IMG/VR virus record: IMGVR_UViG_3300021082_000060
Coordinates: 1 to 41,629 of that record
Length of the DNA stretch: 41,629 nt
Reading direction: 5' to 3' (one strand)
Origin: a virus
Taxonomy: Duplodnaviria; Caudoviricetes
In this document: one piece after another, positions 1 to 41,629 of the stretch
How positions within the stretch are numbered: the first letter of the stretch is position 1
Layout: the number at the start of each line of letters is the position of its first letter
The notes under the pieces: generated by a model
What the model saw: only the letters and a program-made list of their open reading frames with translations
What the model was told of the DNA's origin: nothing
Databases searched by the model: none
Translations under genes and position numbers: made by a program

Positions 1-137
1 GGCACGTTGGACCGGAAGGCGGCTACCGATTAGAGGGCCGTCTCGGCCCCGTTCCCGACAGCCTGCGGCTTGAGGGTATCGACGACGGCCCAGACAAGGT
101 CGGGTAAGGCCGAAGCCCCACCCGTCCAAGCCTGCCC
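1..137. repeat. Terminal direct repeat (copy 1); assembly overlap of a circular or circularly permuted genome
   Basis: 1-137 is identical to 41492-41629 except GACCGG here vs GACCCGG at the end. Confidence 0.93.
98..127 (-). terminator. cUUCGg-capped hairpin closing the pentamer-array transcript
   Basis: Minus strand GGGUGGGGC-UUCG-GCCUUACCC. The G-U pairs and the UUCG tetraloop only work on the minus strand. It lies just after the last array unit. Confidence 0.7.
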
Positions 138-754
138 CGTCAGGACTCGCCCTGGCGCGCCAGGACTAGCCGTGCCACGTCATGCCTGCCCCGCCTCGCC
201 TGCCATGCCTCGCCTCGTCCGGCCATGCCAAGCCCGGCCAAGCCACGCCGGGCCACGCCTGCCTCGCCATGCCCAGCCGGGCCGCGCCGGTCCATGCCTC
301 GTCTTGCCTGCCAAGCCAAGCCGTGCCTCGACAGGCCGTGCCCGGCCCCGTCCTGCCACGCCTTGCCTGCCCCGCCATGCCATGCCGCGCCATGCCGAGC
401 CAACCCCTGCCACGCCTGCCCTGCCCGGCCTTGCCCCACCTCGCCAGAACTGGCCCCGCCCAGCCCCGCCGCGCCTGCCCAGCCTTGCCGTGACGCGCCT
501 ATCCGGACCAAGCCCAGCCCCGCCTCGCCTGCCGTGCCGCGCCCAGGCTGCCCCCGCCCCGCCGCGCCGTGCCTAACCGGGCCACGCCTGCCCTGCCCTG
601 CCTTGCCGCGCCGAGCCCAACCGTGCCGGGCCAAGCCGGGCCTGCCATGCCAGGTCTGGCCCTGCCCCGTCTCGCCTCGCCGCGCCTCGCCGTGCCTGCC
701 CTGCCAGGCCCTGCCGAGCCCGGCCAAGCCGGGCCCTGCCATGCCAAGCCTGCC
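133..754 (-). ncRNA. Array of putative gapped-code guide RNAs: GGCA followed by 9-11 GGY-NN-type pentamers (VIPR-like vrRNA array)
   Basis: Strict 5-nt period (NNGCC on +) reset by a 4-nt TGCC at 133,187,201,260,309,368,417,476,530,589,643,697,751. There are 11 full units of 49-59 nt and one 2-pentamer unit. The array starts 3 nt after the accessory gene stop. Confidence 0.88.
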
Positions 755-757
755 ATG

Positions 758-1234
758 TCACCGCTTGGGCGGTGTCTTCCCGCCGCCCTTGGGACGCCCA
801 GGCTTGCGCCTGGGGGCGGGCGGCGGCTCCTCCCGTACCTGGGTCACGGCGACCCAGACGCGGTCAAGCTCTTGAAGCTCCTCGTACTTCGCCTGCATTC
901 GCTCCAGTTCGTGCAGCGCGTCCTGCAACAAAACCGTGCGCAGATCAGGCGTGTTCATTACCGATTCGATCCGGCGATACCCGCCACCCTCCACCCGATC
1001 GACCGACAAGCTGACGTATTGCCGCGTGAGGGTCTGGGGATTGACGAAAATCGCCACCAGCTGGCGGACCTGCTGGATGCGGTAGGCCTCGGCTGCAATC
1101 GAGTCGTCCCATTCCAACTCGGCATACAGCGCCGAACTGGGATGCGCGCGCGCCCACTCCACCGCAGCCTTCGGTTGGATCAGGCCGCCGCGCTCCAGCC
1201 GCAACAGCTCGCTGGCGACGTTCTCCTTGTTCAT
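758..1234 (-). CDS. Accessory protein of the RAMP/pentamer-array module (158 aa, MNKENVASELLRLERGG...)
   Basis: ATG at 1234 overlaps the RAMP gene stop (ATGA) and has a GGAG RBS. Contains EWDDSIAAEAYRIQQVRQL and a basic C-terminal tail (PRRKPGRPK). Confidence 0.8.
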   Translation of the reverse strand: MNKENVASELLRLERGGLIQPKAAVEWARAHPSSALYAELEWDDSIAAEAYRIQQVRQLVAIFVNPQTLTRQYVSLSVDRVEGGGYRRIESVMNTPDLRTVLLQDALHELERMQAKYEELQELDRVWVAVTQVREEPPPAPRRKPGRPKGGGKTPPKR

Positions 1235-1953
1235 ACGCTCCTGATCTCCATTAGTTCGTCGGTCACCACCTCGAAACGACCAAACCCAAGGCCGTTGGAG
1301 TTGGGGGAGTTGGGCCGGCCTTCGCCGATGCCGACCTGCTTGCCGGCGCGGGCCATCAAATTGAGCAAATCGATTGCCGAGAACTGATCGACGTCCCATT
1401 CGATCGACACCTGGGCCGACCACTCACGCCACATCGGGCGCCAACGGATGTCGGCCACGCCGCTGTCATTTCTAACTGGTGCTTTGTAGGGCTGCGGCGT
1501 GCCGATGATCTTCACCAACTGGCTGCCATCCTCGCTGTCGGTGCCGTCGGCGATGACGAATACCGACAGTTTTGCGTGGGTCATCCTGAAGCCGACGAGG
1601 CGGCAGGCGTCGATGATGGCGTTGCGAAAGCTGGGTGCCGGGATGCCGCACCAGCCCTCGGTGGAGATGTGCATAGCGTCCCGATACAGCTGCTCGAAAT
1701 CCTTCGGCTGGCGCACCTTGCGGCCACGGCTCTGCTGTCCGGCGCGCTGGGTGGCCTCCATGATCCGTTGCTGTTTGGCACTGAATGCATGTTGGACATA
1801 GGGGCTGAGGCCCCGGATGTTGAATCTCGCCACGCCGAGGTTGGGTGGCGTGATCTTGAGTGCCGGCACTGCGGGTGCGGCGGGCTTGTTTATCTCGGTG
1901 GTTTGGGTGCTGGCCTGTTTGCGGACAGGTGGGATACGCTTCGGTGCAGCCAT
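1231..1953 (-). CDS. Stand-alone Cas7-like RAMP protein (Vipr-like effector)
   Basis: RAMP hallmarks: N-terminal beta strand (FNIRGLSP), GIPAPSFRNAIIDAC (cf. IPGSSLKG motif) and C-terminal Gly-rich loop GIGEGRPNSPNSNGLGFGRFEV. No other cas genes are present. Confidence 0.85.
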   Translation of the reverse strand: MAAPKRIPPVRKQASTQTTEINKPAAPAVPALKITPPNLGVARFNIRGLSPYVQHAFSAKQQRIMEATQRAGQQSRGRKVRQPKDFEQLYRDAMHISTEGWCGIPAPSFRNAIIDACRLVGFRMTHAKLSVFVIADGTDSEDGSQLVKIIGTPQPYKAPVRNDSGVADIRWRPMWREWSAQVSIEWDVDQFSAIDLLNLMARAGKQVGIGEGRPNSPNSNGLGFGRFEVVTDELMEIRSV

Positions 1954-2046
1954 GGTGTTTGCTCCAATCAGACACTGTGGTCAGGGTCGCGGCAGCGGTC
2001 GGAAGCTGCTGTCGCGACCCGCACCCTAATATTTCTCACTGAACGG

Positions 2047-2080
2047 TGTCAACGTCTACATCTAGCTTGACAGCGTCAAG
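2047..2080. promoter_or_regulatory. Divergent promoter/operator region
   Basis: TTGACA on the minus strand (2052-2047) and plus strand (2067-2072); inverted repeat CTTGAC-agc-GTCAAG at 2066-2080; lies between divergent genes. Confidence 0.45.
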
Positions 2081-2119
2081 GTAGAGGGGCACAAGGAGGG
2101 CGCACACAAGGAGACAGAG

Positions 2120-2287
2120 ATGACCTACCGCATTACCAACCAAACCCTCGGCACCAGCATCATCGTGGATCAGCTGCCGCCCGGCGTCAGCGTCGGCGTG
2201 CATGACATCGGTCCGTCGTGGAACAACCAGCCGCCGCCGCAGTCGATCGTGGAGGAGCTACCGGCGAAAGACGACGACGCACCGTAG
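2120..2287 (+). CDS. Small hypothetical protein (55 aa, MTYRITNQTLG...)
   Basis: AAGGAG RBS, ATG at 2120, TAG at 2285-2287; below the ORF-track cutoff. Confidence 0.6.
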   Translation: MTYRITNQTLGTSIIVDQLPPGVSVGVHDIGPSWNNQPPPQSIVEELPAKDDDAP

Positions 2288-2370
2288 CCCGGACATAGGT
2301 GCGGCCCGGACGTGTCGAGCGCACCGGGCCGCGGAAAGCATACACACAAGAGACTGGTGTTATATGAGCG

Positions 2371-2408
2371 AAGGGCCGGTGGCTGGCAATCCCCACCGGC
2401 CCTTTGTT
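2371..2408 (+). terminator. Putative intrinsic terminator
   Basis: AAGGGCCGGTGG...CCACCGGCCCTT stem followed by TGTT. Confidence 0.5.
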
Positions 2409-2474
2409 CGATCCCAGGTAGCCGCCAAGCCGACCTGGAGAGTGTGTGTCCAACCCAGAACGAAAGGACCACCG

Positions 2475-2852
2475 ATGGTCAATAAGCGGCCTGTGGATAA
2501 AAAGGCAAGCGCCCCCGCGCGGTTCCCAGAACATTTTGACCGGGAAGTGACCCCGCGACTCGCCGCGATGTGCCGCGTGTGGGGGAATCTCGTGGCGTGC
2601 GACGCCTACACGTTCGGTGAGGCGCTGGCGCTGATCTGGGCGCGCGCCTGGAAGCTGGGTGCCGGGTATCTGCCGGCTCCGGTGCAGGACGAACTGCGCG
2701 ACTGGCTGGTCACTGAACTGTCAGCGAGTATCCTCGACGACGACCCGCCCCCCGGCGTGCTCTCGCCAAGCGCCGCACTGCGCCTCTGGGCGAGCCTGAG
2801 CCACGTCACGGATCAAACCGACCAGGGGGACCACAGCAATGGCCAGGGGTAG
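2475..2852 (+). CDS. Hypothetical protein upstream of the primase/helicase
   Basis: AAAGGA RBS and ATG at 2475 (MVNKRPVDKK); overlaps the next gene. Confidence 0.6.
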   Translation: MVNKRPVDKKASAPARFPEHFDREVTPRLAAMCRVWGNLVACDAYTFGEALALIWARAWKLGAGYLPAPVQDELRDWLVTELSASILDDDPPPGVLSPSAALRLWASLSHVTDQTDQGDHSNGQG

Positions 2853-4032
2853 CCGGCCATCATTCCGCGCCTCGCGGCAGCCTCTGCCAAGCACGCTGTC
2901 ATCGATCGCCGGACACCTGCGGACCGACCAGGGATGGAAGGACCGCCTGCAATTCAACGAGTTCCACGCCCGCCCCGAGATCCTCAACGGGCACGACGTG
3001 CTGGAGCCGATCGATGACATGCACGTCCTCCAGGCGCAGGAACGCCTGCAACACGACGGGTTCTTCCAGGCCAAGAAGGAGACGGTGCGCGACGCGCTGA
3101 CCCTGGTTGCAGGCGAGATCACCTATCACCCGATCCGCGACTGGCTGGTCGGGCTCAAGGGCAAGTGGGACCAGCTGGGACGGGTGGATCACTGGCTGGT
3201 GGACTGCTTCGGCTGCGACGACAGCCTCTACGTGCGTGCCATTGGCCGCATGTTCCTTATCGCCATGGTGGCCAGGATCATGCGCCCCGGCTGCCAGGCG
3301 GACTACATGCTCGTGCTGGAGGGCGCGCAGGGCATCCAGAAGAGCCGCGCCTGCCGGGTCCTGGCCGGTGAGGAGTCATTCGACGACAACCTGCGCCTCG
3401 ATGACCCGGTGCGGACGTCCATGGCGCTCCGCGGCAAGTGGCTGCTGGAGGTGTCCGAGATGGACGCCTTCAAGGGCAAGAGCATGGACATGCTCAAGGC
3501 CTTCGTCACCCGCCGGGTCGAGCACTACACCCCGAAGTATTCCCGCTCGGTCGTGGTGGAGCCGCGCCAGTGCCTGTTCATTGGCACGCAGAACGGGCGG
3601 TTCAGCTACCAGGACCTGTCCGGCGCCCGGCGCTTCTGGCCGGTGAGCGTGGGCGAGATCGACCCGGCACGCCTCGCGGGTATGCGTGAGCAACTGTTCG
3701 CCGAGGCGCTGGCCCTGTTCGACGTAGGTGAACCCTGGTGGCCTGATGGCACGATGGAGGAAGCGCACATCAGGCCGGTGCAGGAGGACAGACGCGAGGT
3801 CGAGGCCTGGGTCGAGATAATCGAACCGTGGCTGCACGGGACCAGCAGGCCAGCCCAACCCCTGGCGCTGAAGCAGATCTGGCTCGACTGCCTGAAGGGC
3901 ACCGAGGACCGCTACAATCAGGAGATCTCCCGCCGCATCGCCAACGCCCTGCGCTTGCTGGGATGGGAGGACAAGCACAACGGGAAGGCGAGAGTCTGGT
4001 CGGAAAAATCTATCCCAGGCCTTGGCCCCTAA
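2839..4032 (+). CDS. VirE/VapE-family P-loop ATPase (phage primase-helicase type)
   Basis: YHPIRDWL..WD...RVDHWL, VARIMRPGCQADYMLVLEGAQGIQKS (Walker A), FIGTQN and GARRFWPV motifs. Confidence 0.9.
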   Translation: MARGSRPSFRASRQPLPSTLSSIAGHLRTDQGWKDRLQFNEFHARPEILNGHDVLEPIDDMHVLQAQERLQHDGFFQAKKETVRDALTLVAGEITYHPIRDWLVGLKGKWDQLGRVDHWLVDCFGCDDSLYVRAIGRMFLIAMVARIMRPGCQADYMLVLEGAQGIQKSRACRVLAGEESFDDNLRLDDPVRTSMALRGKWLLEVSEMDAFKGKSMDMLKAFVTRRVEHYTPKYSRSVVVEPRQCLFIGTQNGRFSYQDLSGARRFWPVSVGEIDPARLAGMREQLFAEALALFDVGEPWWPDGTMEEAHIRPVQEDRREVEAWVEIIEPWLHGTSRPAQPLALKQIWLDCLKGTEDRYNQEISRRIANALRLLGWEDKHNGKARVWSEKSIPGLGP

Positions 4033-4215
4033 CAAACTGAACTGAATAACTAGGGGGTCGAGTAGCGCGGGGGGAGGGGGGCTGTTACCATTCTATGGTA
4101 TATATCAGTTATTCAGTTATTCAGTTAGTTATATAGGTATATCAACGGGATGGAGGACTAACCGGAGACTAACCGAGAAGTGACTGAGTGTCGGTTGGAA
4201 CGTAACTGACATATT
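4033..4215. other. AT-rich repeat region, candidate replication origin
   Basis: AACTGAATAACT (4040-4051) is inverted relative to overlapping AGTTATTCAGTT copies (4107-4126); CTAACCG direct repeats near 4158-4175; directly after the helicase gene. Confidence 0.55.
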
Positions 4216-4245
4216 ATCAGACCGGAAGCCCAAGGATTATGTGAG

Positions 4246-4956
4246 ATGTCGAACCCACAACCTACCGGTGTGCCGCACCCTGTCGGACGCGAACCGTCAG
4301 GTCGGTTGGTCCATGTGCGAGACGCACAGCGCGGCCTCGCCTCCAACGTCGTCTGCCTTACCTGCGGCCAACCGTTCGTCGCCCGTCAGGGCGAGCACAA
4401 TGTGTGGCACTTCGCTCACCATGTCGTGGGGCTGACCTGCGGTGGCGGGCTGATGAGCGACGCTCACGCCTACGCCCAGCAGATCCTGCTGGATGCCCGT
4501 CAGCTGACTATGCCAGCCCGCTACGCGCCGCAGGCGCAGACCTGGGTAGCGGATTACAGCGACCCAGTGAGAGAGGCACGTCAGCCATTCGGCTACGTGG
4601 TCGATGTCCTGGTGCAGGAGAGCGGTCGTCGTCTGGGCATCGAGGTGCGCTATCGTCACGCAGTGAACATGGCCAAACGGGCACTAATCCAGGCTGACGG
4701 GTTGGCAGCGATCGAGATCGACATATCCAACACCCATCCGCAGATGCTGTATGAGCCGGAAGCGTTCCGCGCCTACGTGCTGCACGGCGCGGCGCGAGCG
4801 TGGTTGCATAACGACGATGCAATGCGCGCCCGACTGAGACATGCCGAGGCGTCGCGCAAATGGCACCTTCGCGAATCGCCCTATGATGATCCCAACGTCC
4901 CAGCGCCTCGCCTGGAGCCTGGAGCAGGCGAATGGACGACCTTGACGGTCGGCTGA
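4246..4956 (+). CDS. CoiA-like Zn-finger plus PD-(D/E)XK nuclease-fold protein
   Basis: CLTCGQPFVARQGEHNVWHFAH...C and VDVL...GIEVRYRH motifs. Confidence 0.7.
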   Translation: MSNPQPTGVPHPVGREPSGRLVHVRDAQRGLASNVVCLTCGQPFVARQGEHNVWHFAHHVVGLTCGGGLMSDAHAYAQQILLDARQLTMPARYAPQAQTWVADYSDPVREARQPFGYVVDVLVQESGRRLGIEVRYRHAVNMAKRALIQADGLAAIEIDISNTHPQMLYEPEAFRAYVLHGAARAWLHNDDAMRARLRHAEASRKWHLRESPYDDPNVPAPRLEPGAGEWTTLTVG

Positions 4957-4978
4957 CGTGGAATAAAGTTGCGCGCTG

Positions 4979-5395
4979 ATGGGCGAAACTGTTCCCGATG
5001 CGCGTGCTAGCACTTCAGTTGCCCGTAGGCCGGGTCAGTTGTGGCAAAAAGGCCAGAGCGGAAACCCGAAGGGCAGGCCTCGCTCGCCCTACGATCTGCC
5101 TGCGCTCTGTCGTGAGCACACTGCTGAGGCCGTCAGGCGGCTGGTGCAGATCATGCGTGCCGAGGACGACGGGCGCGCTCTGGCAGCCATCCAGCAGCTG
5201 CTGGATCGTGGTTGGGGTCGACCAATTACCCCGATCGTCGACGAGACCGAGGGGACCAGTTTGACGTTGTTGCATTTGATTGCGGCGCGGCGTGTTGCCG
5301 AAACGTTGCAAGCCGTGGCGGAGGGGAAAACCGAGAACGAATCGGGCGACTCCTCCAAGCCTGTGGTCGATTATAGTGTTCCTGCCCTGGAATAG
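4979..5395 (+). CDS. terS: Terminase small subunit-like protein (DUF5681-type)
   Basis: WQKGQSGNPKGRP and LLDRGWGRP motifs typical of this TerS-like family. Confidence 0.7.
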   Translation: MGETVPDARASTSVARRPGQLWQKGQSGNPKGRPRSPYDLPALCREHTAEAVRRLVQIMRAEDDGRALAAIQQLLDRGWGRPITPIVDETEGTSLTLLHLIAARRVAETLQAVAEGKTENESGDSSKPVVDYSVPALE

Positions 5396-5396
5396 T

Positions 5397-5510
5397 CGTT
5401 AGAACAAACGCGGCGTGGCACGACGGGGCCTGTCCCGTACAGGCCCGGCCGGGCTCGTCAGGGCAGGGCAGGCATGACATGGCACAGGGGCGGCATCCTG
5501 CCGCCGCCCC
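5397..5510 (+). ncRNA. Solitary GGY-NN guide unit 1
   Basis: Leader CGTTAGAACAAACGC, 11 pentamers at 5412-5466, GGCA at 5467-5470, 3 more pentamers, then a GGGGCGGC/GCCGCCCC hairpin at 5487-5510. Confidence 0.8.
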
Positions 5511-5518
5511 AGCCGCCC

Positions 5519-5701
5519 TCATGCCGCCTGCTGCTTCCGCACGCTGTCCAGCCGGCCCAGAGCCTCGGCCAGCAGGCAGCGCGCATCCAGCACGAGACCG
5601 TAACCCACCGCGCTGATGGCGCCATAGCTGACCAGCCGCAGGCTCGCCATCGCCTGCTCCAGCTTGGCGGCGATCGCCTCCAGGTCGCGCATGTCACGCA
5701 T
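5519..5701 (-). CDS. Small hypothetical protein (MRDMRDLEAIAAK...)
   Basis: TGATG coupling with the upstream gene. Confidence 0.55.
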   Translation of the reverse strand: MRDMRDLEAIAAKLEQAMASLRLVSYGAISAVGYGLVLDARCLLAEALGRLDSVRKQQAA

Positions 5702-5916
5702 CACGCGACCTCCCAGGCGACCATAATGCCGTCGATGTCGGGGCCGAGGTAGGCAGACCGCAGCCATTGGGTCAGCGTCTCAGCGTCGCCTTTGGCCTCG
5801 GCCTCCAGTTCAGTCAGATCGCTGCTGAAGAAGTCGGCGAAGGTGAGGCCGTCTACGGCCTCGGTGCCGGTGATGTCCTCGCCGTTCTTGGCGATGAAAC
5901 GCATGCTGATCATCAC
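5701..5916 (-). CDS. Small acidic hypothetical protein
   Basis: Middle gene of a coupled three-gene minus-strand operon. Confidence 0.55.
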   Translation of the reverse strand: MMISMRFIAKNGEDITGTEAVDGLTFADFFSSDLTELEAEAKGDAETLTQWLRSAYLGPDIDGIMVAWEVA

Positions 5917-6098
5917 GCGATCTCCTCTTCGTCGTCGTATGCCTCGACATCGAACAGGTCCTCCGAGGAGTAGGGTTCACACTCTTTGTCACATGAGGGG
6001 CACCAGCTTGGTCCAATCACCAGCATCTCATCAGCAAATTCGTTGGGGCACTCGTCGCAGATATAGTGGCAACGAAAAACGCGCATGGGCTTAAGCAT
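5913..6098 (-). CDS. Small Zn-ribbon protein (CDEC...CPSC)
   Basis: AAGGAG RBS and ATG at 6098; two CxxC pairs; acidic tail. Confidence 0.65.
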   Translation of the reverse strand: MLKPMRVFRCHYICDECPNEFADEMLVIGPSWCPSCDKECEPYSSEDLFDVEAYDDEEEIA

Positions 6099-6147
6099 TG
6101 GAAGTCTCCTTGTGTTCGCTCGACAAGGAGGAACATAGACACAAGCC

Positions 6148-6176
6148 TTGACACAAGCAAGGGGCAATCGTATGTA
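6148..6176 (+). promoter_or_regulatory. Sigma70-like promoter
   Basis: TTGACA-N17-TATGTA upstream of the gene at 6208. Confidence 0.55.
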
Positions 6177-6207
6177 TCGGGTGTCGAGCAACACAAGGAC
6201 ACAGACC

Positions 6208-6459
6208 ATGGACATCCAGGCACACGAGGACGGCACGGGCTACGCGCCAAAGGCCGAGCGCTGGTACGCTATCGATCACGATACGTTCGATGGCTGCGAG
6301 GACGGCAACAACCGCGAGGGCCGCGGCTCATCCGCCAAGGCAGCGATCATGGACCTCATCGAGCGCCTGCTCGACGATGGCGAGATCGGCCACGATGAGC
6401 AGCGCGAGCTATGCCGCATCTACGGTATCGACCCGAGGGAGGTGGGATACGATGGATGA
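6208..6459 (+). CDS. Hypothetical protein (MDIQAHEDG...)
   Basis: AAGGA RBS and ATG at 6208. Confidence 0.65.
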   Translation: MDIQAHEDGTGYAPKAERWYAIDHDTFDGCEDGNNREGRGSSAKAAIMDLIERLLDDGEIGHDEQRELCRIYGIDPREVGYDG

Positions 6460-6565
6460 CCGCACTGACCTGCCGTCAGCCGCGACGGCCATCCTGGTGG
6501 TGGTCGTCGGCGTCGCCATCATCCTGGCGCTGCTGTTCCTGTTCCAAACCCTGGTGGTGCGATGA
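6452..6565 (+). CDS. Tiny single-TM membrane protein (37 aa)
   Basis: Hydrophobic stretch AILVVVVGVAIILALLFLF; GGAGG RBS. Confidence 0.55.
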   Translation: MDDRTDLPSAATAILVVVVGVAIILALLFLFQTLVVR

Positions 6566-6636
6566 TCGGCCTCATTGCCATCTTCCTGGTCGTCGGGCTC
6601 ACCTGCTGGGCCTGCCTGCACCTGATCAACCGATGA
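6562..6636 (+). CDS. Tiny membrane peptide (24 aa, MIGLIAIFLVVGLTCWACLHLINR)
   Basis: ATGA overlaps on both sides; almost entirely hydrophobic. Confidence 0.5.
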   Translation: MIGLIAIFLVVGLTCWACLHLINR

Positions 6637-6734
6637 TGGCAGCGGCAGCCCGGCTGCTGCTGCTATTAGCCTTCTACCTGGGCGCGCTCTGGTTTGGCGG
6701 CTACGTGTTCTGGCTGGCAGGGGCCATCAGGTGA
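6633..6734 (+). CDS. Tiny membrane peptide (33 aa)
   Basis: ATGA coupling; LLLLLAFYLGALWFGGYVFWLAG. Confidence 0.5.
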   Translation: MMAAAARLLLLLAFYLGALWFGGYVFWLAGAIR

Positions 6735-6753
6735 TCACACAGGGAGACGCCCC

Positions 6754-7074
6754 GTGAGATGTTGTAGATACTGTCTGACCCCTGCCGCCTACGGTGGAGA
6801 CGACCGCATCGAGGAGCTAGAGGCAGCGCTGACCCGCATCATCGAATGGGCTGACGCATATCCGTTCGCCGTGTTTCCAGAGGTGGACGAGGACTACGCC
6901 AAGCGGGCGCACACGGCGCTCACTGAGCACGGCATGACGCTGGACCGGCTGTCTGCCGACGTGATGCGGCATGTGCTGACCGGCGTGCGCCGCATCGCCA
7001 GCGGCGCCTTGCACACACAGGGAGACGCCGCTGCGCCATCAGGTGATGCACCAGCCCCACGCCGGATGCCATGA
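6754..7074 (+). CDS. Hypothetical protein (...IEELEAALTRIIEWADAYP...)
   Basis: GGGAG RBS and GTG at 6754; plausible phage-type protein sequence. Confidence 0.55.
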   Translation: MRCCRYCLTPAAYGGDDRIEELEAALTRIIEWADAYPFAVFPEVDEDYAKRAHTALTEHGMTLDRLSADVMRHVLTGVRRIASGALHTQGDAAAPSGDAPAPRRMP

Positions 7075-9069
7075 GCTCCTGTTGTGCCGGTGGAACTCAT
7101 CGTCGATCCAGGCATAGCTCGACGCCGCTTCCGCCACGCCATTGCGCACCGCCACAGCCAATGCCGCACGCACATACTGCGCGTATCCCACGCTGCCCGA
7201 CGTCTCGTTGTATAGCTCGTTCATGCCGCTTGGGTCGTTCGGCATGTGCGGCACGTCTTCCGGGTGCATCGCTACGGCGCGCATGCCCGCCTCCAGCCAG
7301 GACAGGTACTTCGGCCCGACCAGCACCTGACCAGCCGCATGCGCCACCGGAGCGCCGCGCGTGACCTCCCACAGCGCCTCGTCCGACTTATCGACGACCG
7401 TCATCGTCTCGTTCTGGCACTTGACCGGGAACGGTGGCACCGGCCACGGCCCGCCGCTGTAGTGATCGACCGGGACAAACGTGTCCGCATCGGTGATCGC
7501 CGCGGTGAGGCTGCACGTATATACAAGGCCGGTGTTGTATGGGCAGGGCGCGGAGCGTGGCCACGCCTCCCCGTTGGTGCGCTGAACCTCGGAATCGATC
7601 TTCCAGACCAACGGTTCCGACCACTCGTCGAACCCGAGTTGCACGCACATGCCGTAGACCAGCGACTCAAACGCACACTGCCAGAACACCGCGTAGGTTC
7701 CGGACGGATGCGCCGGGGTGCCCTGCGATCCACCGAATTGCCGGGCGCGGAACACCGCCAGGATCGGGTCCTCGTTGGCCATGTCCTTCAGCGCCTCGGC
7801 GCGGACCCCTTCCATGTGCTGGTGGAACACCGAGCGGGCCAGCAGCCAGCGTGGCGGGTCGTCCGGCGAGGCGACTGCCGCATACAGCTTGTTGCGCAAC
7901 GGCCATGCGCCATACCGCCCGGCCCAGGTGTAGCGACCAGACGCCGGCTCGTCCAGAATTTCGATGTTGGCCTGGAACTGCAACGCCTCTAGGTAATACA
8001 CGTCCCCGGTCAGCAACCACGGCAGGTAGCTACATGCGGGCGAATGTCCGCAGTCATAGGCAACGATGCCCTTGGTCATCGGCACGATCGGATCGCCGCC
8101 CTTCGGGTAGCTGGTCAGCGTCGGGTAATCCCGGATGAGATCGAGAGGCGCGCTGGTCACATAGTCCCTGAGATGCATGGACATCGTGCCCGACGCCTCG
8201 CCCTGGGCGATGACCGTCTCGGTGTTGTTCCCTTTGCACAGCCATTGTGCGGACCAGCCGGTCAGGATGCCGATGTCGGGTCGATCGCCGGTCCAGCCCA
8301 TGCCGGTGACCATGCCGCTGAACCCCATCACGCTATACGTTTGCGGAGCCAGATCGGTGATGAACTGGGCGAGGATCGTGCCGTCATAGTGCGGCACCTT
8401 GCCCTCGGCGATCAGTTGCTCGCGTGAAACACGCACCGGCCTGGGCGCCGACTGCCAGCGCCAGCGGGCATACCACGGATGGCTGGGCACCTCGATCGTG
8501 GCGATCAGCATGTCGCCGTCCCAGATCTCAGCGGTGTAGGCGCCAAGATTGGCTGGCGTCAGCGATGCGACCAGGGGCACGCCGAGCTCGAAGACGACCT
8601 CTTGCCGCCCACCGTCCGCGTCGGGGCGGAACCATACGGTGAGGCCGGGCAGCGTGCCGTCCTGTCTGGGCGCGCGGTAGCAGTGCTGGGTGAACTGGCC
8701 TTCGGGGTCGACGTAGTCCCCCATGTCCTCGGCCCGGACCTGCTCGTAATCCGTCTCGCCGGATGGTGTGCGGATGACAACGGCCAGCCCCTCCCCGATT
8801 GGCTCCGGCTTGGGCGGTTCAGGTGTCGGCAGGGTGTTGTCGATGACCGGCGGGGCTGTCGGTAGGATATTATCGATGAACGGCGGTGCCACGCCGCCCC
8901 ACGTGCCGTCAGGCGGCTCTGGCGTCGGTGGTGTGGGCGTGGTGACCGCGTTCTCCAGCGCCAGCACACGGGCGTCCAGGGCGGCGATCGCCGCATCGGT
9001 GGCGCCGGCATGCTCCTCTAGAGCAGCGACACGCTGTTCCAGCTGTGGATCGTCCGTGGGCTTGGGCAT
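7039..9069 (-). CDS. Large protein: N-terminal coiled coil, Pro-rich linker, putative alpha-helical carbohydrate-active-like domain
   Basis: About 677 aa ORF with IDN(I/T)LPT repeats, GDRPDIG and DCGHSP..YLPWLLTGDVYYLEALQF motifs; function is inferred only. Confidence 0.6.
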   Translation of the reverse strand: MPKPTDDPQLEQRVAALEEHAGATDAAIAALDARVLALENAVTTPTPPTPEPPDGTWGGVAPPFIDNILPTAPPVIDNTLPTPEPPKPEPIGEGLAVVIRTPSGETDYEQVRAEDMGDYVDPEGQFTQHCYRAPRQDGTLPGLTVWFRPDADGGRQEVVFELGVPLVASLTPANLGAYTAEIWDGDMLIATIEVPSHPWYARWRWQSAPRPVRVSREQLIAEGKVPHYDGTILAQFITDLAPQTYSVMGFSGMVTGMGWTGDRPDIGILTGWSAQWLCKGNNTETVIAQGEASGTMSMHLRDYVTSAPLDLIRDYPTLTSYPKGGDPIVPMTKGIVAYDCGHSPACSYLPWLLTGDVYYLEALQFQANIEILDEPASGRYTWAGRYGAWPLRNKLYAAVASPDDPPRWLLARSVFHQHMEGVRAEALKDMANEDPILAVFRARQFGGSQGTPAHPSGTYAVFWQCAFESLVYGMCVQLGFDEWSEPLVWKIDSEVQRTNGEAWPRSAPCPYNTGLVYTCSLTAAITDADTFVPVDHYSGGPWPVPPFPVKCQNETMTVVDKSDEALWEVTRGAPVAHAAGQVLVGPKYLSWLEAGMRAVAMHPEDVPHMPNDPSGMNELYNETSGSVGYAQYVRAALAVAVRNGVAEAASSYAWIDDEFHRHNRSSWHPAWGWCIT

Positions 9070-9315
9070 ATTCACAACCGATCACTGATGAACCGGTGCA
9101 GCATATCTGCGAACTCTCGCAGCGAGAACTCACCGCCCTCACCATCCCGGTCCAGGGCGATCATATCGGGGTCCTCACACAGCGTGACGCGGATATGCTC
9201 GATGGTCAGGACGAACCCGGCGGTGCGTAACGAAGAGTGTTCCTTGGGCATTGGCGTTCCAGTTGGCGAGAATCCGCCGGTAGTGGCATGTTACCCACAG
9301 GGGGAGCCACCCGCT

Positions 9316-9537
9316 ATGTCGATGATGTCGATGCCGCACACGCACGAGGTGCGTTACCGCGAGCTTAGCTACGCGCAGAAGCGGGCGATCCGCGAGCAAC
9401 TGGAGTCCTCGTTCGACTGGGATGACGGGAAGTACGCCGAGGGTGCGTCAGACCACAGCATTGCCGCTGAGGTGGGCGTCGGATGGTCGCTGATCCGCTA
9501 CGTGCGTGAGCGCGACTATGGAACCCTGGCGAGATGA
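9316..9537 (+). CDS. Small HTH-like protein
   Basis: GGGGAG RBS; SDHSIAAEVGVGWSLIRYVRE helix-turn-helix pattern. Confidence 0.6.
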   Translation: MSMMSMPHTHEVRYRELSYAQKRAIREQLESSFDWDDGKYAEGASDHSIAAEVGVGWSLIRYVRERDYGTLAR

Positions 9538-10265
9538 GAACCGAGCACATCGGCGACGCGACGCTGTATTTGGCCGACTGCAGGGACGTGCTGCCGGGGC
9601 TGGCGGGCGTGGATGCCGTGGTGACCGACCCGCCGTATGGCATCGGCTACCAGCGAGGGAGCAACAACCACAACAGTGTTCACAGCGGGCGGAAGTTTGG
9701 GTTGGATGCGCGCGATTTATCGCCGGTAACGGGCGACGATGTGCCGTTTGATCCTACGATGTGGACCAGTGCTGCTGACGACGTGATCCTGTGGGGTGCC
9801 AACCATTACGCACAGAAACTGCCGCATGGACGATGGCTCGCCTGGAATAAGCTCGGTGATCTGATGCCGTGGGATGACTTCTGCGATGTCGAGTTCGCAT
9901 GGCACAACAAGCGAAAGGCCGACCGCATCTTCTCGCATCTGTGGAAGGGGCTTTGTCAGAAGGGTGCTGGTGTCAGGCGCGAGCACCCAACACAGAAGCC
10001 GGTTGAGCTGATGATGTGGTGCGTCGAGATGACGCGTGGCGTTGTCCTCGACCCATTCATGGGCAGCGGCACAACGGGCGTTGCCTGCGCGCGCCTGGGT
10101 CGCTCGTTCATCGGTATCGAGATCGAGCCGCGCTACTTCGACATAGCGTGTCGCCGGATCGAGCAGGCACAGCGGCAGCGCGATCTGTTCGTGCATGCGC
10201 CAGTGCCGGTGGACCCGCAGGAGCAGCGCATCCGCGACCTGTTCGCGCCCCTGGCTGCCGACTGA
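9534..10265 (+). CDS. N6-adenine/N4-cytosine DNA methyltransferase (beta class, orphan)
   Basis: VVTDPPYG precedes HPTQKP and VLDPFMGSGTTG. Confidence 0.92.
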   Translation: MRTEHIGDATLYLADCRDVLPGLAGVDAVVTDPPYGIGYQRGSNNHNSVHSGRKFGLDARDLSPVTGDDVPFDPTMWTSAADDVILWGANHYAQKLPHGRWLAWNKLGDLMPWDDFCDVEFAWHNKRKADRIFSHLWKGLCQKGAGVRREHPTQKPVELMMWCVEMTRGVVLDPFMGSGTTGVACARLGRSFIGIEIEPRYFDIACRRIEQAQRQRDLFVHAPVPVDPQEQRIRDLFAPLAAD

Positions 10266-10274
10266 GGTGGCCCC

Positions 10275-12824
10275 ATGACGCTGCACCTGCAACCTGATAT
10301 ACTGGCGCCAGATACGAGCGATTCACCACCACCTGCGGGCGGCGCGTCCCCCAACGACAAGCCGCCCGACTTTTCCGCCTTCGACTTCGCCCTCCAGCGC
10401 TACAATCGCGCCCCCATAGCCTTCGTGAAGGAGGTCCTCCTTCAGGAGCCCGACGCGTGGCAGATCGAGGCGCTCAGGGGCTTCGCCCGCGGCTTCACCC
10501 GGCACAGCATCAAAAGTGGTCACGGTGTCGGCAAAGCACTTACGTTATCGGAACTAGTTCCAACGCCGGATGGGCAGAGACGATGGGGTGATCTGCAACC
10601 CGGTGACCGGCTGTTTGGCCGTGATGGCGAGCCGACGCACATCGTAGCGCGCCATGACCAGGGCGTGCGGCCAATCTACCGGGTGACGTTCGATGACGGC
10701 ACGAGCTGCCGCGTTGACGGCGAGCATCTGTGGACCGTGCGCGGTCGCGCGCAGCGGCGGACTGATCGGGCTGGCGGAAAGACCGGCGACTTCATCACCC
10801 TCACTACCGCCGAGATCCTTCGCCGTGGGGTAAAGCGAGCCAACGGTGCAACGCTGGCGCGTCAGTGGGAGCTACCACCCCATGGCCCAGCGCAGTATCC
10901 GGCGCAGCATGTGTCGCTCGCGCCTTATCTGCTCGGGTTCTATCTGGGCGACGGCATGCTGAACAAATCTGGGGTGCAGTTCAGCGGCAGTGAGGCAAAG
11001 ACCCAGGCTCTTATCGAGACATGTGCCGCGCTCGGTATCAGCCACAGCACGCCTCATGGTGATGGAGATCGATGGGTAGTCCGGCTTCGCGGCATAAGCG
11101 CAACGCTCAACGAACTTGGGTTGGGCGGCAAGTTGTCAGGCTCGAAGTTCGTCCCGCTGATCTACAAGGAGAACACTCCAGCCGTCCGTCTCGCCGTGCT
11201 GCAAGGCCTGATGGACACTGACGGTTACTGCGACGCTCGCGGTATCGCTGTTTACACCAGCGTCTCGCAACAACTAGCCGAGGATGTCGCATGGCTGGTG
11301 CGATCGCTCGGCGGCAAGGCTCACATGGGCGCCGCGCAGCGAAGCCACTACCGCGACTCTGACGGTGCGCTGGTGCGCGTGCAGGACCACTACGACGTGA
11401 CAGTGCGCCTGCCACCGGACATGCCGCTGTTTACCCTGCCGCACAAAGCCAACCGCGTGCAGCCCTGTGAGCCGCGCTACCTGGCGCGGTGGATCGAGGC
11501 GATTGAGATGGACGGTGAAGAGGAGGCGATGTGCGTTACAGTTGACGCGCCGGATGGCCTCTATCTCGCGAATGACTTCATCGTCACGCACAACTCATGC
11601 TTGGCTGCCTGGGTGGTGCTGTGGTTCATCTGCACCCGCGCACCGTTCAAGTGTGCGCTGACCGCGCCATCGGCGCCGCAGCTGTTCGACGTCTTATGGC
11701 CCGAGCTCCTCAAGTGGATGGGCCGCATGCCCGAGCAGTGGCAGGCGCTGTGGGACGTGACCACAGACCACATCACCCTCAAATCGGACAAGGAGTGCTT
11801 CGTCACCGCCAGGACATCGAGGCCTGAAACGCCCGAGGCGATGGCAGGATTGCACTCTCGCAACATCCTGCTGGTGGCAGACGAGGCATCCGGCATCGAC
11901 GAGAAGGTCTACGAGGCTGCCAGCGGCTCAATGAGTAGTTCCGGAGCCATTACGTTACTCATTGGCAATCCGACACGAGACTCTGGGTTCTTCTGGCGCA
12001 CGCACACGCTGGAGCGCGATCGCTGGCGCTGCATGACCGTGTCCAGTGCCGAGAGCACGCGTGTCGACCCGAGCTACATCACCGAGATGTCCGAGCGCTA
12101 CGGCAGCGAGAGCAACGCGTTCAGGGTTCGGGTGCTGGGCCAGTTCCCGTCCGGCTCCGACGACGTGTTCATCCCCGGCGAACTGGTCGACAGCGCGATG
12201 AACCGCGACATGGCCCTCGATGTCGGCGCACCGATCATCTGGGGAATCGACGTCGCCAGGTTTGGTGCCGATGCTTCCGTGCTGATCAAGCGCCAGGGCA
12301 GTTGCGTGACCGAGCCACCGCGGCGCTGGCGCAACGTGGACCTCATGGTGCTCGCAGGCGCCATCAAGCACGAATACGATCTGGCCAACACCGCGCGCCC
12401 CATGCTGATCGTGGTGGATTCGATCGGCATCGGCGCTGGCGTGGTCGATCGCCTCCAAGAGCAGGCGCTGCCGGTGCTGGGTGTGAACGTCGCCGAGTCG
12501 CCGGCCAACCAGACCAACTACATGCGCCTTAGGGACGAGCTCTGGGGAAGAACACGGGAATGGCTGGCGACACGCACCGTGCGTTTGCCCCGCGACGACC
12601 TGCTCCGCGCCGATCTTGTGGCGCCGAAATACACGTTCAGCTCTACGGGCAAGCTGACTATCGAGAGCAAAGAGAGTATGCGGCGTAGAGGACTGCCCAG
12701 TCCCGACAGCGCCGATGCGTTAATGTTAACGCTCGCGCAACAAGGGCTGATGGTAACGTCAGCGAACCAGAGTTGGTTATATGATACGCAGCCGGTGATT
12801 AGCAGCATTCCCGGCATGGAGTGA
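10275..12824 (+). CDS. terL: Terminase large subunit containing an intein
   Basis: Walker A SGHGVGK|S, Walker B LLVADEASG, GNP coupling motif, nuclease WGIDVARFGAD and SPDSADAL. Confidence 0.95.
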   Translation: MTLHLQPDILAPDTSDSPPPAGGASPNDKPPDFSAFDFALQRYNRAPIAFVKEVLLQEPDAWQIEALRGFARGFTRHSIKSGHGVGKALTLSELVPTPDGQRRWGDLQPGDRLFGRDGEPTHIVARHDQGVRPIYRVTFDDGTSCRVDGEHLWTVRGRAQRRTDRAGGKTGDFITLTTAEILRRGVKRANGATLARQWELPPHGPAQYPAQHVSLAPYLLGFYLGDGMLNKSGVQFSGSEAKTQALIETCAALGISHSTPHGDGDRWVVRLRGISATLNELGLGGKLSGSKFVPLIYKENTPAVRLAVLQGLMDTDGYCDARGIAVYTSVSQQLAEDVAWLVRSLGGKAHMGAAQRSHYRDSDGALVRVQDHYDVTVRLPPDMPLFTLPHKANRVQPCEPRYLARWIEAIEMDGEEEAMCVTVDAPDGLYLANDFIVTHNSCLAAWVVLWFICTRAPFKCALTAPSAPQLFDVLWPELLKWMGRMPEQWQALWDVTTDHITLKSDKECFVTARTSRPETPEAMAGLHSRNILLVADEASGIDEKVYEAASGSMSSSGAITLLIGNPTRDSGFFWRTHTLERDRWRCMTVSSAESTRVDPSYITEMSERYGSESNAFRVRVLGQFPSGSDDVFIPGELVDSAMNRDMALDVGAPIIWGIDVARFGADASVLIKRQGSCVTEPPRRWRNVDLMVLAGAIKHEYDLANTARPMLIVVDSIGIGAGVVDRLQEQALPVLGVNVAESPANQTNYMRLRDELWGRTREWLATRTVRLPRDDLLRADLVAPKYTFSSTGKLTIESKESMRRRGLPSPDSADALMLTLAQQGLMVTSANQSWLYDTQPVISSIPGME
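10536..11594 (+). mobile_element. Class 3 (Ala1) intein with LAGLIDADG homing endonuclease, 353 aa
   Basis: Starts ALTLSELVPTPDG; block B EHLWTV; LAGLIDADG-like LLGFYLGDG and LQGLMDTDG; block F AMCVTV; ends IVTHN/S. Confidence 0.9.
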
Positions 12825-12827
12825 CCG

Positions 12828-13163
12828 ATGCAGTTGATCCACATCGAGCGCGTCTCTGCCACCTCCGACGACGAGCGCCTGGGCTTCCTGCTGGCGGCAC
12901 GGGCCAAGGCAGCTGAGCAGGTGGTCGCCGCCAACGTGCGCGCCCAGGCGAGCAAGGTGGATCTGATCGAGCACATCACCCGGCGCATCCAGGATGGCGC
13001 TGACCGGCTCAGGTTGCGTCACCGGCTGCTGGAAAGCGGCATGCCGACCAGCATCGCCGACGCCATCATGCGCGCCGCCACCGACGCCGCATGCCCCGAC
13101 CGTCCTGCCGGGGTGACCGGAGGCACAAGCCAGCAGTCGGACTTCCCCGAGTTCCAGACATGA
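12828..13163 (+). CDS. Hypothetical protein
   Basis: Follows terL by 3 nt with a GGAG RBS. Confidence 0.6.
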   Translation: MQLIHIERVSATSDDERLGFLLAARAKAAEQVVAANVRAQASKVDLIEHITRRIQDGADRLRLRHRLLESGMPTSIADAIMRAATDAACPDRPAGVTGGTSQQSDFPEFQT

Positions 13164-13339
13164 GCCCGCTCGCAATCATCCTGATCGTCGTGCTGCTGGT
13201 GCTCCTTCTAGGAGGAGGATTCTACGGCTACCGCGGCGGCTACTACGGCGGCAGTGGATACGGCAGCTACGGCATCGGCATCGTGGGAGTGATCGTCATC
13301 GTGTTGCTGATATTGCTGCTGATGGGACGCATCGGATGA
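13160..13339 (+). CDS. Small Gly-rich two-TM membrane protein (DUF3309-like)
   Basis: IILIVVLLVLLLGGGFYGYRGGYYGG...IVIVLLILLLMGRI; ATGA coupled on both sides. Confidence 0.7.
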   Translation: MSPLAIILIVVLLVLLLGGGFYGYRGGYYGGSGYGSYGIGIVGVIVIVLLILLLMGRIG

Positions 13340-16092
13340 GCGGCATCCTGCCACCCGGCGCACCGCCCGGCCTGCGCCAGGGTGTTAACCCGATGGCGCC
13401 GCAGGTGGGCCAGCAAGGCATGAACCCGCCGCAACAGGGTCTGCTGGCGCCCAACACACAGAGCTACGGGGCACCGCCGCTGCCGCCGATCGAGGGTCTG
13501 GTGCGACCGATGGGCCAGCGACCCACCGACCATCAGGTCATCGCCACCTTGTTGCCTAGGCGCAAGGACGAGGACATCCCGGACGACCCTACCGACGATC
13601 TGCCACCGGAGATCCGGCCTTACGCGCTGGGCCTGCGCCCGAGCGTGCAGCCATCCTCGACCCCGTGGGTGCAGGAGGTCGTTTACGCTCGACTCGGCAA
13701 AGAGGACAGCGAGATCAGCGAGATCAACCGATACTACTTTGGTATCGCGCGAAACTATGACGAGGAGTTGAGTAACCAGAGAGTTACGGCGTCGGAATAT
13801 TACAACGGCAAGGGCTTCGGCGACGAGCCGGCGCTGAAGGGTCGTTCTCAGTTGGTGATGACTGTTGTTAGGGACACCATCCGCAGCACCCTCCCGAGCC
13901 TCCTGCGCGTGTTCACGGGCGTCGAGGACCCGGTGCATTTCGAGCCGATATCATCGGAGATATCCGGCAACGACAAGCTGGCAACTATGTTATCCCGCCA
14001 GGCGACAGACTACGCCCGCTGGGCGCTGTTCGTGGCTAATCCAGGATGGTCGATCCTGCATGATGCCCTGTTGGACGCGCTGACCCGCAAGGCCGGCTGG
14101 GTGCGTTGGTCGTGGGGTAAGAAGCAGCAGATCCGCACTGAGGTGGCCGAGGGCCTCATCCTGCCGCAACTGCAGATGCTGCTCGCCGAGCCGGGCATCG
14201 AGGCGCAACGCATCGTGCGCCGCCCGATGACCAGGGCCGAGCAGGAAGCGATGGCCAGGACGCCCGAGGGCCAGATGTATCTGGGGCAGGGTGGGCCTCC
14301 GGAATACTGGAGCGCTACCATCACACGCAGCGTGCAGCAGGCGTGGCCGGTGGTTGAATCGGTGCCGTCCGAGTGCGTGTGGGTGGTGTCTGACGCGTCC
14401 ACCGTCAAAGAGGCGCGCGGTGTGTTCCACGTCAGGGACGTATCGGCCTCCGACCTGATCGAGATGGGGTTGGATGAGCACGCGGTGCTGCGGGCCGGCG
14501 GTTCAGCGCCCACGACGCAGTGGCGGCGCGAGGCGATCGCCAGGGACAGCGCGTCCGGGCACCACATGCACGGCGGGCCACCTAACGACCGCTCCATGGG
14601 CATGATCCGCTACATCGAAGGCTGGATCAGGTGCGACGCCGACAACGACCACAAGGCCGAGTTGCTGCACACCCACAGCCTGGGCGACGACTGCCGGCTG
14701 GTGCAGTGGGAGCGCACCGACGAAATCCCGCTGAGTTGCTTCACCCCGTATCGCGAGCCGGGGAGGATCATCGGGTCGTCTGTGTCCGACATGGTGATGG
14801 ACCTGCAACGCCTGCAGTCCAGGGTCATGAGGGCGACCCTCGATAGCCTGGGTCAGGCGATGTATCCGAGGACGGTGATCACCCTCGGTCAGGTGAACAT
14901 GTCCGACGTGCGCCAGACCGCTATCGGCTCGATCATCCGCGTCGCGCAGCAGGGCGCCGTGCAGGAGCTCGTGAAGCCGTTCGCCGGGGCAGCGGCGCTG
15001 CCGATCATGCAGTTGCTGGAGGGCGTCAGGGAGAGCCGCACCGGCATCACCCGCGCCTCTCAGGGCCTGACCGTCGACGAGCTCCAGAGCACCGCACCGA
15101 TCGCCGTAAGCCAGCAGACATCCGCCGCGCAGGACCGGCTGGACATGATGGCGCGCACCTTGGCCGAGACCGGTCTGGCGCCGCTATACAGCGGTCTGCT
15201 GCGCATGCTCGCCAAGCAGCAGGACCGGCCCAACGTGATCCGCATCCGGGGCGAGTGGATATCGATCGATCCCAGAGCGCTGGGCACGATGTGGGAAGCC
15301 GCGGTCGAGGTCGGCGGCAAAGGCATGCCGATGGAGCGATTGGCCATGCTCGCCCAGATCGCCGGCAAGCAGGAACAGATCATCACCAACTACGGGTTGC
15401 ACAATCCGCTGGTTGGCGTGCCCGAGTACAGGAATACCCTCGCGCGCATGCTGGAGACCGCCAACATCGCCGACGTCAGCAACTACTTCAAAGAGCTGCC
15501 CGACGACTGGCAGCCGCCGCCGCCCAGCCAGGGGCCAACCCCGGAACAGGTGCTGGCCATGGTGCAGCAGCAGAAGACCGCCGCGGACCTGGAGACGGAT
15601 CGCGCCAAGGCGCAGACCGATCGGTCCAAGGCGCTGTCGGACGACGATCGCGAGCGGGATAAGGCGGCGCTGGACGCATGGGTGGAGCTCTGGAAGATCG
15701 GCGCGCAGTTCGGCACGCCCGTGCCATCGCTCGACGAGCTACGCGCGGCGATGCAGCCCGACCAGCCCAACCTGGGCCTCATCGGCGACCTGCCGCCGCC
15801 CACGTCCCCGCAGCAGCCGGCGACCGGCATGCAGGGGCCGCAGCAGCCCAAGCCGGGGCCAGCCTCGCCGATGATGGGGATGGCGCCGGGACAGGGCGGA
15901 GGCCTGGGGGCCCAGCGTCCGCAGGCGCCGCTGGCTCCGCCGGTAGGCTCCACCCCGCCCGACACCGCTCATATGGTTCGCCAGGCGCTCGCCACCGGTA
16001 ACTTACCGACGAATTACGGTCAGATCGCCGATCGTGCGGTGGCCGGTAGCATCGCCGGCATGGGCGGGCCTTCGGTCAGGCCGGGCGCATGA
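13336..16092 (+). CDS. Portal protein with Pro/Gln-rich N- and C-terminal extensions
   Basis: Downstream of terL; EYYNG...GRSQLV...VRDTI...LPSLLRVF and LLDAL..KAG motifs of podophage portals. Confidence 0.88.
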   Translation: MSGILPPGAPPGLRQGVNPMAPQVGQQGMNPPQQGLLAPNTQSYGAPPLPPIEGLVRPMGQRPTDHQVIATLLPRRKDEDIPDDPTDDLPPEIRPYALGLRPSVQPSSTPWVQEVVYARLGKEDSEISEINRYYFGIARNYDEELSNQRVTASEYYNGKGFGDEPALKGRSQLVMTVVRDTIRSTLPSLLRVFTGVEDPVHFEPISSEISGNDKLATMLSRQATDYARWALFVANPGWSILHDALLDALTRKAGWVRWSWGKKQQIRTEVAEGLILPQLQMLLAEPGIEAQRIVRRPMTRAEQEAMARTPEGQMYLGQGGPPEYWSATITRSVQQAWPVVESVPSECVWVVSDASTVKEARGVFHVRDVSASDLIEMGLDEHAVLRAGGSAPTTQWRREAIARDSASGHHMHGGPPNDRSMGMIRYIEGWIRCDADNDHKAELLHTHSLGDDCRLVQWERTDEIPLSCFTPYREPGRIIGSSVSDMVMDLQRLQSRVMRATLDSLGQAMYPRTVITLGQVNMSDVRQTAIGSIIRVAQQGAVQELVKPFAGAAALPIMQLLEGVRESRTGITRASQGLTVDELQSTAPIAVSQQTSAAQDRLDMMARTLAETGLAPLYSGLLRMLAKQQDRPNVIRIRGEWISIDPRALGTMWEAAVEVGGKGMPMERLAMLAQIAGKQEQIITNYGLHNPLVGVPEYRNTLARMLETANIADVSNYFKELPDDWQPPPPSQGPTPEQVLAMVQQQKTAADLETDRAKAQTDRSKALSDDDRERDKAALDAWVELWKIGAQFGTPVPSLDELRAAMQPDQPNLGLIGDLPPPTSPQQPATGMQGPQQPKPGPASPMMGMAPGQGGGLGAQRPQAPLAPPVGSTPPDTAHMVRQALATGNLPTNYGQIADRAVAGSIAGMGGPSVRPGA

Positions 16093-16262
16093 GCGAGCAG
16101 GTGATCCCGCTCTTTGGCGGCGGCGACAAGCGGGCCGAAGCGCTGGAGACGGCGATCCTCAACGTAATCCGCAGGCGCGGCACCGGTCTGCCGTTCCCGC
16201 TGGTGCTGGGTGTGCTCAGGCTGATCGAGCACCGGCTGATAGCGGAGGTGGAAGTGCCATGA
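16089..16262 (+). CDS. Small hypothetical protein (57 aa, MSEQVIPLFGG...)
   Basis: ATGA overlap with the portal stop. Confidence 0.55.
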   Translation: MSEQVIPLFGGGDKRAEALETAILNVIRRRGTGLPFPLVLGVLRLIEHRLIAEVEVP

Positions 16263-16271
16263 GCAGGGACC

Positions 16272-16481
16272 ATGGGTGACCGCACCAAGCGCCCGATGTC
16301 GGAAACTGAGCGGGATCTGATCATAACCCTCCGAATCCAGGGCAAAACCTATCCGGAATTGGCCGAATTGACCCAAAGACCCCTCGGAACCATCAGTTCG
16401 GTGCTTTCCAAGGCCATTTTGACCCGCAAAGACCTCAGAACCCGCGAGATGGACCCTTTAGTGAAGCGGAAAACGCTATGA
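16272..16481 (+). CDS. Small HTH DNA-binding protein
   Basis: GKTYPELAELTQRPLGTISSVL. Confidence 0.6.
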   Translation: MGDRTKRPMSETERDLIITLRIQGKTYPELAELTQRPLGTISSVLSKAILTRKDLRTREMDPLVKRKTL

Positions 16482-16765
16482 ACTGGACGTTGGACCTCAA
16501 CGCCGAGCCAAAAAGCATCATGGAGGCCCGTCAGGAGGCTTCCATGGCCCAACGGGTGCTGAATGACGCGGTTTTCGTCGATTTCCTCGACCAAATGCAG
16601 CATGCAGCATCAAATACCGCGCTTTTCGATGACAAACTCGAGGTTCGGGACGCCGCACGTGTGAAGGTGCTGACCATTGCCGAGCTCAAGGCCCGGCTTC
16701 AGGAGGCGGCGCGCCGCCCGGTGCAGGACGCCGAGGACCAGGAACAGGCCACGGTACACGAATGA
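16478..16765 (+). CDS. Conserved head-region hypothetical protein
   Basis: ATGA-coupled; between portal and scaffold. Confidence 0.65.
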   Translation: MNWTLDLNAEPKSIMEARQEASMAQRVLNDAVFVDFLDQMQHAASNTALFDDKLEVRDAARVKVLTIAELKARLQEAARRPVQDAEDQEQATVHE

Positions 16766-17100
16766 GCATATGCAACAAATGCGGCGAGCGGGAGCGCAAA
16801 CCAGGGCAGCGATGGTGCCGTGAGTGCCACGCAGCCTACATGCGCGCGTGGCGGCAAACTCACTCTCTCAGCGAGGAGGATCGCAGGAAGGACGCATGCC
16901 GATCATACAGCAGGACGCTGGTGAAACGGGGCAAGCTGGCCCCTGAGCCGTGCCAGACCTGCGGCGCCGAGCCGGCGCAGAGGCATCATCCAGACTACAG
17001 CAACTCGTATCACGTCGAGTGGCTTTGTGCGCCGTGCCACCGCGCGCATCACAAGCCAAGGCCGGAACCGTGGTGGTTACCGGAGGATAATCGCCTGTAA
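16762..17100 (+). CDS. Zn-finger/HNH-like endonuclease
   Basis: CNKC, CREC, CQTC and RHHPDYS...WLCAPCHRAHH. Confidence 0.7.
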   Translation: MSICNKCGERERKPGQRWCRECHAAYMRAWRQTHSLSEEDRRKDACRSYSRTLVKRGKLAPEPCQTCGAEPAQRHHPDYSNSYHVEWLCAPCHRAHHKPRPEPWWLPEDNRL

Positions 17101-17110
17101 GGGGGACCAT

Positions 17111-18193
17111 ATGTCTGAAACAACCGGGCCGGCCCCGCCAGCCGCGCCCACTGCCGACACCAGCAGCAGCGACTTTGCGCCCGCACCAGACACCCGGCCA
17201 GAGCTTAGTGTCAGCGACGCGGCGAGGATGCTGCGGAACGCCAGGCGCGCCCAGCCAGCGCCGCAGCAAGGGCTACCCAACGTGGAGCAGCCTGCCGGCT
17301 TCGGGCACAATTCCGGCGAGGCGGCGCCGCAACCACCGCAAACACCAGCCCAACCCGGTGGCATGTCTGCGCTGGAACGCGCCTTAGGGCTCCAGCCCGA
17401 CTCTGACAATCCTGACGTCCCACATGAAACACCCGGCAGTACGCCTGCCCAAATCCCGGCAGAGATCGAACTGGAGGGCCGGCGCTACACGCAGGCCGAG
17501 TTGGCTGCCGCAGTGCGTCAGGCGCAGGACTACACCCAGAAGACCCAGCAGCTATCCGCCCAGGCACGCCAGCTACAGGCGCAGCAGCAGGCCCTGGCAG
17601 CCGCCCTGCCGCTGATCCAGCCCGAGATTGAGGCGCTGCAACGCCGGCTTGCCGAGGCGCCGCGCCCCGACCCGCAGCTACGCCAGACCGATCCGGCGGC
17701 GTATTGGGACCAGCTGGCGACTTGGCAGGACGCGCAGATCGAGCACCAGCGCGTCTTGGCGATCCAGACGCACCAAGCCCAGGCCCGCGAGGCAGCGGTC
17801 GCCCAGGCTGTCGATCAGGCGAACCACGAACTAGCCCAGAAGTATCCGTTCTGGTCGGACCCGCAGCAAAGGCGGGAGATCCAGCAGGATATCATCAGCT
17901 GGGCCAGAACGCAGGGCTACACCGATCAGGAACTGCACGGCCTGACCTCGGCAAAATATCTTGAAACACTTTTCAAGGCCTCGCTCTATGACCGCTACCA
18001 GGCCCGCATTAAGCCCCAGGCGACGCAGCCTGCTGTGGGGCATGCGCCGCGCGGCACCGCCCCCCCGCCGCCGCCTGCCGCGCGGGTCAGGGAGGCGACC
18101 GAGACGTTCGAGCAGCGGCCCACCGTGGCCAACGCTGCCGCTTTGATCGGTGCCCGGCGGGCACCACGCGGCAATGGACACACCCAATGGTAG
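17111..18193 (+). CDS. Capsid scaffolding protein
   Basis: Disordered N-terminus, DYTQKTQQL motif and coiled coils; upstream of the major capsid gene. Confidence 0.8.
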   Translation: MSETTGPAPPAAPTADTSSSDFAPAPDTRPELSVSDAARMLRNARRAQPAPQQGLPNVEQPAGFGHNSGEAAPQPPQTPAQPGGMSALERALGLQPDSDNPDVPHETPGSTPAQIPAEIELEGRRYTQAELAAAVRQAQDYTQKTQQLSAQARQLQAQQQALAAALPLIQPEIEALQRRLAEAPRPDPQLRQTDPAAYWDQLATWQDAQIEHQRVLAIQTHQAQAREAAVAQAVDQANHELAQKYPFWSDPQQRREIQQDIISWARTQGYTDQELHGLTSAKYLETLFKASLYDRYQARIKPQATQPAVGHAPRGTAPPPPPAARVREATETFEQRPTVANAAALIGARRAPRGNGHTQW

Positions 18194-18228
18194 CCTGTCA
18201 CACTGGCAACATTCCTGGGGGAACGCAC

Positions 18229-18939
18229 ATGAGACACGTATTGCTTGCCGCCACAGCGATCGCCGCTCTTGCCTTCGTGCCGTCAGCCAATGCGACACTG
18301 CAACTGAGCATCGGCGCCAATGGCTCGACCTTCACCTGTGCGGACGGTCAGTTGGGCTGTGACCTGTCAGGCGGCGCCAACAACTTGCTGACGGTCAACA
18401 CGTTGGTGGGCGGCGCCTTCGTGCAGATCACCCTCGTGCAGAGCGTCGCCGGGACGGTCAATTCGCTCCAGATGTCGTCCAGCAACATCGAGAACCAGAG
18501 CGACGCACCGATCGTCGTCACCCTGCTGGCGAGCCAGACGGACTTCCTCGGGCCGGTCTCCGCGATCAGCAACAGTGGCTCGCTCACGTTCAACAACAAC
18601 GTGGGCGCGACCGACAGCACGCTGAAGTTCTGGGCGGACGCGGCGAACGTGCAGGGCGCCAACCCGACCAACACGCCTGGCACCTTGCTGGAGACCGTGA
18701 CGGGAGCCGCGACCACTAACCCGGACTCTTTCGCTGGCAGCAATGTCGCGCTGTTCGCCGCGGGCGGGCCGTTCTCCATGACCGAAGGCGCGGCGCTGGC
18801 GCTGATCACGGGCGGCTCGATCACCGGCTTCAATCAGTCGATGGTGACCACGGCTGCCGTGCCCGAACCGGCCTCCCTGGGTATCCTTGGCCTCGGCATG
18901 CTGGGCCTCGGCATGGTGCAGTATCGCCGCCGCAGCTAG
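18229..18939 (+). CDS. PEP-CTERM sorting-domain exported protein
   Basis: Signal peptide MRHVLLAATAIAALAFVPSANA; Ser/Thr/Asn-rich body; C-terminal VPEPASLGILGLGMLGLGMVQYRRRS. Confidence 0.9.
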   Translation: MRHVLLAATAIAALAFVPSANATLQLSIGANGSTFTCADGQLGCDLSGGANNLLTVNTLVGGAFVQITLVQSVAGTVNSLQMSSSNIENQSDAPIVVTLLASQTDFLGPVSAISNSGSLTFNNNVGATDSTLKFWADAANVQGANPTNTPGTLLETVTGAATTNPDSFAGSNVALFAAGGPFSMTEGAALALITGGSITGFNQSMVTTAAVPEPASLGILGLGMLGLGMVQYRRRS

Positions 18940-18946
18940 ACGGCAC

Positions 18947-19047
18947 GGGGACTGGATTGCCCCAGTCCCCACCTTGCCTGCCGAGCCACGACGGGCCCTG
19001 CCCCGCCCTGTCATGCCACGCCTAGCCACGCCGTCTTTGTTTTAGCG
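18947..19047 (-). ncRNA. Solitary GGY-NN guide unit 2
   Basis: Leader CGCTAAAACAAAGAC, 10 pentamers at 19032-18983, GGCA at 18982-18979, 2 more pentamers, then a GGGGACTGG/CCAGTCCCC hairpin at 18947-18970. Confidence 0.8.
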
Positions 19048-19270
19048 TGAGCTTGCAGGAAACGCACCAACCGTCTTAGTATTTACATCGACGGCGATGG
19101 CAGTGCTCGCACCCAGCGGCGCCGTGACGTGCCGGCATCGAGGCTGATGCCGTTCTGAGGACCACCGACCGGGAGTGCTTGCACCCACTCGGCACGGCCT
19201 CCGCAGGACCAGTCGCTCCAGATGCAGAACCCGCCCCGCAAGGGGCTTGTCCTGTTCTAGGAGCGAATCC

Positions 19271-20257
19271 ATGGCCTCACCGCCAACGATGGCGTCCGCG
19301 CCGGCTAACACCTACACCCAGCAGCTTGCATCCGGCACGGTCCACGAAGACGTCAGCGACGTTATTTATAGAATCGACCCGGAGGAGACCCCGTTCGTCT
19401 CGGCGCTGCCGCAGGTCGGCTCAAAGCAGATTTTGACCGAGTGGCTCACCCAGACCCTGAATAGCGCCGCAGACGTGCCGCAGCCCGAGGGCTTCACGGC
19501 GGTGATCAGCCCGTCTGTGAAACCAGTCCGCATGTCGAATGTCTGTCAGATCTTCGCACGCACGGTCGGGGTGTCGGGAACACTCAGAGTGGTGGATTCG
19601 ATCGGCGGTGAAGATGAGTACAACCGCCAGCTTGTGATGCGGGGCATCGAGCTCAAGCGCGACGTGGAATTGGTCTCCACCTCCAACATTCCCAAGGCGG
19701 CGACCGACCCGCGGCACATGGCCGGCATGCCGACGTTCTGCACCAACGGCAGTGTCGGCGCTGGCGGCACCATGCCGGTCGGCGACGGTAGCGCCGCGGC
19801 AGTGCCGGGCACGGCTAGGGACCTGACACTCACGATCGTCAACGACGCCATGCAGCAGGCGTGGAACCAGGGCGGCAAGCCGACCATCGGGCTCATGTCT
19901 GGTAACATTAAAAACTACTTCAGCACCCTGTCACAGGGCGGCACCGGCAATCCGATCGTGTCGCAGAATATCCAGTCCACGACTGCATCCCAGGAAGTTA
20001 CCATCATGGGCGCGGTGGACGTTTACCGCACCAATTTCGGCACGCTCGATCTGGCGCCTGACAGGTTCATGCCACCCAACATGATGCTGCTGATCACCCG
20101 CGATTACGTGGAATTGGCGCCGCTGCCAGAAAGAAATATGGTGGAACAGGCGTACGCCAAAACGGGCGACAATACGCAGGGCGGCATCGTCTTTGAGGGC
20201 ACGATCCGCGTCACTGCACCCAAGGCGCATGCCGCAATCTTCGGGTTGAACCAGTAG
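19271..20257 (+). CDS. Major capsid protein (DUF5309/SU10-like)
   Basis: EDVSDVIYRIDPEETPF, N.CQIF.RTV.VSGT, ELKRDVE and Y.TNFGT motifs; AGGAG RBS. Confidence 0.9.
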   Translation: MASPPTMASAPANTYTQQLASGTVHEDVSDVIYRIDPEETPFVSALPQVGSKQILTEWLTQTLNSAADVPQPEGFTAVISPSVKPVRMSNVCQIFARTVGVSGTLRVVDSIGGEDEYNRQLVMRGIELKRDVELVSTSNIPKAATDPRHMAGMPTFCTNGSVGAGGTMPVGDGSAAAVPGTARDLTLTIVNDAMQQAWNQGGKPTIGLMSGNIKNYFSTLSQGGTGNPIVSQNIQSTTASQEVTIMGAVDVYRTNFGTLDLAPDRFMPPNMMLLITRDYVELAPLPERNMVEQAYAKTGDNTQGGIVFEGTIRVTAPKAHAAIFGLNQ

Positions 20258-20260
20258 CCC

Positions 20261-20572
20261 ATGCCCACGCTCTATGAACGCTACGACCCGGTCACCACGC
20301 GTTACACCGAGATCGTCACCGACTCGGAGACTGGGCTGCCGATCATTACTTTTACTCAGGATACCAAGCCGATCGTCGAGGCATGCAAGCGGGCGGCCAG
20401 CAACTTCACCGGCACCAGCAAGACCGGCTTCACCCGCGTGGCCAGCATTCCAAACGTGGTGGTGCAGCGGCTGATGCAGACCGGCATCTGGTACGACGAG
20501 AAGGCGATGAACGTGTGGCTGAACCAGCGGGACAACAGAGTGTTCAGGACGGACGACGGACGACGTCTCTAG
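20261..20572 (+). CDS. Conserved post-capsid virion-region protein
   Basis: TQDTKPIVE, VASIP and WLN..DN..FRT pattern; directly after the capsid gene. Confidence 0.75.
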   Translation: MPTLYERYDPVTTRYTEIVTDSETGLPIITFTQDTKPIVEACKRAASNFTGTSKTGFTRVASIPNVVVQRLMQTGIWYDEKAMNVWLNQRDNRVFRTDDGRRL

Positions 20573-20583
20573 GAGGCTATCAC

Positions 20584-20958
20584 ATGCCCATGGGAACCAC
20601 GGACCAACCCAACCGCAACGCACAGATGGCGCCCGCACCAACGGGGAACCCGATGCCGCCGCCCGGCTGGGCGGGCACGCAGGACGTCGAGAAGCCGTTC
20701 CTGCCGGAAGAGTTCGACCGGGTGCTGCTGATGCGCTGCTACCCGGACGTCAACAGCACCGACGAGCTCCGCGCCAAGGCCTACGCCGTGGGCGCACAGG
20801 TGATGGAGATGGCAGCCGCGTCGATCTCGTCGCAGCAGGCTGAGCTACAGGCGCAGGAAGAGCAGCAGGACAAGCCCGCGCCCAAGCCGCCTCCACCGGC
20901 CCGTGAGGCGCACCACGAGGCAGAGCAGCACGACAAGCGAGACCACGACAAGAAGTAA
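20584..20958 (+). CDS. Hypothetical protein
   Basis: AGGAGG RBS and ATG at 20584. Confidence 0.65.
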   Translation: MPMGTTDQPNRNAQMAPAPTGNPMPPPGWAGTQDVEKPFLPEEFDRVLLMRCYPDVNSTDELRAKAYAVGAQVMEMAAASISSQQAELQAQEEQQDKPAPKPPPPAREAHHEAEQHDKRDHDKK

Positions 20959-20960
20959 CC

Positions 20961-21599
20961 ATGGCGACCTACCAGCAACTCCAGGACGACGTGCTGTGGT
21001 ATCTCGATCGCCGGGATGCCGCAGCACGCATACCGTCCTGGGTGCAGTTGGTAGAGACGGAGATCCAGCAGACCCTGCGCCACAGATGCATGGAGGTCAG
21101 TGCAACCCAGGCGATCGACAACCACCACATCACCTTGCCGCCAGATTTTTGCACCATGGCCAGCATCCGCGACGCGGCCTCGGGCGAGAATCTGGTGCTC
21201 AAGGACGAGTGGTCCGGCCACTGGACCTACCCCAGCTGGAACGGTGGCTACTCTACCGCCTACCGGATCGTGGCCGATTGCATCGAGTTCCTGCCTTGGC
21301 CAATCATTCCGGACCCGCCCGACCCGCTGTGGGTGCCGCAGACCGTCATCATGACGTGGTATGCCAAGCCCAAGACGCTGCTCCTGCCGTCCGACACCAA
21401 CCCGGTGCTGGAGCAACTCTATTCGATCTATCTGTATGGCATTCTGGCCCATGCGACGCTGGCAGAGCAGGACGAGCCGATGGCCCCGCAATGGGACGCC
21501 AAGTATCAGCAGGCGGTGACGCGGGCCAACCTGAACACGCAACAATCCACTTACAGCGGAGCGCCTTACGCCGAGGAGATGTCTGGGGCGATCTACTGA
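20961..21599 (+). CDS. Head-tail adaptor protein
   Basis: TYQQLQDDV..YLDR.D....IPSWVQLVE, LPPDF and YLYGIL motifs. Confidence 0.75.
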   Translation: MATYQQLQDDVLWYLDRRDAAARIPSWVQLVETEIQQTLRHRCMEVSATQAIDNHHITLPPDFCTMASIRDAASGENLVLKDEWSGHWTYPSWNGGYSTAYRIVADCIEFLPWPIIPDPPDPLWVPQTVIMTWYAKPKTLLLPSDTNPVLEQLYSIYLYGILAHATLAEQDEPMAPQWDAKYQQAVTRANLNTQQSTYSGAPYAEEMSGAIY

Positions 21600-23029
21600 T
21601 GTCCCCGCCCCTGATCAGCAAGGCGGCGGCGCGCTACACCGGGGCAGGCGGCAAGGAACACTGTAGCCTTTGCCGTCACTTTTCCCCACGCCGTGGCGGG
21701 CGCTGTGCGCGCGTGCTGGGCGACATCTCGCCCCGCGGCTGGTGCCGGCTGTTCTCGCGTGAGATGCGTGGGCTGATCGCCGATGCGTCGTCGTTCAACA
21801 GCGGCGGCGGCCCATCGCTCGGCCTCGACTTCATGGTGCCCGGCGTGCTCGATCCGCGCATCACCTTCACCCGCGCGTCTACCGCCACGTATTTCGACAG
21901 TGCGGGCATCCTGCGCACCGCCACCACGAACACGCCGCGCTGGGACTATGACCCGGTGACGCTGGCCCTGCGCGGGCTGCTGCTCGAGGACGCGAGGACC
22001 AATCTGGCGTTCCCCAGCACGAACTGGAAGGCCAACGCCACCGCCAGCAGTTCGGTGGAGGGCGTGGTGCAAAATGTCGGGGTCAGTCCATCTGGCGCCA
22101 ATGATGCGATGGCGTTCATCCCAGGCGCATTCAACGCACTTCACTGGCAATATTCGACCTTCACCGGGGCGGTAAACACGACTTACACGCTGTCGGTTTT
22201 TGCCAAGGCGGCGGGCCTCAACTTCTTCTGGATACGGCTCGACAACACCGGCTTTTCCGGGGTCGAGCAGTGGGCGTCGTTCAATCTGTCCACGGGGGTC
22301 ATAGACTCGCAGTCTGGCACCAGCGCCCGAATCCAGTCGGTCGGCAACGGCTGGTATCGGTGTGCTGTCACGGCGACATCCAATGCAACGGCAGGCGCTA
22401 CCTATATCGCTGAACTGGCCCCGATGCCGGTCGGCGGGTTCATCACGTCCAACACGGGCAACAACGTGTCGGGCACATGGGTCTGGGGCGGTCAAATCGA
22501 GGTCGGCGCGTTCGCCAGCAGCTACATCCCCACCACCTCGGCGGCGGTTGCGCGGGCGGCTGAGTTCATGTCGATGCCAGCCAGTGGATGGTATAACCCA
22601 ACGGCCGGATCGCTGGCTGTCGAGGTGATATATGGCGGGACCAATGGCGGGGCTTTCCCGGTTTTGGCCTCTCTTGACGATGGCACAGCCAACAATGCCG
22701 CAATTATCATAAACAAGGCCACCGGCTTCACCCATGCAGAGGGCACTGCTGGCGGGGTCAATCAGTGGGGCATTGCCGGCCCGACTGGCTCGACGCCATA
22801 CGGCACCGTCAAAAAGGCCGGCCTATCCATGGCACTGAACAATATCAGTTATTGCATCAATGGTGCGCTGGCAACGGTGGACCTTGCGGCAACATTACCT
22901 GCTGTGACCACGTTGCACCTGGGCTGCAATGCGACCGGCGCAACCGGGGCGCATAGCGTGGCATTCCGACGCGTTTCCTATTGGTCGCGCGCGCTATCTG
23001 CCGCCGAGCTGCAGACGGTGACGACGTGA
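21599..23029 (+). CDS. Virion fibre/spike protein with an N-terminal HiPIP-like Cys4 motif
   Basis: TGATG coupling; CSLC..CARVLGDISPRGWC; FTRASTATY, GLLLEDARTN, GNGWYRC and ASSYIPTT fibre motifs. Confidence 0.75.
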   Translation: MSPPLISKAAARYTGAGGKEHCSLCRHFSPRRGGRCARVLGDISPRGWCRLFSREMRGLIADASSFNSGGGPSLGLDFMVPGVLDPRITFTRASTATYFDSAGILRTATTNTPRWDYDPVTLALRGLLLEDARTNLAFPSTNWKANATASSSVEGVVQNVGVSPSGANDAMAFIPGAFNALHWQYSTFTGAVNTTYTLSVFAKAAGLNFFWIRLDNTGFSGVEQWASFNLSTGVIDSQSGTSARIQSVGNGWYRCAVTATSNATAGATYIAELAPMPVGGFITSNTGNNVSGTWVWGGQIEVGAFASSYIPTTSAAVARAAEFMSMPASGWYNPTAGSLAVEVIYGGTNGGAFPVLASLDDGTANNAAIIINKATGFTHAEGTAGGVNQWGIAGPTGSTPYGTVKKAGLSMALNNISYCINGALATVDLAATLPAVTTLHLGCNATGATGAHSVAFRRVSYWSRALSAAELQTVTT

Positions 23030-25017
23030 GCGGCAGTGCCAGCATCAGCTTAGAGCGGGGCATCCTCGGGCACACCCTGGGCTTCGCCCCCATGACAGCC
23101 CCGGCGCGCGTCTATGTCGCCCTGTGCCAGATCATGCCGGCGCCTACAGAGACCGGTGGCGGCGCTGAACTGTCCGGTGGTGGCTATGCCAGGGTGCCCG
23201 CCACGTTCGCCCTGATGGCGTCCCCTGCCAACGCCGCGGCCAATGTCGGGGTGGTTGAGTTCGCGCCCGCCACGAGTTCGTGGGGCACGGTTGGTTATTT
23301 CGAACTGTGGTCGGCGCAGACCGGCGGCGAGCGGCTCTACTGGGGGCCGTTGGTGGACCCGTCCGATCCCGCCACGCCGCTGACGCTGGATATGGCGTCA
23401 GGTGACATCCTGCGTTTTTCGGTCGGCGACTTGGCGATTCAGGTGGCCGAGGTTGCCGCGCCGCTTGGCGGCGTCGGCTTTGGTGCGAATGTTAAGAACT
23501 ACGGCGCAGTCGGCGATGGCGTGGCGAACGACACCGCAGCAATCAACGCAGCTATCACCGCCGCATCGGCAACCCTGCACACGACCTACTGGAACCCGCA
23601 ATATACCGCAGCGGTCGTGTTCCCCCCTGGCTGCTACATGACTGACGGCATCGACCTGCCGTGCGGCATTTCGCTCACGGGCGCCGGACAGCTACAGACC
23701 ACAATCGCCTTGCGCGCTAACGCCAATCGGTCAGTCGTCAGAGTGCTGGAAGATCCGTCGTCTAATCCGTTGCCGTGGCTTAACCGCAATCACGGGCGCC
23801 TGTCCGGTTTCTGCATCGACGGCAACAGCAACAATCAGGCCGGCACATCGCACGGCATCGAGGTGGTCGCGTCGAGTTACCCACTCGCCACGCGCTACGG
23901 CAGTGCCGTGGACATCGACGACATCAACACCGTAGGCACGCTCAGTAGCGGCATCTACATCGGGACTAATCGCAACTACGGGATGATCACCAACGTCCGC
24001 ATCGCCTATGCCGGCGGCACCGGTCTGCAATTCTTCAGTTGCTATGACTGGTATTGCACGAACATCGGCATTGGCAACTGTCAGCAAGAAGGCGTGAAGG
24101 CGTATCTGTGCGCCGGCCTGCAGTTCACCAACCTTGCCATTTGGTCCTGCCAGAATGCCGGGCTGGTGCTGAATAGCTGCGGCGGCTTCATGGTGTTTGA
24201 GAATGTGCAGCTCGACTACAACAGCCAATATGGGTTGTATCATAACCCAGCCGGCGCGGTGAACAGCCACCTGTCGATCAGTAATTTGCAACTCAAGGAT
24301 AACGGGGTAGCCGCCAACAACACCTATTCCGCCATATACATTAGCGGCATAGGCGGGGCCGGCTCCTCGGTGCTGCTTGCCAATCTCTGGTTTAACTGGA
24401 CGGCCAATAGCCCAAATCGGTCAAAGTATCTGATCGAGACAGACACAAGTGGCTACGTGAATGTGTCGAACATCTCATACAGCACAACGGCCGGCGCGAC
24501 GGCAGGAAGTGCGCCCTACGCAACGGCCGCCTTCAACCAGCCCGCACGTATCATCGGGGCGACCCCAGGCGCCACCAACTTCAACAGCAGCCTGTCCGTC
24601 ATAGGCGCGCTGACTAGCACGCTGCTGCCCAACATGGGCGCCAGCGCCACAACCGGCGCCGGCTACGTCAACCTCGGCAGTCATGCGGGGTATCTGGCGT
24701 CCAACGTTATTTTTAGCGGTGGCTGGAAGTATATCGGCGCTGACTATGGCTGGTATCTGGCGGGGCATCCGAGTGCCGGCGGGGCGGTGTTGTGGACCGG
24801 CGCAACCGGAACGGCAGGCGGAACCTATGTTCCTGTCGAGGCGATATGGGCGCGGGCCGATGGCAGTGTGCGCTTTGCCCAGCCGGTCGGGTTCAACAAC
24901 ACGAACCCGGTGGGCAAGCCAACCGTGAGCGGTTCACGCGCCGGCAATGCTGCCCTCGCCTCGCTGCTGACCGCACTGGCCGCGACCGGCCTCATCACCG
25001 ACAGCAGCACCGCCTGA
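23026..25017 (+). CDS. Tail spike with pectate-lyase-like beta-helix (depolymerase)
   Basis: NVKNYGAVGDGVANDTAAINAAI and VVFPPGCY followed by Asn/Gly-rich beta-helix repeats. Confidence 0.85.
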   Translation: MSGSASISLERGILGHTLGFAPMTAPARVYVALCQIMPAPTETGGGAELSGGGYARVPATFALMASPANAAANVGVVEFAPATSSWGTVGYFELWSAQTGGERLYWGPLVDPSDPATPLTLDMASGDILRFSVGDLAIQVAEVAAPLGGVGFGANVKNYGAVGDGVANDTAAINAAITAASATLHTTYWNPQYTAAVVFPPGCYMTDGIDLPCGISLTGAGQLQTTIALRANANRSVVRVLEDPSSNPLPWLNRNHGRLSGFCIDGNSNNQAGTSHGIEVVASSYPLATRYGSAVDIDDINTVGTLSSGIYIGTNRNYGMITNVRIAYAGGTGLQFFSCYDWYCTNIGIGNCQQEGVKAYLCAGLQFTNLAIWSCQNAGLVLNSCGGFMVFENVQLDYNSQYGLYHNPAGAVNSHLSISNLQLKDNGVAANNTYSAIYISGIGGAGSSVLLANLWFNWTANSPNRSKYLIETDTSGYVNVSNISYSTTAGATAGSAPYATAAFNQPARIIGATPGATNFNSSLSVIGALTSTLLPNMGASATTGAGYVNLGSHAGYLASNVIFSGGWKYIGADYGWYLAGHPSAGGAVLWTGATGTAGGTYVPVEAIWARADGSVRFAQPVGFNNTNPVGKPTVSGSRAGNAALASLLTALAATGLITDSSTA

Positions 25018-25352
25018 TGCCCGCACCCCGCCCCTTCGGTCGCGGTCCCTACGGCGCCGGACGATACGCGCGCGGCGGTGCCCTCATCGAGGTGGGCGGC
25101 ATCGCTGTGCTCTCGTTCGACGCACACGGCGCTGCGGCGCTCGCCTGGGCGCGCCTGCCCGCCATTGGCGCCGGCCTGTGGACGCCCACAGCGCCCTGCG
25201 GCGGCGCGTCGCCAGACACGCGCGGCTACAGCGATGGTGCCTACAGCGCCGGACCGTGGCCCGGTGGCGTGGCCCCGCCGTGGCAGCCGATCGACGTGTG
25301 CAACACCGGGACGTGGACGAAGCAGCGCCTGCCAGAACTGGAAACGGCATGA
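25017..25352 (+). CDS. Hypothetical tail-region protein
   Basis: TGATG and ATGA coupling; FGRGPYGAGRY motif. Confidence 0.6.
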   Translation: MPAPRPFGRGPYGAGRYARGGALIEVGGIAVLSFDAHGAAALAWARLPAIGAGLWTPTAPCGGASPDTRGYSDGAYSAGPWPGGVAPPWQPIDVCNTGTWTKQRLPELETA

Positions 25353-26635
25353 GCGGAACTGACTTCACCATTACGCCCTACCTCGCGCTCTACAAGCCGA
25401 TCGCTGGCGCCGACGTGGGGAATTGGGGGCTGCACTGGAACGCAAACGCCGACGTGCTGGACGCGACGCTGAACGAGCATGCCGACGCAATCGACGCGAT
25501 GGATGGCGCGTTTCTGCCGCTGACCGGTGGCGTCCTCTCGGGGCCGACTTACATTGTCGCGACCGGCTCAACCACATCCCGCTCGATACAGGACCGGTGG
25601 GGCGCGCAGCCGAACGTGCGGGATTTCGGCGCTGTGCTGGATGGCACCGTCAACGACACCACTGCATGGAGCAATGCGCGCGCTGCCGCTTCCATCAATG
25701 GCACGGTCATCGTGCCGCGCGGGCGACAGAATGTGTTGGTAGCGCCGACTGCCGGTCCCGCGACGCCCGTGCTGTGGCAATACGATGGTGTGGTAACCGG
25801 GCCGACAGGCACCAACCCGGTGACCGTGATGGGCACCGATATCATCGAGAACTTCTTCAACGGCACCAAGTTCTACGGTCGCGGCAACTCAGCCGCCGCC
25901 ACCGGTCCAGTGCTGCGTGTCGATGGCAGATACAATCATACAGGCGGCACGAGCGGAAACACCGTCCAAACGCTGCAACTTAATCACAATGCGTCTGGCA
26001 CGTTCAACGAAGCAGTGTTCGGGTTTACTAGTCTTGCAGTTAGCACCAAAACAGGCGGCGGCAATGTCGTTGCACTGTTTGCATCCACCGATCGCAATGT
26101 GGGCGGGGCATTGAGCGGCATCTTCGGCGCTAACATCCTCGCCTCGGACAAGACAGGCAACAGGTCGACCGTCAGTGGTTCGATCGTCGGCGTAGAGTTC
26201 GACATCTCAGCCAACGATGTCGATGACGGTGGTGCTGCCATTGGCGCCATAACCGATCCAAGCCAGGGCATCCGTGTCGTTGTCGATGTTGTCACATCGA
26301 AGAACATCGGCGGCGGCGTGGATGCCACGATGGGTTGGGGCGTGCGTGTCGGCTCTGGCACCAACTGCACATTTGGCCGGCACTTTGCAGCGACAGGTGC
26401 ATTCAGCAAGGCGGCGATATCCACCGAGTATGCCGTGCAGGGCGCCAGCGCCAACGCGATATGGCTCGGCAACGATCATCGCATTGCGTTGCAGAAGGCG
26501 GGCACGTCTTACCTGCAATACCGCGTAGCCACGAACAAGCTCTATTACGTCGTGGGCGGCGTGGACAAGTTCAGCATCGACGCCAGCGGAAACATCCGCG
26601 CCGCGGGCACCATCACCGGAAGCGTGACGCCATGA
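25349..26635 (+). CDS. Tail fibre/spike protein
   Basis: TPYLALYKP...WG.HWN.N.D.LD attachment motif, FLPLTGG, NVRDFGAVLDG. Confidence 0.8.
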   Translation: MSGTDFTITPYLALYKPIAGADVGNWGLHWNANADVLDATLNEHADAIDAMDGAFLPLTGGVLSGPTYIVATGSTTSRSIQDRWGAQPNVRDFGAVLDGTVNDTTAWSNARAAASINGTVIVPRGRQNVLVAPTAGPATPVLWQYDGVVTGPTGTNPVTVMGTDIIENFFNGTKFYGRGNSAAATGPVLRVDGRYNHTGGTSGNTVQTLQLNHNASGTFNEAVFGFTSLAVSTKTGGGNVVALFASTDRNVGGALSGIFGANILASDKTGNRSTVSGSIVGVEFDISANDVDDGGAAIGAITDPSQGIRVVVDVVTSKNIGGGVDATMGWGVRVGSGTNCTFGRHFAATGAFSKAAISTEYAVQGASANAIWLGNDHRIALQKAGTSYLQYRVATNKLYYVVGGVDKFSIDASGNIRAAGTITGSVTP

Positions 26636-27645
26636 GCGAATACACCACCACGCCCAATCTTGGCCTCTACCTGCCGGTTCCCGGTGAGGATGATGATGCC
26701 TGGGGCGATCATCTGAATTTCAACACCACCACGCTGGACAGCGCGCTTGCCGACGGACCGTGGTTGCCACTGACCGGAGGTGGGCATCTGACCGGCGCCC
26801 TTACTCTCGACGGCGCGTTATCTGTCACCACTGGCCCGGGCATCCCGGCACTGATGGTAAGCACCAGCAAGACCGACACCGCTGCTGACTACGCATTCAA
26901 CACCTTCTCCAGCATTGTTAATTACACCGCCAACGCCACAGGCGGCGATAATCTGGCGCTCATAAGCTACATGGTCATGCGCCCTAACGGGCATCAGGTC
27001 ATGCTGTCGGGGCACACATGCGCCATCTATGCCAACGCTTATCTGGATAACGACGGGAACGCGGCAAGCCGGTGCGCGCAGCTTAATGGCGGCATGTTCG
27101 TCTCGGGGAATGGCGGTCCTGGAACGCTTGATCGTGGCGTCGATGTTTTCGGCCACGCTAACTTCAAGACCGGCGGCGGGACTATCACCGACCATTATTT
27201 TCTCTACCAAGAGGCTTCATCCGCTGCGACGCATGAATATGGCGCCTATTTCAGCGCGCCGATCGGTATTGGAACCACTGCGCCGACATACGCGCTGCAC
27301 ATAAACTGCGCTGGCGGTGCCAATGTCCCGTTCTCAAACGGGATCGCGGTGGACATGAGTGCTGACGGGTCGTTTTATGTGACCAGGACCGGGACGTATC
27401 TTTACCCCGGCTATAACCCCGGCGCTGGCGGATTCGGCTGCGTCGATCTCATCGTTGGCTACAATGGCACCGCAGAGCCAACCAATTCGACCAGGGGTTT
27501 CCTTTACATAACATCATGCCCCGGCACCCCTATCGGGGCGCCCCCGCAAGCGGCGATCGGGCGTTGTGCCATGCGCTACGACACGACGGCGAACAAGCTG
27601 TGGATACACAACGGCACCTCATGGCGCGGTGTGGTGCTGACCTAA
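26632..27645 (+). CDS. Tail fibre protein
   Basis: TTPNLGLYLP...WGDHLNFN...LD and WLPLTGG, matching the N-terminal module of the previous gene. Confidence 0.78.
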   Translation: MSEYTTTPNLGLYLPVPGEDDDAWGDHLNFNTTTLDSALADGPWLPLTGGGHLTGALTLDGALSVTTGPGIPALMVSTSKTDTAADYAFNTFSSIVNYTANATGGDNLALISYMVMRPNGHQVMLSGHTCAIYANAYLDNDGNAASRCAQLNGGMFVSGNGGPGTLDRGVDVFGHANFKTGGGTITDHYFLYQEASSAATHEYGAYFSAPIGIGTTAPTYALHINCAGGANVPFSNGIAVDMSADGSFYVTRTGTYLYPGYNPGAGGFGCVDLIVGYNGTAEPTNSTRGFLYITSCPGTPIGAPPQAAIGRCAMRYDTTANKLWIHNGTSWRGVVLT

Positions 27646-27665
27646 CCGGACCATAGGAGACAGAC

Positions 27666-27950
27666 ATGACAGTTCTCGCAGGCACCATCCGCGCATCATC
27701 CACCGGTAACCCGGATTGGCGGGCGTGCGACGGCGGCACGGTCTACGTCGGCGATAATAAGTTGGGCGGCATCCAGGTGCTGCCGCGCGCCGCTCCCGCG
27801 CCAGGGTTCGGTGATCACCGCGACTGGCGGCGCCGCGTCGGCACCAAGTATGGCTGGACCGGACTCGGGCCGAATGGATTCCGATTTCGCCTGCCTGTCG
27901 CGAAAGATGGGAATTATGTGAAGACGAATGATGATACCGCGGACACATGA
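27666..27950 (+). CDS. Small tail-collar-like protein
   Basis: DWRACDG...VGTKYG...FRLP collar-like motifs; AGGAG RBS. Confidence 0.55.
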   Translation: MTVLAGTIRASSTGNPDWRACDGGTVYVGDNKLGGIQVLPRAAPAPGFGDHRDWRRRVGTKYGWTGLGPNGFRFRLPVAKDGNYVKTNDDTADT

Positions 27951-28177
27951 TCATGAGCGACGCGCCACCCATTACGCCGGAACATCCGATTGCCGTGACG
28001 CTGACAGTGGCGCAGTGGCGGTCGGTGCTGGAGTTGCTCACCAACGGCCCCTACAGGGTCGTGGGGCCGCTCATCAGCACGATCGAGGCGCAGGCCAACG
28101 CCGAGATCGCCCGCCTCCAGCCGCCCCCACGGCGCGGCAATGGGGTAGAGGATGCGTCAGATGCCCGAGAGCACTAG
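27947..28177 (+). CDS. Hypothetical protein (possible fibre chaperone)
   Basis: ATGA coupling; GPYRVVGPLI..IE.Q. Confidence 0.6.
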   Translation: MIMSDAPPITPEHPIAVTLTVAQWRSVLELLTNGPYRVVGPLISTIEAQANAEIARLQPPPRRGNGVEDASDAREH

Positions 28178-28756
28178 CTGCGGCGCGGTGTGCTCTCGGT
28201 TGCGCTTGATATATGCGATCAGTTTCAGCAGGTGCGGCACGTCGTCGTTCACCATGCCAAGAGCTATGTTGCAGGGTTGGCAGATCCAGCCTCGGAAGTG
28301 CCCCTTTTGATGGCAATGGTCCCACATAATCTTTCTGTTCGTCTTGCTGCAGATATCGCATCTGTCAGGCTTTGGCCGACCGGCGGCCTCTTGCTGGCGT
28401 CTTTCGCGGTGCTTACGCCACTGCTCACGCTTTCGAAGCGGATCAAGCGCGTGCCGCTTCCGGCTCTGTTCAGCCTTGCGTGCCTTTATCTCGGGCCGAG
28501 TGCAATACGCCTTCAGTTTCGCGGCTACCTGGTCCTTGTTCTCGACCCGATAGCGGCGATACCTCGCTTTCTGTTTTGCTGGGTCTTTCCGTTTGTCGAT
28601 GGCTCGACGCTCTTCCTTGTGCGTCGCCTCGTAAATGCGGCTGTAGTCCCGCATCCGTTCCTTGTTCCGCATACGATAGGCGCGGGCTACAGCAGCGATC
28701 CTATCCTTGTTCTCGGCAAGGTAGCGTCGCCGTGCTTCTGGGTCTTTAAGTGGCAT
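28157..28756 (-). CDS. Endonuclease VII-like (HNH-type) homing endonuclease, inserted antisense
   Basis: CDIC...DHCH.KG.FRGWICQPCNIALGM..DD; basic helical repeats at the N-terminus. Confidence 0.85.
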   Translation of the reverse strand: MPLKDPEARRRYLAENKDRIAAVARAYRMRNKERMRDYSRIYEATHKEERRAIDKRKDPAKQKARYRRYRVENKDQVAAKLKAYCTRPEIKARKAEQSRKRHALDPLRKREQWRKHRERRQQEAAGRPKPDRCDICSKTNRKIMWDHCHQKGHFRGWICQPCNIALGMVNDDVPHLLKLIAYIKRNREHTAPQLVLSGI

Positions 28757-28849
28757 CAGCCTCGGTCCTTCTGTGAAAGGGTCGGGGTTAGGGGCGACAT
28801 AGGTGCTAGACACACCGCTGTCGCCCCGACACTAGCATAGGAACAGCCA

Positions 28850-29860
28850 ATGGCCGACAGCTACACGCAGAACCTTTCGCTAGTGAAACCAGAGGTGGGG
28901 GCCTCAAGAGATAGTTGGGGAAGTAAAACTAATTCCAACTGGGATGTGGTTGATGAATTTATCCAGATGGCCATGCCAGTTGGAGCGATTATCGATTATG
29001 CGGGACCAAACCCGCCCCCTGGGTGGTTGAGCTGCGATGGACGCGCAGTCTCGAGGACTACCTACAGCGAACTGTTTGCGTCAATTGGCGGGGCGTGGGG
29101 CAATGGGGACGGCTCCACCACGTTCAATCTTCCGCCGGCCAACGGTCGCGCGGCGATCGGCGCCGGCACCGTCACCGATAGCAACGGCGTCAGTCGCGCC
29201 TACACGTTCGCCAGCCGCACCGGCACGCTGACCTACACGCTGAAACAGGTGAACCTGCCGAATTTCACGCTTTACAGCGACCCGACCGGCGACCACAGCC
29301 ACGGTGGCGTCTCGGGCGCTTCCGGCAGTCACGCACACACCACTGACGTGCAAGGCGTACACAACCACGACACGGGCGGCACCGGGTTCGGGACGACATC
29401 GGCTGGCGACCACATGCACGCTGGGGGGACTGACGCGCAGGGCAACCACACCCATACCGTTGGGCTTTGGAACCTCGGCACGGGGGCTGCGCCCGGCGCG
29501 ACGGGCATCGTCAGCGACGCGTTCGGCGGCGCATCCTACACCACCAGCGTCAACGGCGCGCACATCCATTCCATCACCACCAACACCACGGGCGCCCATG
29601 CTCACAATCTGTATTGGGATGGCAGTCACGCGCACACCACCACCCTGGTTGCCAATCACCAGCACAGCATCAACACCGACGGCAACCACGCACACACCAT
29701 CTGGTCCGGCGGATCAGGCACGCCGTTCGATATGGTGCAGCCGGTCATGGTCGTCTCCAAGATCATCTACGCCGGGGCGCAGGCGGCACCCGCCGCTGCG
29801 ACCGCTGCAGTGCCGCTGGTGCGTCGGCTGATGTCAGCGCCGATGCGCGGGACTCACTGA
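28850..29860 (+). CDS. Tail collar domain fibre with His-rich GxHxH repeats
   Basis: PVGAII.YAG..PP.GWLSCDGRAVSRTTYSELFASIG..WG.GDGSTTFNLP and repeated GxHxH motifs. Confidence 0.88.
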   Translation: MADSYTQNLSLVKPEVGASRDSWGSKTNSNWDVVDEFIQMAMPVGAIIDYAGPNPPPGWLSCDGRAVSRTTYSELFASIGGAWGNGDGSTTFNLPPANGRAAIGAGTVTDSNGVSRAYTFASRTGTLTYTLKQVNLPNFTLYSDPTGDHSHGGVSGASGSHAHTTDVQGVHNHDTGGTGFGTTSAGDHMHAGGTDAQGNHTHTVGLWNLGTGAAPGATGIVSDAFGGASYTTSVNGAHIHSITTNTTGAHAHNLYWDGSHAHTTTLVANHQHSINTDGNHAHTIWSGGSGTPFDMVQPVMVVSKIIYAGAQAAPAAATAAVPLVRRLMSAPMRGTH

Positions 29861-29861
29861 C

Positions 29862-31424
29862 ATGCCGCGCATCCCGCAAGCGCCTCCCCCAGGTGTGGTG
29901 CGGAACGCGACGCCAGAGGCAACCATCGGAAGATGGTGGGATACGAATCTGATCCGCTTCAGAGGTGGCCAGTTGCAACCGATCGGTGGCAGCGCGGTGC
30001 TGCCAGGGTCGATCGTCGGGGCCAGTGCCGGCCTGCCGCGTGATCTGATTACGTGGCACGACAATGCGCGCATCCGCTGGGCTGCGTTCGGCACTGACAG
30101 CCGGCTGTTCGCCTACAGGTTCGACACCGACACCATTTACGATCTGACGCCGGCAGGTGTCGGGCCGCTCGATCCACCCGGCGCGCTGGTCGGGTATGGG
30201 CTGGGTGACTACGGCGAGGAGACCTACGGCACCGCGCGCGAATCCAGCAACGTCGGCATCCAGGATATCGCGGCGACGATGGGCGACCGCTGGTCGATGG
30301 ATACCTTCGGCGAGCGTCTGCTGATCGTGCCAACCCAGGACGGCCACCTGTTTGAATGGGACCCCAACACCCCGACAACACTGCCCGTGCTGGTGGCCGG
30401 TGCGCCGGACCAGAACCGCGGCGTCATAGTGACCGACCAGCGGCATGTCGTGCTGCTCGGTGCCGCCGGTGATCCGCGGAATGTCGCCTGGAGCGATCAG
30501 GAAGACCCGACCGTCTGGACGCCAACCGCAGTCAATCTGGCCGGGGACAAGCAACTGCAGACCCAGAGCTACGCCATGACGGCGATGAAGGTCAGCGACG
30601 GTATCCTGATCTTCACGGCGAATGACGTGCATAAAATGACCTACGTCGGCGCCCCGTATGCCTATGGGATTGTGGGGATCGCCTCGGGCTGCGGGCCGCT
30701 CTCGCTGCGTGCCGTGGCGGCGGTCGGCAACACCGTCATGTGGCCGGGACAGCAATCGTTCTGGGGTTATGCCGGCAACGTGCAGCCGGTGCCATGTGAT
30801 GTCGGAGATTGGTTTTTCTCACTGGTGAACCGGCAGATGGCTGGTCGGGTGTTCGGTAGTCCCAACCCGGCGTTTGGCGAGCTCTGGTGGGATTTCCCGG
30901 ACGAGGGCTCGCTCGAATGCAACCGCTATGTGGCGCTCAATTACAGCGACGCGGGAAAGCCGTGGACGATCGGCGTTCGCACCAGAACATGCGCTGACAT
31001 GAGCGGGGCGATGGACAATCCGATCATCGGCGGCCCGACGCATGACCCCGCACTCGGGGTGGATTACGGCGCGCTCTACCTCCACGAATTTGGCTACTCA
31101 GAGAACGGCGCGCCACGCGCCCCGGCGGGGATGGTGTATGCCGAGTCCGGCAACATCGTCATGGGCGAGGGCGATGCACGGTTCCACGTCAGGCAGCTGG
31201 TGCTGGATGCCGCCTCGGATGGCGGACTCGGCTACCGGTTCCTGGTGCGTGAACAGCCGCAGGGCGAGGAGTACGACACCGGGCTTCATACCGTGACCCG
31301 CGGTGGCCTGATGGACCTGCGGTTCTCTGGTCGGCACGTGCGGATGCGGATGGAGGCGTTGGCGGATGAGCCGTTCGCGGTCGGTCGGCCAAAGCTGGTG
31401 ATTAGGAAAGGGGGACGCAGGTAA
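29862..31424 (+). CDS. Tail nozzle/tubular (DNA stabilisation) protein
   Basis: 520 aa, beta-rich; WSMDTFGE and VAWSDQEDPTVWTP..NLAG; located before the ejection proteins. Confidence 0.75.
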   Translation: MPRIPQAPPPGVVRNATPEATIGRWWDTNLIRFRGGQLQPIGGSAVLPGSIVGASAGLPRDLITWHDNARIRWAAFGTDSRLFAYRFDTDTIYDLTPAGVGPLDPPGALVGYGLGDYGEETYGTARESSNVGIQDIAATMGDRWSMDTFGERLLIVPTQDGHLFEWDPNTPTTLPVLVAGAPDQNRGVIVTDQRHVVLLGAAGDPRNVAWSDQEDPTVWTPTAVNLAGDKQLQTQSYAMTAMKVSDGILIFTANDVHKMTYVGAPYAYGIVGIASGCGPLSLRAVAAVGNTVMWPGQQSFWGYAGNVQPVPCDVGDWFFSLVNRQMAGRVFGSPNPAFGELWWDFPDEGSLECNRYVALNYSDAGKPWTIGVRTRTCADMSGAMDNPIIGGPTHDPALGVDYGALYLHEFGYSENGAPRAPAGMVYAESGNIVMGEGDARFHVRQLVLDAASDGGLGYRFLVREQPQGEEYDTGLHTVTRGGLMDLRFSGRHVRMRMEALADEPFAVGRPKLVIRKGGRR

Positions 31425-31648
31425 TGCCGCGTCCGTATCATCCAGCGCCACCGTTCAGCGCGCCTACTGCGGGCAGCATCGATGAGCGCCTGGCGGTTAT
31501 GGCAGCGGCGATCTCGCGCAAGCAGGACCAGGGCATCCAGGGCACCGCGCAGCAGTTCATGGCGCTGATCTCGCCAAACGGCACCACGTATCGCATCGAG
31601 ATCGATGATGCCGGCGTGATGCACACGACCGTGGTGCCGCGCACATGA
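31424..31648 (+). CDS. Small virion-region protein
   Basis: TAATG coupling; LISPNGTTYRIEIDDAG. Confidence 0.65.
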   Translation: MPRPYHPAPPFSAPTAGSIDERLAVMAAAISRKQDQGIQGTAQQFMALISPNGTTYRIEIDDAGVMHTTVVPRT

Positions 31649-32013
31649 CGAACGAACAGAAGGTACGGCGGTTCGAGAAGGCGCTGGCGCAAGCTGGCAA
31701 CACTCACACCATTGCCGACGTCATGCAGCGGATCGAGCAGAACAAGGCGTGTTGCTGGACCAACGGTGATTCGGTCGTGGTCACCGAAGTCCTCGTGTTC
31801 CCCAGGCTGCGTGCGGTGAACTACTGGGTAGTGAGTGGCAAGCTGCAGGAGTGTGCTGCGCTACAGCCTGACATCGACGCGTGGGCGGTCAGTGAGGGCT
31901 GCAGCGTTGCCACGGCCACGGGCCGCATGGGATGGCTCAGGCTGAGTCAGACGCCGATCGGCGAAGGGTGGCACGCTGCCGGCATTAAATATCTGAAGGA
32001 GCTACGCCCATGA
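31645..32013 (+). CDS. GNAT-like conserved podophage protein
   Basis: VVTEVLVFPRLR...WA.SEGC...TGRMGW. Confidence 0.65.
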   Translation: MTNEQKVRRFEKALAQAGNTHTIADVMQRIEQNKACCWTNGDSVVVTEVLVFPRLRAVNYWVVSGKLQECAALQPDIDAWAVSEGCSVATATGRMGWLRLSQTPIGEGWHAAGIKYLKELRP

Positions 32014-33146
32014 GCGGTGGCGGCGGCAGCGGGTCATCAACCAACACAGTTCAGAACACCAACGCGTATATACCACCGTGGCTGGAGGGCTATTCAAAGG
32101 ACGCGGTAGACCGCGCCAACGCGCTATCCCTGAATGCGTATCAACCGTACGGTGGCCAGACCGTTGCGGGCATGGATCCGGCGCAGCAGCAGGCCTACAA
32201 CCAGGTCGCGGGCATGCAGGGCCTGGGGACCGGCGCCGCGGCCACCGGCATCAATGCTCAGGCAAATCTTGCCGGGCAGGTCTCGCCACTCACGGCTGGC
32301 GGCATCAACGCCAACGCCAACCAGTTGCAGCAAGGCTTCATGGGCCAGGTCTACGGACCGTCGCAGGGCTTGCTCGGCAACTATGCATCGCAGGGTCCGG
32401 CGACGGCGCAGGGCGTGGCGGCTGGCGCCAACCAACTGATGTCGCCCTACACCCAGTCGGTGGTCGACCCGGCGAACCAGCTGATGCAGCAGCAGTTGCG
32501 CAGCAACCTCAACGCGATCGGTGCCGGGGCGAATCAGGCGGGTGCGTTCGGTGGCAGCAGGCAGGGCGTGCAAGAGGGCATCGCGCAATCACAGGCGGCG
32601 CTAGGGTCGGAGAAGTATCTCGGCGACCTGCTCAACAACCAGTGGAATCAGGCCACCGGCATCAGTCGGGACGTGGCGTTGCAGGCCGGGCAGCAGGGTC
32701 TCGCCTCCAATACCGCGCTGGCCAACCTGCTACAGGGTGGCTACGGGGCCAACCAGAGGCTCGGCGCCGACATCATGTCGTCCAACCTCAGCCAGGGCCT
32801 CGGCGCGGCGCAGAACCTGCCGCAAAGCCTGACGTCGCTGCAGAACATGATGCTGGGCCAGTCCAATGCGCTGAACCAGGCTGGCACGCTGCAGCAGCAG
32901 TATCAGCAGCAGTTGCTGAATGCGCAGCAGGGAGCTTTCGCACAGCAACAGGCATTCCCGTATCAGCAGTTGCAGACGTTGCTCGGCGCGGTGTCGGGCA
33001 TCCCCTACAGCACATCCAATACGGGCTTCGCGCAGGAGATGAACCCGTACTATTCGAACCCGATAGGACAAGGCATCGGAGGGGCGGCGACAGTCTTAGG
33101 GTTGGGCGGCGAGCTTATCGACCAGATAAACGCGGGGGGCGCGTAG
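32010..33146 (+). CDS. DNA ejection/pilot (internal virion) protein
   Basis: YQPYGGQTVAG, MSPYTQSVVD, AGAFGGSRQG; Gln/Gly-rich. Confidence 0.75.
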   Translation: MSGGGGSGSSTNTVQNTNAYIPPWLEGYSKDAVDRANALSLNAYQPYGGQTVAGMDPAQQQAYNQVAGMQGLGTGAAATGINAQANLAGQVSPLTAGGINANANQLQQGFMGQVYGPSQGLLGNYASQGPATAQGVAAGANQLMSPYTQSVVDPANQLMQQQLRSNLNAIGAGANQAGAFGGSRQGVQEGIAQSQAALGSEKYLGDLLNNQWNQATGISRDVALQAGQQGLASNTALANLLQGGYGANQRLGADIMSSNLSQGLGAAQNLPQSLTSLQNMMLGQSNALNQAGTLQQQYQQQLLNAQQGAFAQQQAFPYQQLQTLLGAVSGIPYSTSNTGFAQEMNPYYSNPIGQGIGGAATVLGLGGELIDQINAGGA

Positions 33147-33899
33147 ATGGCAGACGCTGGCGTAGGCGAGGCGGCTCTGATCGCTGCGGTGGCTCCGGAG
33201 GTGATCGGCGGCACTGTAGCGGCAGGGACCACGGCAGCGACGACGGCGGCGGCGCTGGCGGCGATGGCACCGGAGGCGATCGGTGCAGCTGGGGCACTCG
33301 CTGGGACAGCCGCTGTGGCGCCGGAGATAGCGGCGGCTGCGGTGCCCACGCTCGGGTTAGCGATACCCACGACGGCAGCCGAGGCGGCGGCGACGCTTGC
33401 GCCCACGGTGGCGACCGAGGCACCGATCTCGCTGTTTTCCACCCAAAGCCAGCCGGTCACTGGCGGGCTGCTGGGCCAGGCCGCGCAGGGCGGCACGGTT
33501 ACGGATGCGTCGTTGCTGGGGCCTGCCGCGGCCCCGGAAGGCGTCCCAACCGTCACGCCGAGTGGTGTCCAGGTCGGCACCGAGGCGTTCGGGCCGAAGG
33601 AGGTGCCTGGCCTGCTCGATAAGGCGGCGACGTGGTGGGACAAGGCGACGCTGGGCGAGAAGCTGAAGGCGGGCGGCACATTGCTGTCTGGTGCCAGTAC
33701 CGCGGCCAAGGCGGCGACGCCCACCGGCACGTCGGCTGGCCCCAAGACCACGATCAAACCGGGCAGCACCGGCAAGCCGATGGGCGGCGAGCAGACGCTG
33801 GCACAGGTGGTCGAGGCGCTGCTGAAACGCCGGGACGCCTACACCGGGGCGCAATACGGCACTCCGGTCGCGTATCGGCCACGCGGGTTGCTGGGGTGA
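33147..33899 (+). CDS. Ala-rich internal virion/ejection protein
   Basis: Hydrophobic Ala/Gly-rich sequence within the ejection cluster. Confidence 0.6.
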   Translation: MADAGVGEAALIAAVAPEVIGGTVAAGTTAATTAAALAAMAPEAIGAAGALAGTAAVAPEIAAAAVPTLGLAIPTTAAEAAATLAPTVATEAPISLFSTQSQPVTGGLLGQAAQGGTVTDASLLGPAAAPEGVPTVTPSGVQVGTEAFGPKEVPGLLDKAATWWDKATLGEKLKAGGTLLSGASTAAKAATPTGTSAGPKTTIKPGSTGKPMGGEQTLAQVVEALLKRRDAYTGAQYGTPVAYRPRGLLG

Positions 33900-33943
33900 A
33901 TAAGGCGGCGCCTCATAAGGCGCGGTAAGCAAAGGGGACCGCC

Positions 33944-36115
33944 ATGCCGACGCTTGAGGAGCAGATCGCCGCCCTGAACGAGTCGCTGAATGCTCAGCAG
34001 GCCCCGGTGCTGCCGACGCTGCCGCGCGGTTCGCCGGACGACGGCACCAGTCCTGGCTTGCTGGGACGGATCGGTTCGGTGCTGGCTGGCGGGCAGTCGC
34101 CGATCTACCGCCTGCGAGGCCGGGAGGAAGACGCGGCGGGCAGCCGGGCGTTGCTCAACTTCGGCCTGAACATGCTGCAGGCCTCGGGACCGGCGCGCGT
34201 GAGGCCTGACCTGGGCAGTGTCTTTGCCTCCGGCATACAGGGCGCGCAGCAGTCGATGGATCTGGACCAGCGGCGGGCGGCTGCGGTGGCGCAGCAGGAT
34301 TACCAGCAGCGGATGGACCTGGCGAAGCTCGGCGTCGAACAGAACCGCGATCGGATCGAGCGGATGAAGGCGGGGCTGTCGTTGCTGCAGTTGCAGAATC
34401 GTCCGGTGATCAATGCCGATGGTAGCGTCAGCACCGCCGGGACGGGTGGTGGTGGGGCGGGTGGTGGTGCGGGCACAGCGGCTCGGCAGTTTACCGGTGA
34501 CCTGGAGAAGGACCGCCAGCTGATCAAAGGATGGGAGTCGGGCGGCGATCCCACAGCGCTGAACTACGTTGCCAAAGCCGACCCGTCTGCCAGAGCGAGA
34601 GGCGCCACAGCGTCGGGCCTCTACGGCTTCGTCGACAGCACGTGGCAAGAAGGCCTCAAGATGATCGGCGGGGACCCAGCGAAGTATCCCACCGCAGCCT
34701 CGGCACCCACGGCGGTGCAGGACGACGTCTTTACCGCGGTCTACAAGGCGCGCAGCACGGCACCGTGGGACCCGTCCAAGTGGGGGCAGAACTGGGTCAA
34801 GAATGCCTCGGGCGGCTACGATCTGGTCAAGACCGGCGCCACAGGAAGCAGCGCGTCTACGCCGCCGCCCTACAAAGTGGCCACCACCGGCACGACACCA
34901 CCGCCGCCGACTGGCGCCCCCGCTGCCACACCCGCTGTAGCCGGCGCACCAGGGGCCACACCGCCAGCAGCACCTGGAACTACGCCACCCGCGCCAGTCG
35001 CAGCGCCGCCCACCACCGGGCCGTTGGCCGGGTTGCCGAAGATCGACGACTTCGTGGCGCAGAACATCGCCAAGCCGACGCCCGAGGAAGAGGCGTCATG
35101 GCGCACGCCGATGAACCCGGAGGAAGAGAAGAATCTGCGCGACGGGATGAAGCGCCTGCAAAGCTCGGTGGATGCAGCGAGGGCTTCCTATAATGCAGCC
35201 GGATCGAAAGACTCGGAGAGCGCCTACCACGGTGCCCAGAAGGCCTACAGCGACGCGGAAGCTGCGCTGGCACAGAAACAGCGCGAGGCGCTGAAGGTTG
35301 GCGATGACCGCAAGGCCAAGTGGTACGAAGGCGAACGGGGGCGCCTGAAGGAGCTTTACGGCAAATTGCTCGAGGGGAGCACCGCTGAGACCAAGGCGCA
35401 GGCGGATCACACTCGAGCGTTGGCTTTGAAAGAGGCAGAGCAGGAAGGGCAATTCGTCACTGACCAGAAAAAGAAGTTCGGCGACAGCCAGCAGGGCGCA
35501 TACGATCAGGTAGATAGCCTGCAGACACTGCGCCAACTGTCCGATGCCATTCCTGGTCAGGCGACTCTCTCGCCAGATGTTCGCAACTTTCTGGTTCGCT
35601 TCGGTTTCACCCCGGAGGGTTTGAACAGCGAGAGTGCGCGAGTGCAGGCGTTTGAATCAGCATTAGCTCGCACTGTGATTGAGCTACGCAAGGGCGTTCA
35701 GATGGGGCAGTTGTCTGATCGCGACCTGAGCTTCATTCAGAACATGGGGCCACAGGCGATGCAGAACCCCGAGACGCGCGCAGCTATCCTTGGGCATCTG
35801 GTCACGGCGGCGAACCGCAAGGCGCAGTATATCGAGCGGGTCAACGAGCTTTACGGCGGCGGCGCCTCGGCTGGTGGCATGGCGTGGTCCAAAGCAGTGG
35901 CACAGGCGCGCAAGGAAATTCCCGAGTTTGTCGTGCCGACCGTGCCGAAGGAGTTGATGCCGGGTTACCGCTTGCCTGGGCGAGACCCCAGCATACCCGG
36001 CCCGGCAGCCGATAATGCCAAGGCGCGTCAGGCCTGGATTCGGGATAATGTTCCGAAGGGCGGACTGGTGCGTCTGCCGGACGGCACGATGCGCCCGGTC
36101 AGTCTCGGCGAGTAG
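33944..36115 (+). CDS. Internal virion protein with lytic transglycosylase/lysozyme-like domain
   Basis: IKGWESGGDP..N...ASGLYGFVDSTW...A..AP..VQD motif. Confidence 0.8.
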   Translation: MPTLEEQIAALNESLNAQQAPVLPTLPRGSPDDGTSPGLLGRIGSVLAGGQSPIYRLRGREEDAAGSRALLNFGLNMLQASGPARVRPDLGSVFASGIQGAQQSMDLDQRRAAAVAQQDYQQRMDLAKLGVEQNRDRIERMKAGLSLLQLQNRPVINADGSVSTAGTGGGGAGGGAGTAARQFTGDLEKDRQLIKGWESGGDPTALNYVAKADPSARARGATASGLYGFVDSTWQEGLKMIGGDPAKYPTAASAPTAVQDDVFTAVYKARSTAPWDPSKWGQNWVKNASGGYDLVKTGATGSSASTPPPYKVATTGTTPPPPTGAPAATPAVAGAPGATPPAAPGTTPPAPVAAPPTTGPLAGLPKIDDFVAQNIAKPTPEEEASWRTPMNPEEEKNLRDGMKRLQSSVDAARASYNAAGSKDSESAYHGAQKAYSDAEAALAQKQREALKVGDDRKAKWYEGERGRLKELYGKLLEGSTAETKAQADHTRALALKEAEQEGQFVTDQKKKFGDSQQGAYDQVDSLQTLRQLSDAIPGQATLSPDVRNFLVRFGFTPEGLNSESARVQAFESALARTVIELRKGVQMGQLSDRDLSFIQNMGPQAMQNPETRAAILGHLVTAANRKAQYIERVNELYGGGASAGGMAWSKAVAQARKEIPEFVVPTVPKELMPGYRLPGRDPSIPGPAADNAKARQAWIRDNVPKGGLVRLPDGTMRPVSLGE

Positions 36116-36124
36116 GAGGCAGCG

Positions 36125-37729
36125 GTGGCGGACATCATATTTGATCAGACGATCAGCAGCGCCACACCGGACATTCACGCCAACGACGTGCGGCAGCCTG
36201 ACATCGTTGACCAGTCACAACCGAAATCGCTGACCGGCACCGCGTGGCGCACCGTAGGCGCCGAAGAGTGGGGCTCGAAACCGGCTAACGTCGAGAAGAT
36301 TCGCGGCGCCTTTGGCGAAGTTTACGACGCCGCCCCGGCCAGCGTCACGCGGCCCGGCCAACGTTCGTTATTTTACCCCGAGGTGCAGAAGAACCTGAAT
36401 AAGAGTTGGTTAGGGTCGGCGGCCAATGTGGTGGGCGATACCGCAGGCACCGCCCTGGCCGGTCTCGGCGGTGTCGGCAACGCGGCGCTGACGCTGGGCA
36501 ACGAAACGTTGCGGACGATCGGGCTTCCCGAGACGCTGATACGCGACCTCAACCTGGAAGGCTTAAGGCGTGTTGGGGAGCCGACCAGACCCCGTATGCA
36601 CCAGGGCGATCGTAAGGCGATTCTCGATCAGGTCGAGCAGGCCCGCGAACTGAACCAACCACCCACGCCATCCGTGGTCGATGTCTGGAAGGAGCAGCGG
36701 CGGCAGATACCACCAGACCCCACCACTGCGGCAGCCATCGAGTTGCTACGGCGCAACGCCCCGGCGGCATCAGGTGGGGTGCCTACGCCGCCCGGTGGGT
36801 GGCGTGGCCCTCCGTTCCAACCGCCGCCCGAGAGGACGCCGACACCGCCCCCGCCTGGGACCGGGTTCGCCCGCAAACCAACTGACGAGATGGTATCCGA
36901 TCAGATGGCCCGTGAATCGCGCGGGTGGTACAGCCCGGCTGACGAACAGGCGGCACGGGGGGCCCTCATAAAGGGCGACGCGGCGGATGGCTTGCGCAAG
37001 CATATCACTGATGCATTGCCATCGGACCCAGAGGAGGCGACGGCGCGTGGCAATACGGCACTGGTTCAGTTGGCCAAAGATGCAGAACCCTACAAGGGAC
37101 AACCGATGTCCTTCGCCACGGCCATGGAGTGGGACACCAGACTGACCACGGAGCGGCAGGCGGCGCTGAATGCCCGCAACAATGATCTAGCGCGGCGAAT
37201 CGGCGAGGCTCAGGACAAGCTGCGGGACCGCATGCAAGATCTTGGAGAGAGAGATACCACCGGCGACGCCGGTGCGCTGGCCAATCTGCCAAATGCCCGC
37301 AAGGGGTGGAACCAGACGATGAAGCAGCGGCAGCTTGAGGACATCGAGTATGACGCCGGGTTGCTGTCGGAAGACAAGCGCGATGCTTACCGCAGGCAGC
37401 GAGTCACCGCGCTACTGCGCAATGACAAAAAGATGCGCGGTTGGTCGGACGATGAGCGTACGGCGCTGGAGACGCAACTGAAGAGCGGGCAGATCGGCAA
37501 GCTGACCAATTTTGCCCTGTCGTTTGTCAAACCGACCTTTGGTGCGGCTGGTGGCACGCTTGGTGGTGCTGTTGGCGGTCCTGCGGGCGCGTTTGTCGGA
37601 GGACAGACGGCGGCTGAGGTGGGCGCCAGCATGGAGGCTGCCCTGCGCCAGAGATTGAGTCAGTTCACGCTTGATCCGGTGACGGCAGCTTTGTCGCGCA
37701 ACATGCCGCCACCCCCACCGAGGCAATGA
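36125..37729 (+). CDS. Internal virion/ejection protein
   Basis: AGGAGG RBS; C-terminal Gly-rich hydrophobic GGTLGGAVGGPAGAFVGG. Confidence 0.65.
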   Translation: MADIIFDQTISSATPDIHANDVRQPDIVDQSQPKSLTGTAWRTVGAEEWGSKPANVEKIRGAFGEVYDAAPASVTRPGQRSLFYPEVQKNLNKSWLGSAANVVGDTAGTALAGLGGVGNAALTLGNETLRTIGLPETLIRDLNLEGLRRVGEPTRPRMHQGDRKAILDQVEQARELNQPPTPSVVDVWKEQRRQIPPDPTTAAAIELLRRNAPAASGGVPTPPGGWRGPPFQPPPERTPTPPPPGTGFARKPTDEMVSDQMARESRGWYSPADEQAARGALIKGDAADGLRKHITDALPSDPEEATARGNTALVQLAKDAEPYKGQPMSFATAMEWDTRLTTERQAALNARNNDLARRIGEAQDKLRDRMQDLGERDTTGDAGALANLPNARKGWNQTMKQRQLEDIEYDAGLLSEDKRDAYRRQRVTALLRNDKKMRGWSDDERTALETQLKSGQIGKLTNFALSFVKPTFGAAGGTLGGAVGGPAGAFVGGQTAAEVGASMEAALRQRLSQFTLDPVTAALSRNMPPPPPRQ

Positions 37730-37739
37730 CATGCGATCA

Positions 37740-38027
37740 TCAAAGGATGTGTCGCAGGAGCCACGCGCCGATGATGCAGAAGCTAATCATGAGGATTGGC
37801 AGCAATATGACGGCATAGCCGATGATTACGAACCTGTCGTTCCGCTCTTCATCGGACAGTGCGCGCCGTTCTGGCCGCGTAAATCGCGTGACCGGCTCAG
37901 GTGGATGATTCGCGCGGTGACGCCCAACCACAAGCGCCAGCACGTAAAGCAGTCCAAATACGGCAGGAGCTATCCATAACTCTAGCGTCATTGCAGTCGT
38001 CCTGTGATTGAGAAGCTGATTGGCCAT
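37740..38027 (-). CDS. Small two-TM membrane protein (antisense; start uncertain)
   Basis: Two hydrophobic segments; moron or superinfection-exclusion-like position. Confidence 0.45.
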   Translation of the reverse strand: MANQLLNHRTTAMTLELWIAPAVFGLLYVLALVVGRHRANHPPEPVTRFTRPERRALSDEERNDRFVIIGYAVILLPILMISFCIIGAWLLRHIL

Positions 38028-38231
38028 TTGCCGCCCGGCTTCCTGGCGATACTGGCGCTGAACATCGTGGTCGTCGGTGGGCTGTTCTACCTTGAGGACC
38101 GGCTTAGCGCGGGGCGCGAACGCGTGTTGCTCAAGATGATAGAGGCGTGTCAGCAGCAGCGGTCAGGGATGAAGAGTACGGGCGAGGCACTCTGGTCTGG
38201 GGGACCTGTGACCACCTCGCCCGCTGCCTGA
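38004..38231 (+). CDS. Single-TM protein, possible holin
   Basis: LPPGFLAILALNIVVVGGLFYL at the end of the late operon. Confidence 0.45.
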   Translation: MIEKLIGHLPPGFLAILALNIVVVGGLFYLEDRLSAGRERVLLKMIEACQQQRSGMKSTGEALWSGGPVTTSPAA

Positions 38232-38248
38232 GCGTCTGAGCCCAGGCG

Positions 38249-38283
38249 ACCGCCGCATCGGGGAGCCACCTCGGTGCGGCGGT
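38249..38283. terminator. Hairpin between convergent genes
   Basis: ACCGCCGCATCG...CGGTGCGGCGGT stem. Confidence 0.55.
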
Positions 38284-38288
38284 ATCCA

Positions 38289-38486
38289 CTAGAATTGTTC
38301 CGGTTGAAACTGTTCCGGACGCAGGGCCGCGGTCAGCGACCCGTCCTTGTCGAGCACGCTCAACGCGAGCTCCAGGCGCAGCATCCTGGATGACATCTGA
38401 AGCATGGCGCCTCTCAGGGTAGCCACCTCCTCTTCCAGCCTGATGACGTGCGTCACCAGGGTGAACCGGTCGGTCCTGGCGGTCAT
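38289..38486 (-). CDS. Small coiled-coil hypothetical protein (MTARTDRF...)
   Basis: TGATG coupling with the ERF gene. Confidence 0.55.
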   Translation of the reverse strand: MTARTDRFTLVTHVIRLEEEVATLRGAMLQMSSRMLRLELALSVLDKDGSLTAALRPEQFQPEQF

Positions 38487-39295
38487 CACAGACCCTCTAT
38501 GACGTCGGCGTCTTCTGAGGCGCTGCTGCCGTCGTCCTTGGTCAGCCAGTCGGCCTGCACCCTGGAGCGCATGAGCATGTATCGCTGGCGCTCCTCGCCG
38601 TGCGGCAGGGCGGTGAGCGCCGCCACGCCAGGGCGCCATTCCAGCAGCTTGCGGGCTTCGTCCGAGTCTTTGATGCGGGCAGCCGCTGTCTCGAACATCG
38701 CGACGATCTCTGGGTAGTTGGGCGGTGCGTCGGCGGGCTTGCGATCCACGTTAGGCGGTGACGGACGCTGAAGGCGCTGGGCTTCGCCGTCGTCATCGGT
38801 GGGATCGTCGGCCAGTACGATATTCAGGCACATCTGCAATAAATAGCGGCGGCAATAACTTATGGTGCTTCCCACCGCTTGCACCGGGGTCCGCGCCCGC
38901 TGAGCTATATCGACAGGGCTATCCAAATAATTCGTTTCGCTATACCCGTCGCGATGGCTAACGGTGCAGGTGATGCGCATCCAGCCATCTTTTGGCGGCA
39001 CATCGCAGCCGAAGCGGATGGACAGCCCGTGCGCTGAGTAGATGGGCCTCGCCGCTGCGTCGATGGCTTCCAGTGTGGCGTATTTACGATTAACGCCAGG
39101 GTTAACACGATCGCGCAGGACCGGGCCTATCTCCGCTTCTACGGATGCCATTGCGGCGTTGAATGCTCGCTTAGCCTGCTTGTCTTCGGCCTCCTGTTGC
39201 AGGCGCAGGAGTTCGGAAAACTTGTTCAGGTCAAATTCCGGTTCACGCGCTGCGCGCTCAATGAACGACATAAGAGGGGAGAGTTCACTGCTCAT
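38486..39295 (-). CDS. erf: ERF-family single-strand annealing protein
   Basis: KYATLEAID, HGLS, GSTISYCRRY and DDDG motifs. Confidence 0.88.
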   Translation of the reverse strand: MSSELSPLMSFIERAAREPEFDLNKFSELLRLQQEAEDKQAKRAFNAAMASVEAEIGPVLRDRVNPGVNRKYATLEAIDAAARPIYSAHGLSIRFGCDVPPKDGWMRITCTVSHRDGYSETNYLDSPVDIAQRARTPVQAVGSTISYCRRYLLQMCLNIVLADDPTDDDGEAQRLQRPSPPNVDRKPADAPPNYPEIVAMFETAAARIKDSDEARKLLEWRPGVAALTALPHGEERQRYMLMRSRVQADWLTKDDGSSASEDADVIEGL

Positions 39296-39325
39296 GGGAG
39301 ATGTCTCTTGTCTCTTGTGTGGTGG

Positions 39326-39793
39326 TCAGAGGGTCTTGACGCGCAGGCTGCGGCTCTGGGTCAGCCGGCAGCCGGGCAGGTCTTCGCCGGCCTTCAGGGC
39401 TTTGACGATCGCTGGCTTGTCGGGCACCACGGTGAGCAGGCTGTCGGCCAGCCGCGTGTCGGGGTCGATCTCAAGTTTTGCTGGGTTTGTCTGATAGTAA
39501 ACCGTTGCAGTCGGGCGCTCGACTTTGGTCTGGTTGCCGATCGTCCGCATCAAGAAGTCGAGGAACTCGGTGTTCCTGTCGGCGCGGGCCTCCAGGCGCT
39601 TGGCGCGCTCGCGGGCAATCACCGCCGAGCGGTTGTCCTGGTCGATGCGCTCCGCAACCCGGTCGAATACCCGGAACAGATCGGTCTCGCTCTCGATCGC
39701 CGCGGTGACGACGTCATCCTCGTAGCCCTCGGCGCGCAGCTGCTCTTGCAGCGCGTAGGCTCTGGCGGTCACGGCGTGAAAGTCAGCCATCAA
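39326..39793 (-). CDS. Gp157-like protein
   Basis: Coiled coil plus PDKPAIVKALKAGEDLPGCRL...SLRVK; adjacent to the recombinase. Confidence 0.8.
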   Translation of the reverse strand: MMADFHAVTARAYALQEQLRAEGYEDDVVTAAIESETDLFRVFDRVAERIDQDNRSAVIARERAKRLEARADRNTEFLDFLMRTIGNQTKVERPTATVYYQTNPAKLEIDPDTRLADSLLTVVPDKPAIVKALKAGEDLPGCRLTQSRSLRVKTL

Positions 39794-39864
39794 AATCTCC
39801 TTGCAGGTCGGCTTGGCAGAGCTTAACTAGGTAAAGTCTTATGCGAATGCAAGGAGAAAACAAC

Positions 39865-40101
39865 GTGCGATACGTTTACAAGAGCCCGCGTATGGAGCGC
39901 GAGCGGGACGCGGTGCTAGGGCCTCTGCTGACCCAGCGCGGTATGGTCACGTTCCTGGCGCGTGAATTGGGCATCTCCAAAGCCGCGGTAGCGCAGTGGT
40001 ACAGCATTCCCGACATGCATATCGCGGCGATCAGCAAGCTATTGGACATCCCGCAATACCAACTGCGCCAGCAGCCGCGCCGTCCGAAGGTGGCGGCGTG
40101 A
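39865..40101 (+). CDS. Cro-like HTH regulator
   Basis: AAGGAG RBS before GTG at 39865; FLARELGISKAAVAQWYSIP. Confidence 0.8.
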   Translation: MRYVYKSPRMERERDAVLGPLLTQRGMVTFLARELGISKAAVAQWYSIPDMHIAAISKLLDIPQYQLRQQPRRPKVAA

Positions 40102-40505
40102 TGTACAAGGCCGATCTGATCACCGAGTTCGGTGCGGACGACAGGAAGCGCCAGCACCTGGAGGACGACCTCCAGGCGGCGGTCTGCACGCTGCTGAAGT
40201 GGGCGCTACCGGCGGATGCAACGTTCTGGGCGGTGCCTAACGGCGGGCTGCGGCATAAGCAGGAGGCGGCGCGGATGACCCGCCTCGGTGTACGTGCGGG
40301 GGTTGCTGATATTCACGTCGTCTATCGCGGGCGCCTCTACTGCCTCGAGCTCAAGGCGCCCAAGGGCCAGCTGAGTGCCACGCAGATGCAGATGATGCGC
40401 AAGCTGGAGGTGTGCGGCGTGCCGACTGCGGTCATCCGCGAACTCAGCGACATCCCACACATCATGGGCGAGTGGAATATCCCTCTGTCGGCGCGTCTCA
40501 GTTGA
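40101..40505 (+). CDS. VRR-NUC domain nuclease
   Basis: EDDLQ, AVPNGG, GVRAGVADI and LELKAPKGQLS..Q motifs. Confidence 0.88.
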   Translation: MYKADLITEFGADDRKRQHLEDDLQAAVCTLLKWALPADATFWAVPNGGLRHKQEAARMTRLGVRAGVADIHVVYRGRLYCLELKAPKGQLSATQMQMMRKLEVCGVPTAVIRELSDIPHIMGEWNIPLSARLS

Positions 40506-41131
40506 GGGCGCTCGACCTCACCGGCCAGCGATTTGGCCGTCTTCTGGTGCTGGAGCGAGCGCCCAACACCGGAAGGTATACGGCATGGCTATGCCAATGC
40601 GACTGCGGCAACAGACCGGTCGTCGTAACTTTCTGCCTAAGGGGGGCCGCAACCAGATCATGCGGCTGCTATCGGGAGGATATGCGGCGGGTAAATGCCG
40701 GAATGACGCATGGGGAGTCCCGATTAGCGCCGGAATATAAGATTTGGAGCGCAATGAAGCAGCGGTGTCTGCTGGAGGGATCAAAGAACTTCCATCTCTA
40801 CGGCGGCAGAGGCATCCGGGTCTGCGACGAATGGTGCGACAGCTACGAGGTATTTCTGGCGTATGTCGGGCGCCGACCGTCTATCGCCCATACCCTCGAT
40901 CGCATCGACAACGAAGGCGACTATGCGCCGGGAAACGTCAGATGGGCGACACGGGCGCAGCAGGCCAGGAACCGCCGATCCACCAAACTGACGCAGGATA
41001 TGGTGGACTACATCCGCGCGCAGGCGACGACTGGGACGAGTCGCAAGCTTCTAGCTGCTGAGCTTCAGCAATCCTACTGGACGATCTGTGATGTTCTGAA
41101 CGGACGCGGATGGAAGGAGCATGCGCCATGA
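40502..41131 (+). CDS. HNH homing endonuclease
   Basis: LDLTGQRFGRL, CQCDCG, SCGC, YGGRGI.VC..W and LDRIDNEGDYAPGNVRWAT...QARNR. Confidence 0.88.
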   Translation: MRALDLTGQRFGRLLVLERAPNTGRYTAWLCQCDCGNRPVVVTFCLRGAATRSCGCYREDMRRVNAGMTHGESRLAPEYKIWSAMKQRCLLEGSKNFHLYGGRGIRVCDEWCDSYEVFLAYVGRRPSIAHTLDRIDNEGDYAPGNVRWATRAQQARNRRSTKLTQDMVDYIRAQATTGTSRKLLAAELQQSYWTICDVLNGRGWKEHAP

Positions 41132-41379
41132 CCCGCCGCCGGGTGATGGAGCGGCTGGAGCGGGACGACGTGCTGGCCATGGCAGTTTACTCAACGCTGA
41201 CGGAGCACCACGCCAGCCTCGACGAGAGCGTACGCGTGGCCGGGACTATAATCGGCTGGTCGCTGCATCAGTCGGACGGCACTCTCGACTCCAAATTGGA
41301 GGCGTTGACGGTGCTGATGCGGGACATCCGCCACCTGCTGCTGCTGAATCACGGAGCTCGTCGTGAACGAGAAGACTGA
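41128..41379 (+). CDS. Hypothetical protein
   Basis: ATGA coupling; AAGGAG RBS. Confidence 0.55.
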   Translation: MTRRRVMERLERDDVLAMAVYSTLTEHHASLDESVRVAGTIIGWSLHQSDGTLDSKLEALTVLMRDIRHLLLLNHGARRERED

Positions 41380-41599
41380 GGGTGAGACTGATCCAAGCGT
41401 GCTCTGGACGGGGCGCCTGACACGCGGTGATGCGCCGGGAACTGTCGTTGGTTTTCTTCTGGATTCTTGGAACTGGCGTGTCGAGATCACCGGCACGTTG
41501 GACCCGGAAGGCGGCTACCGATTAGAGGGCCGTCTCGGCCCCGTTCCCGACAGCCTGCGGCTTGAGGGTATCGACGACGGCCCAGACAAGGTCGGGTAA
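41363..41599 (+). CDS. Hypothetical protein
   Basis: GGAG RBS and GTG start; its stop converges on the array hairpin after circularisation. Confidence 0.55.
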   Translation: MNEKTEGETDPSVLWTGRLTRGDAPGTVVGFLLDSWNWRVEITGTLDPEGGYRLEGRLGPVPDSLRLEGIDDGPDKVG

Positions 41600-41629
41600 G
41601 GCCGAAGCCCCACCCGTCCAAGCCTGCCC
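41492..41629. repeat. Terminal direct repeat (copy 2)
   Basis: Matches 1-137 with one extra C. Confidence 0.93.

Follow-up and report, generated by a model that had tools for sequence, protein, structure and literature searches.

What is encoded by the 133-754 region of this phage, in which a five-nucleotide period is reset again and again by the four letters GGCA, and what do these resets mark? The window, by which we mean the whole stretch of DNA analysed, is a complete virus record of 41.6 kb with portal, capsid, terminase, Erf, and Gam genes; its closest isolate by portal is a Sinorhizobium phage (38%). We argue that the region is most probably a staggered VIPR guide array in which each GGCA opens a unit, and that the units likely guide Vipr to silence the genes of co-infecting sister phages. 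The array and its surroundings contain the following features.

133..754, minus strand: staggered vrRNA array, 12 units opened by GGCA marks
754-751, 700-697, 646-643, 592-589, 533-530, 479-476, 420-417, 371-368, 312-309, 263-260, 204-201, and 190-187, minus strand: unit-opening GGCA marks, from the minus-strand parse of the array
136-133, minus strand: closing GGCA mark after unit 12, from a local parse
101..126, minus strand: G+C-rich hairpin directly after the last mark (z -2.0), its start common to sister phages
758..1234, minus strand: accessory gene (vap), 158 aa, helical, with weak winged-helix-like matches only
1231..1953, minus strand: vipr, 240 aa, predicted RAMP fold with G-loop, from sequence, profile, and model matches

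The array was parsed by scoring the GGY period only, and shift tokens of 3, 4, 6, or 7 nt were allowed with any letters. All 12 internal register shifts were GGCA, compared with 26% of the 118 ordinary pentamers that start in this way (p ~1e-7). The blocks in transcript order comprised 10, 10, 10, 11, 10, 11, 9, 11, 9, 11, 2, and 10 pentamers. A preliminary description of this DNA had placed 13 GGCA/TGCC delimiters between blocks of 9-11 pentamers and one of 2; the register-free parse and the local parse reproduced these positions exactly, and the block list was the same when reversed into transcript order. The triplet, proposed to be mostly GGC with variants, was counted as GGC 87, GAC 5, GGT 4, GGG 2, GGA 2, GTC 2, GCC 1, and GTT 1. 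The information content by position over 104 array pentamers was 2.0, 1.46, 1.45, 0.04, and 0.01 bits, and all 16 dinucleotides were present at NN, in agreement with the view that the triplet is conserved and NN variable. Eleven of the 12 units hold 9-11 repeats, which falls within the ~9-16 GGY/NN repeats per guide of VIPR RNA. Contigs of runs X2, X3, and X5 span the array in pieces only, and joints in a repeat are unreliable.

Several open frames of 75-216 aa cross the array, as might be expected of low-complexity coding sequence or of a degenerate microsatellite. However, stop-poor GGC repeats are open by default, the period is five with NN information near zero, and the units match other genes in codon phase with gaps. 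Taken mod 3, the lengths of the units come to 0, 1, or 2, so that every frame occurs, and the units are gained and lost singly. Both points argue that the array is not protein-coding, and the earlier expectation that it is not translated under protein-level selection holds. We give the coding or microsatellite reading practically no weight.

SUSP1 Vipr (36pp) was the sole significant PDB sequence match of the 240-aa protein (E 1.9e-4; profile 1e-5), with homology detectable over ~47 residues only. Its structure model (pLDDT 84.7) matched Csm3/Cmr RAMPs (Z 11.5, rmsd 3.6, 149 aligned), and the G-rich loop was invariant in the alignment of Vipr relatives. The protein is thus predicted to be a stand-alone, Vipr-related RAMP homolog with an RRM core, a thumb, and a G-loop. 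The vap gene overlaps vipr and ends 3 bases before the array starts, both genes being on the minus strand. Its product gave no fold match at E 0.001 or better, and its Atlas neighbours were unnamed; Pfam held no family for vipr or vap, and PHROGs gave unknown-function families only. The scan of 55 ORFs found no cas1 or cas2, and the locus has the minimal VIPR content, that is, vipr and an accessory gene with neither a CRISPR array nor cas genes. Neither a sigma-70-like promoter nor a U-tailed terminator was found at the array, and the hairpin at 101..126 is likely the 3' end of the array transcript. From the 3-base spacing and this 3' hairpin, vipr, vap, and the array would likely form one minus-strand transcript. 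The Rfam search returned no hammerhead, and its sole result was a below-threshold symR match at 1948-2023, where a long hairpin (z -2.6) lies in the vipr leader between divergent genes.

VIPR, which was published in 2026, is related to CRISPR; it is described as a minimal system that can be programmed to bind DNA and is a proposed ancestor of CRISPR RAMPs. Its GGY/NN guides are read with a one-base skip (10.64898/2026.04.26.720920). The legend of Fig. S18 in that paper describes 'staggered arrays', in which consecutive vrRNAs overlap by 1 nt, so that each vrRNA's end signals where its successor begins. The window array shows this 1-nt overlap, and it resembles the published staggered arrays in combining vipr, one accessory gene, and a GGY/NN array in a phage. 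Judged by its sequence, the window locus is a VIPR locus with staggered architecture. It differs from the published ones in that the junction is given (NGCAG/GGC) and the boundaries are backed by targets. The text of 10.64898/2026.04.26.720920 and of its PMC supplement, taken apart from the figures, contains neither a junction sequence nor 'GGCA', and that text gives no target analysis and no sRNA-seq for the staggered architecture. Among the papers listed by our literature search, this one alone contains 'staggered vrRNA', and 'staggered' and 'GGCA' are absent from the accessible portions of texts 720927, 759431, and 760802. The accessible VIPR passages do not deal with the division of tail-less staggered arrays into guides or with the origin of new ones. 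The architecture itself is already known; what appears new here is the in-silico support for its boundaries and for the targeting of kin.

The type II systems of SUSP1 and a P. fulva prophage are like the window in having a RAMP-fold Vipr, 9-11 repeats per guide, and a 1-nt skip at the wobble position, and also in using either strand and in directing some guides against other VIPR systems. However, each SUSP1 guide has a structured 3' tail, whereas the window units abut without tails and a single hairpin stands at the array end. By this absence of conserved structured tails, we class the locus as not type II. CRISPR arrays consist of repeats and contiguous spacers and operate with Cas6/Cas7. 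The window array works like a CRISPR array in that it holds several guides between fixed boundaries, turns them over unit by unit, and is paired with a RAMP effector, but it has neither repeats nor contiguous spacers, no cas1/cas2 among the 55 scanned ORFs, and a boundary of only 4 nt. Having neither the repeat-spacer array nor the contiguous pairing of class 1 CRISPR-Cas, it is not a CRISPR member.

The role of the marks was examined by treating 112 multi-unit arrays as continuous dinucleotide chains, blind to the marks, and matching them with the 1-nt skip against both strands of 5.9 Mb with arrays masked; 15 duplicate loci and antisense array re-parses were removed. At a score of at least 17, 9 of 11 matches had their start in the first pentamer of a unit, which in 7 cases followed an internal mark, while 2 of the 11 ran across a mark. 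The corresponding numbers in 61 shuffles were 21 and 155 of 199 matches. At a score of 16, for which ~16 chance matches are expected, 14 of 30 began at pentamer 1 and 11 crossed. We also compared eight sister arrays whose Vipr proteins are 92-98% identical. Shared units lay at offset 0 in 80 of 83 pairs, which are not independent since the arrays are related. Unit order was mostly conserved, while single units were gained, lost, or duplicated at the marks, a turnover that the preliminary description had raised. Differences within shared units lay in pentamers 6-11 in 21 of 25 cases. The units concerned are as follows.

205..642, minus strand: units 3-10, of which units 3, 4, 6, 8, and 10 recur whole in sister arrays
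191..200, minus strand: unit 11, a 2-pentamer remnant; sister arrays hold similar stubs of 1-6 pentamers

With target matches starting at the mark and sisters sharing whole units, the proposal that GGCA junctions are unit boundaries is borne out, and this new in-silico evidence supports the marks as functional guide boundaries. Unit gain, loss, and duplication exactly at the marks, along with the short stubs, would also be produced if GGCA did nothing in the RNA and were a mere scar or crossover point left where units had been inserted or deleted. Target matches that begin at the mark rather than crossing it, and the same terminal motif in arrays and in stand-alone units, argue against this idea, which we consider very improbable.

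The grammar extends across the clade. Our clade set consisted of the window plus 90 loci at which a Vipr relative is encoded, several loci being present more than once, and 88 of the 91 sequences carried an array. Among 97 distinct arrays, a tally that retained a few antisense re-parses, 687 of 715 shifts were of four bases and 603 of these 687 were NGCA; block sizes peaked at 9-10 pentamers. The triplet after an NGCA junction was GGC in 95% of cases versus 65% inside units, and 37 of 47 prokaryote-genome loci had at least two such marks. Since 45 of the 97 arrays end in NGCAG, and in the window a hairpin follows the last mark, the mark makes most sense as a final pentamer, GGCAG, that would share its last G with the unit after it as the first G there. 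The divergent Vipr of G012 is accompanied by a staggered array (L278 1914-2287) with the junction GGCG followed by GTC.

Other variation was seen among relatives. The L045 and L410 arrays also use other junctions, and a related phage (L323 17598-19126) has long GGY/NN arrays with few or 6-base shifts and a different grammar. Related arrays use GGC in 35-53% of triplets before an NN starting with C versus 67-78% before one starting with a purine, so that triplet choice by the next dinucleotide perhaps reflects avoidance of self-pairing. Cyanophage Cy-LDV1 (BK059895; L257 4686-5625) has a Vipr 54% identical and two unannotated GGCA-marked arrays.

The fixed junction also bears on whether the guides are released from the array. 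The same VIPR guides could act on uncut RNA, with the one-base register shift alone ending each Vipr filament like beads on a string. According to the accessible part of the SUSP1 study, one Vipr subunit binds each repeat and the filament resolves from a 3' pseudoknot (10.64898/2026.04.26.720927), and with one subunit per 5-nt repeat, a 4-nt step would physically interrupt the filament. Between the units there is neither a ribozyme nor a per-unit tail, one shared G cannot belong to both products, and the sRNA-seq of the VIPR paper confirmed ribozyme and single arrays, not staggered ones (10.64898/2026.04.26.720920). However, any 4-mer would shift the register, yet the junction is fixed in sequence; stand-alone units too close with GGCA ahead of a hairpin, and the divergent Vipr has a fixed junction of its own. 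We therefore regard the uncut version as rather unlikely.

We then considered what the units of this putative guide array match. The array units for which matches were obtained, and the own copy of one target site, are listed here.

647..696, minus strand: unit 2, 19/20 to vipr of sisters with the first 9 pentamers perfect; own vipr 16/20
1514..1542, minus strand: own copy of the unit-2 target site, within vipr
701..750, minus strand: unit 1, possible match to the vap gene with the wobble skipped (sister L119 17/20, most sisters 16/20, own 15/20)
137..186, minus strand: unit 12, possible match to the own Cro-like gene at 39943 (17/20) with the wobble skipped

Matches were found with the 1-nt skip on the wobble position; with no skip, or with a skip of 2 or 3, window units scored no more than 17. 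The skipped base was codon position 3 in all 12 gene placements, which were made after match discovery. The vipr gene of sisters L001, where the site lies at 5409, and L002 was matched by unit 2 from the first pentamer onward, pairing codon positions 1-2 and skipping the wobble, and its score of 19 was reached by 3 of 7353 shuffles in 5.9 Mb. Relative to sister G001, the unit-2 footprint shows 3 differences among its 20 paired positions, versus 6 among 388 in the rest of the vipr core. Both vipr alleles were present in run X2, and the five differences listed on that contig all lay in this footprint. A second self match of unit 2 (17/20 at 2197) was treated as chance.

The match of unit 1 to vap is weak, not significant alone, and only suggestive. 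Unit 12 may target the own Cro-like helix-turn-helix gene, which lies at 39841-40101 on the plus strand. Units 3-10, that is, 8 of the 11 full units, had no convincing target in the 5.1 Mb examined. The earlier claim of a gapped target of ~27-33 bp for each unit therefore stands for unit 2 and for several units of relatives, is suggestive for units 1 and 12, and found no target behind it for units 3-10.

Guides of relatives also matched the window phage. The first unit of L098 matched the window's vipr at 18/18, and the last unit of L097 matched the window's ORF 39996 at 20/20. Among the relatives themselves, unit 7 of L001 matched L150 at 22/24. First and second units were most often aimed at vipr or vap, with matches perfect over 8 pentamers in 3 of 212, compared with 1 of 473 later units and 0 of 3425 shuffles. 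Close-clade guides were perfect over the first 8 pentamers in 7 of 78 cases versus 0-1 in five shuffles. In a fixed-unit scan of 484 clade units, the distribution of best matches was near that of the controls except in the tail (at least 90%: 7 versus 1-3). Where a guide matches a sister allele better than its own, the system likely silences close relatives.

Two further units stand outside the array, each with GGCA and a hairpin; the distance to the phage's own version of the target is 0.2 kb for the first and 1.3 kb for the second.

5412..5485, plus strand: stand-alone unit, 21/22 to the sister allele of the adjoining ORF 4979-5395; own allele (5229) 20/22
18959..19032, minus strand: stand-alone unit, 20/20 to sister alleles of the gene after capsid; own allele (20355) 18/20

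The sister allele matched by the first unit is that of G001, and its two self mismatches fall in pentamers 2 and 4. The orthologous unit of G001 (L249 9812-9885) differs at those two dinucleotides and at two more, and it matches the window allele at 20/22 and its own allele at 17/22. Each of these two guides fits the other's allele at two polymorphic positions. Contigs over 5150-5260 were many, short, and divergent, with no clear sister allele among them. L096 (6275-6358) and G008 have a different guide at apparently the same place as this unit. The second stand-alone unit matched 21 sister loci, repeats included, at 20/20.

As a separate observation, the guides at 18959-19032 and at L133 308-377, before the capsid gene, have their first three dinucleotides and their tail in common; the latter matches the capsid gene at 18/18, and the former matches the gene after capsid at 20/20. 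A shared start and tail with different targets is a hint of how guides get reprogrammed. A third stand-alone guide, present in L136 (5285-5344) and L137 (8719-8778) and not in the window, matches the scaffold gene of others at 21/24 and its own at 17/24.

The closeness of own targets, and own alleles that match the guides at 80-91%, keep self-regulation a candidate. The guides would then regulate own genes (vipr, vap, Cro-like, and a late gene) by imperfect pairing, and the sister matches would be a by-product of shared ancestry. Of 1000 shuffles, none attained the self match of 20/22 or that of 18/20, and one attained that of 17/20; this last self match, that of unit 12, is the best match of that unit. 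Against this, every perfect or near-perfect match is to a non-self allele, paired-position differences cluster in the unit-2 footprint, and the stand-alone guides of the window and G001 are reciprocal in their fit. We find self-regulation improbable.

The P. fulva clade and types III and V have no reported self match of at least 80% (10.64898/2026.04.26.720920). The window is unlike them in its own-allele matches, because its targets are sister alleles. Solo vrRNAs of F5 satellites and VIPR-null phages, in the accessible part of their description, are aimed at the vipr of relatives with wobble alignment, and the self scores of solo guides against other vrRNAs are below the non-self ones (10.64898/2026.10.15.759431). 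The window guides share these three properties as far as that part goes. However, those solos reside in elements without vipr, whereas the stand-alone units here are in a vipr-positive genome beside the target gene. The same accessible part describes solo targets in which codon positions 1-2 are nearly invariant, while the window alleles differ there, partly by synonymous Ser/Leu/Arg swaps.

Under the staggered guide-array reading, Vipr would coat the RNA with one subunit per pentamer, the GGY being buried and NN pairing with DNA so that every third base is skipped; coating and the skip rule have been demonstrated for SUSP1 in print, and the skip rule is in silico here. The closing GGCAG would share its last G with the next unit, and this one-base register shift would bound each footprint of 26-32 bp. 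The RNA is probably cut or trimmed at the junction into guides of 50-60 nt. The complex may then block transcription of the matched sister gene, silencing by binding being taken from the accessible parts of the VIPR papers. Two or more mismatches in the 5' half of the guide would spare the own allele. Since own alleles match above the 80% cut-off that the VIPR paper used for calling targets (10.64898/2026.04.26.720920), this protection by mismatch is an assumption of ours. A point against this reading is that variation and mismatches collect at the 3' end of the units here, whereas the SUSP1 filament resolves from its 3' pseudoknot. Comparison of the arrays shows that whole units are exchanged at the marks, and the two guides of the stand-alone pair differ in individual NN positions in step with the allele of the rival.

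The locus combines a fixed junction, guides whose targets occur naturally as matched and as mismatched alleles, and two guides that fit each other's alleles. Boundary, processing, mismatch tolerance, and guide evolution are thus all testable on a single cassette of 2 kb. Separating guides by 4 nt would also allow them to be multiplexed compactly.

A broader picture may tentatively be drawn, which as a whole we hold possible rather than probable. Staggered VIPR would be a kin-discrimination weapon among near-identical phages, the junction would be a clade-specific processing signal read by Vipr, and specificity would change through NN point changes and whole-unit exchange with no integrase. Since wobble changes give no escape, targets would escape by synonymous first- and second-position swaps of Ser, Leu, and Arg codons, leaving a genome-wide recoding footprint. 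Among the apparent target escapes, several are synonymous and affect codon positions 1-2. Of 286 serines conserved between the window and G001 (L247-L249; 90% protein identity), 46 have changed codon family, at a four-fold divergence of 0.29. In three control phage pairs, with no Vipr hit in the five of six records checked, the switches were 0/95, 1/375, and 23/307 at four-fold divergences of 0.30, 0.14, and 0.35, respectively. A related group (L147-L190) had equally high switch rates among the 41 pairs listed; none of 8 near-complete genomes examined had a Vipr hit, though G012 of that capsid-related set has one. Other VIPR pairs were mixed, some lacking serine swaps, and a literature search for a serine-swap signature returned nothing relevant. 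These results suggest that the link of serine swaps to VIPR held only partly.

Some minor features were seen elsewhere. A short perfect 8-base tandem repeat at 4105-4127 lies in an A+T-richer stretch after the primase/helicase gene and is possibly an origin. Either assembly error or recoding may lie behind two further features: several window tail genes contain overlapping long frames, and the capsid gene of sister G001 (C1 7985-9066) has a two-piece match near its start.

Follow-up and report, generated by a model that had tools for sequence, protein, structure and literature searches.

VIPR guides of a phage match its relatives' versions of nearby genes better than its own, with Leu/Arg/Ser codon swaps at most modestly in excess

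In the window, the whole stretch of phage DNA that we analysed (about 41.5 kb), a VIPR locus of vipr, vap and a staggered 11-guide GGY/NN array is accompanied by two solo guides, and for all five guides with a self site some relative's allele fits better than the phage's own. From these sequence comparisons, we consider it likely that such guides, better suited to a relative's version of a nearby gene, silence kin in co-infections, and that the self allele linked to them probably escapes. Swaps between codon classes of Leu, Arg and Ser make up about half of the mismatches between guides and their owners' alleles and appear at most modestly above the divergence of the clade. The elements concerned are the following.

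133..765, minus strand: staggered vrRNA array of 11 guides, 9-11 GGY/NN units each, with 4-nt phase shifts between them
137..186, minus strand: guide g11, matching codons of the Cro-like gene
647..696, minus strand: guide g2, matching vipr codons 138-147
701..750, minus strand: guide g1, matching vap codons 11-20
758..1234, minus strand: vap-like accessory gene, 158 aa; phrog_15946, unknown function
1231..1953, minus strand: vipr, 240 aa, RAMP-fold, predicted guide-binding protein
4979..5395, plus strand: terS, presumed small terminase-like gene (DUF5681)
5412..5510, plus strand: solo vrRNA cassette 5412, directly after the terS stop; 3' hairpin z -4.2
18935..19032, minus strand: solo vrRNA cassette 19032, upstream of the major capsid gene; 3' hairpin z -3.8
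20261..20572, plus strand: gene 20261, conserved, after the major capsid gene; phrog_3982, unknown function
39865..40101, plus strand: Cro/YdaS-like HTH gene; Pfam P22_Cro E 1e-4, below the curated cut-off

We take 4979..5395 to be terS from its position and family context, profiles giving no such name. The predicted structure of Vipr (model pLDDT 84) has its best fold matches, among those listed, in Cmr/Csm3/Cas7-group chains (Z 10.7, rmsd 3.8, 152 aligned), and the matches listed include no solved Vipr structure. The gene has 2050 homologs, and a glycine-rich stretch near the C-terminus is invariant across 70 sequences; the model thus points to a stand-alone RAMP-fold protein with a glycine-rich loop, as expected of a Vipr. 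Vap is the conserved gene adjoining vipr, with a weakly predicted winged-helix-like N-terminal domain followed by a long helix; its best fold match (Z 6.4) is not decisive, and the matches listed, all weak (winged-helix, coiled-coil), include no nuclease fold. The 11 array guides and the two solos have the roughly 9-16 alternating GGY/NN units of vrRNAs, and the 3' hairpins of five solo vrRNAs reach z -2.2 to -4.9, the array end z -1.4. No CRISPR-type repeat was found among the repeat families listed, and no cas family in 30 scanned proteins. The VIPR systems described in the available part of a preprint (10.64898/2026.04.26.720920) share the RAMP-fold Vipr, single vap, GGY/NN guides, staggered array and 1-nt wobble skip, and their guides, too, target other VIPR systems and lysis-lysogeny regulators.

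The guides match their sites with a 1-nt skip that falls on the wobble base, as in VIPR. Among 67 guides of the clade, 14 beat all shuffles in the register of codon positions 1-2, the other two registers giving one such guide and none; guides shorter than eight units or of low complexity and the window duplicates L013 and L014 were set aside. Skip rules of 0 and 2 were rejected, a skip of 2 giving no significant guide in the window and a skip of 0 only one (g7, P 0.007). For eight of the array guides, g3-g10, neither the window nor the clade offers a significant match. The other three and the two solos read these self sites:

1176..1204, plus strand: g1 site in vap, 15/20; L11 (TTG) and R12 (CGG) synonymous, G16 and Q20 non-synonymous
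1514..1542, minus strand: g2 site in vipr, 16/20; L146 (TTG) synonymous, S140 and V147 non-synonymous
5195..5229, minus strand: solo 5412 site in terS codons 73-84, 21/24; R81 synonymous, I83 non-synonymous
20327..20355, minus strand: solo 19032 site in gene 20261, 18/20; I/L and F/Y, no synonymous swap
39943..39971, plus strand: g11 site in the Cro-like gene, 17/20; R and L synonymous, F/Y non-synonymous

The self match is thus 75-90% at the five sites (80-90% for four of the five guides), with 15 mismatched dinucleotides in 52 units, or 14 if solo 5412 is counted without its constant 3' unit. The best relative's vap allele reaches 17/20 for g1, and of 17 aligned Vap sequences, 8 have the N and 5 the K that this guide implies. 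Guide g2 scores 19/20 on the vipr of five relatives, and g11 19/20 in one contig of run X6, as read from its listed differences (G001 and L019 give 16/20). In 13 kin loci of gene 20261, the solo 19032 guide finds 20/20 in 11 and 19/20 in two. At terS, the relation is reciprocal: the window's guide scores 22/24 on the G001/G002 allele, 20/20 across its first ten units, and the solo guide of G001/G002 scores 21/24 on the window's site versus 18/24 on its own allele. With the window alone, three of the five self sites score above every one of 300 shuffles (P 0.003), g1 is not significant (P 0.16) and the best match of g2 lies elsewhere, at 2169-2197 (17/20), a place that we rejected as its target, being out of codon register and surpassed by the 19/20 of kin vipr. 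With kin alleles included, all five guides beat 100 shuffles. Searching IMG/VR with exact gapped patterns of the g11 and g1 targets gave no hits for either.

The pattern holds across the clade. The owner scores below the best relative for 10 of the 11 testable guides, the exception being g11 with its 19/20 allele in run X6, and the owner haplotype is the lowest scorer for nine (null 3.8, P 0.0016). Three guides were dropped, as the owner allele was not covered, and the owner-rank, owner-mismatch and swap tests used alleles of the named clade only; five 3'-terminal units without any kin match were removed, reducing the owner mismatches from 39 to 34. These guides and alleles are interdependent, since two footprints are common to two guides each and the relatives come from few lineages, and the margins between self and kin are often 1-2 nt. 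Owner mismatches show no seed-like clustering toward the guide 3' end. No relative sampled carries the matching AGR allele at vap R12 or Cro R33. In distant VIPR loci, only 2 of 123 guides have a near-self match, so what we see may be a peculiarity of this clade. The VIPR preprints (10.64898/2026.04.26.720920; 10.64898/2026.10.15.759431), in their available parts, take an 80% match as the target threshold, and since the self match of 80-90% reaches it, protection of self may be incomplete.

The guides stay close to what they read. All 14 kin-matching guides read genes at most 1.7 kb from themselves: the seven solos lie 0.07-1.3 kb from their footprints, and the targets of the seven array guides are all within 1.7 kb of the array, a zone holding 10% of the searchable codons. 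Cassette and adjacent allele lie in common recombination tracts, which at terS span both footprint and cassette: solo carriers agree at 87-100% over codons 91-138 and at 37-96% upstream of them. The scaffold genes of G005 and G001 are 99-100% identical in the 3' half only. Many relatives have no solo cassettes, and near the capsid gene start none was found in L136-L142 or L146, of which several begin close upstream of the gene. We suppose that a guide would be copied from a rival's allele, and that silent and conservative changes, in whatever combination, would let the self allele escape. A phage in which recombination brought a guide together with an allele that it matches would silence itself; guides would thus persist only in company with a mismatched self allele, and cassette and linked allele would move together. 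Going further, and with considerable doubt, the solo cassettes might be RNA-guided allele-exclusion elements of about 100 bases, sitting beside an essential gene, paired with a recoded allele and borrowing the phage's Vipr to exclude the alleles of kin; if so, the cassette would spread with its linked allele and take the place that free-standing homing endonucleases have elsewhere.

A different emphasis is that escape or self-avoidance runs mainly through first-position synonymous swaps of Leu and Arg (and Ser), driven specifically by selection at the sites that guides read, which we find doubtful. The preprints argue, in the parts available, that wobble-base skipping blocks synonymous escape, and according to one of them (10.64898/2026.10.15.759431), escape needs amino-acid-determining changes. 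The first-pass annotation had seen the mismatches of the window's guides concentrate in Leu and Arg swaps. It had the codons right: self has TTG at 1202-1204, 1516-1518 and 39967-39969 where the guides imply CTN, and CGN at 1199-1201, 5219-5221 and 39961-39963 where they imply AGN, and our recount also gives 6 synonymous among 14 (or 15) mismatches. The concentration itself was not borne out at the five sites, kin pseudo-guides giving 3.1-4.2 of 14 (P 0.10-0.25); when the null is relaxed to admit homologs of as little as 55% identity, 2.5 would be expected (P 0.04). Swap polymorphism among kin affects 6 of 16 Leu/Arg/Ser columns in the footprints versus 43 of 139 in the same genes (P 0.33-0.57). 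Codon usage at the self sites does not differ from background, the outcome that the annotation had named as refuting its claim, with TTR at 3/9 versus 136/902 (15%; P 0.14) and AGR at 0/5 versus 104/722. For Arg, the polarity is opposite to that proposed, self and most relatives using the common CGN and the guide holding the rare class, and the cleanest self-specific change, in gene 20261, consists of two amino-acid changes.

Clade-wide, the excess of swaps that had been predicted among relatives does appear in modest form, but it depends on the test (P 0.005-0.18). In favour of selection on swaps, 16 of the 34 owner mismatches of the 11 guides are synonymous versus 8.4-8.8 expected (P 0.005-0.016), 19 of 35 Leu/Arg/Ser columns in all 12 footprints are swap-polymorphic versus 118 of 365 in the same genes (permutation P 0.008-0.025; by block shift, 0.008 by count and 0.02 by rate), and the guide-implied codon is AGN in 5 of 11 Arg columns versus a usage of 14% (P 0.013). 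Against it, the other 18 of the 34 mismatches change the amino acid, and the signal weakens once a single block is removed:

5261..5296, plus strand: terS codons 95-106, footprint of the G003/L019 solo guide, with four TTG Leu in six codons

Without this block, 12 of 29 mismatches are synonymous versus 8 expected (P 0.09-0.11), the comparison of owner with best relative gives 9/31 against 82/401 (P 0.18) and that with 12-codon flanks P 0.25-0.34; the column test alone stays near significance (15/29, P 0.02-0.05). The Leu codons of the block are CTN in relatives without a solo cassette, the solo-less G004, G005 and L223 carry a 22/24 allele there and runs of four consecutive TTR Leu occur, among 902 Leu codons, only in terS 95-110. 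The T-rich shift, however, extends beyond the footprint to L110 and also alters wobble bases, which the guide does not read; no sigma-70 promoter was found in the stretch. Several Leu swaps opposite antisense guides would leave rG:dT pairs and may be tolerated. What stands of the earlier reading is self-avoidance, seen in the better fit of relatives' alleles; the swaps are a weak signature of it.

Swaps of Ser, Arg and Leu codon class are several-fold commoner across these phages than in control phages. VIPR carriage was rejected as the cause, as a sister clade, without a Vipr match in any of the five complete genomes searched, has equal or higher swap rates. Point-like selection on the read bases is disfavoured as the sole cause: fourfold sites 1-3 codons from a Ser swap differ at 52% versus 27%, and swaps show no clustering at footprint scale. 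Long cycles of allele exclusion, if real, would account for the excess.

Guide and allele could also form a drive element, binding of the rival genome biasing inheritance, in an RNA-guided analogue of a free-standing homing endonuclease; we think this unlikely. Cassettes lie directly 3' of the stop codon of a target gene, the tracts common to relatives cover footprint and cassette and the window has a gene for an ERF recombinase. In the slot after terL, G001, G002, G003 and L019 have an HNH gene and G004 a solo guide; in the window and G005 it is empty. In T-even intronless homing and marker exclusion by free-standing homing endonucleases (PMC2988022, available part), the element likewise lies hundreds to thousands of bases from its site in a conserved gene of kin, and flanking sequence is co-inherited. 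Here, too, the target site is in a neighbouring conserved gene, apart from the insertion site, and common tracts are present at terS and scaffold, silent as they are on how they moved. In contrast to the T-even case, specificity here is encoded in RNA and swappable, and no cutting activity was identified. The VIPR locus has no identified nuclease, VIPRs tested elsewhere repress and do not cut (10.64898/2026.04.26.720920, available part) and ordinary recombination followed by selection against self-silencing also yields common tracts.

That the guides are autoregulators, tuning their own neighbour genes through imperfect matches, would suit the proximity of the targets and the 75-90% self match, but is very unlikely given the better fit of kin alleles for five of five window guides, the three different guides that occupy the terS slot, favouring alleles of other lineages, and the many relatives without cassettes. 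Chance matching, or random drift of decayed guides, could explain the insignificant g1 and g2 in the window alone and the stray 17/20 of g2 but is largely refuted, and extremely improbable, in the face of kin matches of 20/20 and 19/20, the strict codon register and mismatches that spell residues present in homologs.

Silencing of kin with escape of the linked self allele is the reading that we prefer. Among the closest known systems, solo or orphan vrRNAs of F5 satellites and VIPR-null SUSP1-like phages (10.64898/2026.10.15.759431, available part) are stand-alone guides with wobble alignment, and guides targeting vrRNAs are reported there to match self less than the rival. Those solos, however, replace vipr-vap or sit on satellites and target vipr, vrRNAs, satellites or REP elements, whereas ours belong to phages that are VIPR-positive themselves, lie next to essential genes for head and packaging and match kin alleles of those genes. 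The words 'leucine' and 'homing' are absent from the main text of that preprint, whose supplementary tables may list such cases. In the available part of the other (10.64898/2026.04.26.720920), no self match of at least 80% is given in the sets checked there, as opposed to four of five guides here; target-linked solo cassettes and reciprocal allele targeting were not found in it, and its Data S3 may list cases.

The preprints, as far as available, leave open how kin can be targeted without self-silencing, and this clade provides natural matched pairs: the same site in a sensitive and a putatively resistant form, one to three read bases apart, with reciprocal guides. The mismatch tolerance of VIPR, the effect of Leu/Arg/Ser swaps versus conservative substitutions and the discrimination of kin thus become directly testable. 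The strict linkage of guide and target constrains the origin of new guides, and if the modules do bias inheritance, they would be an RNA-guided counterpart of homing endonucleases.

The opening 126 nt of the window recur at its end, and the stretch was therefore handled as a circular phage genome of 41.5 kb; it carries SU10-type portal and capsid genes, an ERF recombinase gene and a Cro-like gene. Its 240-aa protein gave a good structure model, the top fold matches of which are CRISPR RAMP subunits (Z 10.7), and the locus has the anatomy outlined for a VIPR system (10.64898/2026.04.26.720920). In primary sequence and predicted fold, the window system qualifies as a VIPR, with the following components:

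1953-1231, minus strand: 240-aa gene (vipr)
1234-758, minus strand: 158-aa gene (vap)
765-133, minus strand: GGY/NN tract, 11 guides (g1 to g11) split at 4-nt phase shifts
5412 and 19032: two stand-alone GGY/NN tracts (solo guides)

Distant Vipr-like matches (about 31%) occur in the phage collection (H2-H30), 25 in records of mycobacteriophages and 5 in records of Gordonia phages. The large terminase gene (10275-12824) has a LAGLIDADG-containing insertion, probably an intein, and alignment to kin is confined to the parts outside it.

In VIPR targeting, the NN dinucleotides pair with DNA and one base is skipped, usually the wobble base (10.64898/2026.04.26.720920). When all 13 window guides were decoded and both strands scanned, five self sites were found: g1 in vap, g2 in vipr, g11 in the Cro-like gene, solo 5412 in the small terminase-like gene (terS) and solo 19032 in gene 20261. 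Three are significant within the window alone; those of g1 and g2 become so once kin alleles are added. The two larger mismatches of g1 encode N and K, present in 8/17 and 5/17 of the aligned Vap sequences, respectively, so its decode looks real. The 52 units hold 15 mismatched dinucleotides, or 14 without the constant 3' unit, and the first-pass annotation was accurate both in counting 6 of these 14 as synonymous and in the six Leu and Arg codons it cited. Kin with the guide-matching codon exist at four of the six positions (vap L11, vipr L146, terS R81 and Cro L35); none was seen among the sampled kin at vap R12 and Cro R33. Guide g7 has a contiguous (skip 0) match of 15/18 at the scaffold start (17107-17124, minus strand; P 0.007, uncorrected for 39 tests), likely a chance hit.

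The same annotation had proposed that self mismatches concentrate in such first-position swaps, and this was not established for the five sites. Kin were collected by searching with Vipr, terS, capsid and Cro, and their records were compared; the synonymous part of their position 1-2 differences is 46% at protein identities of at least 90%, 20% at 80-90% and 13% at 70-80%. Pseudo-guides drawn from clade alleles with equal mismatch counts give 3.1-4.2 synonymous of 14 against the 6 seen (P 0.10-0.25), while a looser null reaching down to 55% identity gives P 0.04. Swap polymorphism among kin is equally common at the five footprints (6/16) and elsewhere in the same genes (43/139). Nor does self show a significant excess of TTG or AGR over background: TTR is used at 3/9 codons (P 0.14) and AGR at 0/5, the rare Arg class being held by the guide and not by self.

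Codon-class swaps are unusually common in this clade. The portal (13336-16092) differs from that of the kin record G001 in only 13/918 residues, yet 11/53 Ser codons change between TCN and AGY; there and clade-wide, such switches are as frequent as single synonymous changes. Once local divergence is matched, the clade shows 19% Ser swaps and a Vipr-less sister group 33%; the figures for three phiKMV-like phages and for six cluster K mycobacteriophages are 0.4% and 10%, respectively. The corresponding Arg comparison is confounded by unequal codon usage between groups. The swaps fall in micro-tracts a few codons long and near saturation, where wobble bases differ too, a pattern that points to fine-scale mosaicism among old alleles, and excess Ser class switches are known without guides (PMC6916188). 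If guides helped to select the swap tracts, the within-clade null is too strict, and the two effects are inseparable here.

A clade-wide test was suggestive, not proof, of a Leu/Arg/Ser swap excess at footprints. Parsing of the window together with 28 kin loci gave 67 distinct guides of at least 8 units. Of these, 14, with 12 footprints, outscore 100 shuffles in their matches to clade genes, and every one reads codon positions 1-2. Swap-polymorphic columns make up 19/35 Leu/Arg/Ser columns in the footprints versus 118/365 in the same genes (P 0.008-0.025), and 16/34 owner mismatches are synonymous versus 8.4-8.8 expected. Much of this excess comes from terS 95-106, with four TTG in solo carriers against CTN in solo-less kin; unread wobble bases and one Leu beyond the footprint changed there as well. 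Without this stretch, the tests yield P 0.02-0.18 and footprints are no different from flanks. At vipr R123 (1585-1587), the window has a rare AGG against CGN in most kin; the codon lies within the footprint of the first guide of kin locus L042 and is a candidate for escape from that phage.

A stronger signal lies in how owner and kin alleles fit the guides. The owner scores below the best kin in 10/11 testable guides and has the lowest-scoring haplotype in 9/11 (P 0.0016); the sole exception of the 11 is g11, for which a single contig of run X6 has a 19/20 allele, deduced from listed differences. Solo 19032 fits 11/13 kin loci perfectly (20/20), and two amino-acid changes lower its self match to 18/20. 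In terS the preference is reciprocal: the window guide fits the G001/G002 allele better, and their guide fits the window allele better. Kin guides match the window's VRR-NUC gene (20/20), vipr (18/18) and scaffold gene (20/22). The first array guide matches kin vipr or vap in 4/5 distinct array starts (window 701-750, 647-696; G001, L021, L042), and an array guide common to seven kin (L133 12360-12419) matches sister phages' terS-like genes at 21-22/24, where it covers the RGWG motif that the window solo also reads.

All 14 kin-matching guides lie near their target genes. Seven are solos 0.07-1.3 kb away, six of them placed directly behind a stop codon (terS, scaffold or terL); seven are array guides to vap, vipr, cro or the VRR-NUC gene, at most 1.7 kb from the array, a zone holding 10% of searchable codons. 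An eighth solo matches the next gene weakly (15/18 in kin versus 13/18 in self). The slot after terS contains three different guides among solo carriers, and terS codons 91-138 are 87-100% identical among these and divergent upstream; G003 and the solo-less G004 share 91-100% identity through codon 90 and 51-71% thereafter. In the slot after terL, four kin carry an HNH gene and G004 a solo guide; in the window and G005 this slot is empty. The HNH gene lies at L135 10994-11458 and also in G001, G003 and L019, a solo at L218 2962-3011, and HNH and solo carriers have Ser AGT at codon 812 in common. Between scaffold and capsid genes, the window (18187-18939) and L138 have a PEP-CTERM protein gene at a position taken by a solo vrRNA in other kin. 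Among more distant VIPR loci, just 2/123 guides have a near-self match; one, the last guide of the unrelated locus L004 (7460-7509), matches 17/20 at 7612, 103 bases downstream, in a Walker A-like motif.

Lower self-match has already been reported for vrRNA-targeting guides (10.64898/2026.10.15.759431); the literature consulted, whose supplements may bear on the point, contains no earlier description of solo cassettes that are linked to their targets and show reciprocal allele preference. In layout, the window system is similar to intronless homing (PMC2988022), although no nuclease was identified in it. The first-pass finding, right in its codons and counts and not established in their concentration, points to a variant use of VIPR. 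By analogy with tested VIPRs (10.64898/2026.04.26.720927; 10.64898/2026.10.15.759431), Vipr would assemble into a polymer along each guide, and its binding to matching DNA would block transcription. Self alleles matching at 80-90% may still be bound, and several Leu swaps produce rG:dT pairs. Any read-base difference would do for self-mismatch, and silent swaps make up about half of owner mismatches. A guide against a gene that its owner needs would be tolerable only with a mismatched owner allele, and in a clade as mosaic as this one a guide would remain with such an allele only if it lies nearby.

Follow-up and report, generated by a model that had tools for sequence, protein, structure and literature searches.

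The phage and its VIPR locus

The stretch of DNA analysed here (the window; 41,629 nt) is a complete phage genome, a circular assembly with a terminal overlap of 126 nt. It encodes portal and capsid proteins of SU10 type, a terL that contains a LAGLIDADG domain, a VapE-type helicase, and Erf and Gam-like proteins; no integrase was found among the window ORFs scanned. The metagenome runs containing the stretch come from freshwater sediment, soil and rhizosphere, and runs with small word shares were left out of the evidence. At the left end of the window lie the following features.

132..755, minus strand: staggered vrRNA array with 11 guides and a 3-unit stub; GGCAGGC joints with 1-nt overlap
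758..1234, minus strand: vap accessory gene; product helical and weakly winged-helix-like; ATGA overlap with the vipr stop
1231..1953, minus strand: vipr, RAMP-fold effector; only significant PDB match SUSP1 Vipr (36pp_D, E=1.9e-4)
1514..1542, minus strand: site of array guide A1 in the phage's own vipr; 16/20 on self, 19/20 on the vipr of the relative G001

We found that the window carries a full VIPR locus, with vipr, vap and GGY/NN guides that skip 1 nt at codon position 3. From the alignment, the vipr match to SUSP1 Vipr appears to take in residues 169-215, R138 and the G-loop region, and none of 54 ORFs scanned against PHROGs matched a cas-like family. For Vap (model pLDDT 78.6), the best Foldseek E value was 0.19, with forkhead/winged-helix rows, and the Foldseek PDB search gave no nuclease match. 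A Vipr search of genome_contigs found no relative. Elsewhere, Vipr homologs about 31% identical occur in 27 Mycobacterium and 5 Gordonia phage records (H2-H33), and L299 (Cyanophage Cy-LDV1) has at 30584-32104 a Vipr 54% identical together with GGYNN arrays, annotated as hypothetical.

For the array, most guides of the window and of G001 had no convincing target in the loci compared. Guide A1 has a second near-match in the window at 2169-2197 (minus strand; 17/20, reached by 3/1000 shuffles). Guide A11 (186-132) gives a sense, codon-frame decode, MVT[Y]LA[R][E/D]LG, at 39943-39971 (plus strand) in an HTH-like regulator ORF (39841-40101), where self scores 17/20 (2/1000 shuffles), above the 16/20 of G001, the only comparable relative. 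Guide A0 was tried against the phage's own vap and rejected (15/20; not significant, 159/1000). The G001 array (G001:C1:32566-32419) holds a duplicated guide and another nearly shared with window A2 (642-588); a target was found neither for the duplicated guide nor for A2.

Several other parts of the genome were noted. Within terL (10275-12824), which has the LAGLIDADG-like domain, the G001 alignment skips 10535-11597, and this gap suggests an intein that G001 lacks. Three ORFs with PHROG HNH/endonuclease matches (16762-17100, 39996-40505 and 40412-41131) resemble free-standing endonucleases. A PEP-CTERM protein, unusual in a phage, is encoded at 18187-18939 between the scaffold and capsid genes. 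The non-coding leader 5' of the capsid gene (19095-19245), with repeated GTGCT(C/T)GCACCCA, is conserved in all aligned relatives and is possibly a structured RNA. Between terS and terL, on the opposite strand, a 678-aa ORF (7039-9075, minus strand) without a Pfam or PHROG match is kept in G001 at 81% nucleotide identity.

A solo guide lies behind a likely terS

About 3.5 kb from vipr, hence inside the 20-kb cut-off of the published definition of a solo vrRNA (10.64898/2026.10.15.759431), stands a guide outside the array, which we call S1, with these neighbours.

4979..5395, plus strand: target gene, likely the terminase small subunit (terS); Pfam DUF5681, E=2.4e-8
5198..5229, plus strand: own-allele site of S1, 20/22; predicted to pair on the coding strand, passing over third codon positions
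5231..5395, plus strand: recoded, TTG-rich 3' part of terS in guide carriers; holds the site of the guide of G002 at 5261-5299
5396..5411, plus strand: cassette leader, absent from the empty site in L095 and L096
5412..5473, plus strand: solo vrRNA S1; 11 informative GGY/NN-type units, then the GGCAGGC end
5487..5510, plus strand: GC-rich hairpin closing S1; 8-bp stem; z -1.0, not exceptional

In PBR31 the homolog of ORF 4979-5395 immediately precedes terL, in phiAX1 it stands two genes ahead of the portal, and 5 of 52 homologs match the PHROG terS family phrog_2538, the query itself matching none. The top Foldseek rows (pLDDT 68 model) are the small terminases of NV1 and PaP3, at non-significant E values of 3.5-5.2. 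The window terL starts 4.9 kb downstream. Hence, from DUF5681, the PBR31/phiAX1 synteny, the PHROG homologs and the top Foldseek rows, the gene is likely terS, and the name that the initial annotation had given it holds as likely (DUF5681) rather than as established. Among protein clusters with the terS motif, 16/111 have the Val peptide and 48/111 the Ile peptide.

The units of S1 read, from 5412, GGCGT GGCAC GACGG GGCCT GTCCC GTACA GGCCC GGCCG GGCTC GTCAG GGCAG, then GGCAG GC. Counting the terminal one, there are 12 units (the VIPR norm is about 9-16 GGY/NN repeats), 4 of them with a degenerate GAC/GTC/GTA head, and all 24 guides in the arrays of the window and G001 likewise close with the GGCAGGC junction. 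Two other studies have contigs, X3 (over 4950-5452) and X4 (over 5161-5455), that agree with the window in every letter; hence, the tract is not an assembly error. A promoter/terminator scan of the cassette found nothing, including no sigma-70 consensus at 5396..5411. Hairpins resembling 5487..5510 trail the other solo guides as well; this one is likely a guide tail or terminator. X22, a soil RNA-library contig, spans a G001-type cassette, which does not amount to transcription.

The initial annotation had read 11 dinucleotides in S1 which, with one-base gaps, decode in frame to LLDRGWGRPIT of terS at 20/22, and we confirm this reading. Allowing a 1-nt skip, S1 scores highest in the genome at 5198-5229, where it matches 20/22 bases and 9/11 dinucleotides; this site is in the codon frame of ORF 4979-5395 and lies 214 nt from the guide. 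The next-best site has 15/22. At skips of 0 and 2 the best scores are 15/22 each, and a skip of 3 recovers the guide itself only. The shuffled controls that had been proposed refute a chance match, since a score of 20 was attained by 0/2000 order-shuffled guides; it was likewise attained by 0/2000 pool-drawn guides. Scoring without the first and last informative units gives 16/18 (matched by 2/2000 shuffles), and counting the terminal unit as a 12th dinucleotide gives 21/24. Of the two self mismatches, AG vs CGA is synonymous (Arg) and GT vs ATT is a Val/Ile difference. Both are true mismatches and not G.T wobbles; they fall in units 2 and 4, so that 7 perfect units remain at the guide 3' end. 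At the site, GC3 is 4/11 codons, in the lowest 2% of 559 blocks.

S1 and the terS alleles of relatives

Relatives were gathered from 6/64 metagenome parts and from 40/64 and 28/64 viral parts (two terS scans), and are undersampled. Duplicate records (L247=G002, L250=G001, L084 within the L283 contig, L273, L285, L286, L295 and L296) were dropped before counting, leaving a family set of 42 contigs and loci; the members of the pairs L283/G001 and L097/G004 do not differ at the terS site, yet each is counted.

Twelve relatives cover the S1 site. Five of them score 21/22 and seven score 20/22, tied with self, so the margin of the best relative over self is one base. In G001 and L283, terS reads TTG CTC GAT CGT GGT TGG GGT AGA CCT GTG ACC, which departs from S1 solely by a G.T wobble in the final unit; 21/22 is also reached in L095, L096 and G003, which have AG but Ile. 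Among those at 20/22, six have the same two mismatches as self, and L092 has two wobbles. Hence, self is not specially recoded at this site, since 6/12 relatives share its read bases. The earlier proposal that the guide targets terS of a close relative and may spare self finds support in that the Val/AGA allele exists (G001, L283, L092 and the X5 contig) and gives the best match, at 21/22 plus the G.T wobble in G001/L283; the perfect hit looked for was not obtained, the exact S1 pattern having 0 matches in viral_contigs. A search of genome_contigs with the 20-base pattern gave one match, in a Lentzea chromosome, which we rejected because it lies in no terS-like ORF and is at about chance level.

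A guide occurs at the same position in G001/L283 and in G002, and in L095 and L096 the site is empty, the terS stop abutting the convergent gene. Hence, 5396-5518 is an insertion. The G001 guide differs from S1 at 4/11 dinucleotides, all first-codon-position swaps (V/I, R AG/CG twice, L CT/TT), and matches its own allele at 17/22 and that of the window at 20/22. Since this equals the window's self score, reciprocity between the two guides is imperfect; the exact G001 pattern had 0 matches in viral_contigs. The G002 guide reads a later terS segment, with 20/26 on self and on the other TTG-rich alleles and 24/26 in 8 guide-less relatives.

The 3' part of terS plus the guide is 95-98% identical among the window, G001 and G002, whereas the 5' part of terS is only 63-67% identical. 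Compared with guide-less relatives, the 3' terS of the carriers is 64-73% identical to 7/8 and 82-84% to L092, and the nearest relative of each carrier in 5' terS is without the guide (86, 95 and 95%). Hence, with 3' ends alike and 5' ends differing by a third across three carriers, 3' terS and guide moved laterally as one cassette. The boundary of the moved piece falls at the target region. Window-type and empty alleles co-occur in one run (X3), and resistant-type alleles also stand without an adjacent guide, in L092 terS and at the capsid start of G001 and G002.

Solo guides across the phage family

In the family set we found 22 copies of solo guides, 11 of them distinct, at five places: behind terS, terL and the scaffold gene, and ahead of the portal and the capsid gene. 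For all 11 distinct guides, the best self site lies 81-1295 nt off, in codon frame and antisense to the mRNA, and its score is below that of the best relative. The self scores are reached by <=5/1000 shuffles for 8/11 guides and by 39-45/1000 for the other three, which are weak; the guide por.G003 differs from relatives at one terminal unit only (13 vs 14/16). A joint adjacency figure of 1e-9 treats the 11 guides as independent though they share 5 insertion loci, and is not relied on. For the scaffold guides, 10-unit scoring puts the best self site elsewhere in G001 and 11-unit scoring makes it local; hence, unit boundaries matter.

The window has a second such guide, S2, 17 kb from vipr.

18976..19032, minus strand: solo vrRNA S2, lying 5' of the major capsid gene
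20327..20355, plus strand: own-allele site of S2 in ORF 20261-20572; ETGLPIITFT, 18/20 on self; ETGLPLITYT, 20/20, in 12/12 relatives

At the S2 site the window alone has changed Leu to Ile and Tyr to Phe, both at read positions, and this allele is confirmed in the X3 and X4 contigs. A capsid guide scores 18/18 on five relatives, and its four carriers have Ser AGT for TCN; a terL guide scores 22/22 on the allele of another carrier and 19/22 on itself. One solo-guide target is a small membrane-type gene, not obviously essential. Many carrier target sites are also rich in A/T at third positions, where the code is expected to read nothing.

On some contigs two solo guides lie 0.5-1.1 kb apart (G003:C1:2526-3016; L294 3946-4436; L249 407-1593), each aimed at its own neighbour gene. 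Recoded patches without an adjacent guide occur in the window capsid gene (19350-19375, AGC GAC GTT ATT TAT AGA) and at the terL 3' end (about 12480-12520, CCC GAC AGC ... TTA ATG TTA), and possibly are scars of earlier guides. Low-GC3 patches recur in the capsid and terL ends of relatives.

Outside the family, 11 distant VIPR loci have 31 guide-like runs, and a neighbouring in-frame target was found for at least two: the guide shared by G009/L263 (17/20 on the neighbouring gene, 20/20 on its L265 homolog) and the G005 solo guide, which fits its neighbour at 5/9 residues, 62 of 109 aligned homologs fitting at 7 or more.

S1 as a likely guide against kin

S1 spells the gene version of some relatives, misses that of its own phage by two bases, and moved with the gene end; hence, it is likely a weapon against kin. 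In full, we consider it probable that S1 is a stand-alone VIPR guide behind a likely terS which loads the phage's own Vipr and silences or blocks that gene in co-infecting relatives, the linked carrier allele likely escaping through its two mismatches. S1 would be transcribed from its own leader and loaded by the phage's Vipr, and the complex would bind sensitive alleles of a co-infecting relative on their coding strand. The bound filament would then block transcription, as in SUSP1, or replication or packaging, and the carrier allele would be immune through the two internal mismatches at read positions. Linkage would be selected because a recombinant with the guide and a sensitive allele would silence itself; tight linkage would thus prevent recombination in the population from separating the guide and its resistant allele.

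Since third positions go unread, escape must use first-position swaps in Leu, Arg or Ser codons or conservative residues, and the alleles observed do show such changes. The sole readable synonymous changes would be Leu CTN/TTR, Arg CGN/AGR and Ser TCN/AGY, with conservative substitutions beside them. S1 itself may have arisen in a second round, its aim having shifted to the AGA/GTG allele that rival carriers have.

Several results weigh against this kin-directed reading. Neither S1 nor the G001 guide has a perfect target in viral_contigs, the margin of S1 is a single base, three of the 11 solo guides are weak on self, resistant-type alleles also stand apart from any guide, array guide A11 favours self, and one target gene is not obviously essential. 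Binding of S1 to its own terS is moreover plausible, given 7 perfect 3' units, filaments that resolve 3' to 5', and the 89% match of a natural 6-unit SUSP1 footprint.

Four other readings were weighed. Under one of them, RNA-guided homing or marker exclusion would make the cassette a selfish drive: in mixed infection, the filament bound to the sensitive allele would keep it from being replicated or packaged, or would bring about a cut, and the carrier's allele and its guide would then be copied into the rival genome by recombination. This extends the kin-directed explanation and does not exclude it; we hold it to be possible but doubtful. It fits a lateral cassette on three unrelated 5' backbones with its boundary at the target site, a target 0.1-1.3 kb from an intergenic element, as described for free-standing homing endonucleases (PMC2988022), and a phage with genes for Erf and Gam-like recombination proteins and for HNH-type endonucleases, whose terL contains LAGLIDADG. 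However, a nuclease was not found in the VIPR operon, the activity published for SUSP1 VIPR, as far as the accessible text goes, is repression, and the same mosaic is expected from ordinary recombination with linkage selection. More broadly, and as tentatively, the cassettes of about 120 nt might be natural RNA-guided gene drives, borrowing a shared Vipr, excluding the sensitive neighbour allele in co-infection and having the resistant allele co-copied by recombination, with successive guides chasing each other's resistant alleles through six-fold codon swaps and so recoding core genes.

Under autoregulation, S1 would bind its own terS imperfectly and so damp or time expression. The seven 3' units are perfect, the self match of 91% is over the 80% cut-off given for natural targets in the accessible text of 10.64898/2026.04.26.720920, the guide adjoins its target, and self is the commonest allele at the read positions. 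We nevertheless judge autoregulation unlikely: self scores below the best relative in 11/11 guides, the S2 carrier alone changed two residues, both at read positions, one locus has different guides in different carriers, and of eight relatives that have no guide next to the gene, six retain the usual order of genes and manage without one. More improbable still is that guides are copied from nearby DNA, land near the template and drift, so that adjacency would come from acquisition and not from linkage selection. Adjacency is universal among the family solo guides, and the accessible VIPR literature describes no route of vrRNA acquisition, both of which suit such a relic; guide differences are limited to codon-meaningful swaps, however, and relatives match perfectly where the carrier allele is derived (S2; capsid Ser AGT). 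Chance, for which a GC-rich genome and the many guides and registers tried might speak, has a negligible probability given the shuffles (0/2000), the codon frame, the 214-nt distance and the repetition at other loci.

Comparison with known systems

The VIPR code, wobble skipping and staggered arrays are already published (10.64898/2026.04.26.720920; arrays in the fig. S18 legend), as are the structures, in which filaments resolve 3' to 5' along the guide (10.64898/2026.04.26.720927), and the natural 6-unit SUSP1 footprint, which averages an 89% match (10.64898/2026.10.15.759431). The present locus is like VIPR as set out in the accessible text of the first of these in its operon of a Vipr RAMP and vap, its GGY/NN guides with 1-nt wobble skip, its staggered array and its phage-versus-phage targets. 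Unlike there, where the tested clades are given as having no self hits >=80%, self hits here are 90-91%. As targets the text names satellites, resident prophages and other VIPR systems, whereas the guides here are aimed at alleles of the carrier's own packaging and head genes and lie dispersed next to these.

Solo or orphan vrRNAs are also published, defined in the accessible text by the absence of vipr from the contig or from 20 kb (10.64898/2026.10.15.759431); by that definition neither S1 nor S2 would count as solo. Features in common are guides that stand alone, guides aimed at the vipr of relatives, and a self-match below that of rivals (there for vrRNA-targeting guides). The published ones, as described, lie in satellites or vipr-null phages and act against REP elements, vipr, vrRNAs and satellites, whereas here the phage has its own vipr and the guide is linked to the orthologous target allele. 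Guide-beside-target cassettes were not found in literature searches or in the accessible text of the VIPR preprints; supplementary target tables, outside this scope, could hold such cases. In the main texts of 10.64898/2026.04.26.720920 and 10.64898/2026.10.15.759431 the word 'homing' has 0 occurrences, and a search of the accessible VIPR papers for the term 'mismatch' found no mismatch-tolerance data. VIPR, the skip code and solo guides being already known, what is likely new is the arrangement and its likely role, a guide linked to the allele of its target. Such a role, which we did not meet in the accessible preprint text, would be conflict between alleles of a single phage population, in which the guide and the resistant allele are passed on together. 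The natural pairs of sensitive and resistant targets, two bases apart, offer a direct test of VIPR mismatch tolerance, and the swaps in Leu, Arg and Ser first positions with conservative substitutions are an apparent escape route from a wobble-skipping code.

Intronless homing (T4 SegF, SegG and MobE; PMC2988022) is similar in that an intergenic element has a conserved neighbour target hundreds to thousands of bp away. As the accessible text describes it, it involves co-conversion of flanks and marker exclusion between related phages; here a neighbour target, a polymorphic carrier allele and a co-converted tract are found. Unlike in intronless homing, the specificity element is an RNA gene of about 120 nt with a shared effector; the cassette encodes no protein, and a nuclease was not found. 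By its anatomy, the cassette may bias its own transmission as intronless homing does. Should inheritance prove biased, the cassette would count as a homing element with small-RNA specificity and would help to trace how vrRNAs are gained and redirected.

Follow-up and report, generated by a model that had tools for sequence, protein, structure and literature searches.

VIPR systems, as described in 10.64898/2026.04.26.720920, use guides of 9-16 GGY/NN units that are decoded with a 1-nt skip at the wobble position, and systems with a single vrRNA are mentioned there. Solo (orphan) vrRNAs are reported, in the accessible part of 10.64898/2026.10.15.759431, from F5 satellites and vipr-null phages of the SUSP1 family. 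Both VIPR systems and orphan guides are already known.

The VIPR locus of the phage

The window (the whole 41,629-nt stretch of viral DNA analysed here) is a podophage genome of approximately 41.5 kb that carries a VIPR locus consisting of vipr, vap and a staggered GGYNN array. The vipr gene (1231..1953, minus strand), encoding the RAMP effector, was identified by phmmer to SUSP1 Vipr and by phrog_4652; the match to SUSP1 Vipr (PDB 36pp_D, E 1.9e-4) covers residues 169-215, i.e., the thumb/G-loop region only. The vap-like accessory gene (758..1234, minus strand) was assigned by its position and phrog_15946; it gave no Pfam match and no nuclease or other informative match, and its Atlas clusters are unnamed. 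The main array (98..754, minus strand) comprises 11 guides of 9-11 units plus a 2-unit remnant, joined by GGCA, and ends in a terminal hairpin (127-98). With the Vipr RAMP, guides within the 9-16-unit GGY/NN range, the wobble-skip code and the structured 3' tail all found, the window probably encodes a VIPR system.

The genome also encodes an ERF recombinase, and HNH-like genes occur in some neighbouring intergenic sites. No relatives of Vipr were found in GTDB contigs; relatives of the capsid protein (32-36% identity) sit in Rhodospirillaceae and Vicinamibacterales bins, and a 39-residue exact piece lies on a 3.4-kb contig from another bin. No tyrosine integrase was found among 5 records, and the divergent Gp157 and Cro-like ORFs are only 47 bp apart; a prophage-immunity model is not supported.

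Anatomy and putative expression signals of the two cassettes

Two stand-alone units, 3.5 kb (cassette A) and 17 kb (cassette B) from vipr, are likely guide-RNA genes of the VIPR silencing system (a CRISPR relative) of this phage. Each is a single-guide cassette with a leader, 10-11 GGYNN units, GGCA and a hairpin, and both were read as non-coding; an Rfam search returned 0 matches. In cassette A (plus strand), the leader (5397..5411) contains a putative -10 hexamer (TAGAAC, 5400-5405) 6 nt 5' of the first guide G, and is followed by guide A (5412..5466, 11 units) and a tail (5467..5510) of GGCA, three pentamers and a GC hairpin without U-tract (5487-5510), the tail pentamers resembling the main-array junction at 172-195 (92%). 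Cassette B (minus strand) has a leader at 19033..19047 with a putative -10 hexamer (TAAAAC, 19044-19039), guide B (18983..19032, 10 units, antisense to the late operon) and a tail (18947..18982) of GGCA, two pentamers, the second of which overlaps the stem, and a GC hairpin without U-tract (18970-18947); the 50 nt upstream are identical among relatives with slot B. Some of the units have a degenerate scaffold (GAC/GTC/GTA). The hairpin z-scores are -3.45 (A), -4.12 (B) and -3.85 (main array), and range from -2.6 to -5.2 over the array and the four cassette slots of the clade. This 3' architecture (11 pentamers, GGCA, 3 pentamers and hairpin in A; 10, GGCA, 2 and hairpin in B) agrees with an earlier sequence-only reading of this DNA, which also had the main array end alike: GGCA, pentamers and hairpin are indeed present there, but the stem begins GGGTGGGG.

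The same reading proposed a leader shared by the two cassettes. Both of its leader strings (5397-5419, plus strand; 19047-19025, minus strand) occur at those positions, and its consensus was correctly read from them. In the 15 nt 5' of the first G, A and B are identical at 11 positions (binomial P 2.4e-4, for an alignment made post hoc), and CGYTARAACAAA at one mismatch or less hits solely the two leader sites (0.17 in shuffles; the pattern was derived from both sites). The last 8 nt of the proposed leader, however, belong to the guide: the consensus-final GGCGTGGC consists of the whole first guide unit and the first bases of the second, and its assignment to the leader is ruled out because the same slot-A leader precedes GCCCC GGCAC in five records (G002, L227, L231, L232 and L233). 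Slots C and D have different leaders. As to the motif in relatives, the slot-A leader is kept in 11/11 slot-A rows, in which it may act as a promoter, but it is not diagnostic beyond the clade: AACAAAN{2,4}GGCGTGGC occurs at no fewer than 119 viral loci, and as GGYNN runs were present at only 3 of the 119 matches listed, the leader was rejected as a general cassette marker.

A -10-like hexamer lies at -12..-7 from the first G in all four slot types (background 1.7% per position; the criterion was set post hoc), the -35 regions are poor, and a scan for sigma-70 promoters and terminators found nothing at cassette A or B. Read-through from the late operon is impossible for cassette B, since it is antisense to that operon. 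Public RNA runs were represented by assembled contigs (X1, X2, X3 and X5 for region A; X1-X4 for region B), from which start, strand and level are not readable, and in six public runs at most 8% of words were present. The G001-type slot-A guide is on contigs in runs X1, X2 and X5, and the G001-type terS allele also in X1. One run contig starts near 5411, which carries no weight. The idea of autonomous cassettes is supported insofar as they behave as presence/absence modules with a conserved shell, exchanged guides and, for B, an orientation against the late operon; their transcription is predicted.

Guides, targets and alleles in the sister-phage clade

Cassettes are found in some sister phages and missing in others, and different guides occupy the same shell. 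Over 72 rows, slot A is filled in 11, empty in 54 and without flank in 7, and slot B is occupied by other sequence in G001, G008 and L322. Altogether, four cassette slots with eight versions of the guide are present in the clade, every one of them 0.12-1.3 kb from a packaging or head target. The guides match six distinct sites: two in terS, and one each in the terL C-terminus, the scaffold gene, the capsid N-terminus and phrog_3982. All are read with wobble-skipping, the guide pairs with the coding strand each time, and the distance to the cassette ranges from 122 to 1323 bp. In a 685-kb clade pool, 8/8 guide versions outscore each of 60 shuffles, and outside the guide locus itself high matches arise at skip 1 only (guides A and B score no more than 16 at skips 0 and 2). 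Because the carriers are related, each slot may stem from one origin. In the distant Vipr phages (G011-G014, Cy-LDV1 and L098-L104), only arrays and no clear solo cassettes were called; one array guide there matches a site 150 bp downstream at 17/20.

The near-self targets were correctly described as close by, at 183 bp (A) and 1323 bp (B). Slot-A guides target a DUF5681 gene (4979..5395, plus strand), which we take to encode the small terminase subunit (terS). The self copy of the guide-A site (5197..5229, minus strand; codons LLDRGWGRPIT, the skipped base being codon position 3) matches at 20/22, which 0/1000 shuffled guides reach. Among other records, 21/22 is found in 20 of 68 and 22/22 in none, and over its first 10 units the guide scores 20/20 in G001 vs 18/20 in self. 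The terS allele of the window is the majority one (46/69 records, 45 of them other than the window; the count excludes L293-L295, which have no guide-A site, L296, which is partial, and the distant L290 with 17/22, and L226, being the window itself, is left out of the relatives), so it was rejected as a derived escape from the present guide A. The site of the G002-type slot-A guide (5260..5295, minus strand) scores 19/24 in the window and 22-23/24 in 46 non-carrier records. Four Leu codons at this site are TTG in the window. As the TTG patch also takes in a fifth Leu, which the guide does not cover, linkage within a haplotype may account for part of it.

Guide B targets the phrog_3982 gene (20261..20572, plus strand), directly 3' of the major capsid gene. 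Its self copy (20326..20355, minus strand) scores 18/20, again reached by 0/1000 shuffled guides, and the mismatches fall on Ile28 and Phe31 (Leu and Tyr in relatives), which are the only two private residues among the 103 of the protein. Of 15 other site-holding records, 12 match at 20/20, two at 19/20 and one, a distant record, at 18/20 (L093, truncated, and L094, with 42% identity, are left out). Linkage of the guide to a mismatched self allele, suggested by the sequence-only reading, is supported for cassette B (a private allele, in one carrier) and for the clade at large, with two or more mismatches in 21/21 pairs; for cassette A, the self allele is the commonest and hence no derived escape from the present guide.

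In these 21 guide-carrier pairs (L227 and L231, with truncated or variant guides, are left out), some non-carrier scores higher than self in 20; for the G001-type guide, 20/22 is the highest score, which its own carrier L234 shares. The guide letters equal a real sister allele in 18/20 self-mismatched units, and 11/20 mismatched units are silent, being Leu/Arg/Ser switches. The matches are also reciprocal: guide B of the window scores 20/20 against G002, and the slot-C guide of G002 scores 19/20 against the scaffold gene of the window. Versions of the slot-C guide differ by TT vs GT, matching G008 vs the window.

Possible roles of the cassettes and relation to known systems

Because the guides spell the sisters' version better than the carrier's own copy, they are likely weapons against close relatives. 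Our preferred explanation, which we hold to be probable, is that stand-alone VIPR guides silence the terminase or head alleles of sister phages, the mismatched neighbouring copy of the carrier being predicted to escape. Starting from the anatomy, the presence/absence pattern, the guide exchange, the decoded matches and the self mismatches, which were established directly, we infer transcription, loading, silencing and protection by two mismatches from sequence. Each cassette's -10-like leader would drive its transcription, and the guide RNA would be loaded onto the phage's own Vipr protein, which would bind and silence the sister-phage version; the adjoining own copy would escape by its mismatches at two or more of the bases that are read. 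Guide and safe allele, side by side, would be inherited as one module; as these phages are mosaic, recombination would presumably part a guide in a distant array from its safe allele and turn it against the genome that carries it. Single-base changes at NN probably let guides follow alleles, and targets probably escape by codon changes that are visible to the wobble-skipping code and invisible to the protein (Leu CTN/TTR, Arg CGN/AGR, Ser TCN/AGY), or else by conservative substitutions.

Several points speak against this explanation. With 20/22 and 18/20, the self matches surpass the 80% at which the VIPR paper calls a target. In both guides the window mismatches fall within the 5' half, whereas the filament is reported to engage first at the 3' end; no mismatch-tolerance data were found in the structure paper. 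Moreover, the products of the target genes act in trans, so their silencing during mixed infection would not by itself favour the carrier genome. The negative promoter and terminator scan with its poor -35 regions, the lack of a 22/22 match to guide A, the 45 other records that have the window's terS allele, the G001-type tie in L234, the relatedness of the carriers and the extent of the TTG patch count against it as well.

The same near-matches (90-91% in the window, 77-91% over carriers), always next door and with 5'-distal mismatches in the window, would suit autoregulation, i.e., a tuned imperfect match that partly represses the phage's own late genes and delays or damps virion assembly. 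We consider this unlikely, as the guide letters of the self-mismatched units are those of real sister alleles, the cassette is missing in 54/65 terS rows with flank, and the same slot changes its target gene from strain to strain. Similarly doubtful is a selfish drive, in which cassette and mismatched allele spread in mixed infections by blocking or breaking the sister allele, which would favour recombinants that carry the module, and the other parts of the genome gain nothing: the polymorphic slots, the recombinase, the HNH-like neighbours and a layout like that of T4 free-standing endonucleases, whose sites lie hundreds to thousands of bp away in the portion of PMC2988022 available, favour it, but the characterised type of Vipr represses by binding and makes no cut, vap has no nuclease match, and slot A is filled in only 11/65 rows with flank. 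Guide-target proximity and the uniform strand at all six sites could also mean that the guides are non-functional relics, copied from the adjacent gene by some local step, which is very improbable given intact scaffolds and hairpins and single-NN guide changes that track living alleles, such as those of slot C. Least credible of all is a decoy role, in which the guides would titrate the Vipr of a rival phage or lead it elsewhere, as is described for satellite solo vrRNAs in the accessible part of 10.64898/2026.10.15.759431, even if an own promoter would permit expression independent of the vipr operon: a Vipr protein is encoded in the window itself, and what the guides match is essential phage genes present in single copy, not host repeats.

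On the preferred explanation, silencing of sister alleles, a further and more tentative step is possible, namely that each cassette works together with the recoded gene beside it as an RNA-programmed self/non-self module, and that phage strains are structured by an RNA-guided allele drive without any nuclease. If so, there would be at least four such slots along the packaging and head genes, strains would attack each other reciprocally, point mutation would let guides chase alleles, Leu, Arg and Ser codon switches would give targets a silent escape, and binding in terS (the packaging start of some phages) could bias which genome is packaged. The clade offers a natural allele series for three questions about VIPR: the number of mismatches needed for protection, the way in which guides are reprogrammed, and the means by which a phage aiming at near-identical kin avoids silencing itself. 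It also points to a likely silent route out of a code said to withstand escape by mutation, and the leader-and-tail shell, which occurs naturally with several guides, could serve directly as an expression cassette for tests. Guides beside a mismatched own allele were not found in the literature, although the VIPR preprint supplements may already list such guides.

The locus shares with VIPR (10.64898/2026.04.26.720920) the Vipr RAMP, the accessory gene, the staggered array, the phage targets and the structured 3' tail. Unlike in published VIPR, the guides lie 3.5 and 17 kb from vipr and adjoin the targeted gene, their self match is 90-91%, whereas that paper has none of 80% or more in its P. 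fulva, type III and type V sets, and in the tail a simple hairpin follows GGCA and pentamers in place of the SUSP1 pseudoknot. As far as the available text of 10.64898/2026.10.15.759431 goes, the cassettes resemble solo vrRNAs in having a single guide and tail outside the operon and targets in relatives, and resemble the vrRNA-targeting solo guides in a self score below non-self. They fall outside the solo definition given there (no vipr within 20 kb), being in a vipr-positive phage; solo vrRNAs target REP elements, vipr, vrRNAs and satellites, the cassettes core packaging and head genes next door; and escape is said there to require amino-acid-determining changes, whereas here over half of the mismatched units (11/20) are silent. 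With T4 free-standing homing endonucleases and marker exclusion, as covered in the part of PMC2988022 available, they have in common an intergenic element beside a conserved gene with an action, predicted for the cassettes, on a relative's copy some distance away, but the T4 endonucleases are proteins that cut and convert, whereas the agent here would be an RNA guide, retargetable by a few base changes, for a predicted non-cutting silencer.

Decoded targets of the two cassettes

The solitary guides of the window were decoded with a one-base skip, and scores were tested against 1000 shuffles. Guide A (leader 5397-5411, guide 5412-5466, + strand) scored 20/22 at 5229-5197 in the DUF5681 (terS-like) gene. 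Guide B (leader 19047-19033, guide 19032-18983, - strand) scored 18/20 at 20355-20326 in the phrog_3982 gene; no shuffle scored as high (0/1000 for each), and at both sites the skipped base is codon position 3. The anatomy proposed in the sequence-only reading, i.e., leaders, 11 (A) and 10 (B) pentamers, GGCA, extra pentamers and hairpins, was present throughout; its leader consensus held for both leaders, except that the last 8 bases belong to the guide. Of the 15 bases that precede the first G, 11 are identical between A and B (P 2.4e-4), and no third copy of this leader was found in the window. The gene of a PEP-CTERM protein (18187-18939) lies between the scaffold gene and cassette B.

Relatives were gathered by searching with terS, phrog_3982, Vipr and the capsid, and as whole records; ten of them align to the window (mean identity 79-88%). 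Guide B scored 20/20 in 12 of the 15 other records having the site, against 18/20 in the window. Among 16 phrog_3982 genes including the window's (10 distinct sequences), the window's protein has only two private residues relative to all 14 close relatives, Ile28 and Phe31, the positions of guide B's mismatches. Guide A scored 21/22 in 20, 20/22 in 47 and 19/22 in one of 68 other records, the commonest allele at its site being the window's own.

Exchange of guides and mismatches to self

Of 72 rows, 11 (from 10 records) have slot A filled, the slot is empty in 54, and 7 lack its flank; in several empty rows the terS end directly abuts the convergent gene. Three main guides were found in the slot-A shell. 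The guide of the relative G001 agrees with the window allele at the two units (2 and 4) that guide A mismatches, and the first 10 units of guide A scored 20/20 against the G001 allele; the guide of G002 targets a different terS site. One slot-A row (L231, 3688, +) is a mini-array of two guide units joined by GGCA, its 3' part resembling array-type guides.

The 50-base slot-B leader of the window is present unchanged in five other records, there with a guide for the capsid N-terminus. This guide scored 18/18 in 6 non-carriers, 17/18 in the window (19291-19317, a near-perfect target) and 16/18 in 5/5 carriers and 2 non-carriers (carriers vs non-carriers, Fisher P 0.021, the carriers not being independent). 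The slot-B guides of the window (19032-18983) and of record L082 (377, -) have units 1-3 and 6 in common and target different genes at motifs both ending Thr-Tyr-Thr, which suggests that an old guide was retargeted stepwise rather than copied afresh. Two further slots, C and D, which the window lacks, follow the scaffold gene and terL, and each targets that gene; the window's scaffold gene (18118-18147) is a near-perfect target (19/20) of a relative's cassette.

All 21 guide-carrier pairs, from eight guide versions, showed 2-5 self mismatches, and a non-carrier outscored self in 20 of them (record L234 was a tie). At the self-mismatched units (n=20), the guide letters corresponded to an allele present in a sister in 18; the switch was silent in 11 (Leu, Arg or Ser) and altered the residue in 9. 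The four Leu codons in the footprint of the G002-type guide are TTR in 8/8 distinct carrier terS segments and in 5-6/44 non-carrier segments (background among Leu codons in 17 window genes: 16%). A fifth terS Leu, beyond the footprint, is also TTG, so the pattern could partly reflect one linked haplotype.

VIPR locus, genome setting and putative expression signals

The window is the whole phage record, its terminal 126 bases recurring near its start. Its portal and capsid are SU10-like; it also has terL, tail genes, ERF and a VapE-like helicase, and a search for a tyrosine integrase was negative. The product of vipr (1953-1231, -) matches SUSP1 Vipr, and downstream lie a vap-like gene and then 11 GGYNN guides in an array with GGCA joints, the order of the staggered layout in fig. 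S18 of 10.64898/2026.04.26.720920. Array guide 2 (696-647, -) scored 19/20 to vipr of G001, G009 and L232 and 16/20 to the window's own (1542-1513). The last array guide (186-137, -) scored 17/20 at 39943-39972 in the window's own Cro-like gene and 18/20 in L281, and the first array guide of G001 scored 18/22 to the window's vap. An array guide of L232, resembling published vrRNA-targeting guides, scored 17/20 to the array-terminal hairpin region of the window (88-117) and 16/20 to its own.

In G018 (L098, L099), a more distant Vipr phage, the last array guide (7460, +) matched, at 17/20, a Walker-A-like stretch of coding sequence about 150 bp further downstream. The unrelated phage G016 (L218; 34% GC) has three dispersed GGYNN units (11198, 19975 and 23989, +) with a common AT-rich leader of their own; no near-self target of these was found, nor any Vipr with the window's protein as query.

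Elsewhere in the window, a segment of terL (10275-12824) missing from G001 has a weak LAGLIDADG match and is probably an intein. An exact 8-bp tandem (2.9 copies, 4105-4127) lies 3' of the helicase gene, and ACACAAG motifs recur between divergent small genes (6099-6200); these are possible origin and operator sites. A conserved non-coding stretch upstream of the capsid gene (19090-19270), with two GTGCT(T/C)GCACCC copies and short stems showing paired changes among five records, is possibly a structured RNA; it had no Rfam match.

Cassettes B, C and D are oriented against the late operon, so any expression would require a start of their own. In all four slot types a -10-box-like hexamer occupies -12..-7 relative to the first G (TAGAAC, TAAAAC, CAACAT and TACCTT; the criterion was set after the sites were seen), with a G at position -14 and an A at position -11. 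The A and B hexamers lack the final T, which is reportedly missing in most alphaproteobacterial promoters (PMC7703639), a comparison that would apply if the phage's host belongs to that class. A promoter and terminator scan at the window's two cassettes found nothing, and no U-tract follows their hairpins; the public RNA runs yielded contigs only, and transcription of the cassettes is inferred.

Proposed mechanism and relation to known systems

The cassette RNAs most likely load on the phage's own Vipr, which would then most likely block the sister versions of packaging and head genes. In mixed infection, the carrier might gain by a cis block, by shutting off the rival's late operon through polarity, or by occluding a packaging start inside terS, the last modelled on P22, where such a start is described (PMC9611059). 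Pairing is reported to progress from the guide 3' end (10.64898/2026.04.26.720927), and the window's self mismatches lie in the 5' half of the guides. The available text of that source makes no mention of mismatch tolerance, so the predicted sparing of the self allele is the weakest link in the scheme.

VIPR, staggered arrays and single-guide systems are already published (10.64898/2026.04.26.720920), as are orphan guides with lower self scores (10.64898/2026.10.15.759431), defined there by no vipr within 20 kb; the window's cassettes fall outside this definition, vipr being present within that distance. The available main text of the VIPR preprints and survey describes neither guides adjacent to a core gene whose own allele they mismatch nor silent first-position escape. 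As judged from population sequence, which supports this well, the cassettes are a real feature and, in their predicted function, a variant way of deploying VIPR, and their placement beside the target resembles that of the T4 free-standing endonucleases (PMC2988022).

Follow-up and report, generated by a model that had tools for sequence, protein, structure and literature searches.

VIPR systems (Yoon et al., 10.64898/2026.04.26.720920; structures in 10.64898/2026.04.26.720927) are described, in the text examined, as combinations of a Vipr RAMP gene, an accessory gene and a staggered guide array with inter-phage targets. Their guides comprise 9–16 units of GGY triplets and hypervariable NN dinucleotides plus a 3' tail, and the target is read with a 1-nt skip on the wobble base. 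According to the published VIPR work, transcription is repressed by a Vipr filament on the guide, which pairs the NN dinucleotides with the target strand of the DNA; as targets, the text examined names satellites, prophage regulators and VIPR loci other than the own one. Stand-alone guides with a tail, the solo or orphan vrRNAs (Lopez et al., 10.64898/2026.10.15.759431), are loaded in trans. In the accessible part of that report, their carriers are satellites or vipr-null phages, or else vipr is more than 20 kb away, and the guides are directed against REP elements, satellites, vipr or vrRNAs. A further VIPR paper has appeared (10.64898/2026.10.21.760802).

The closest logic is that of the virus-borne mini-CRISPR arrays of the archaeal viruses SPV1 and SPV2 (Medvedeva et al., PMC6858448), where small guide cassettes at fixed intergenic sites have swapped spacers, close relatives are targeted reciprocally, the carrier's own orthologous sites are mutated and targets lie near the array. 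As described in the part of the report consulted, these arrays use CRISPR repeats, contiguous spacers and host Cas proteins, and destroy DNA. Related examples are the free-standing homing endonucleases and marker exclusion of T4 (PMC2988022) and the competition by the intron endonuclease gp210 (10.1101/2023.09.30.560319). In both, as far as these sources were covered, an element beside a conserved gene attacks a relative's allele of that gene by means of a protein nuclease and DNA-break repair.

Here, we describe a solitary guide (solo guide 2) in a phage genome of 41,629 nt, hereafter referred to as the window. The genome has the VIPR traits listed above—effector and accessory gene, staggered array, inter-phage targets, GGY/NN guides (10 units in guide 2) with hypervariable NN and a 3' tail, and the wobble skip—whereas its solo guides are directed against packaging and virion genes of close kin, beside the guide. 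Unlike the VIPR tail, the tail of guide 2 is, by prediction, a plain hairpin. The locus shares with solo vrRNAs the stand-alone guide with a tail, the (here predicted) loading in trans and a self score below the non-self score, reported by Lopez et al. for vrRNA-targeting guides. In contrast, the carriers are vipr-positive phages, the guides sit in the morphogenesis module, and the targets adjoin them. With vipr 17 kb off on the same genome, guide 2 falls outside the solo vrRNAs sensu Lopez et al. as defined in the text consulted. Compared with SPV1/SPV2, the code is GGY/NN and gapped, Vipr is phage-encoded, repression is the likely outcome, and escape needs changes at codon positions 1–2. Assignment as a mini-CRISPR array was rejected, as only pentamer repeats and a gapped match are present and an Rfam search of the window gave no matches. 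In place of the protein nuclease of T4 and gp210, there is an RNA guide and no identified nuclease; a homing endonuclease element was rejected, since neither a nuclease nor a conserved ORF was identified in the cassette of ~160 nt.

The vipr locus and solo guide 2

The window is a circular phage genome with a 126-nt terminal duplication; its genes include those for an SU10-type portal, capsid and adaptor. The vipr gene is located at 1231–1953 on the minus strand. For this ORF, 2050 homologues were found, and the C-terminal glycines are invariant in Vipr homologues. A profile built from 86 sequences matched one PDB sequence only, SUSP1 Vipr (36pp; E 2e-5), and the predicted model (pLDDT 83) matched Csm3/Cas7 folds in Foldseek (E 1e-5). 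Judged from profile and model, this gene is a Vipr RAMP homologue outside a CRISPR context. The likely accessory gene vap (758–1234, minus strand; phrog_15946), assigned by its position and conserved in the kin contig G001, would start at an ATG overlapping the vipr stop codon; it had no clear PDB match. The staggered array of 11 guides (134–750, minus strand) ends in a terminal hairpin at about 90–133. The minimal VIPR locus—vipr, accessory gene and flanking guides—is complete, and G001 has the same layout.

A period-5 scan of the window returned 13 units, i.e., the 11 units of the array and two solitary ones at 5412–5469 (solo guide 1) and 18980–19032 (solo guide 2). For 8/11 array guides, no convincing target was found in the kin and distant loci searched. 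Array guide 644–696 fits vipr of G001 (near 33454) and G003 at 19/20 and the window's own vipr (1514–1543, wobble-aligned) at 16/20; by sequence, it is an anti-vipr guide with the same self deficit as that of the solo guides, and anti-vipr guides are also reported among solo vrRNAs in the part of that work consulted. Array guide 134–186 matches a Cro-like gene of the window (39942–39971), wobble-aligned, at 17/20 (16/20 in G001). In G001, array guide 32357–32419 fits, at 22/24, a DUF5681-like gene of L146, a distant phage; the array units at 32421 and 32475 are partial duplicates, and G003 has a different array content.

Solo guide 2 (minus strand) is composed of 11 GGC-type triplets and 10 NN dinucleotides. 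On the plus strand, GCC-type triplets are separated by GA AC GG CT CC CT AT AC TA AC, starting at 18983, 18988 and so forth up to 19028, in agreement with the letters that a sequence-only reading had listed from 18983 on. Two of the 11 triplets are degenerate; such triplets are equally frequent in the main array. The predicted 3' tail hairpin (18936–18979, minus strand; fold z −4.6, as-stable folds in 0/200 shuffles) opens with the same junction as the last unit of the array, resembles the terminal hairpin of the array (z −5.6) and is kept in kin cassettes with other guides (6/6 kin cassettes). The 5' flank (19033–19093, minus strand), likewise present in 6/6 kin cassettes, is likely the cassette's promoter; a promoter and terminator scan at the cassette was empty, with no sigma-70 site in this flank. 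Adjacent to it, 19094–19270 is a conserved non-coding leader ahead of the capsid gene, which kin with and without the cassette possess and which has no Rfam match.

The sequence-only reading had decoded guide 2 to the post-capsid gene at 18 of 20 nt, in frame, with a code of two bases read and one skipped, and this match was reproduced. The site at 20327–20356 (plus strand) corresponds to codons 23–32 of ORF 20261–20572, encoding ETGLPIITFT; 8/10 dinucleotides agree, the skip is codon position 3, and T is found at several skipped positions. Only a skip of 1 gives a signal, the best scores with skips of 0, 2 and 3 being 13, 14 and 14 of 20. The code is that of the published VIPR systems and, hence, not new. 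The placement of guide 2 as a solitary minus-strand unit, ~17 kb from vipr, held as well. A score of 18 was reached by 0/3000 dinucleotide-order permutations and 0/3000 base shuffles (maximum 17)—in total, 0/6000 in the shuffle control which that reading had named—and analytically 7e-5 sites at this level are expected in the window.

The 18/20 target allele recurs without any difference on contigs from 4/4 other DNA runs compared, X4 being labelled soil and from a different study, while X2, X3 and X5 may be one campaign. Runs X4 and X5 also contain an identical guide 2, on contigs separate from the target allele. RNA runs share at most 0.09 of words, as contigs only, and were not counted as expression evidence. 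By its sequence, the guide 2 unit is a real VIPR member whose expression and function are predicted. It is antisense to the target mRNA and would, therefore, pair with the coding strand.

Kin alleles and solo guides of the clade

The target gene of guide 2 (20261–20572, plus strand; phrog_3982) lies directly after the major capsid gene and encodes a conserved protein of 103 aa, for which a fold search gave no match at E 0.001 or better. Its homologue, phiM5 gene 15, is conserved in LUZ24-like phages and absent from the list of the phiM5 particle proteome. Alleles were compared in a set of 60 close kin contigs with one locus each, from which duplicates, the window's own record and distant loci had been left out. 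In the 26 contigs covering the site, the match to guide 2 is 20/20 in 19, 19/20 in six and 17/20 in one; for the 14 of them found without the guide pattern, the numbers are seven, six and one, all of these counts overstating independence, as the contigs are related and partly clonal. Kin allele L077, at 17/20, scores below the window.

The expectation that a pattern search would retrieve ETGLPLITYT homologues was borne out by 12 exact IMG/VR matches, 12/12 in the homologous gene. L28I and Y31F are the only positions out of 103 at which the window departs from every one of the 12 relatives, and these are exactly the two self mismatches of guide 2; in L005, the rest of the target protein is identical to that of the window. 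The sequence-only reading had considered the two mismatches conservative and had left the cause of the 18/20 score open; the kin data indicate that they represent the carrier's own rare allele, I28 being present in 1/15 and F31 in 0/15 distinct kin alleles. ETGLPLITYT is found in 29/34 close proteins and the I28+F31 double allele in 4/34, so that its designation as a private allele of the window was softened. Two of these four (P0149 and P0152) are on other branches, their contigs' guide content not being visible, and I28 alone is common across the family (15/75 homologues). IMG/VR holds no other record with the window's I28/F31 allele and none with its guide 2; therefore, linkage of guide and allele is seen on one contig only. 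Since most kin match at 20/20 and the self mismatches coincide with a rare allele, guide 2 is probably tuned to the relatives' allele, with kin rather than self as the main target.

In total, the clade contains 12 distinct solo guides at 9 sites, directed against six genes, namely the DUF5681 gene, large terminase, a small pre-portal gene, scaffold, capsid and the post-capsid gene. All 12 are antisense, wobble-skipping and located 76–1295 nt from their target (11 of them within 319 nt). The carrier allele scores below the non-carrier median for 11/12 guides, with a tie for one. While the VIPR text examined reports no self match of 80% or more for the P. fulva clade or for types III and V (10.64898/2026.04.26.720920), 9/12 solo guides reach this level here. 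Self matches were equalled by 0–1 of 500 shuffles for ten guides and are weak for two (50/500 and 8/500 as good). Among the 28 self-mismatch units (11 guides), eight are synonymous Leu/Ser/Arg switches away from the kin consensus, seven are amino-acid changes, and 13 are mismatched in the kin consensus too. No guide-like units were found in 127 distant loci (1.29 Mb).

Solo guide 1 (plus strand; 11 NN) follows its target at a distance of 182 nt on the downstream side; the target is part of the DUF5681 gene, which is likely the small terminase gene. The window's own copy (5198–5230, plus strand) fits at 20/22 as compared with 21/22 in G001, G003 and L040, a small self deficit (20 vs 20–21); there is no exact IMG/VR target for this guide. 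Conversely, the guide which G001 and G003 hold in the same DUF5681 cassette fits the window at 20/22 and its carriers at 17/22. Reciprocal pairs are present at both the DUF5681 and the capsid sites.

At the capsid locus, the tail and 5' flank of the guide 2 cassette are present in 6/27 kin contigs spanning the cassette site. The carriers are scattered on the capsid tree, whose starred branches force at least four changes; a search with the tail pattern returned only the five known carriers. This one cassette contains three different guides (window; G005 group; L078), each with its target 261–1295 nt away. In G005, L003, L007, L068 and L073, the guide is directed at the capsid N-terminal site (19292–19318, plus strand), where the window scores 17/18, the carriers score 16/18 via a Ser codon switch, and 19/27 non-carriers score 18/18. 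The L078 guide matches the capsid site 19349–19381 (plus strand) at 22/22, fitting rare codons of the window's capsid gene, and L078 itself at 19/22. G001 and G002 retain the capsid escape allele without the cassette. Window guide 2 and the capsid-aimed guide of L003, L007 and G005 have three 5' units in common, and their targets end in the same three residues; the L078 guide is without these units. Possibly, these shared units hint at reprogramming by exchange of a guide's 3' part.

The scaffold-gene site of the window (18119–18148, plus strand) fits two kin solo guides at 19/20 and 18/20, the carriers' own sites at 17/20 and 16/20. The scaffold cassette (G001 6640–6900; L012 1880–2170) is inserted at the gene end, where the C-terminus is recoded and AT-richer and the terminal motif duplicated; by analogy, it looks like a guide-plus-rescue insert. 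In L030 and L031 (near 3500 and 6273), the small pre-portal gene appears altered or broken at the target site of the own guide.

C>T changes at skipped bases

In carrier alleles, C>T at skipped positions relative to the kin consensus occurs in 29/47 cases within the footprints of 11 guides as opposed to 11/89 outside; G>A shows no excess in the same comparison (4/33 vs 14/103). With two redundant guides dropped, the remaining nine give 26/41 in footprints vs 37/203 in flanks (nominal P 2e-8). One footprint site is free of C>T, the guide 2 footprint has 3/3 vs 2/38, and non-carrier alleles show C>T at 0–28% of skipped bases. In G005, a C>T patch lies exactly on the L078 footprint, although the present G005 guide differs, and at the same footprint the window has T-ending codons along with rare Ser and Arg codons. 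Such patches suggest that targeting and escape have followed each other over several rounds. In the cryo-EM structures, as described in the accessible text (10.64898/2026.04.26.720927), it is on this affected strand that the skipped base is flipped out. The C>T excess fits deamination while self-binding is partial as well as selection that favours weaker binding.

Probable exclusion of kin and competing explanations

The explanation which we consider probable is that the cassette guide and Vipr shut down the late operon of kin that co-infect or superinfect, the carrier being spared by its linked escape allele. It builds on direct observations: the anatomy and the code, the homology of Vipr, the matches in kin along with the lower score for self, the reprogramming of the cassette, and the proximity and reciprocity of guides and targets. 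The cassette would be transcribed from the minus strand into an RNA of about 100 nt, and its guide would likely be loaded in trans by the phage's own Vipr. Paired with the coding strand, it could act as a roadblock that affects the downstream adaptor and tail genes too, the two mismatches protecting the carrier's own allele. Vipr of G001 and G003 is 96% identical to that of the window; therefore, guides would likely be interchangeable in a shared cell, and it would have to be the DNA that tells self from kin. Where a population recombines and has such a Vipr in common, guide and escape allele would be co-inherited, and guides may be kept beside their targets because this co-inheritance is necessary.

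How far two mismatches protect is less certain, since SUSP1 vrRNA4 matches its satellite targets at, on average, 89% of read bases, as given in the part of the report consulted (10.64898/2026.10.15.759431); therefore, 18/20 may not spare the carrier. Figures on mismatch tolerance were not found in the VIPR text examined. Furthermore, co-infecting phages with near-identical virion proteins could complement each other in trans, blunting the gain from silencing.

A more far-reaching proposal, tentative and rather doubtful, is that solo guides and linked recoded alleles are natural guide-plus-rescue modules which recombination spreads through the phage species in a Red Queen cycle within core virion genes. 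Vipr binding would either scar the skipped base, which is flipped out, with C>T on one strand specifically or, against the published rule, be weakened by T at this base; past guides could then be read from genome footprints.

The same modules might serve themselves only. In mixed infections, recombination would spread the guide together with its linked resistant allele at the sister allele's expense, much as with a free-standing homing endonuclease, and the phage as a whole would have no net gain. We regard this as unlikely; in part, it is compatible with the exclusion of kin. The tight linkage of guide and target (12/12), the scatter of the cassette on the capsid tree, and the recoded gene end and duplicated downstream motif accompanying the scaffold cassette are consistent with it, as is the cutting by T4 free-standing endonucleases hundreds to thousands of bp from their own gene, according to the part of the source consulted (PMC2988022). 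However, no nuclease was identified in the locus, the published non-nuclease VIPR, in the text examined, represses and does not cut, and the capsid escape allele persists in G001 and G002 without the cassette.

Regulation of the own late genes, dampened or timed by an imperfectly matched guide, is improbable. Carriers fit worse than kin in 11/12 cases, at one site the guide is not conserved but exchanged from lineage to lineage, and the L078 guide fits the window's rare codons better than its own gene; on the other hand, the nine solo guides that match self at 80% or more always do so nearby, and the carriers' C>T excess could record real self-binding. That guide 2 is a relic, formerly active and now silent with a drifted target, appears very improbable: its register is intact, tail hairpin and conserved flank are present, and changes are concentrated in the footprint. 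The empty promoter scan would suit a relic, as would the two degenerate triplets, yet degenerate triplets are no rarer in the main array. A chance match or an assembly error is refuted by the expectation, the shuffles, the perfect kin matches and the recurrence of the allele in four other runs, leaving it practically no probability.

VIPR, solo guides and the lower self scores of vrRNA-targeting guides are already published, as the text consulted shows. The VIPR text examined, whose supplementary tables and Data S3 could list similar targets, mentions neither kin guides adjacent to their targets in vipr-positive phages nor the C>T signature. The word deamination was not found in the two VIPR papers that matched, and reviews of synthetic systems were the only matches when the literature was searched for natural elements in phages that combine a guide with a recoded rescue. 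The deployment of VIPR beside kin targets is, thus, apparently undescribed. If exclusion of kin is correct, VIPR would serve not only in defence against satellites and prophages but also in self/non-self discrimination between close kin with nearly the same effector, and co-inheritance with the escape allele gives a reason for the proximity of guide and target, left unexplained for the archaeal mini-CRISPRs in the accessible part of that report (PMC6858448). The clade offers sensitive and resistant targets in natural matched pairs, on which the mismatch tolerance of VIPR could be measured. Guide reprogramming can be tested with the cassette, as it occurs with three guides, one of which is tuned to an apparent escape allele. 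Whether the skipped base is ignored is a question on which the C>T excess bears directly and which is of importance for VIPR as a tool.

Several minor features concern the genome as a whole. No integrase was found among the 34 ORFs scanned in the window. From GTDB, five distant homologues of the capsid were obtained, and a MAG contained one kin fragment of 3.4 kb, which was not accepted as host evidence. The large terminase gene (10275–12824) has an insertion with a LAGLIDADG domain, missing from kin alignments at about 10535–11598 and likely an intein. Within the head module, a gene for a PEP-CTERM surface protein is located at 18187–18939, possibly a sign that the gene is expressed in a host that persists.
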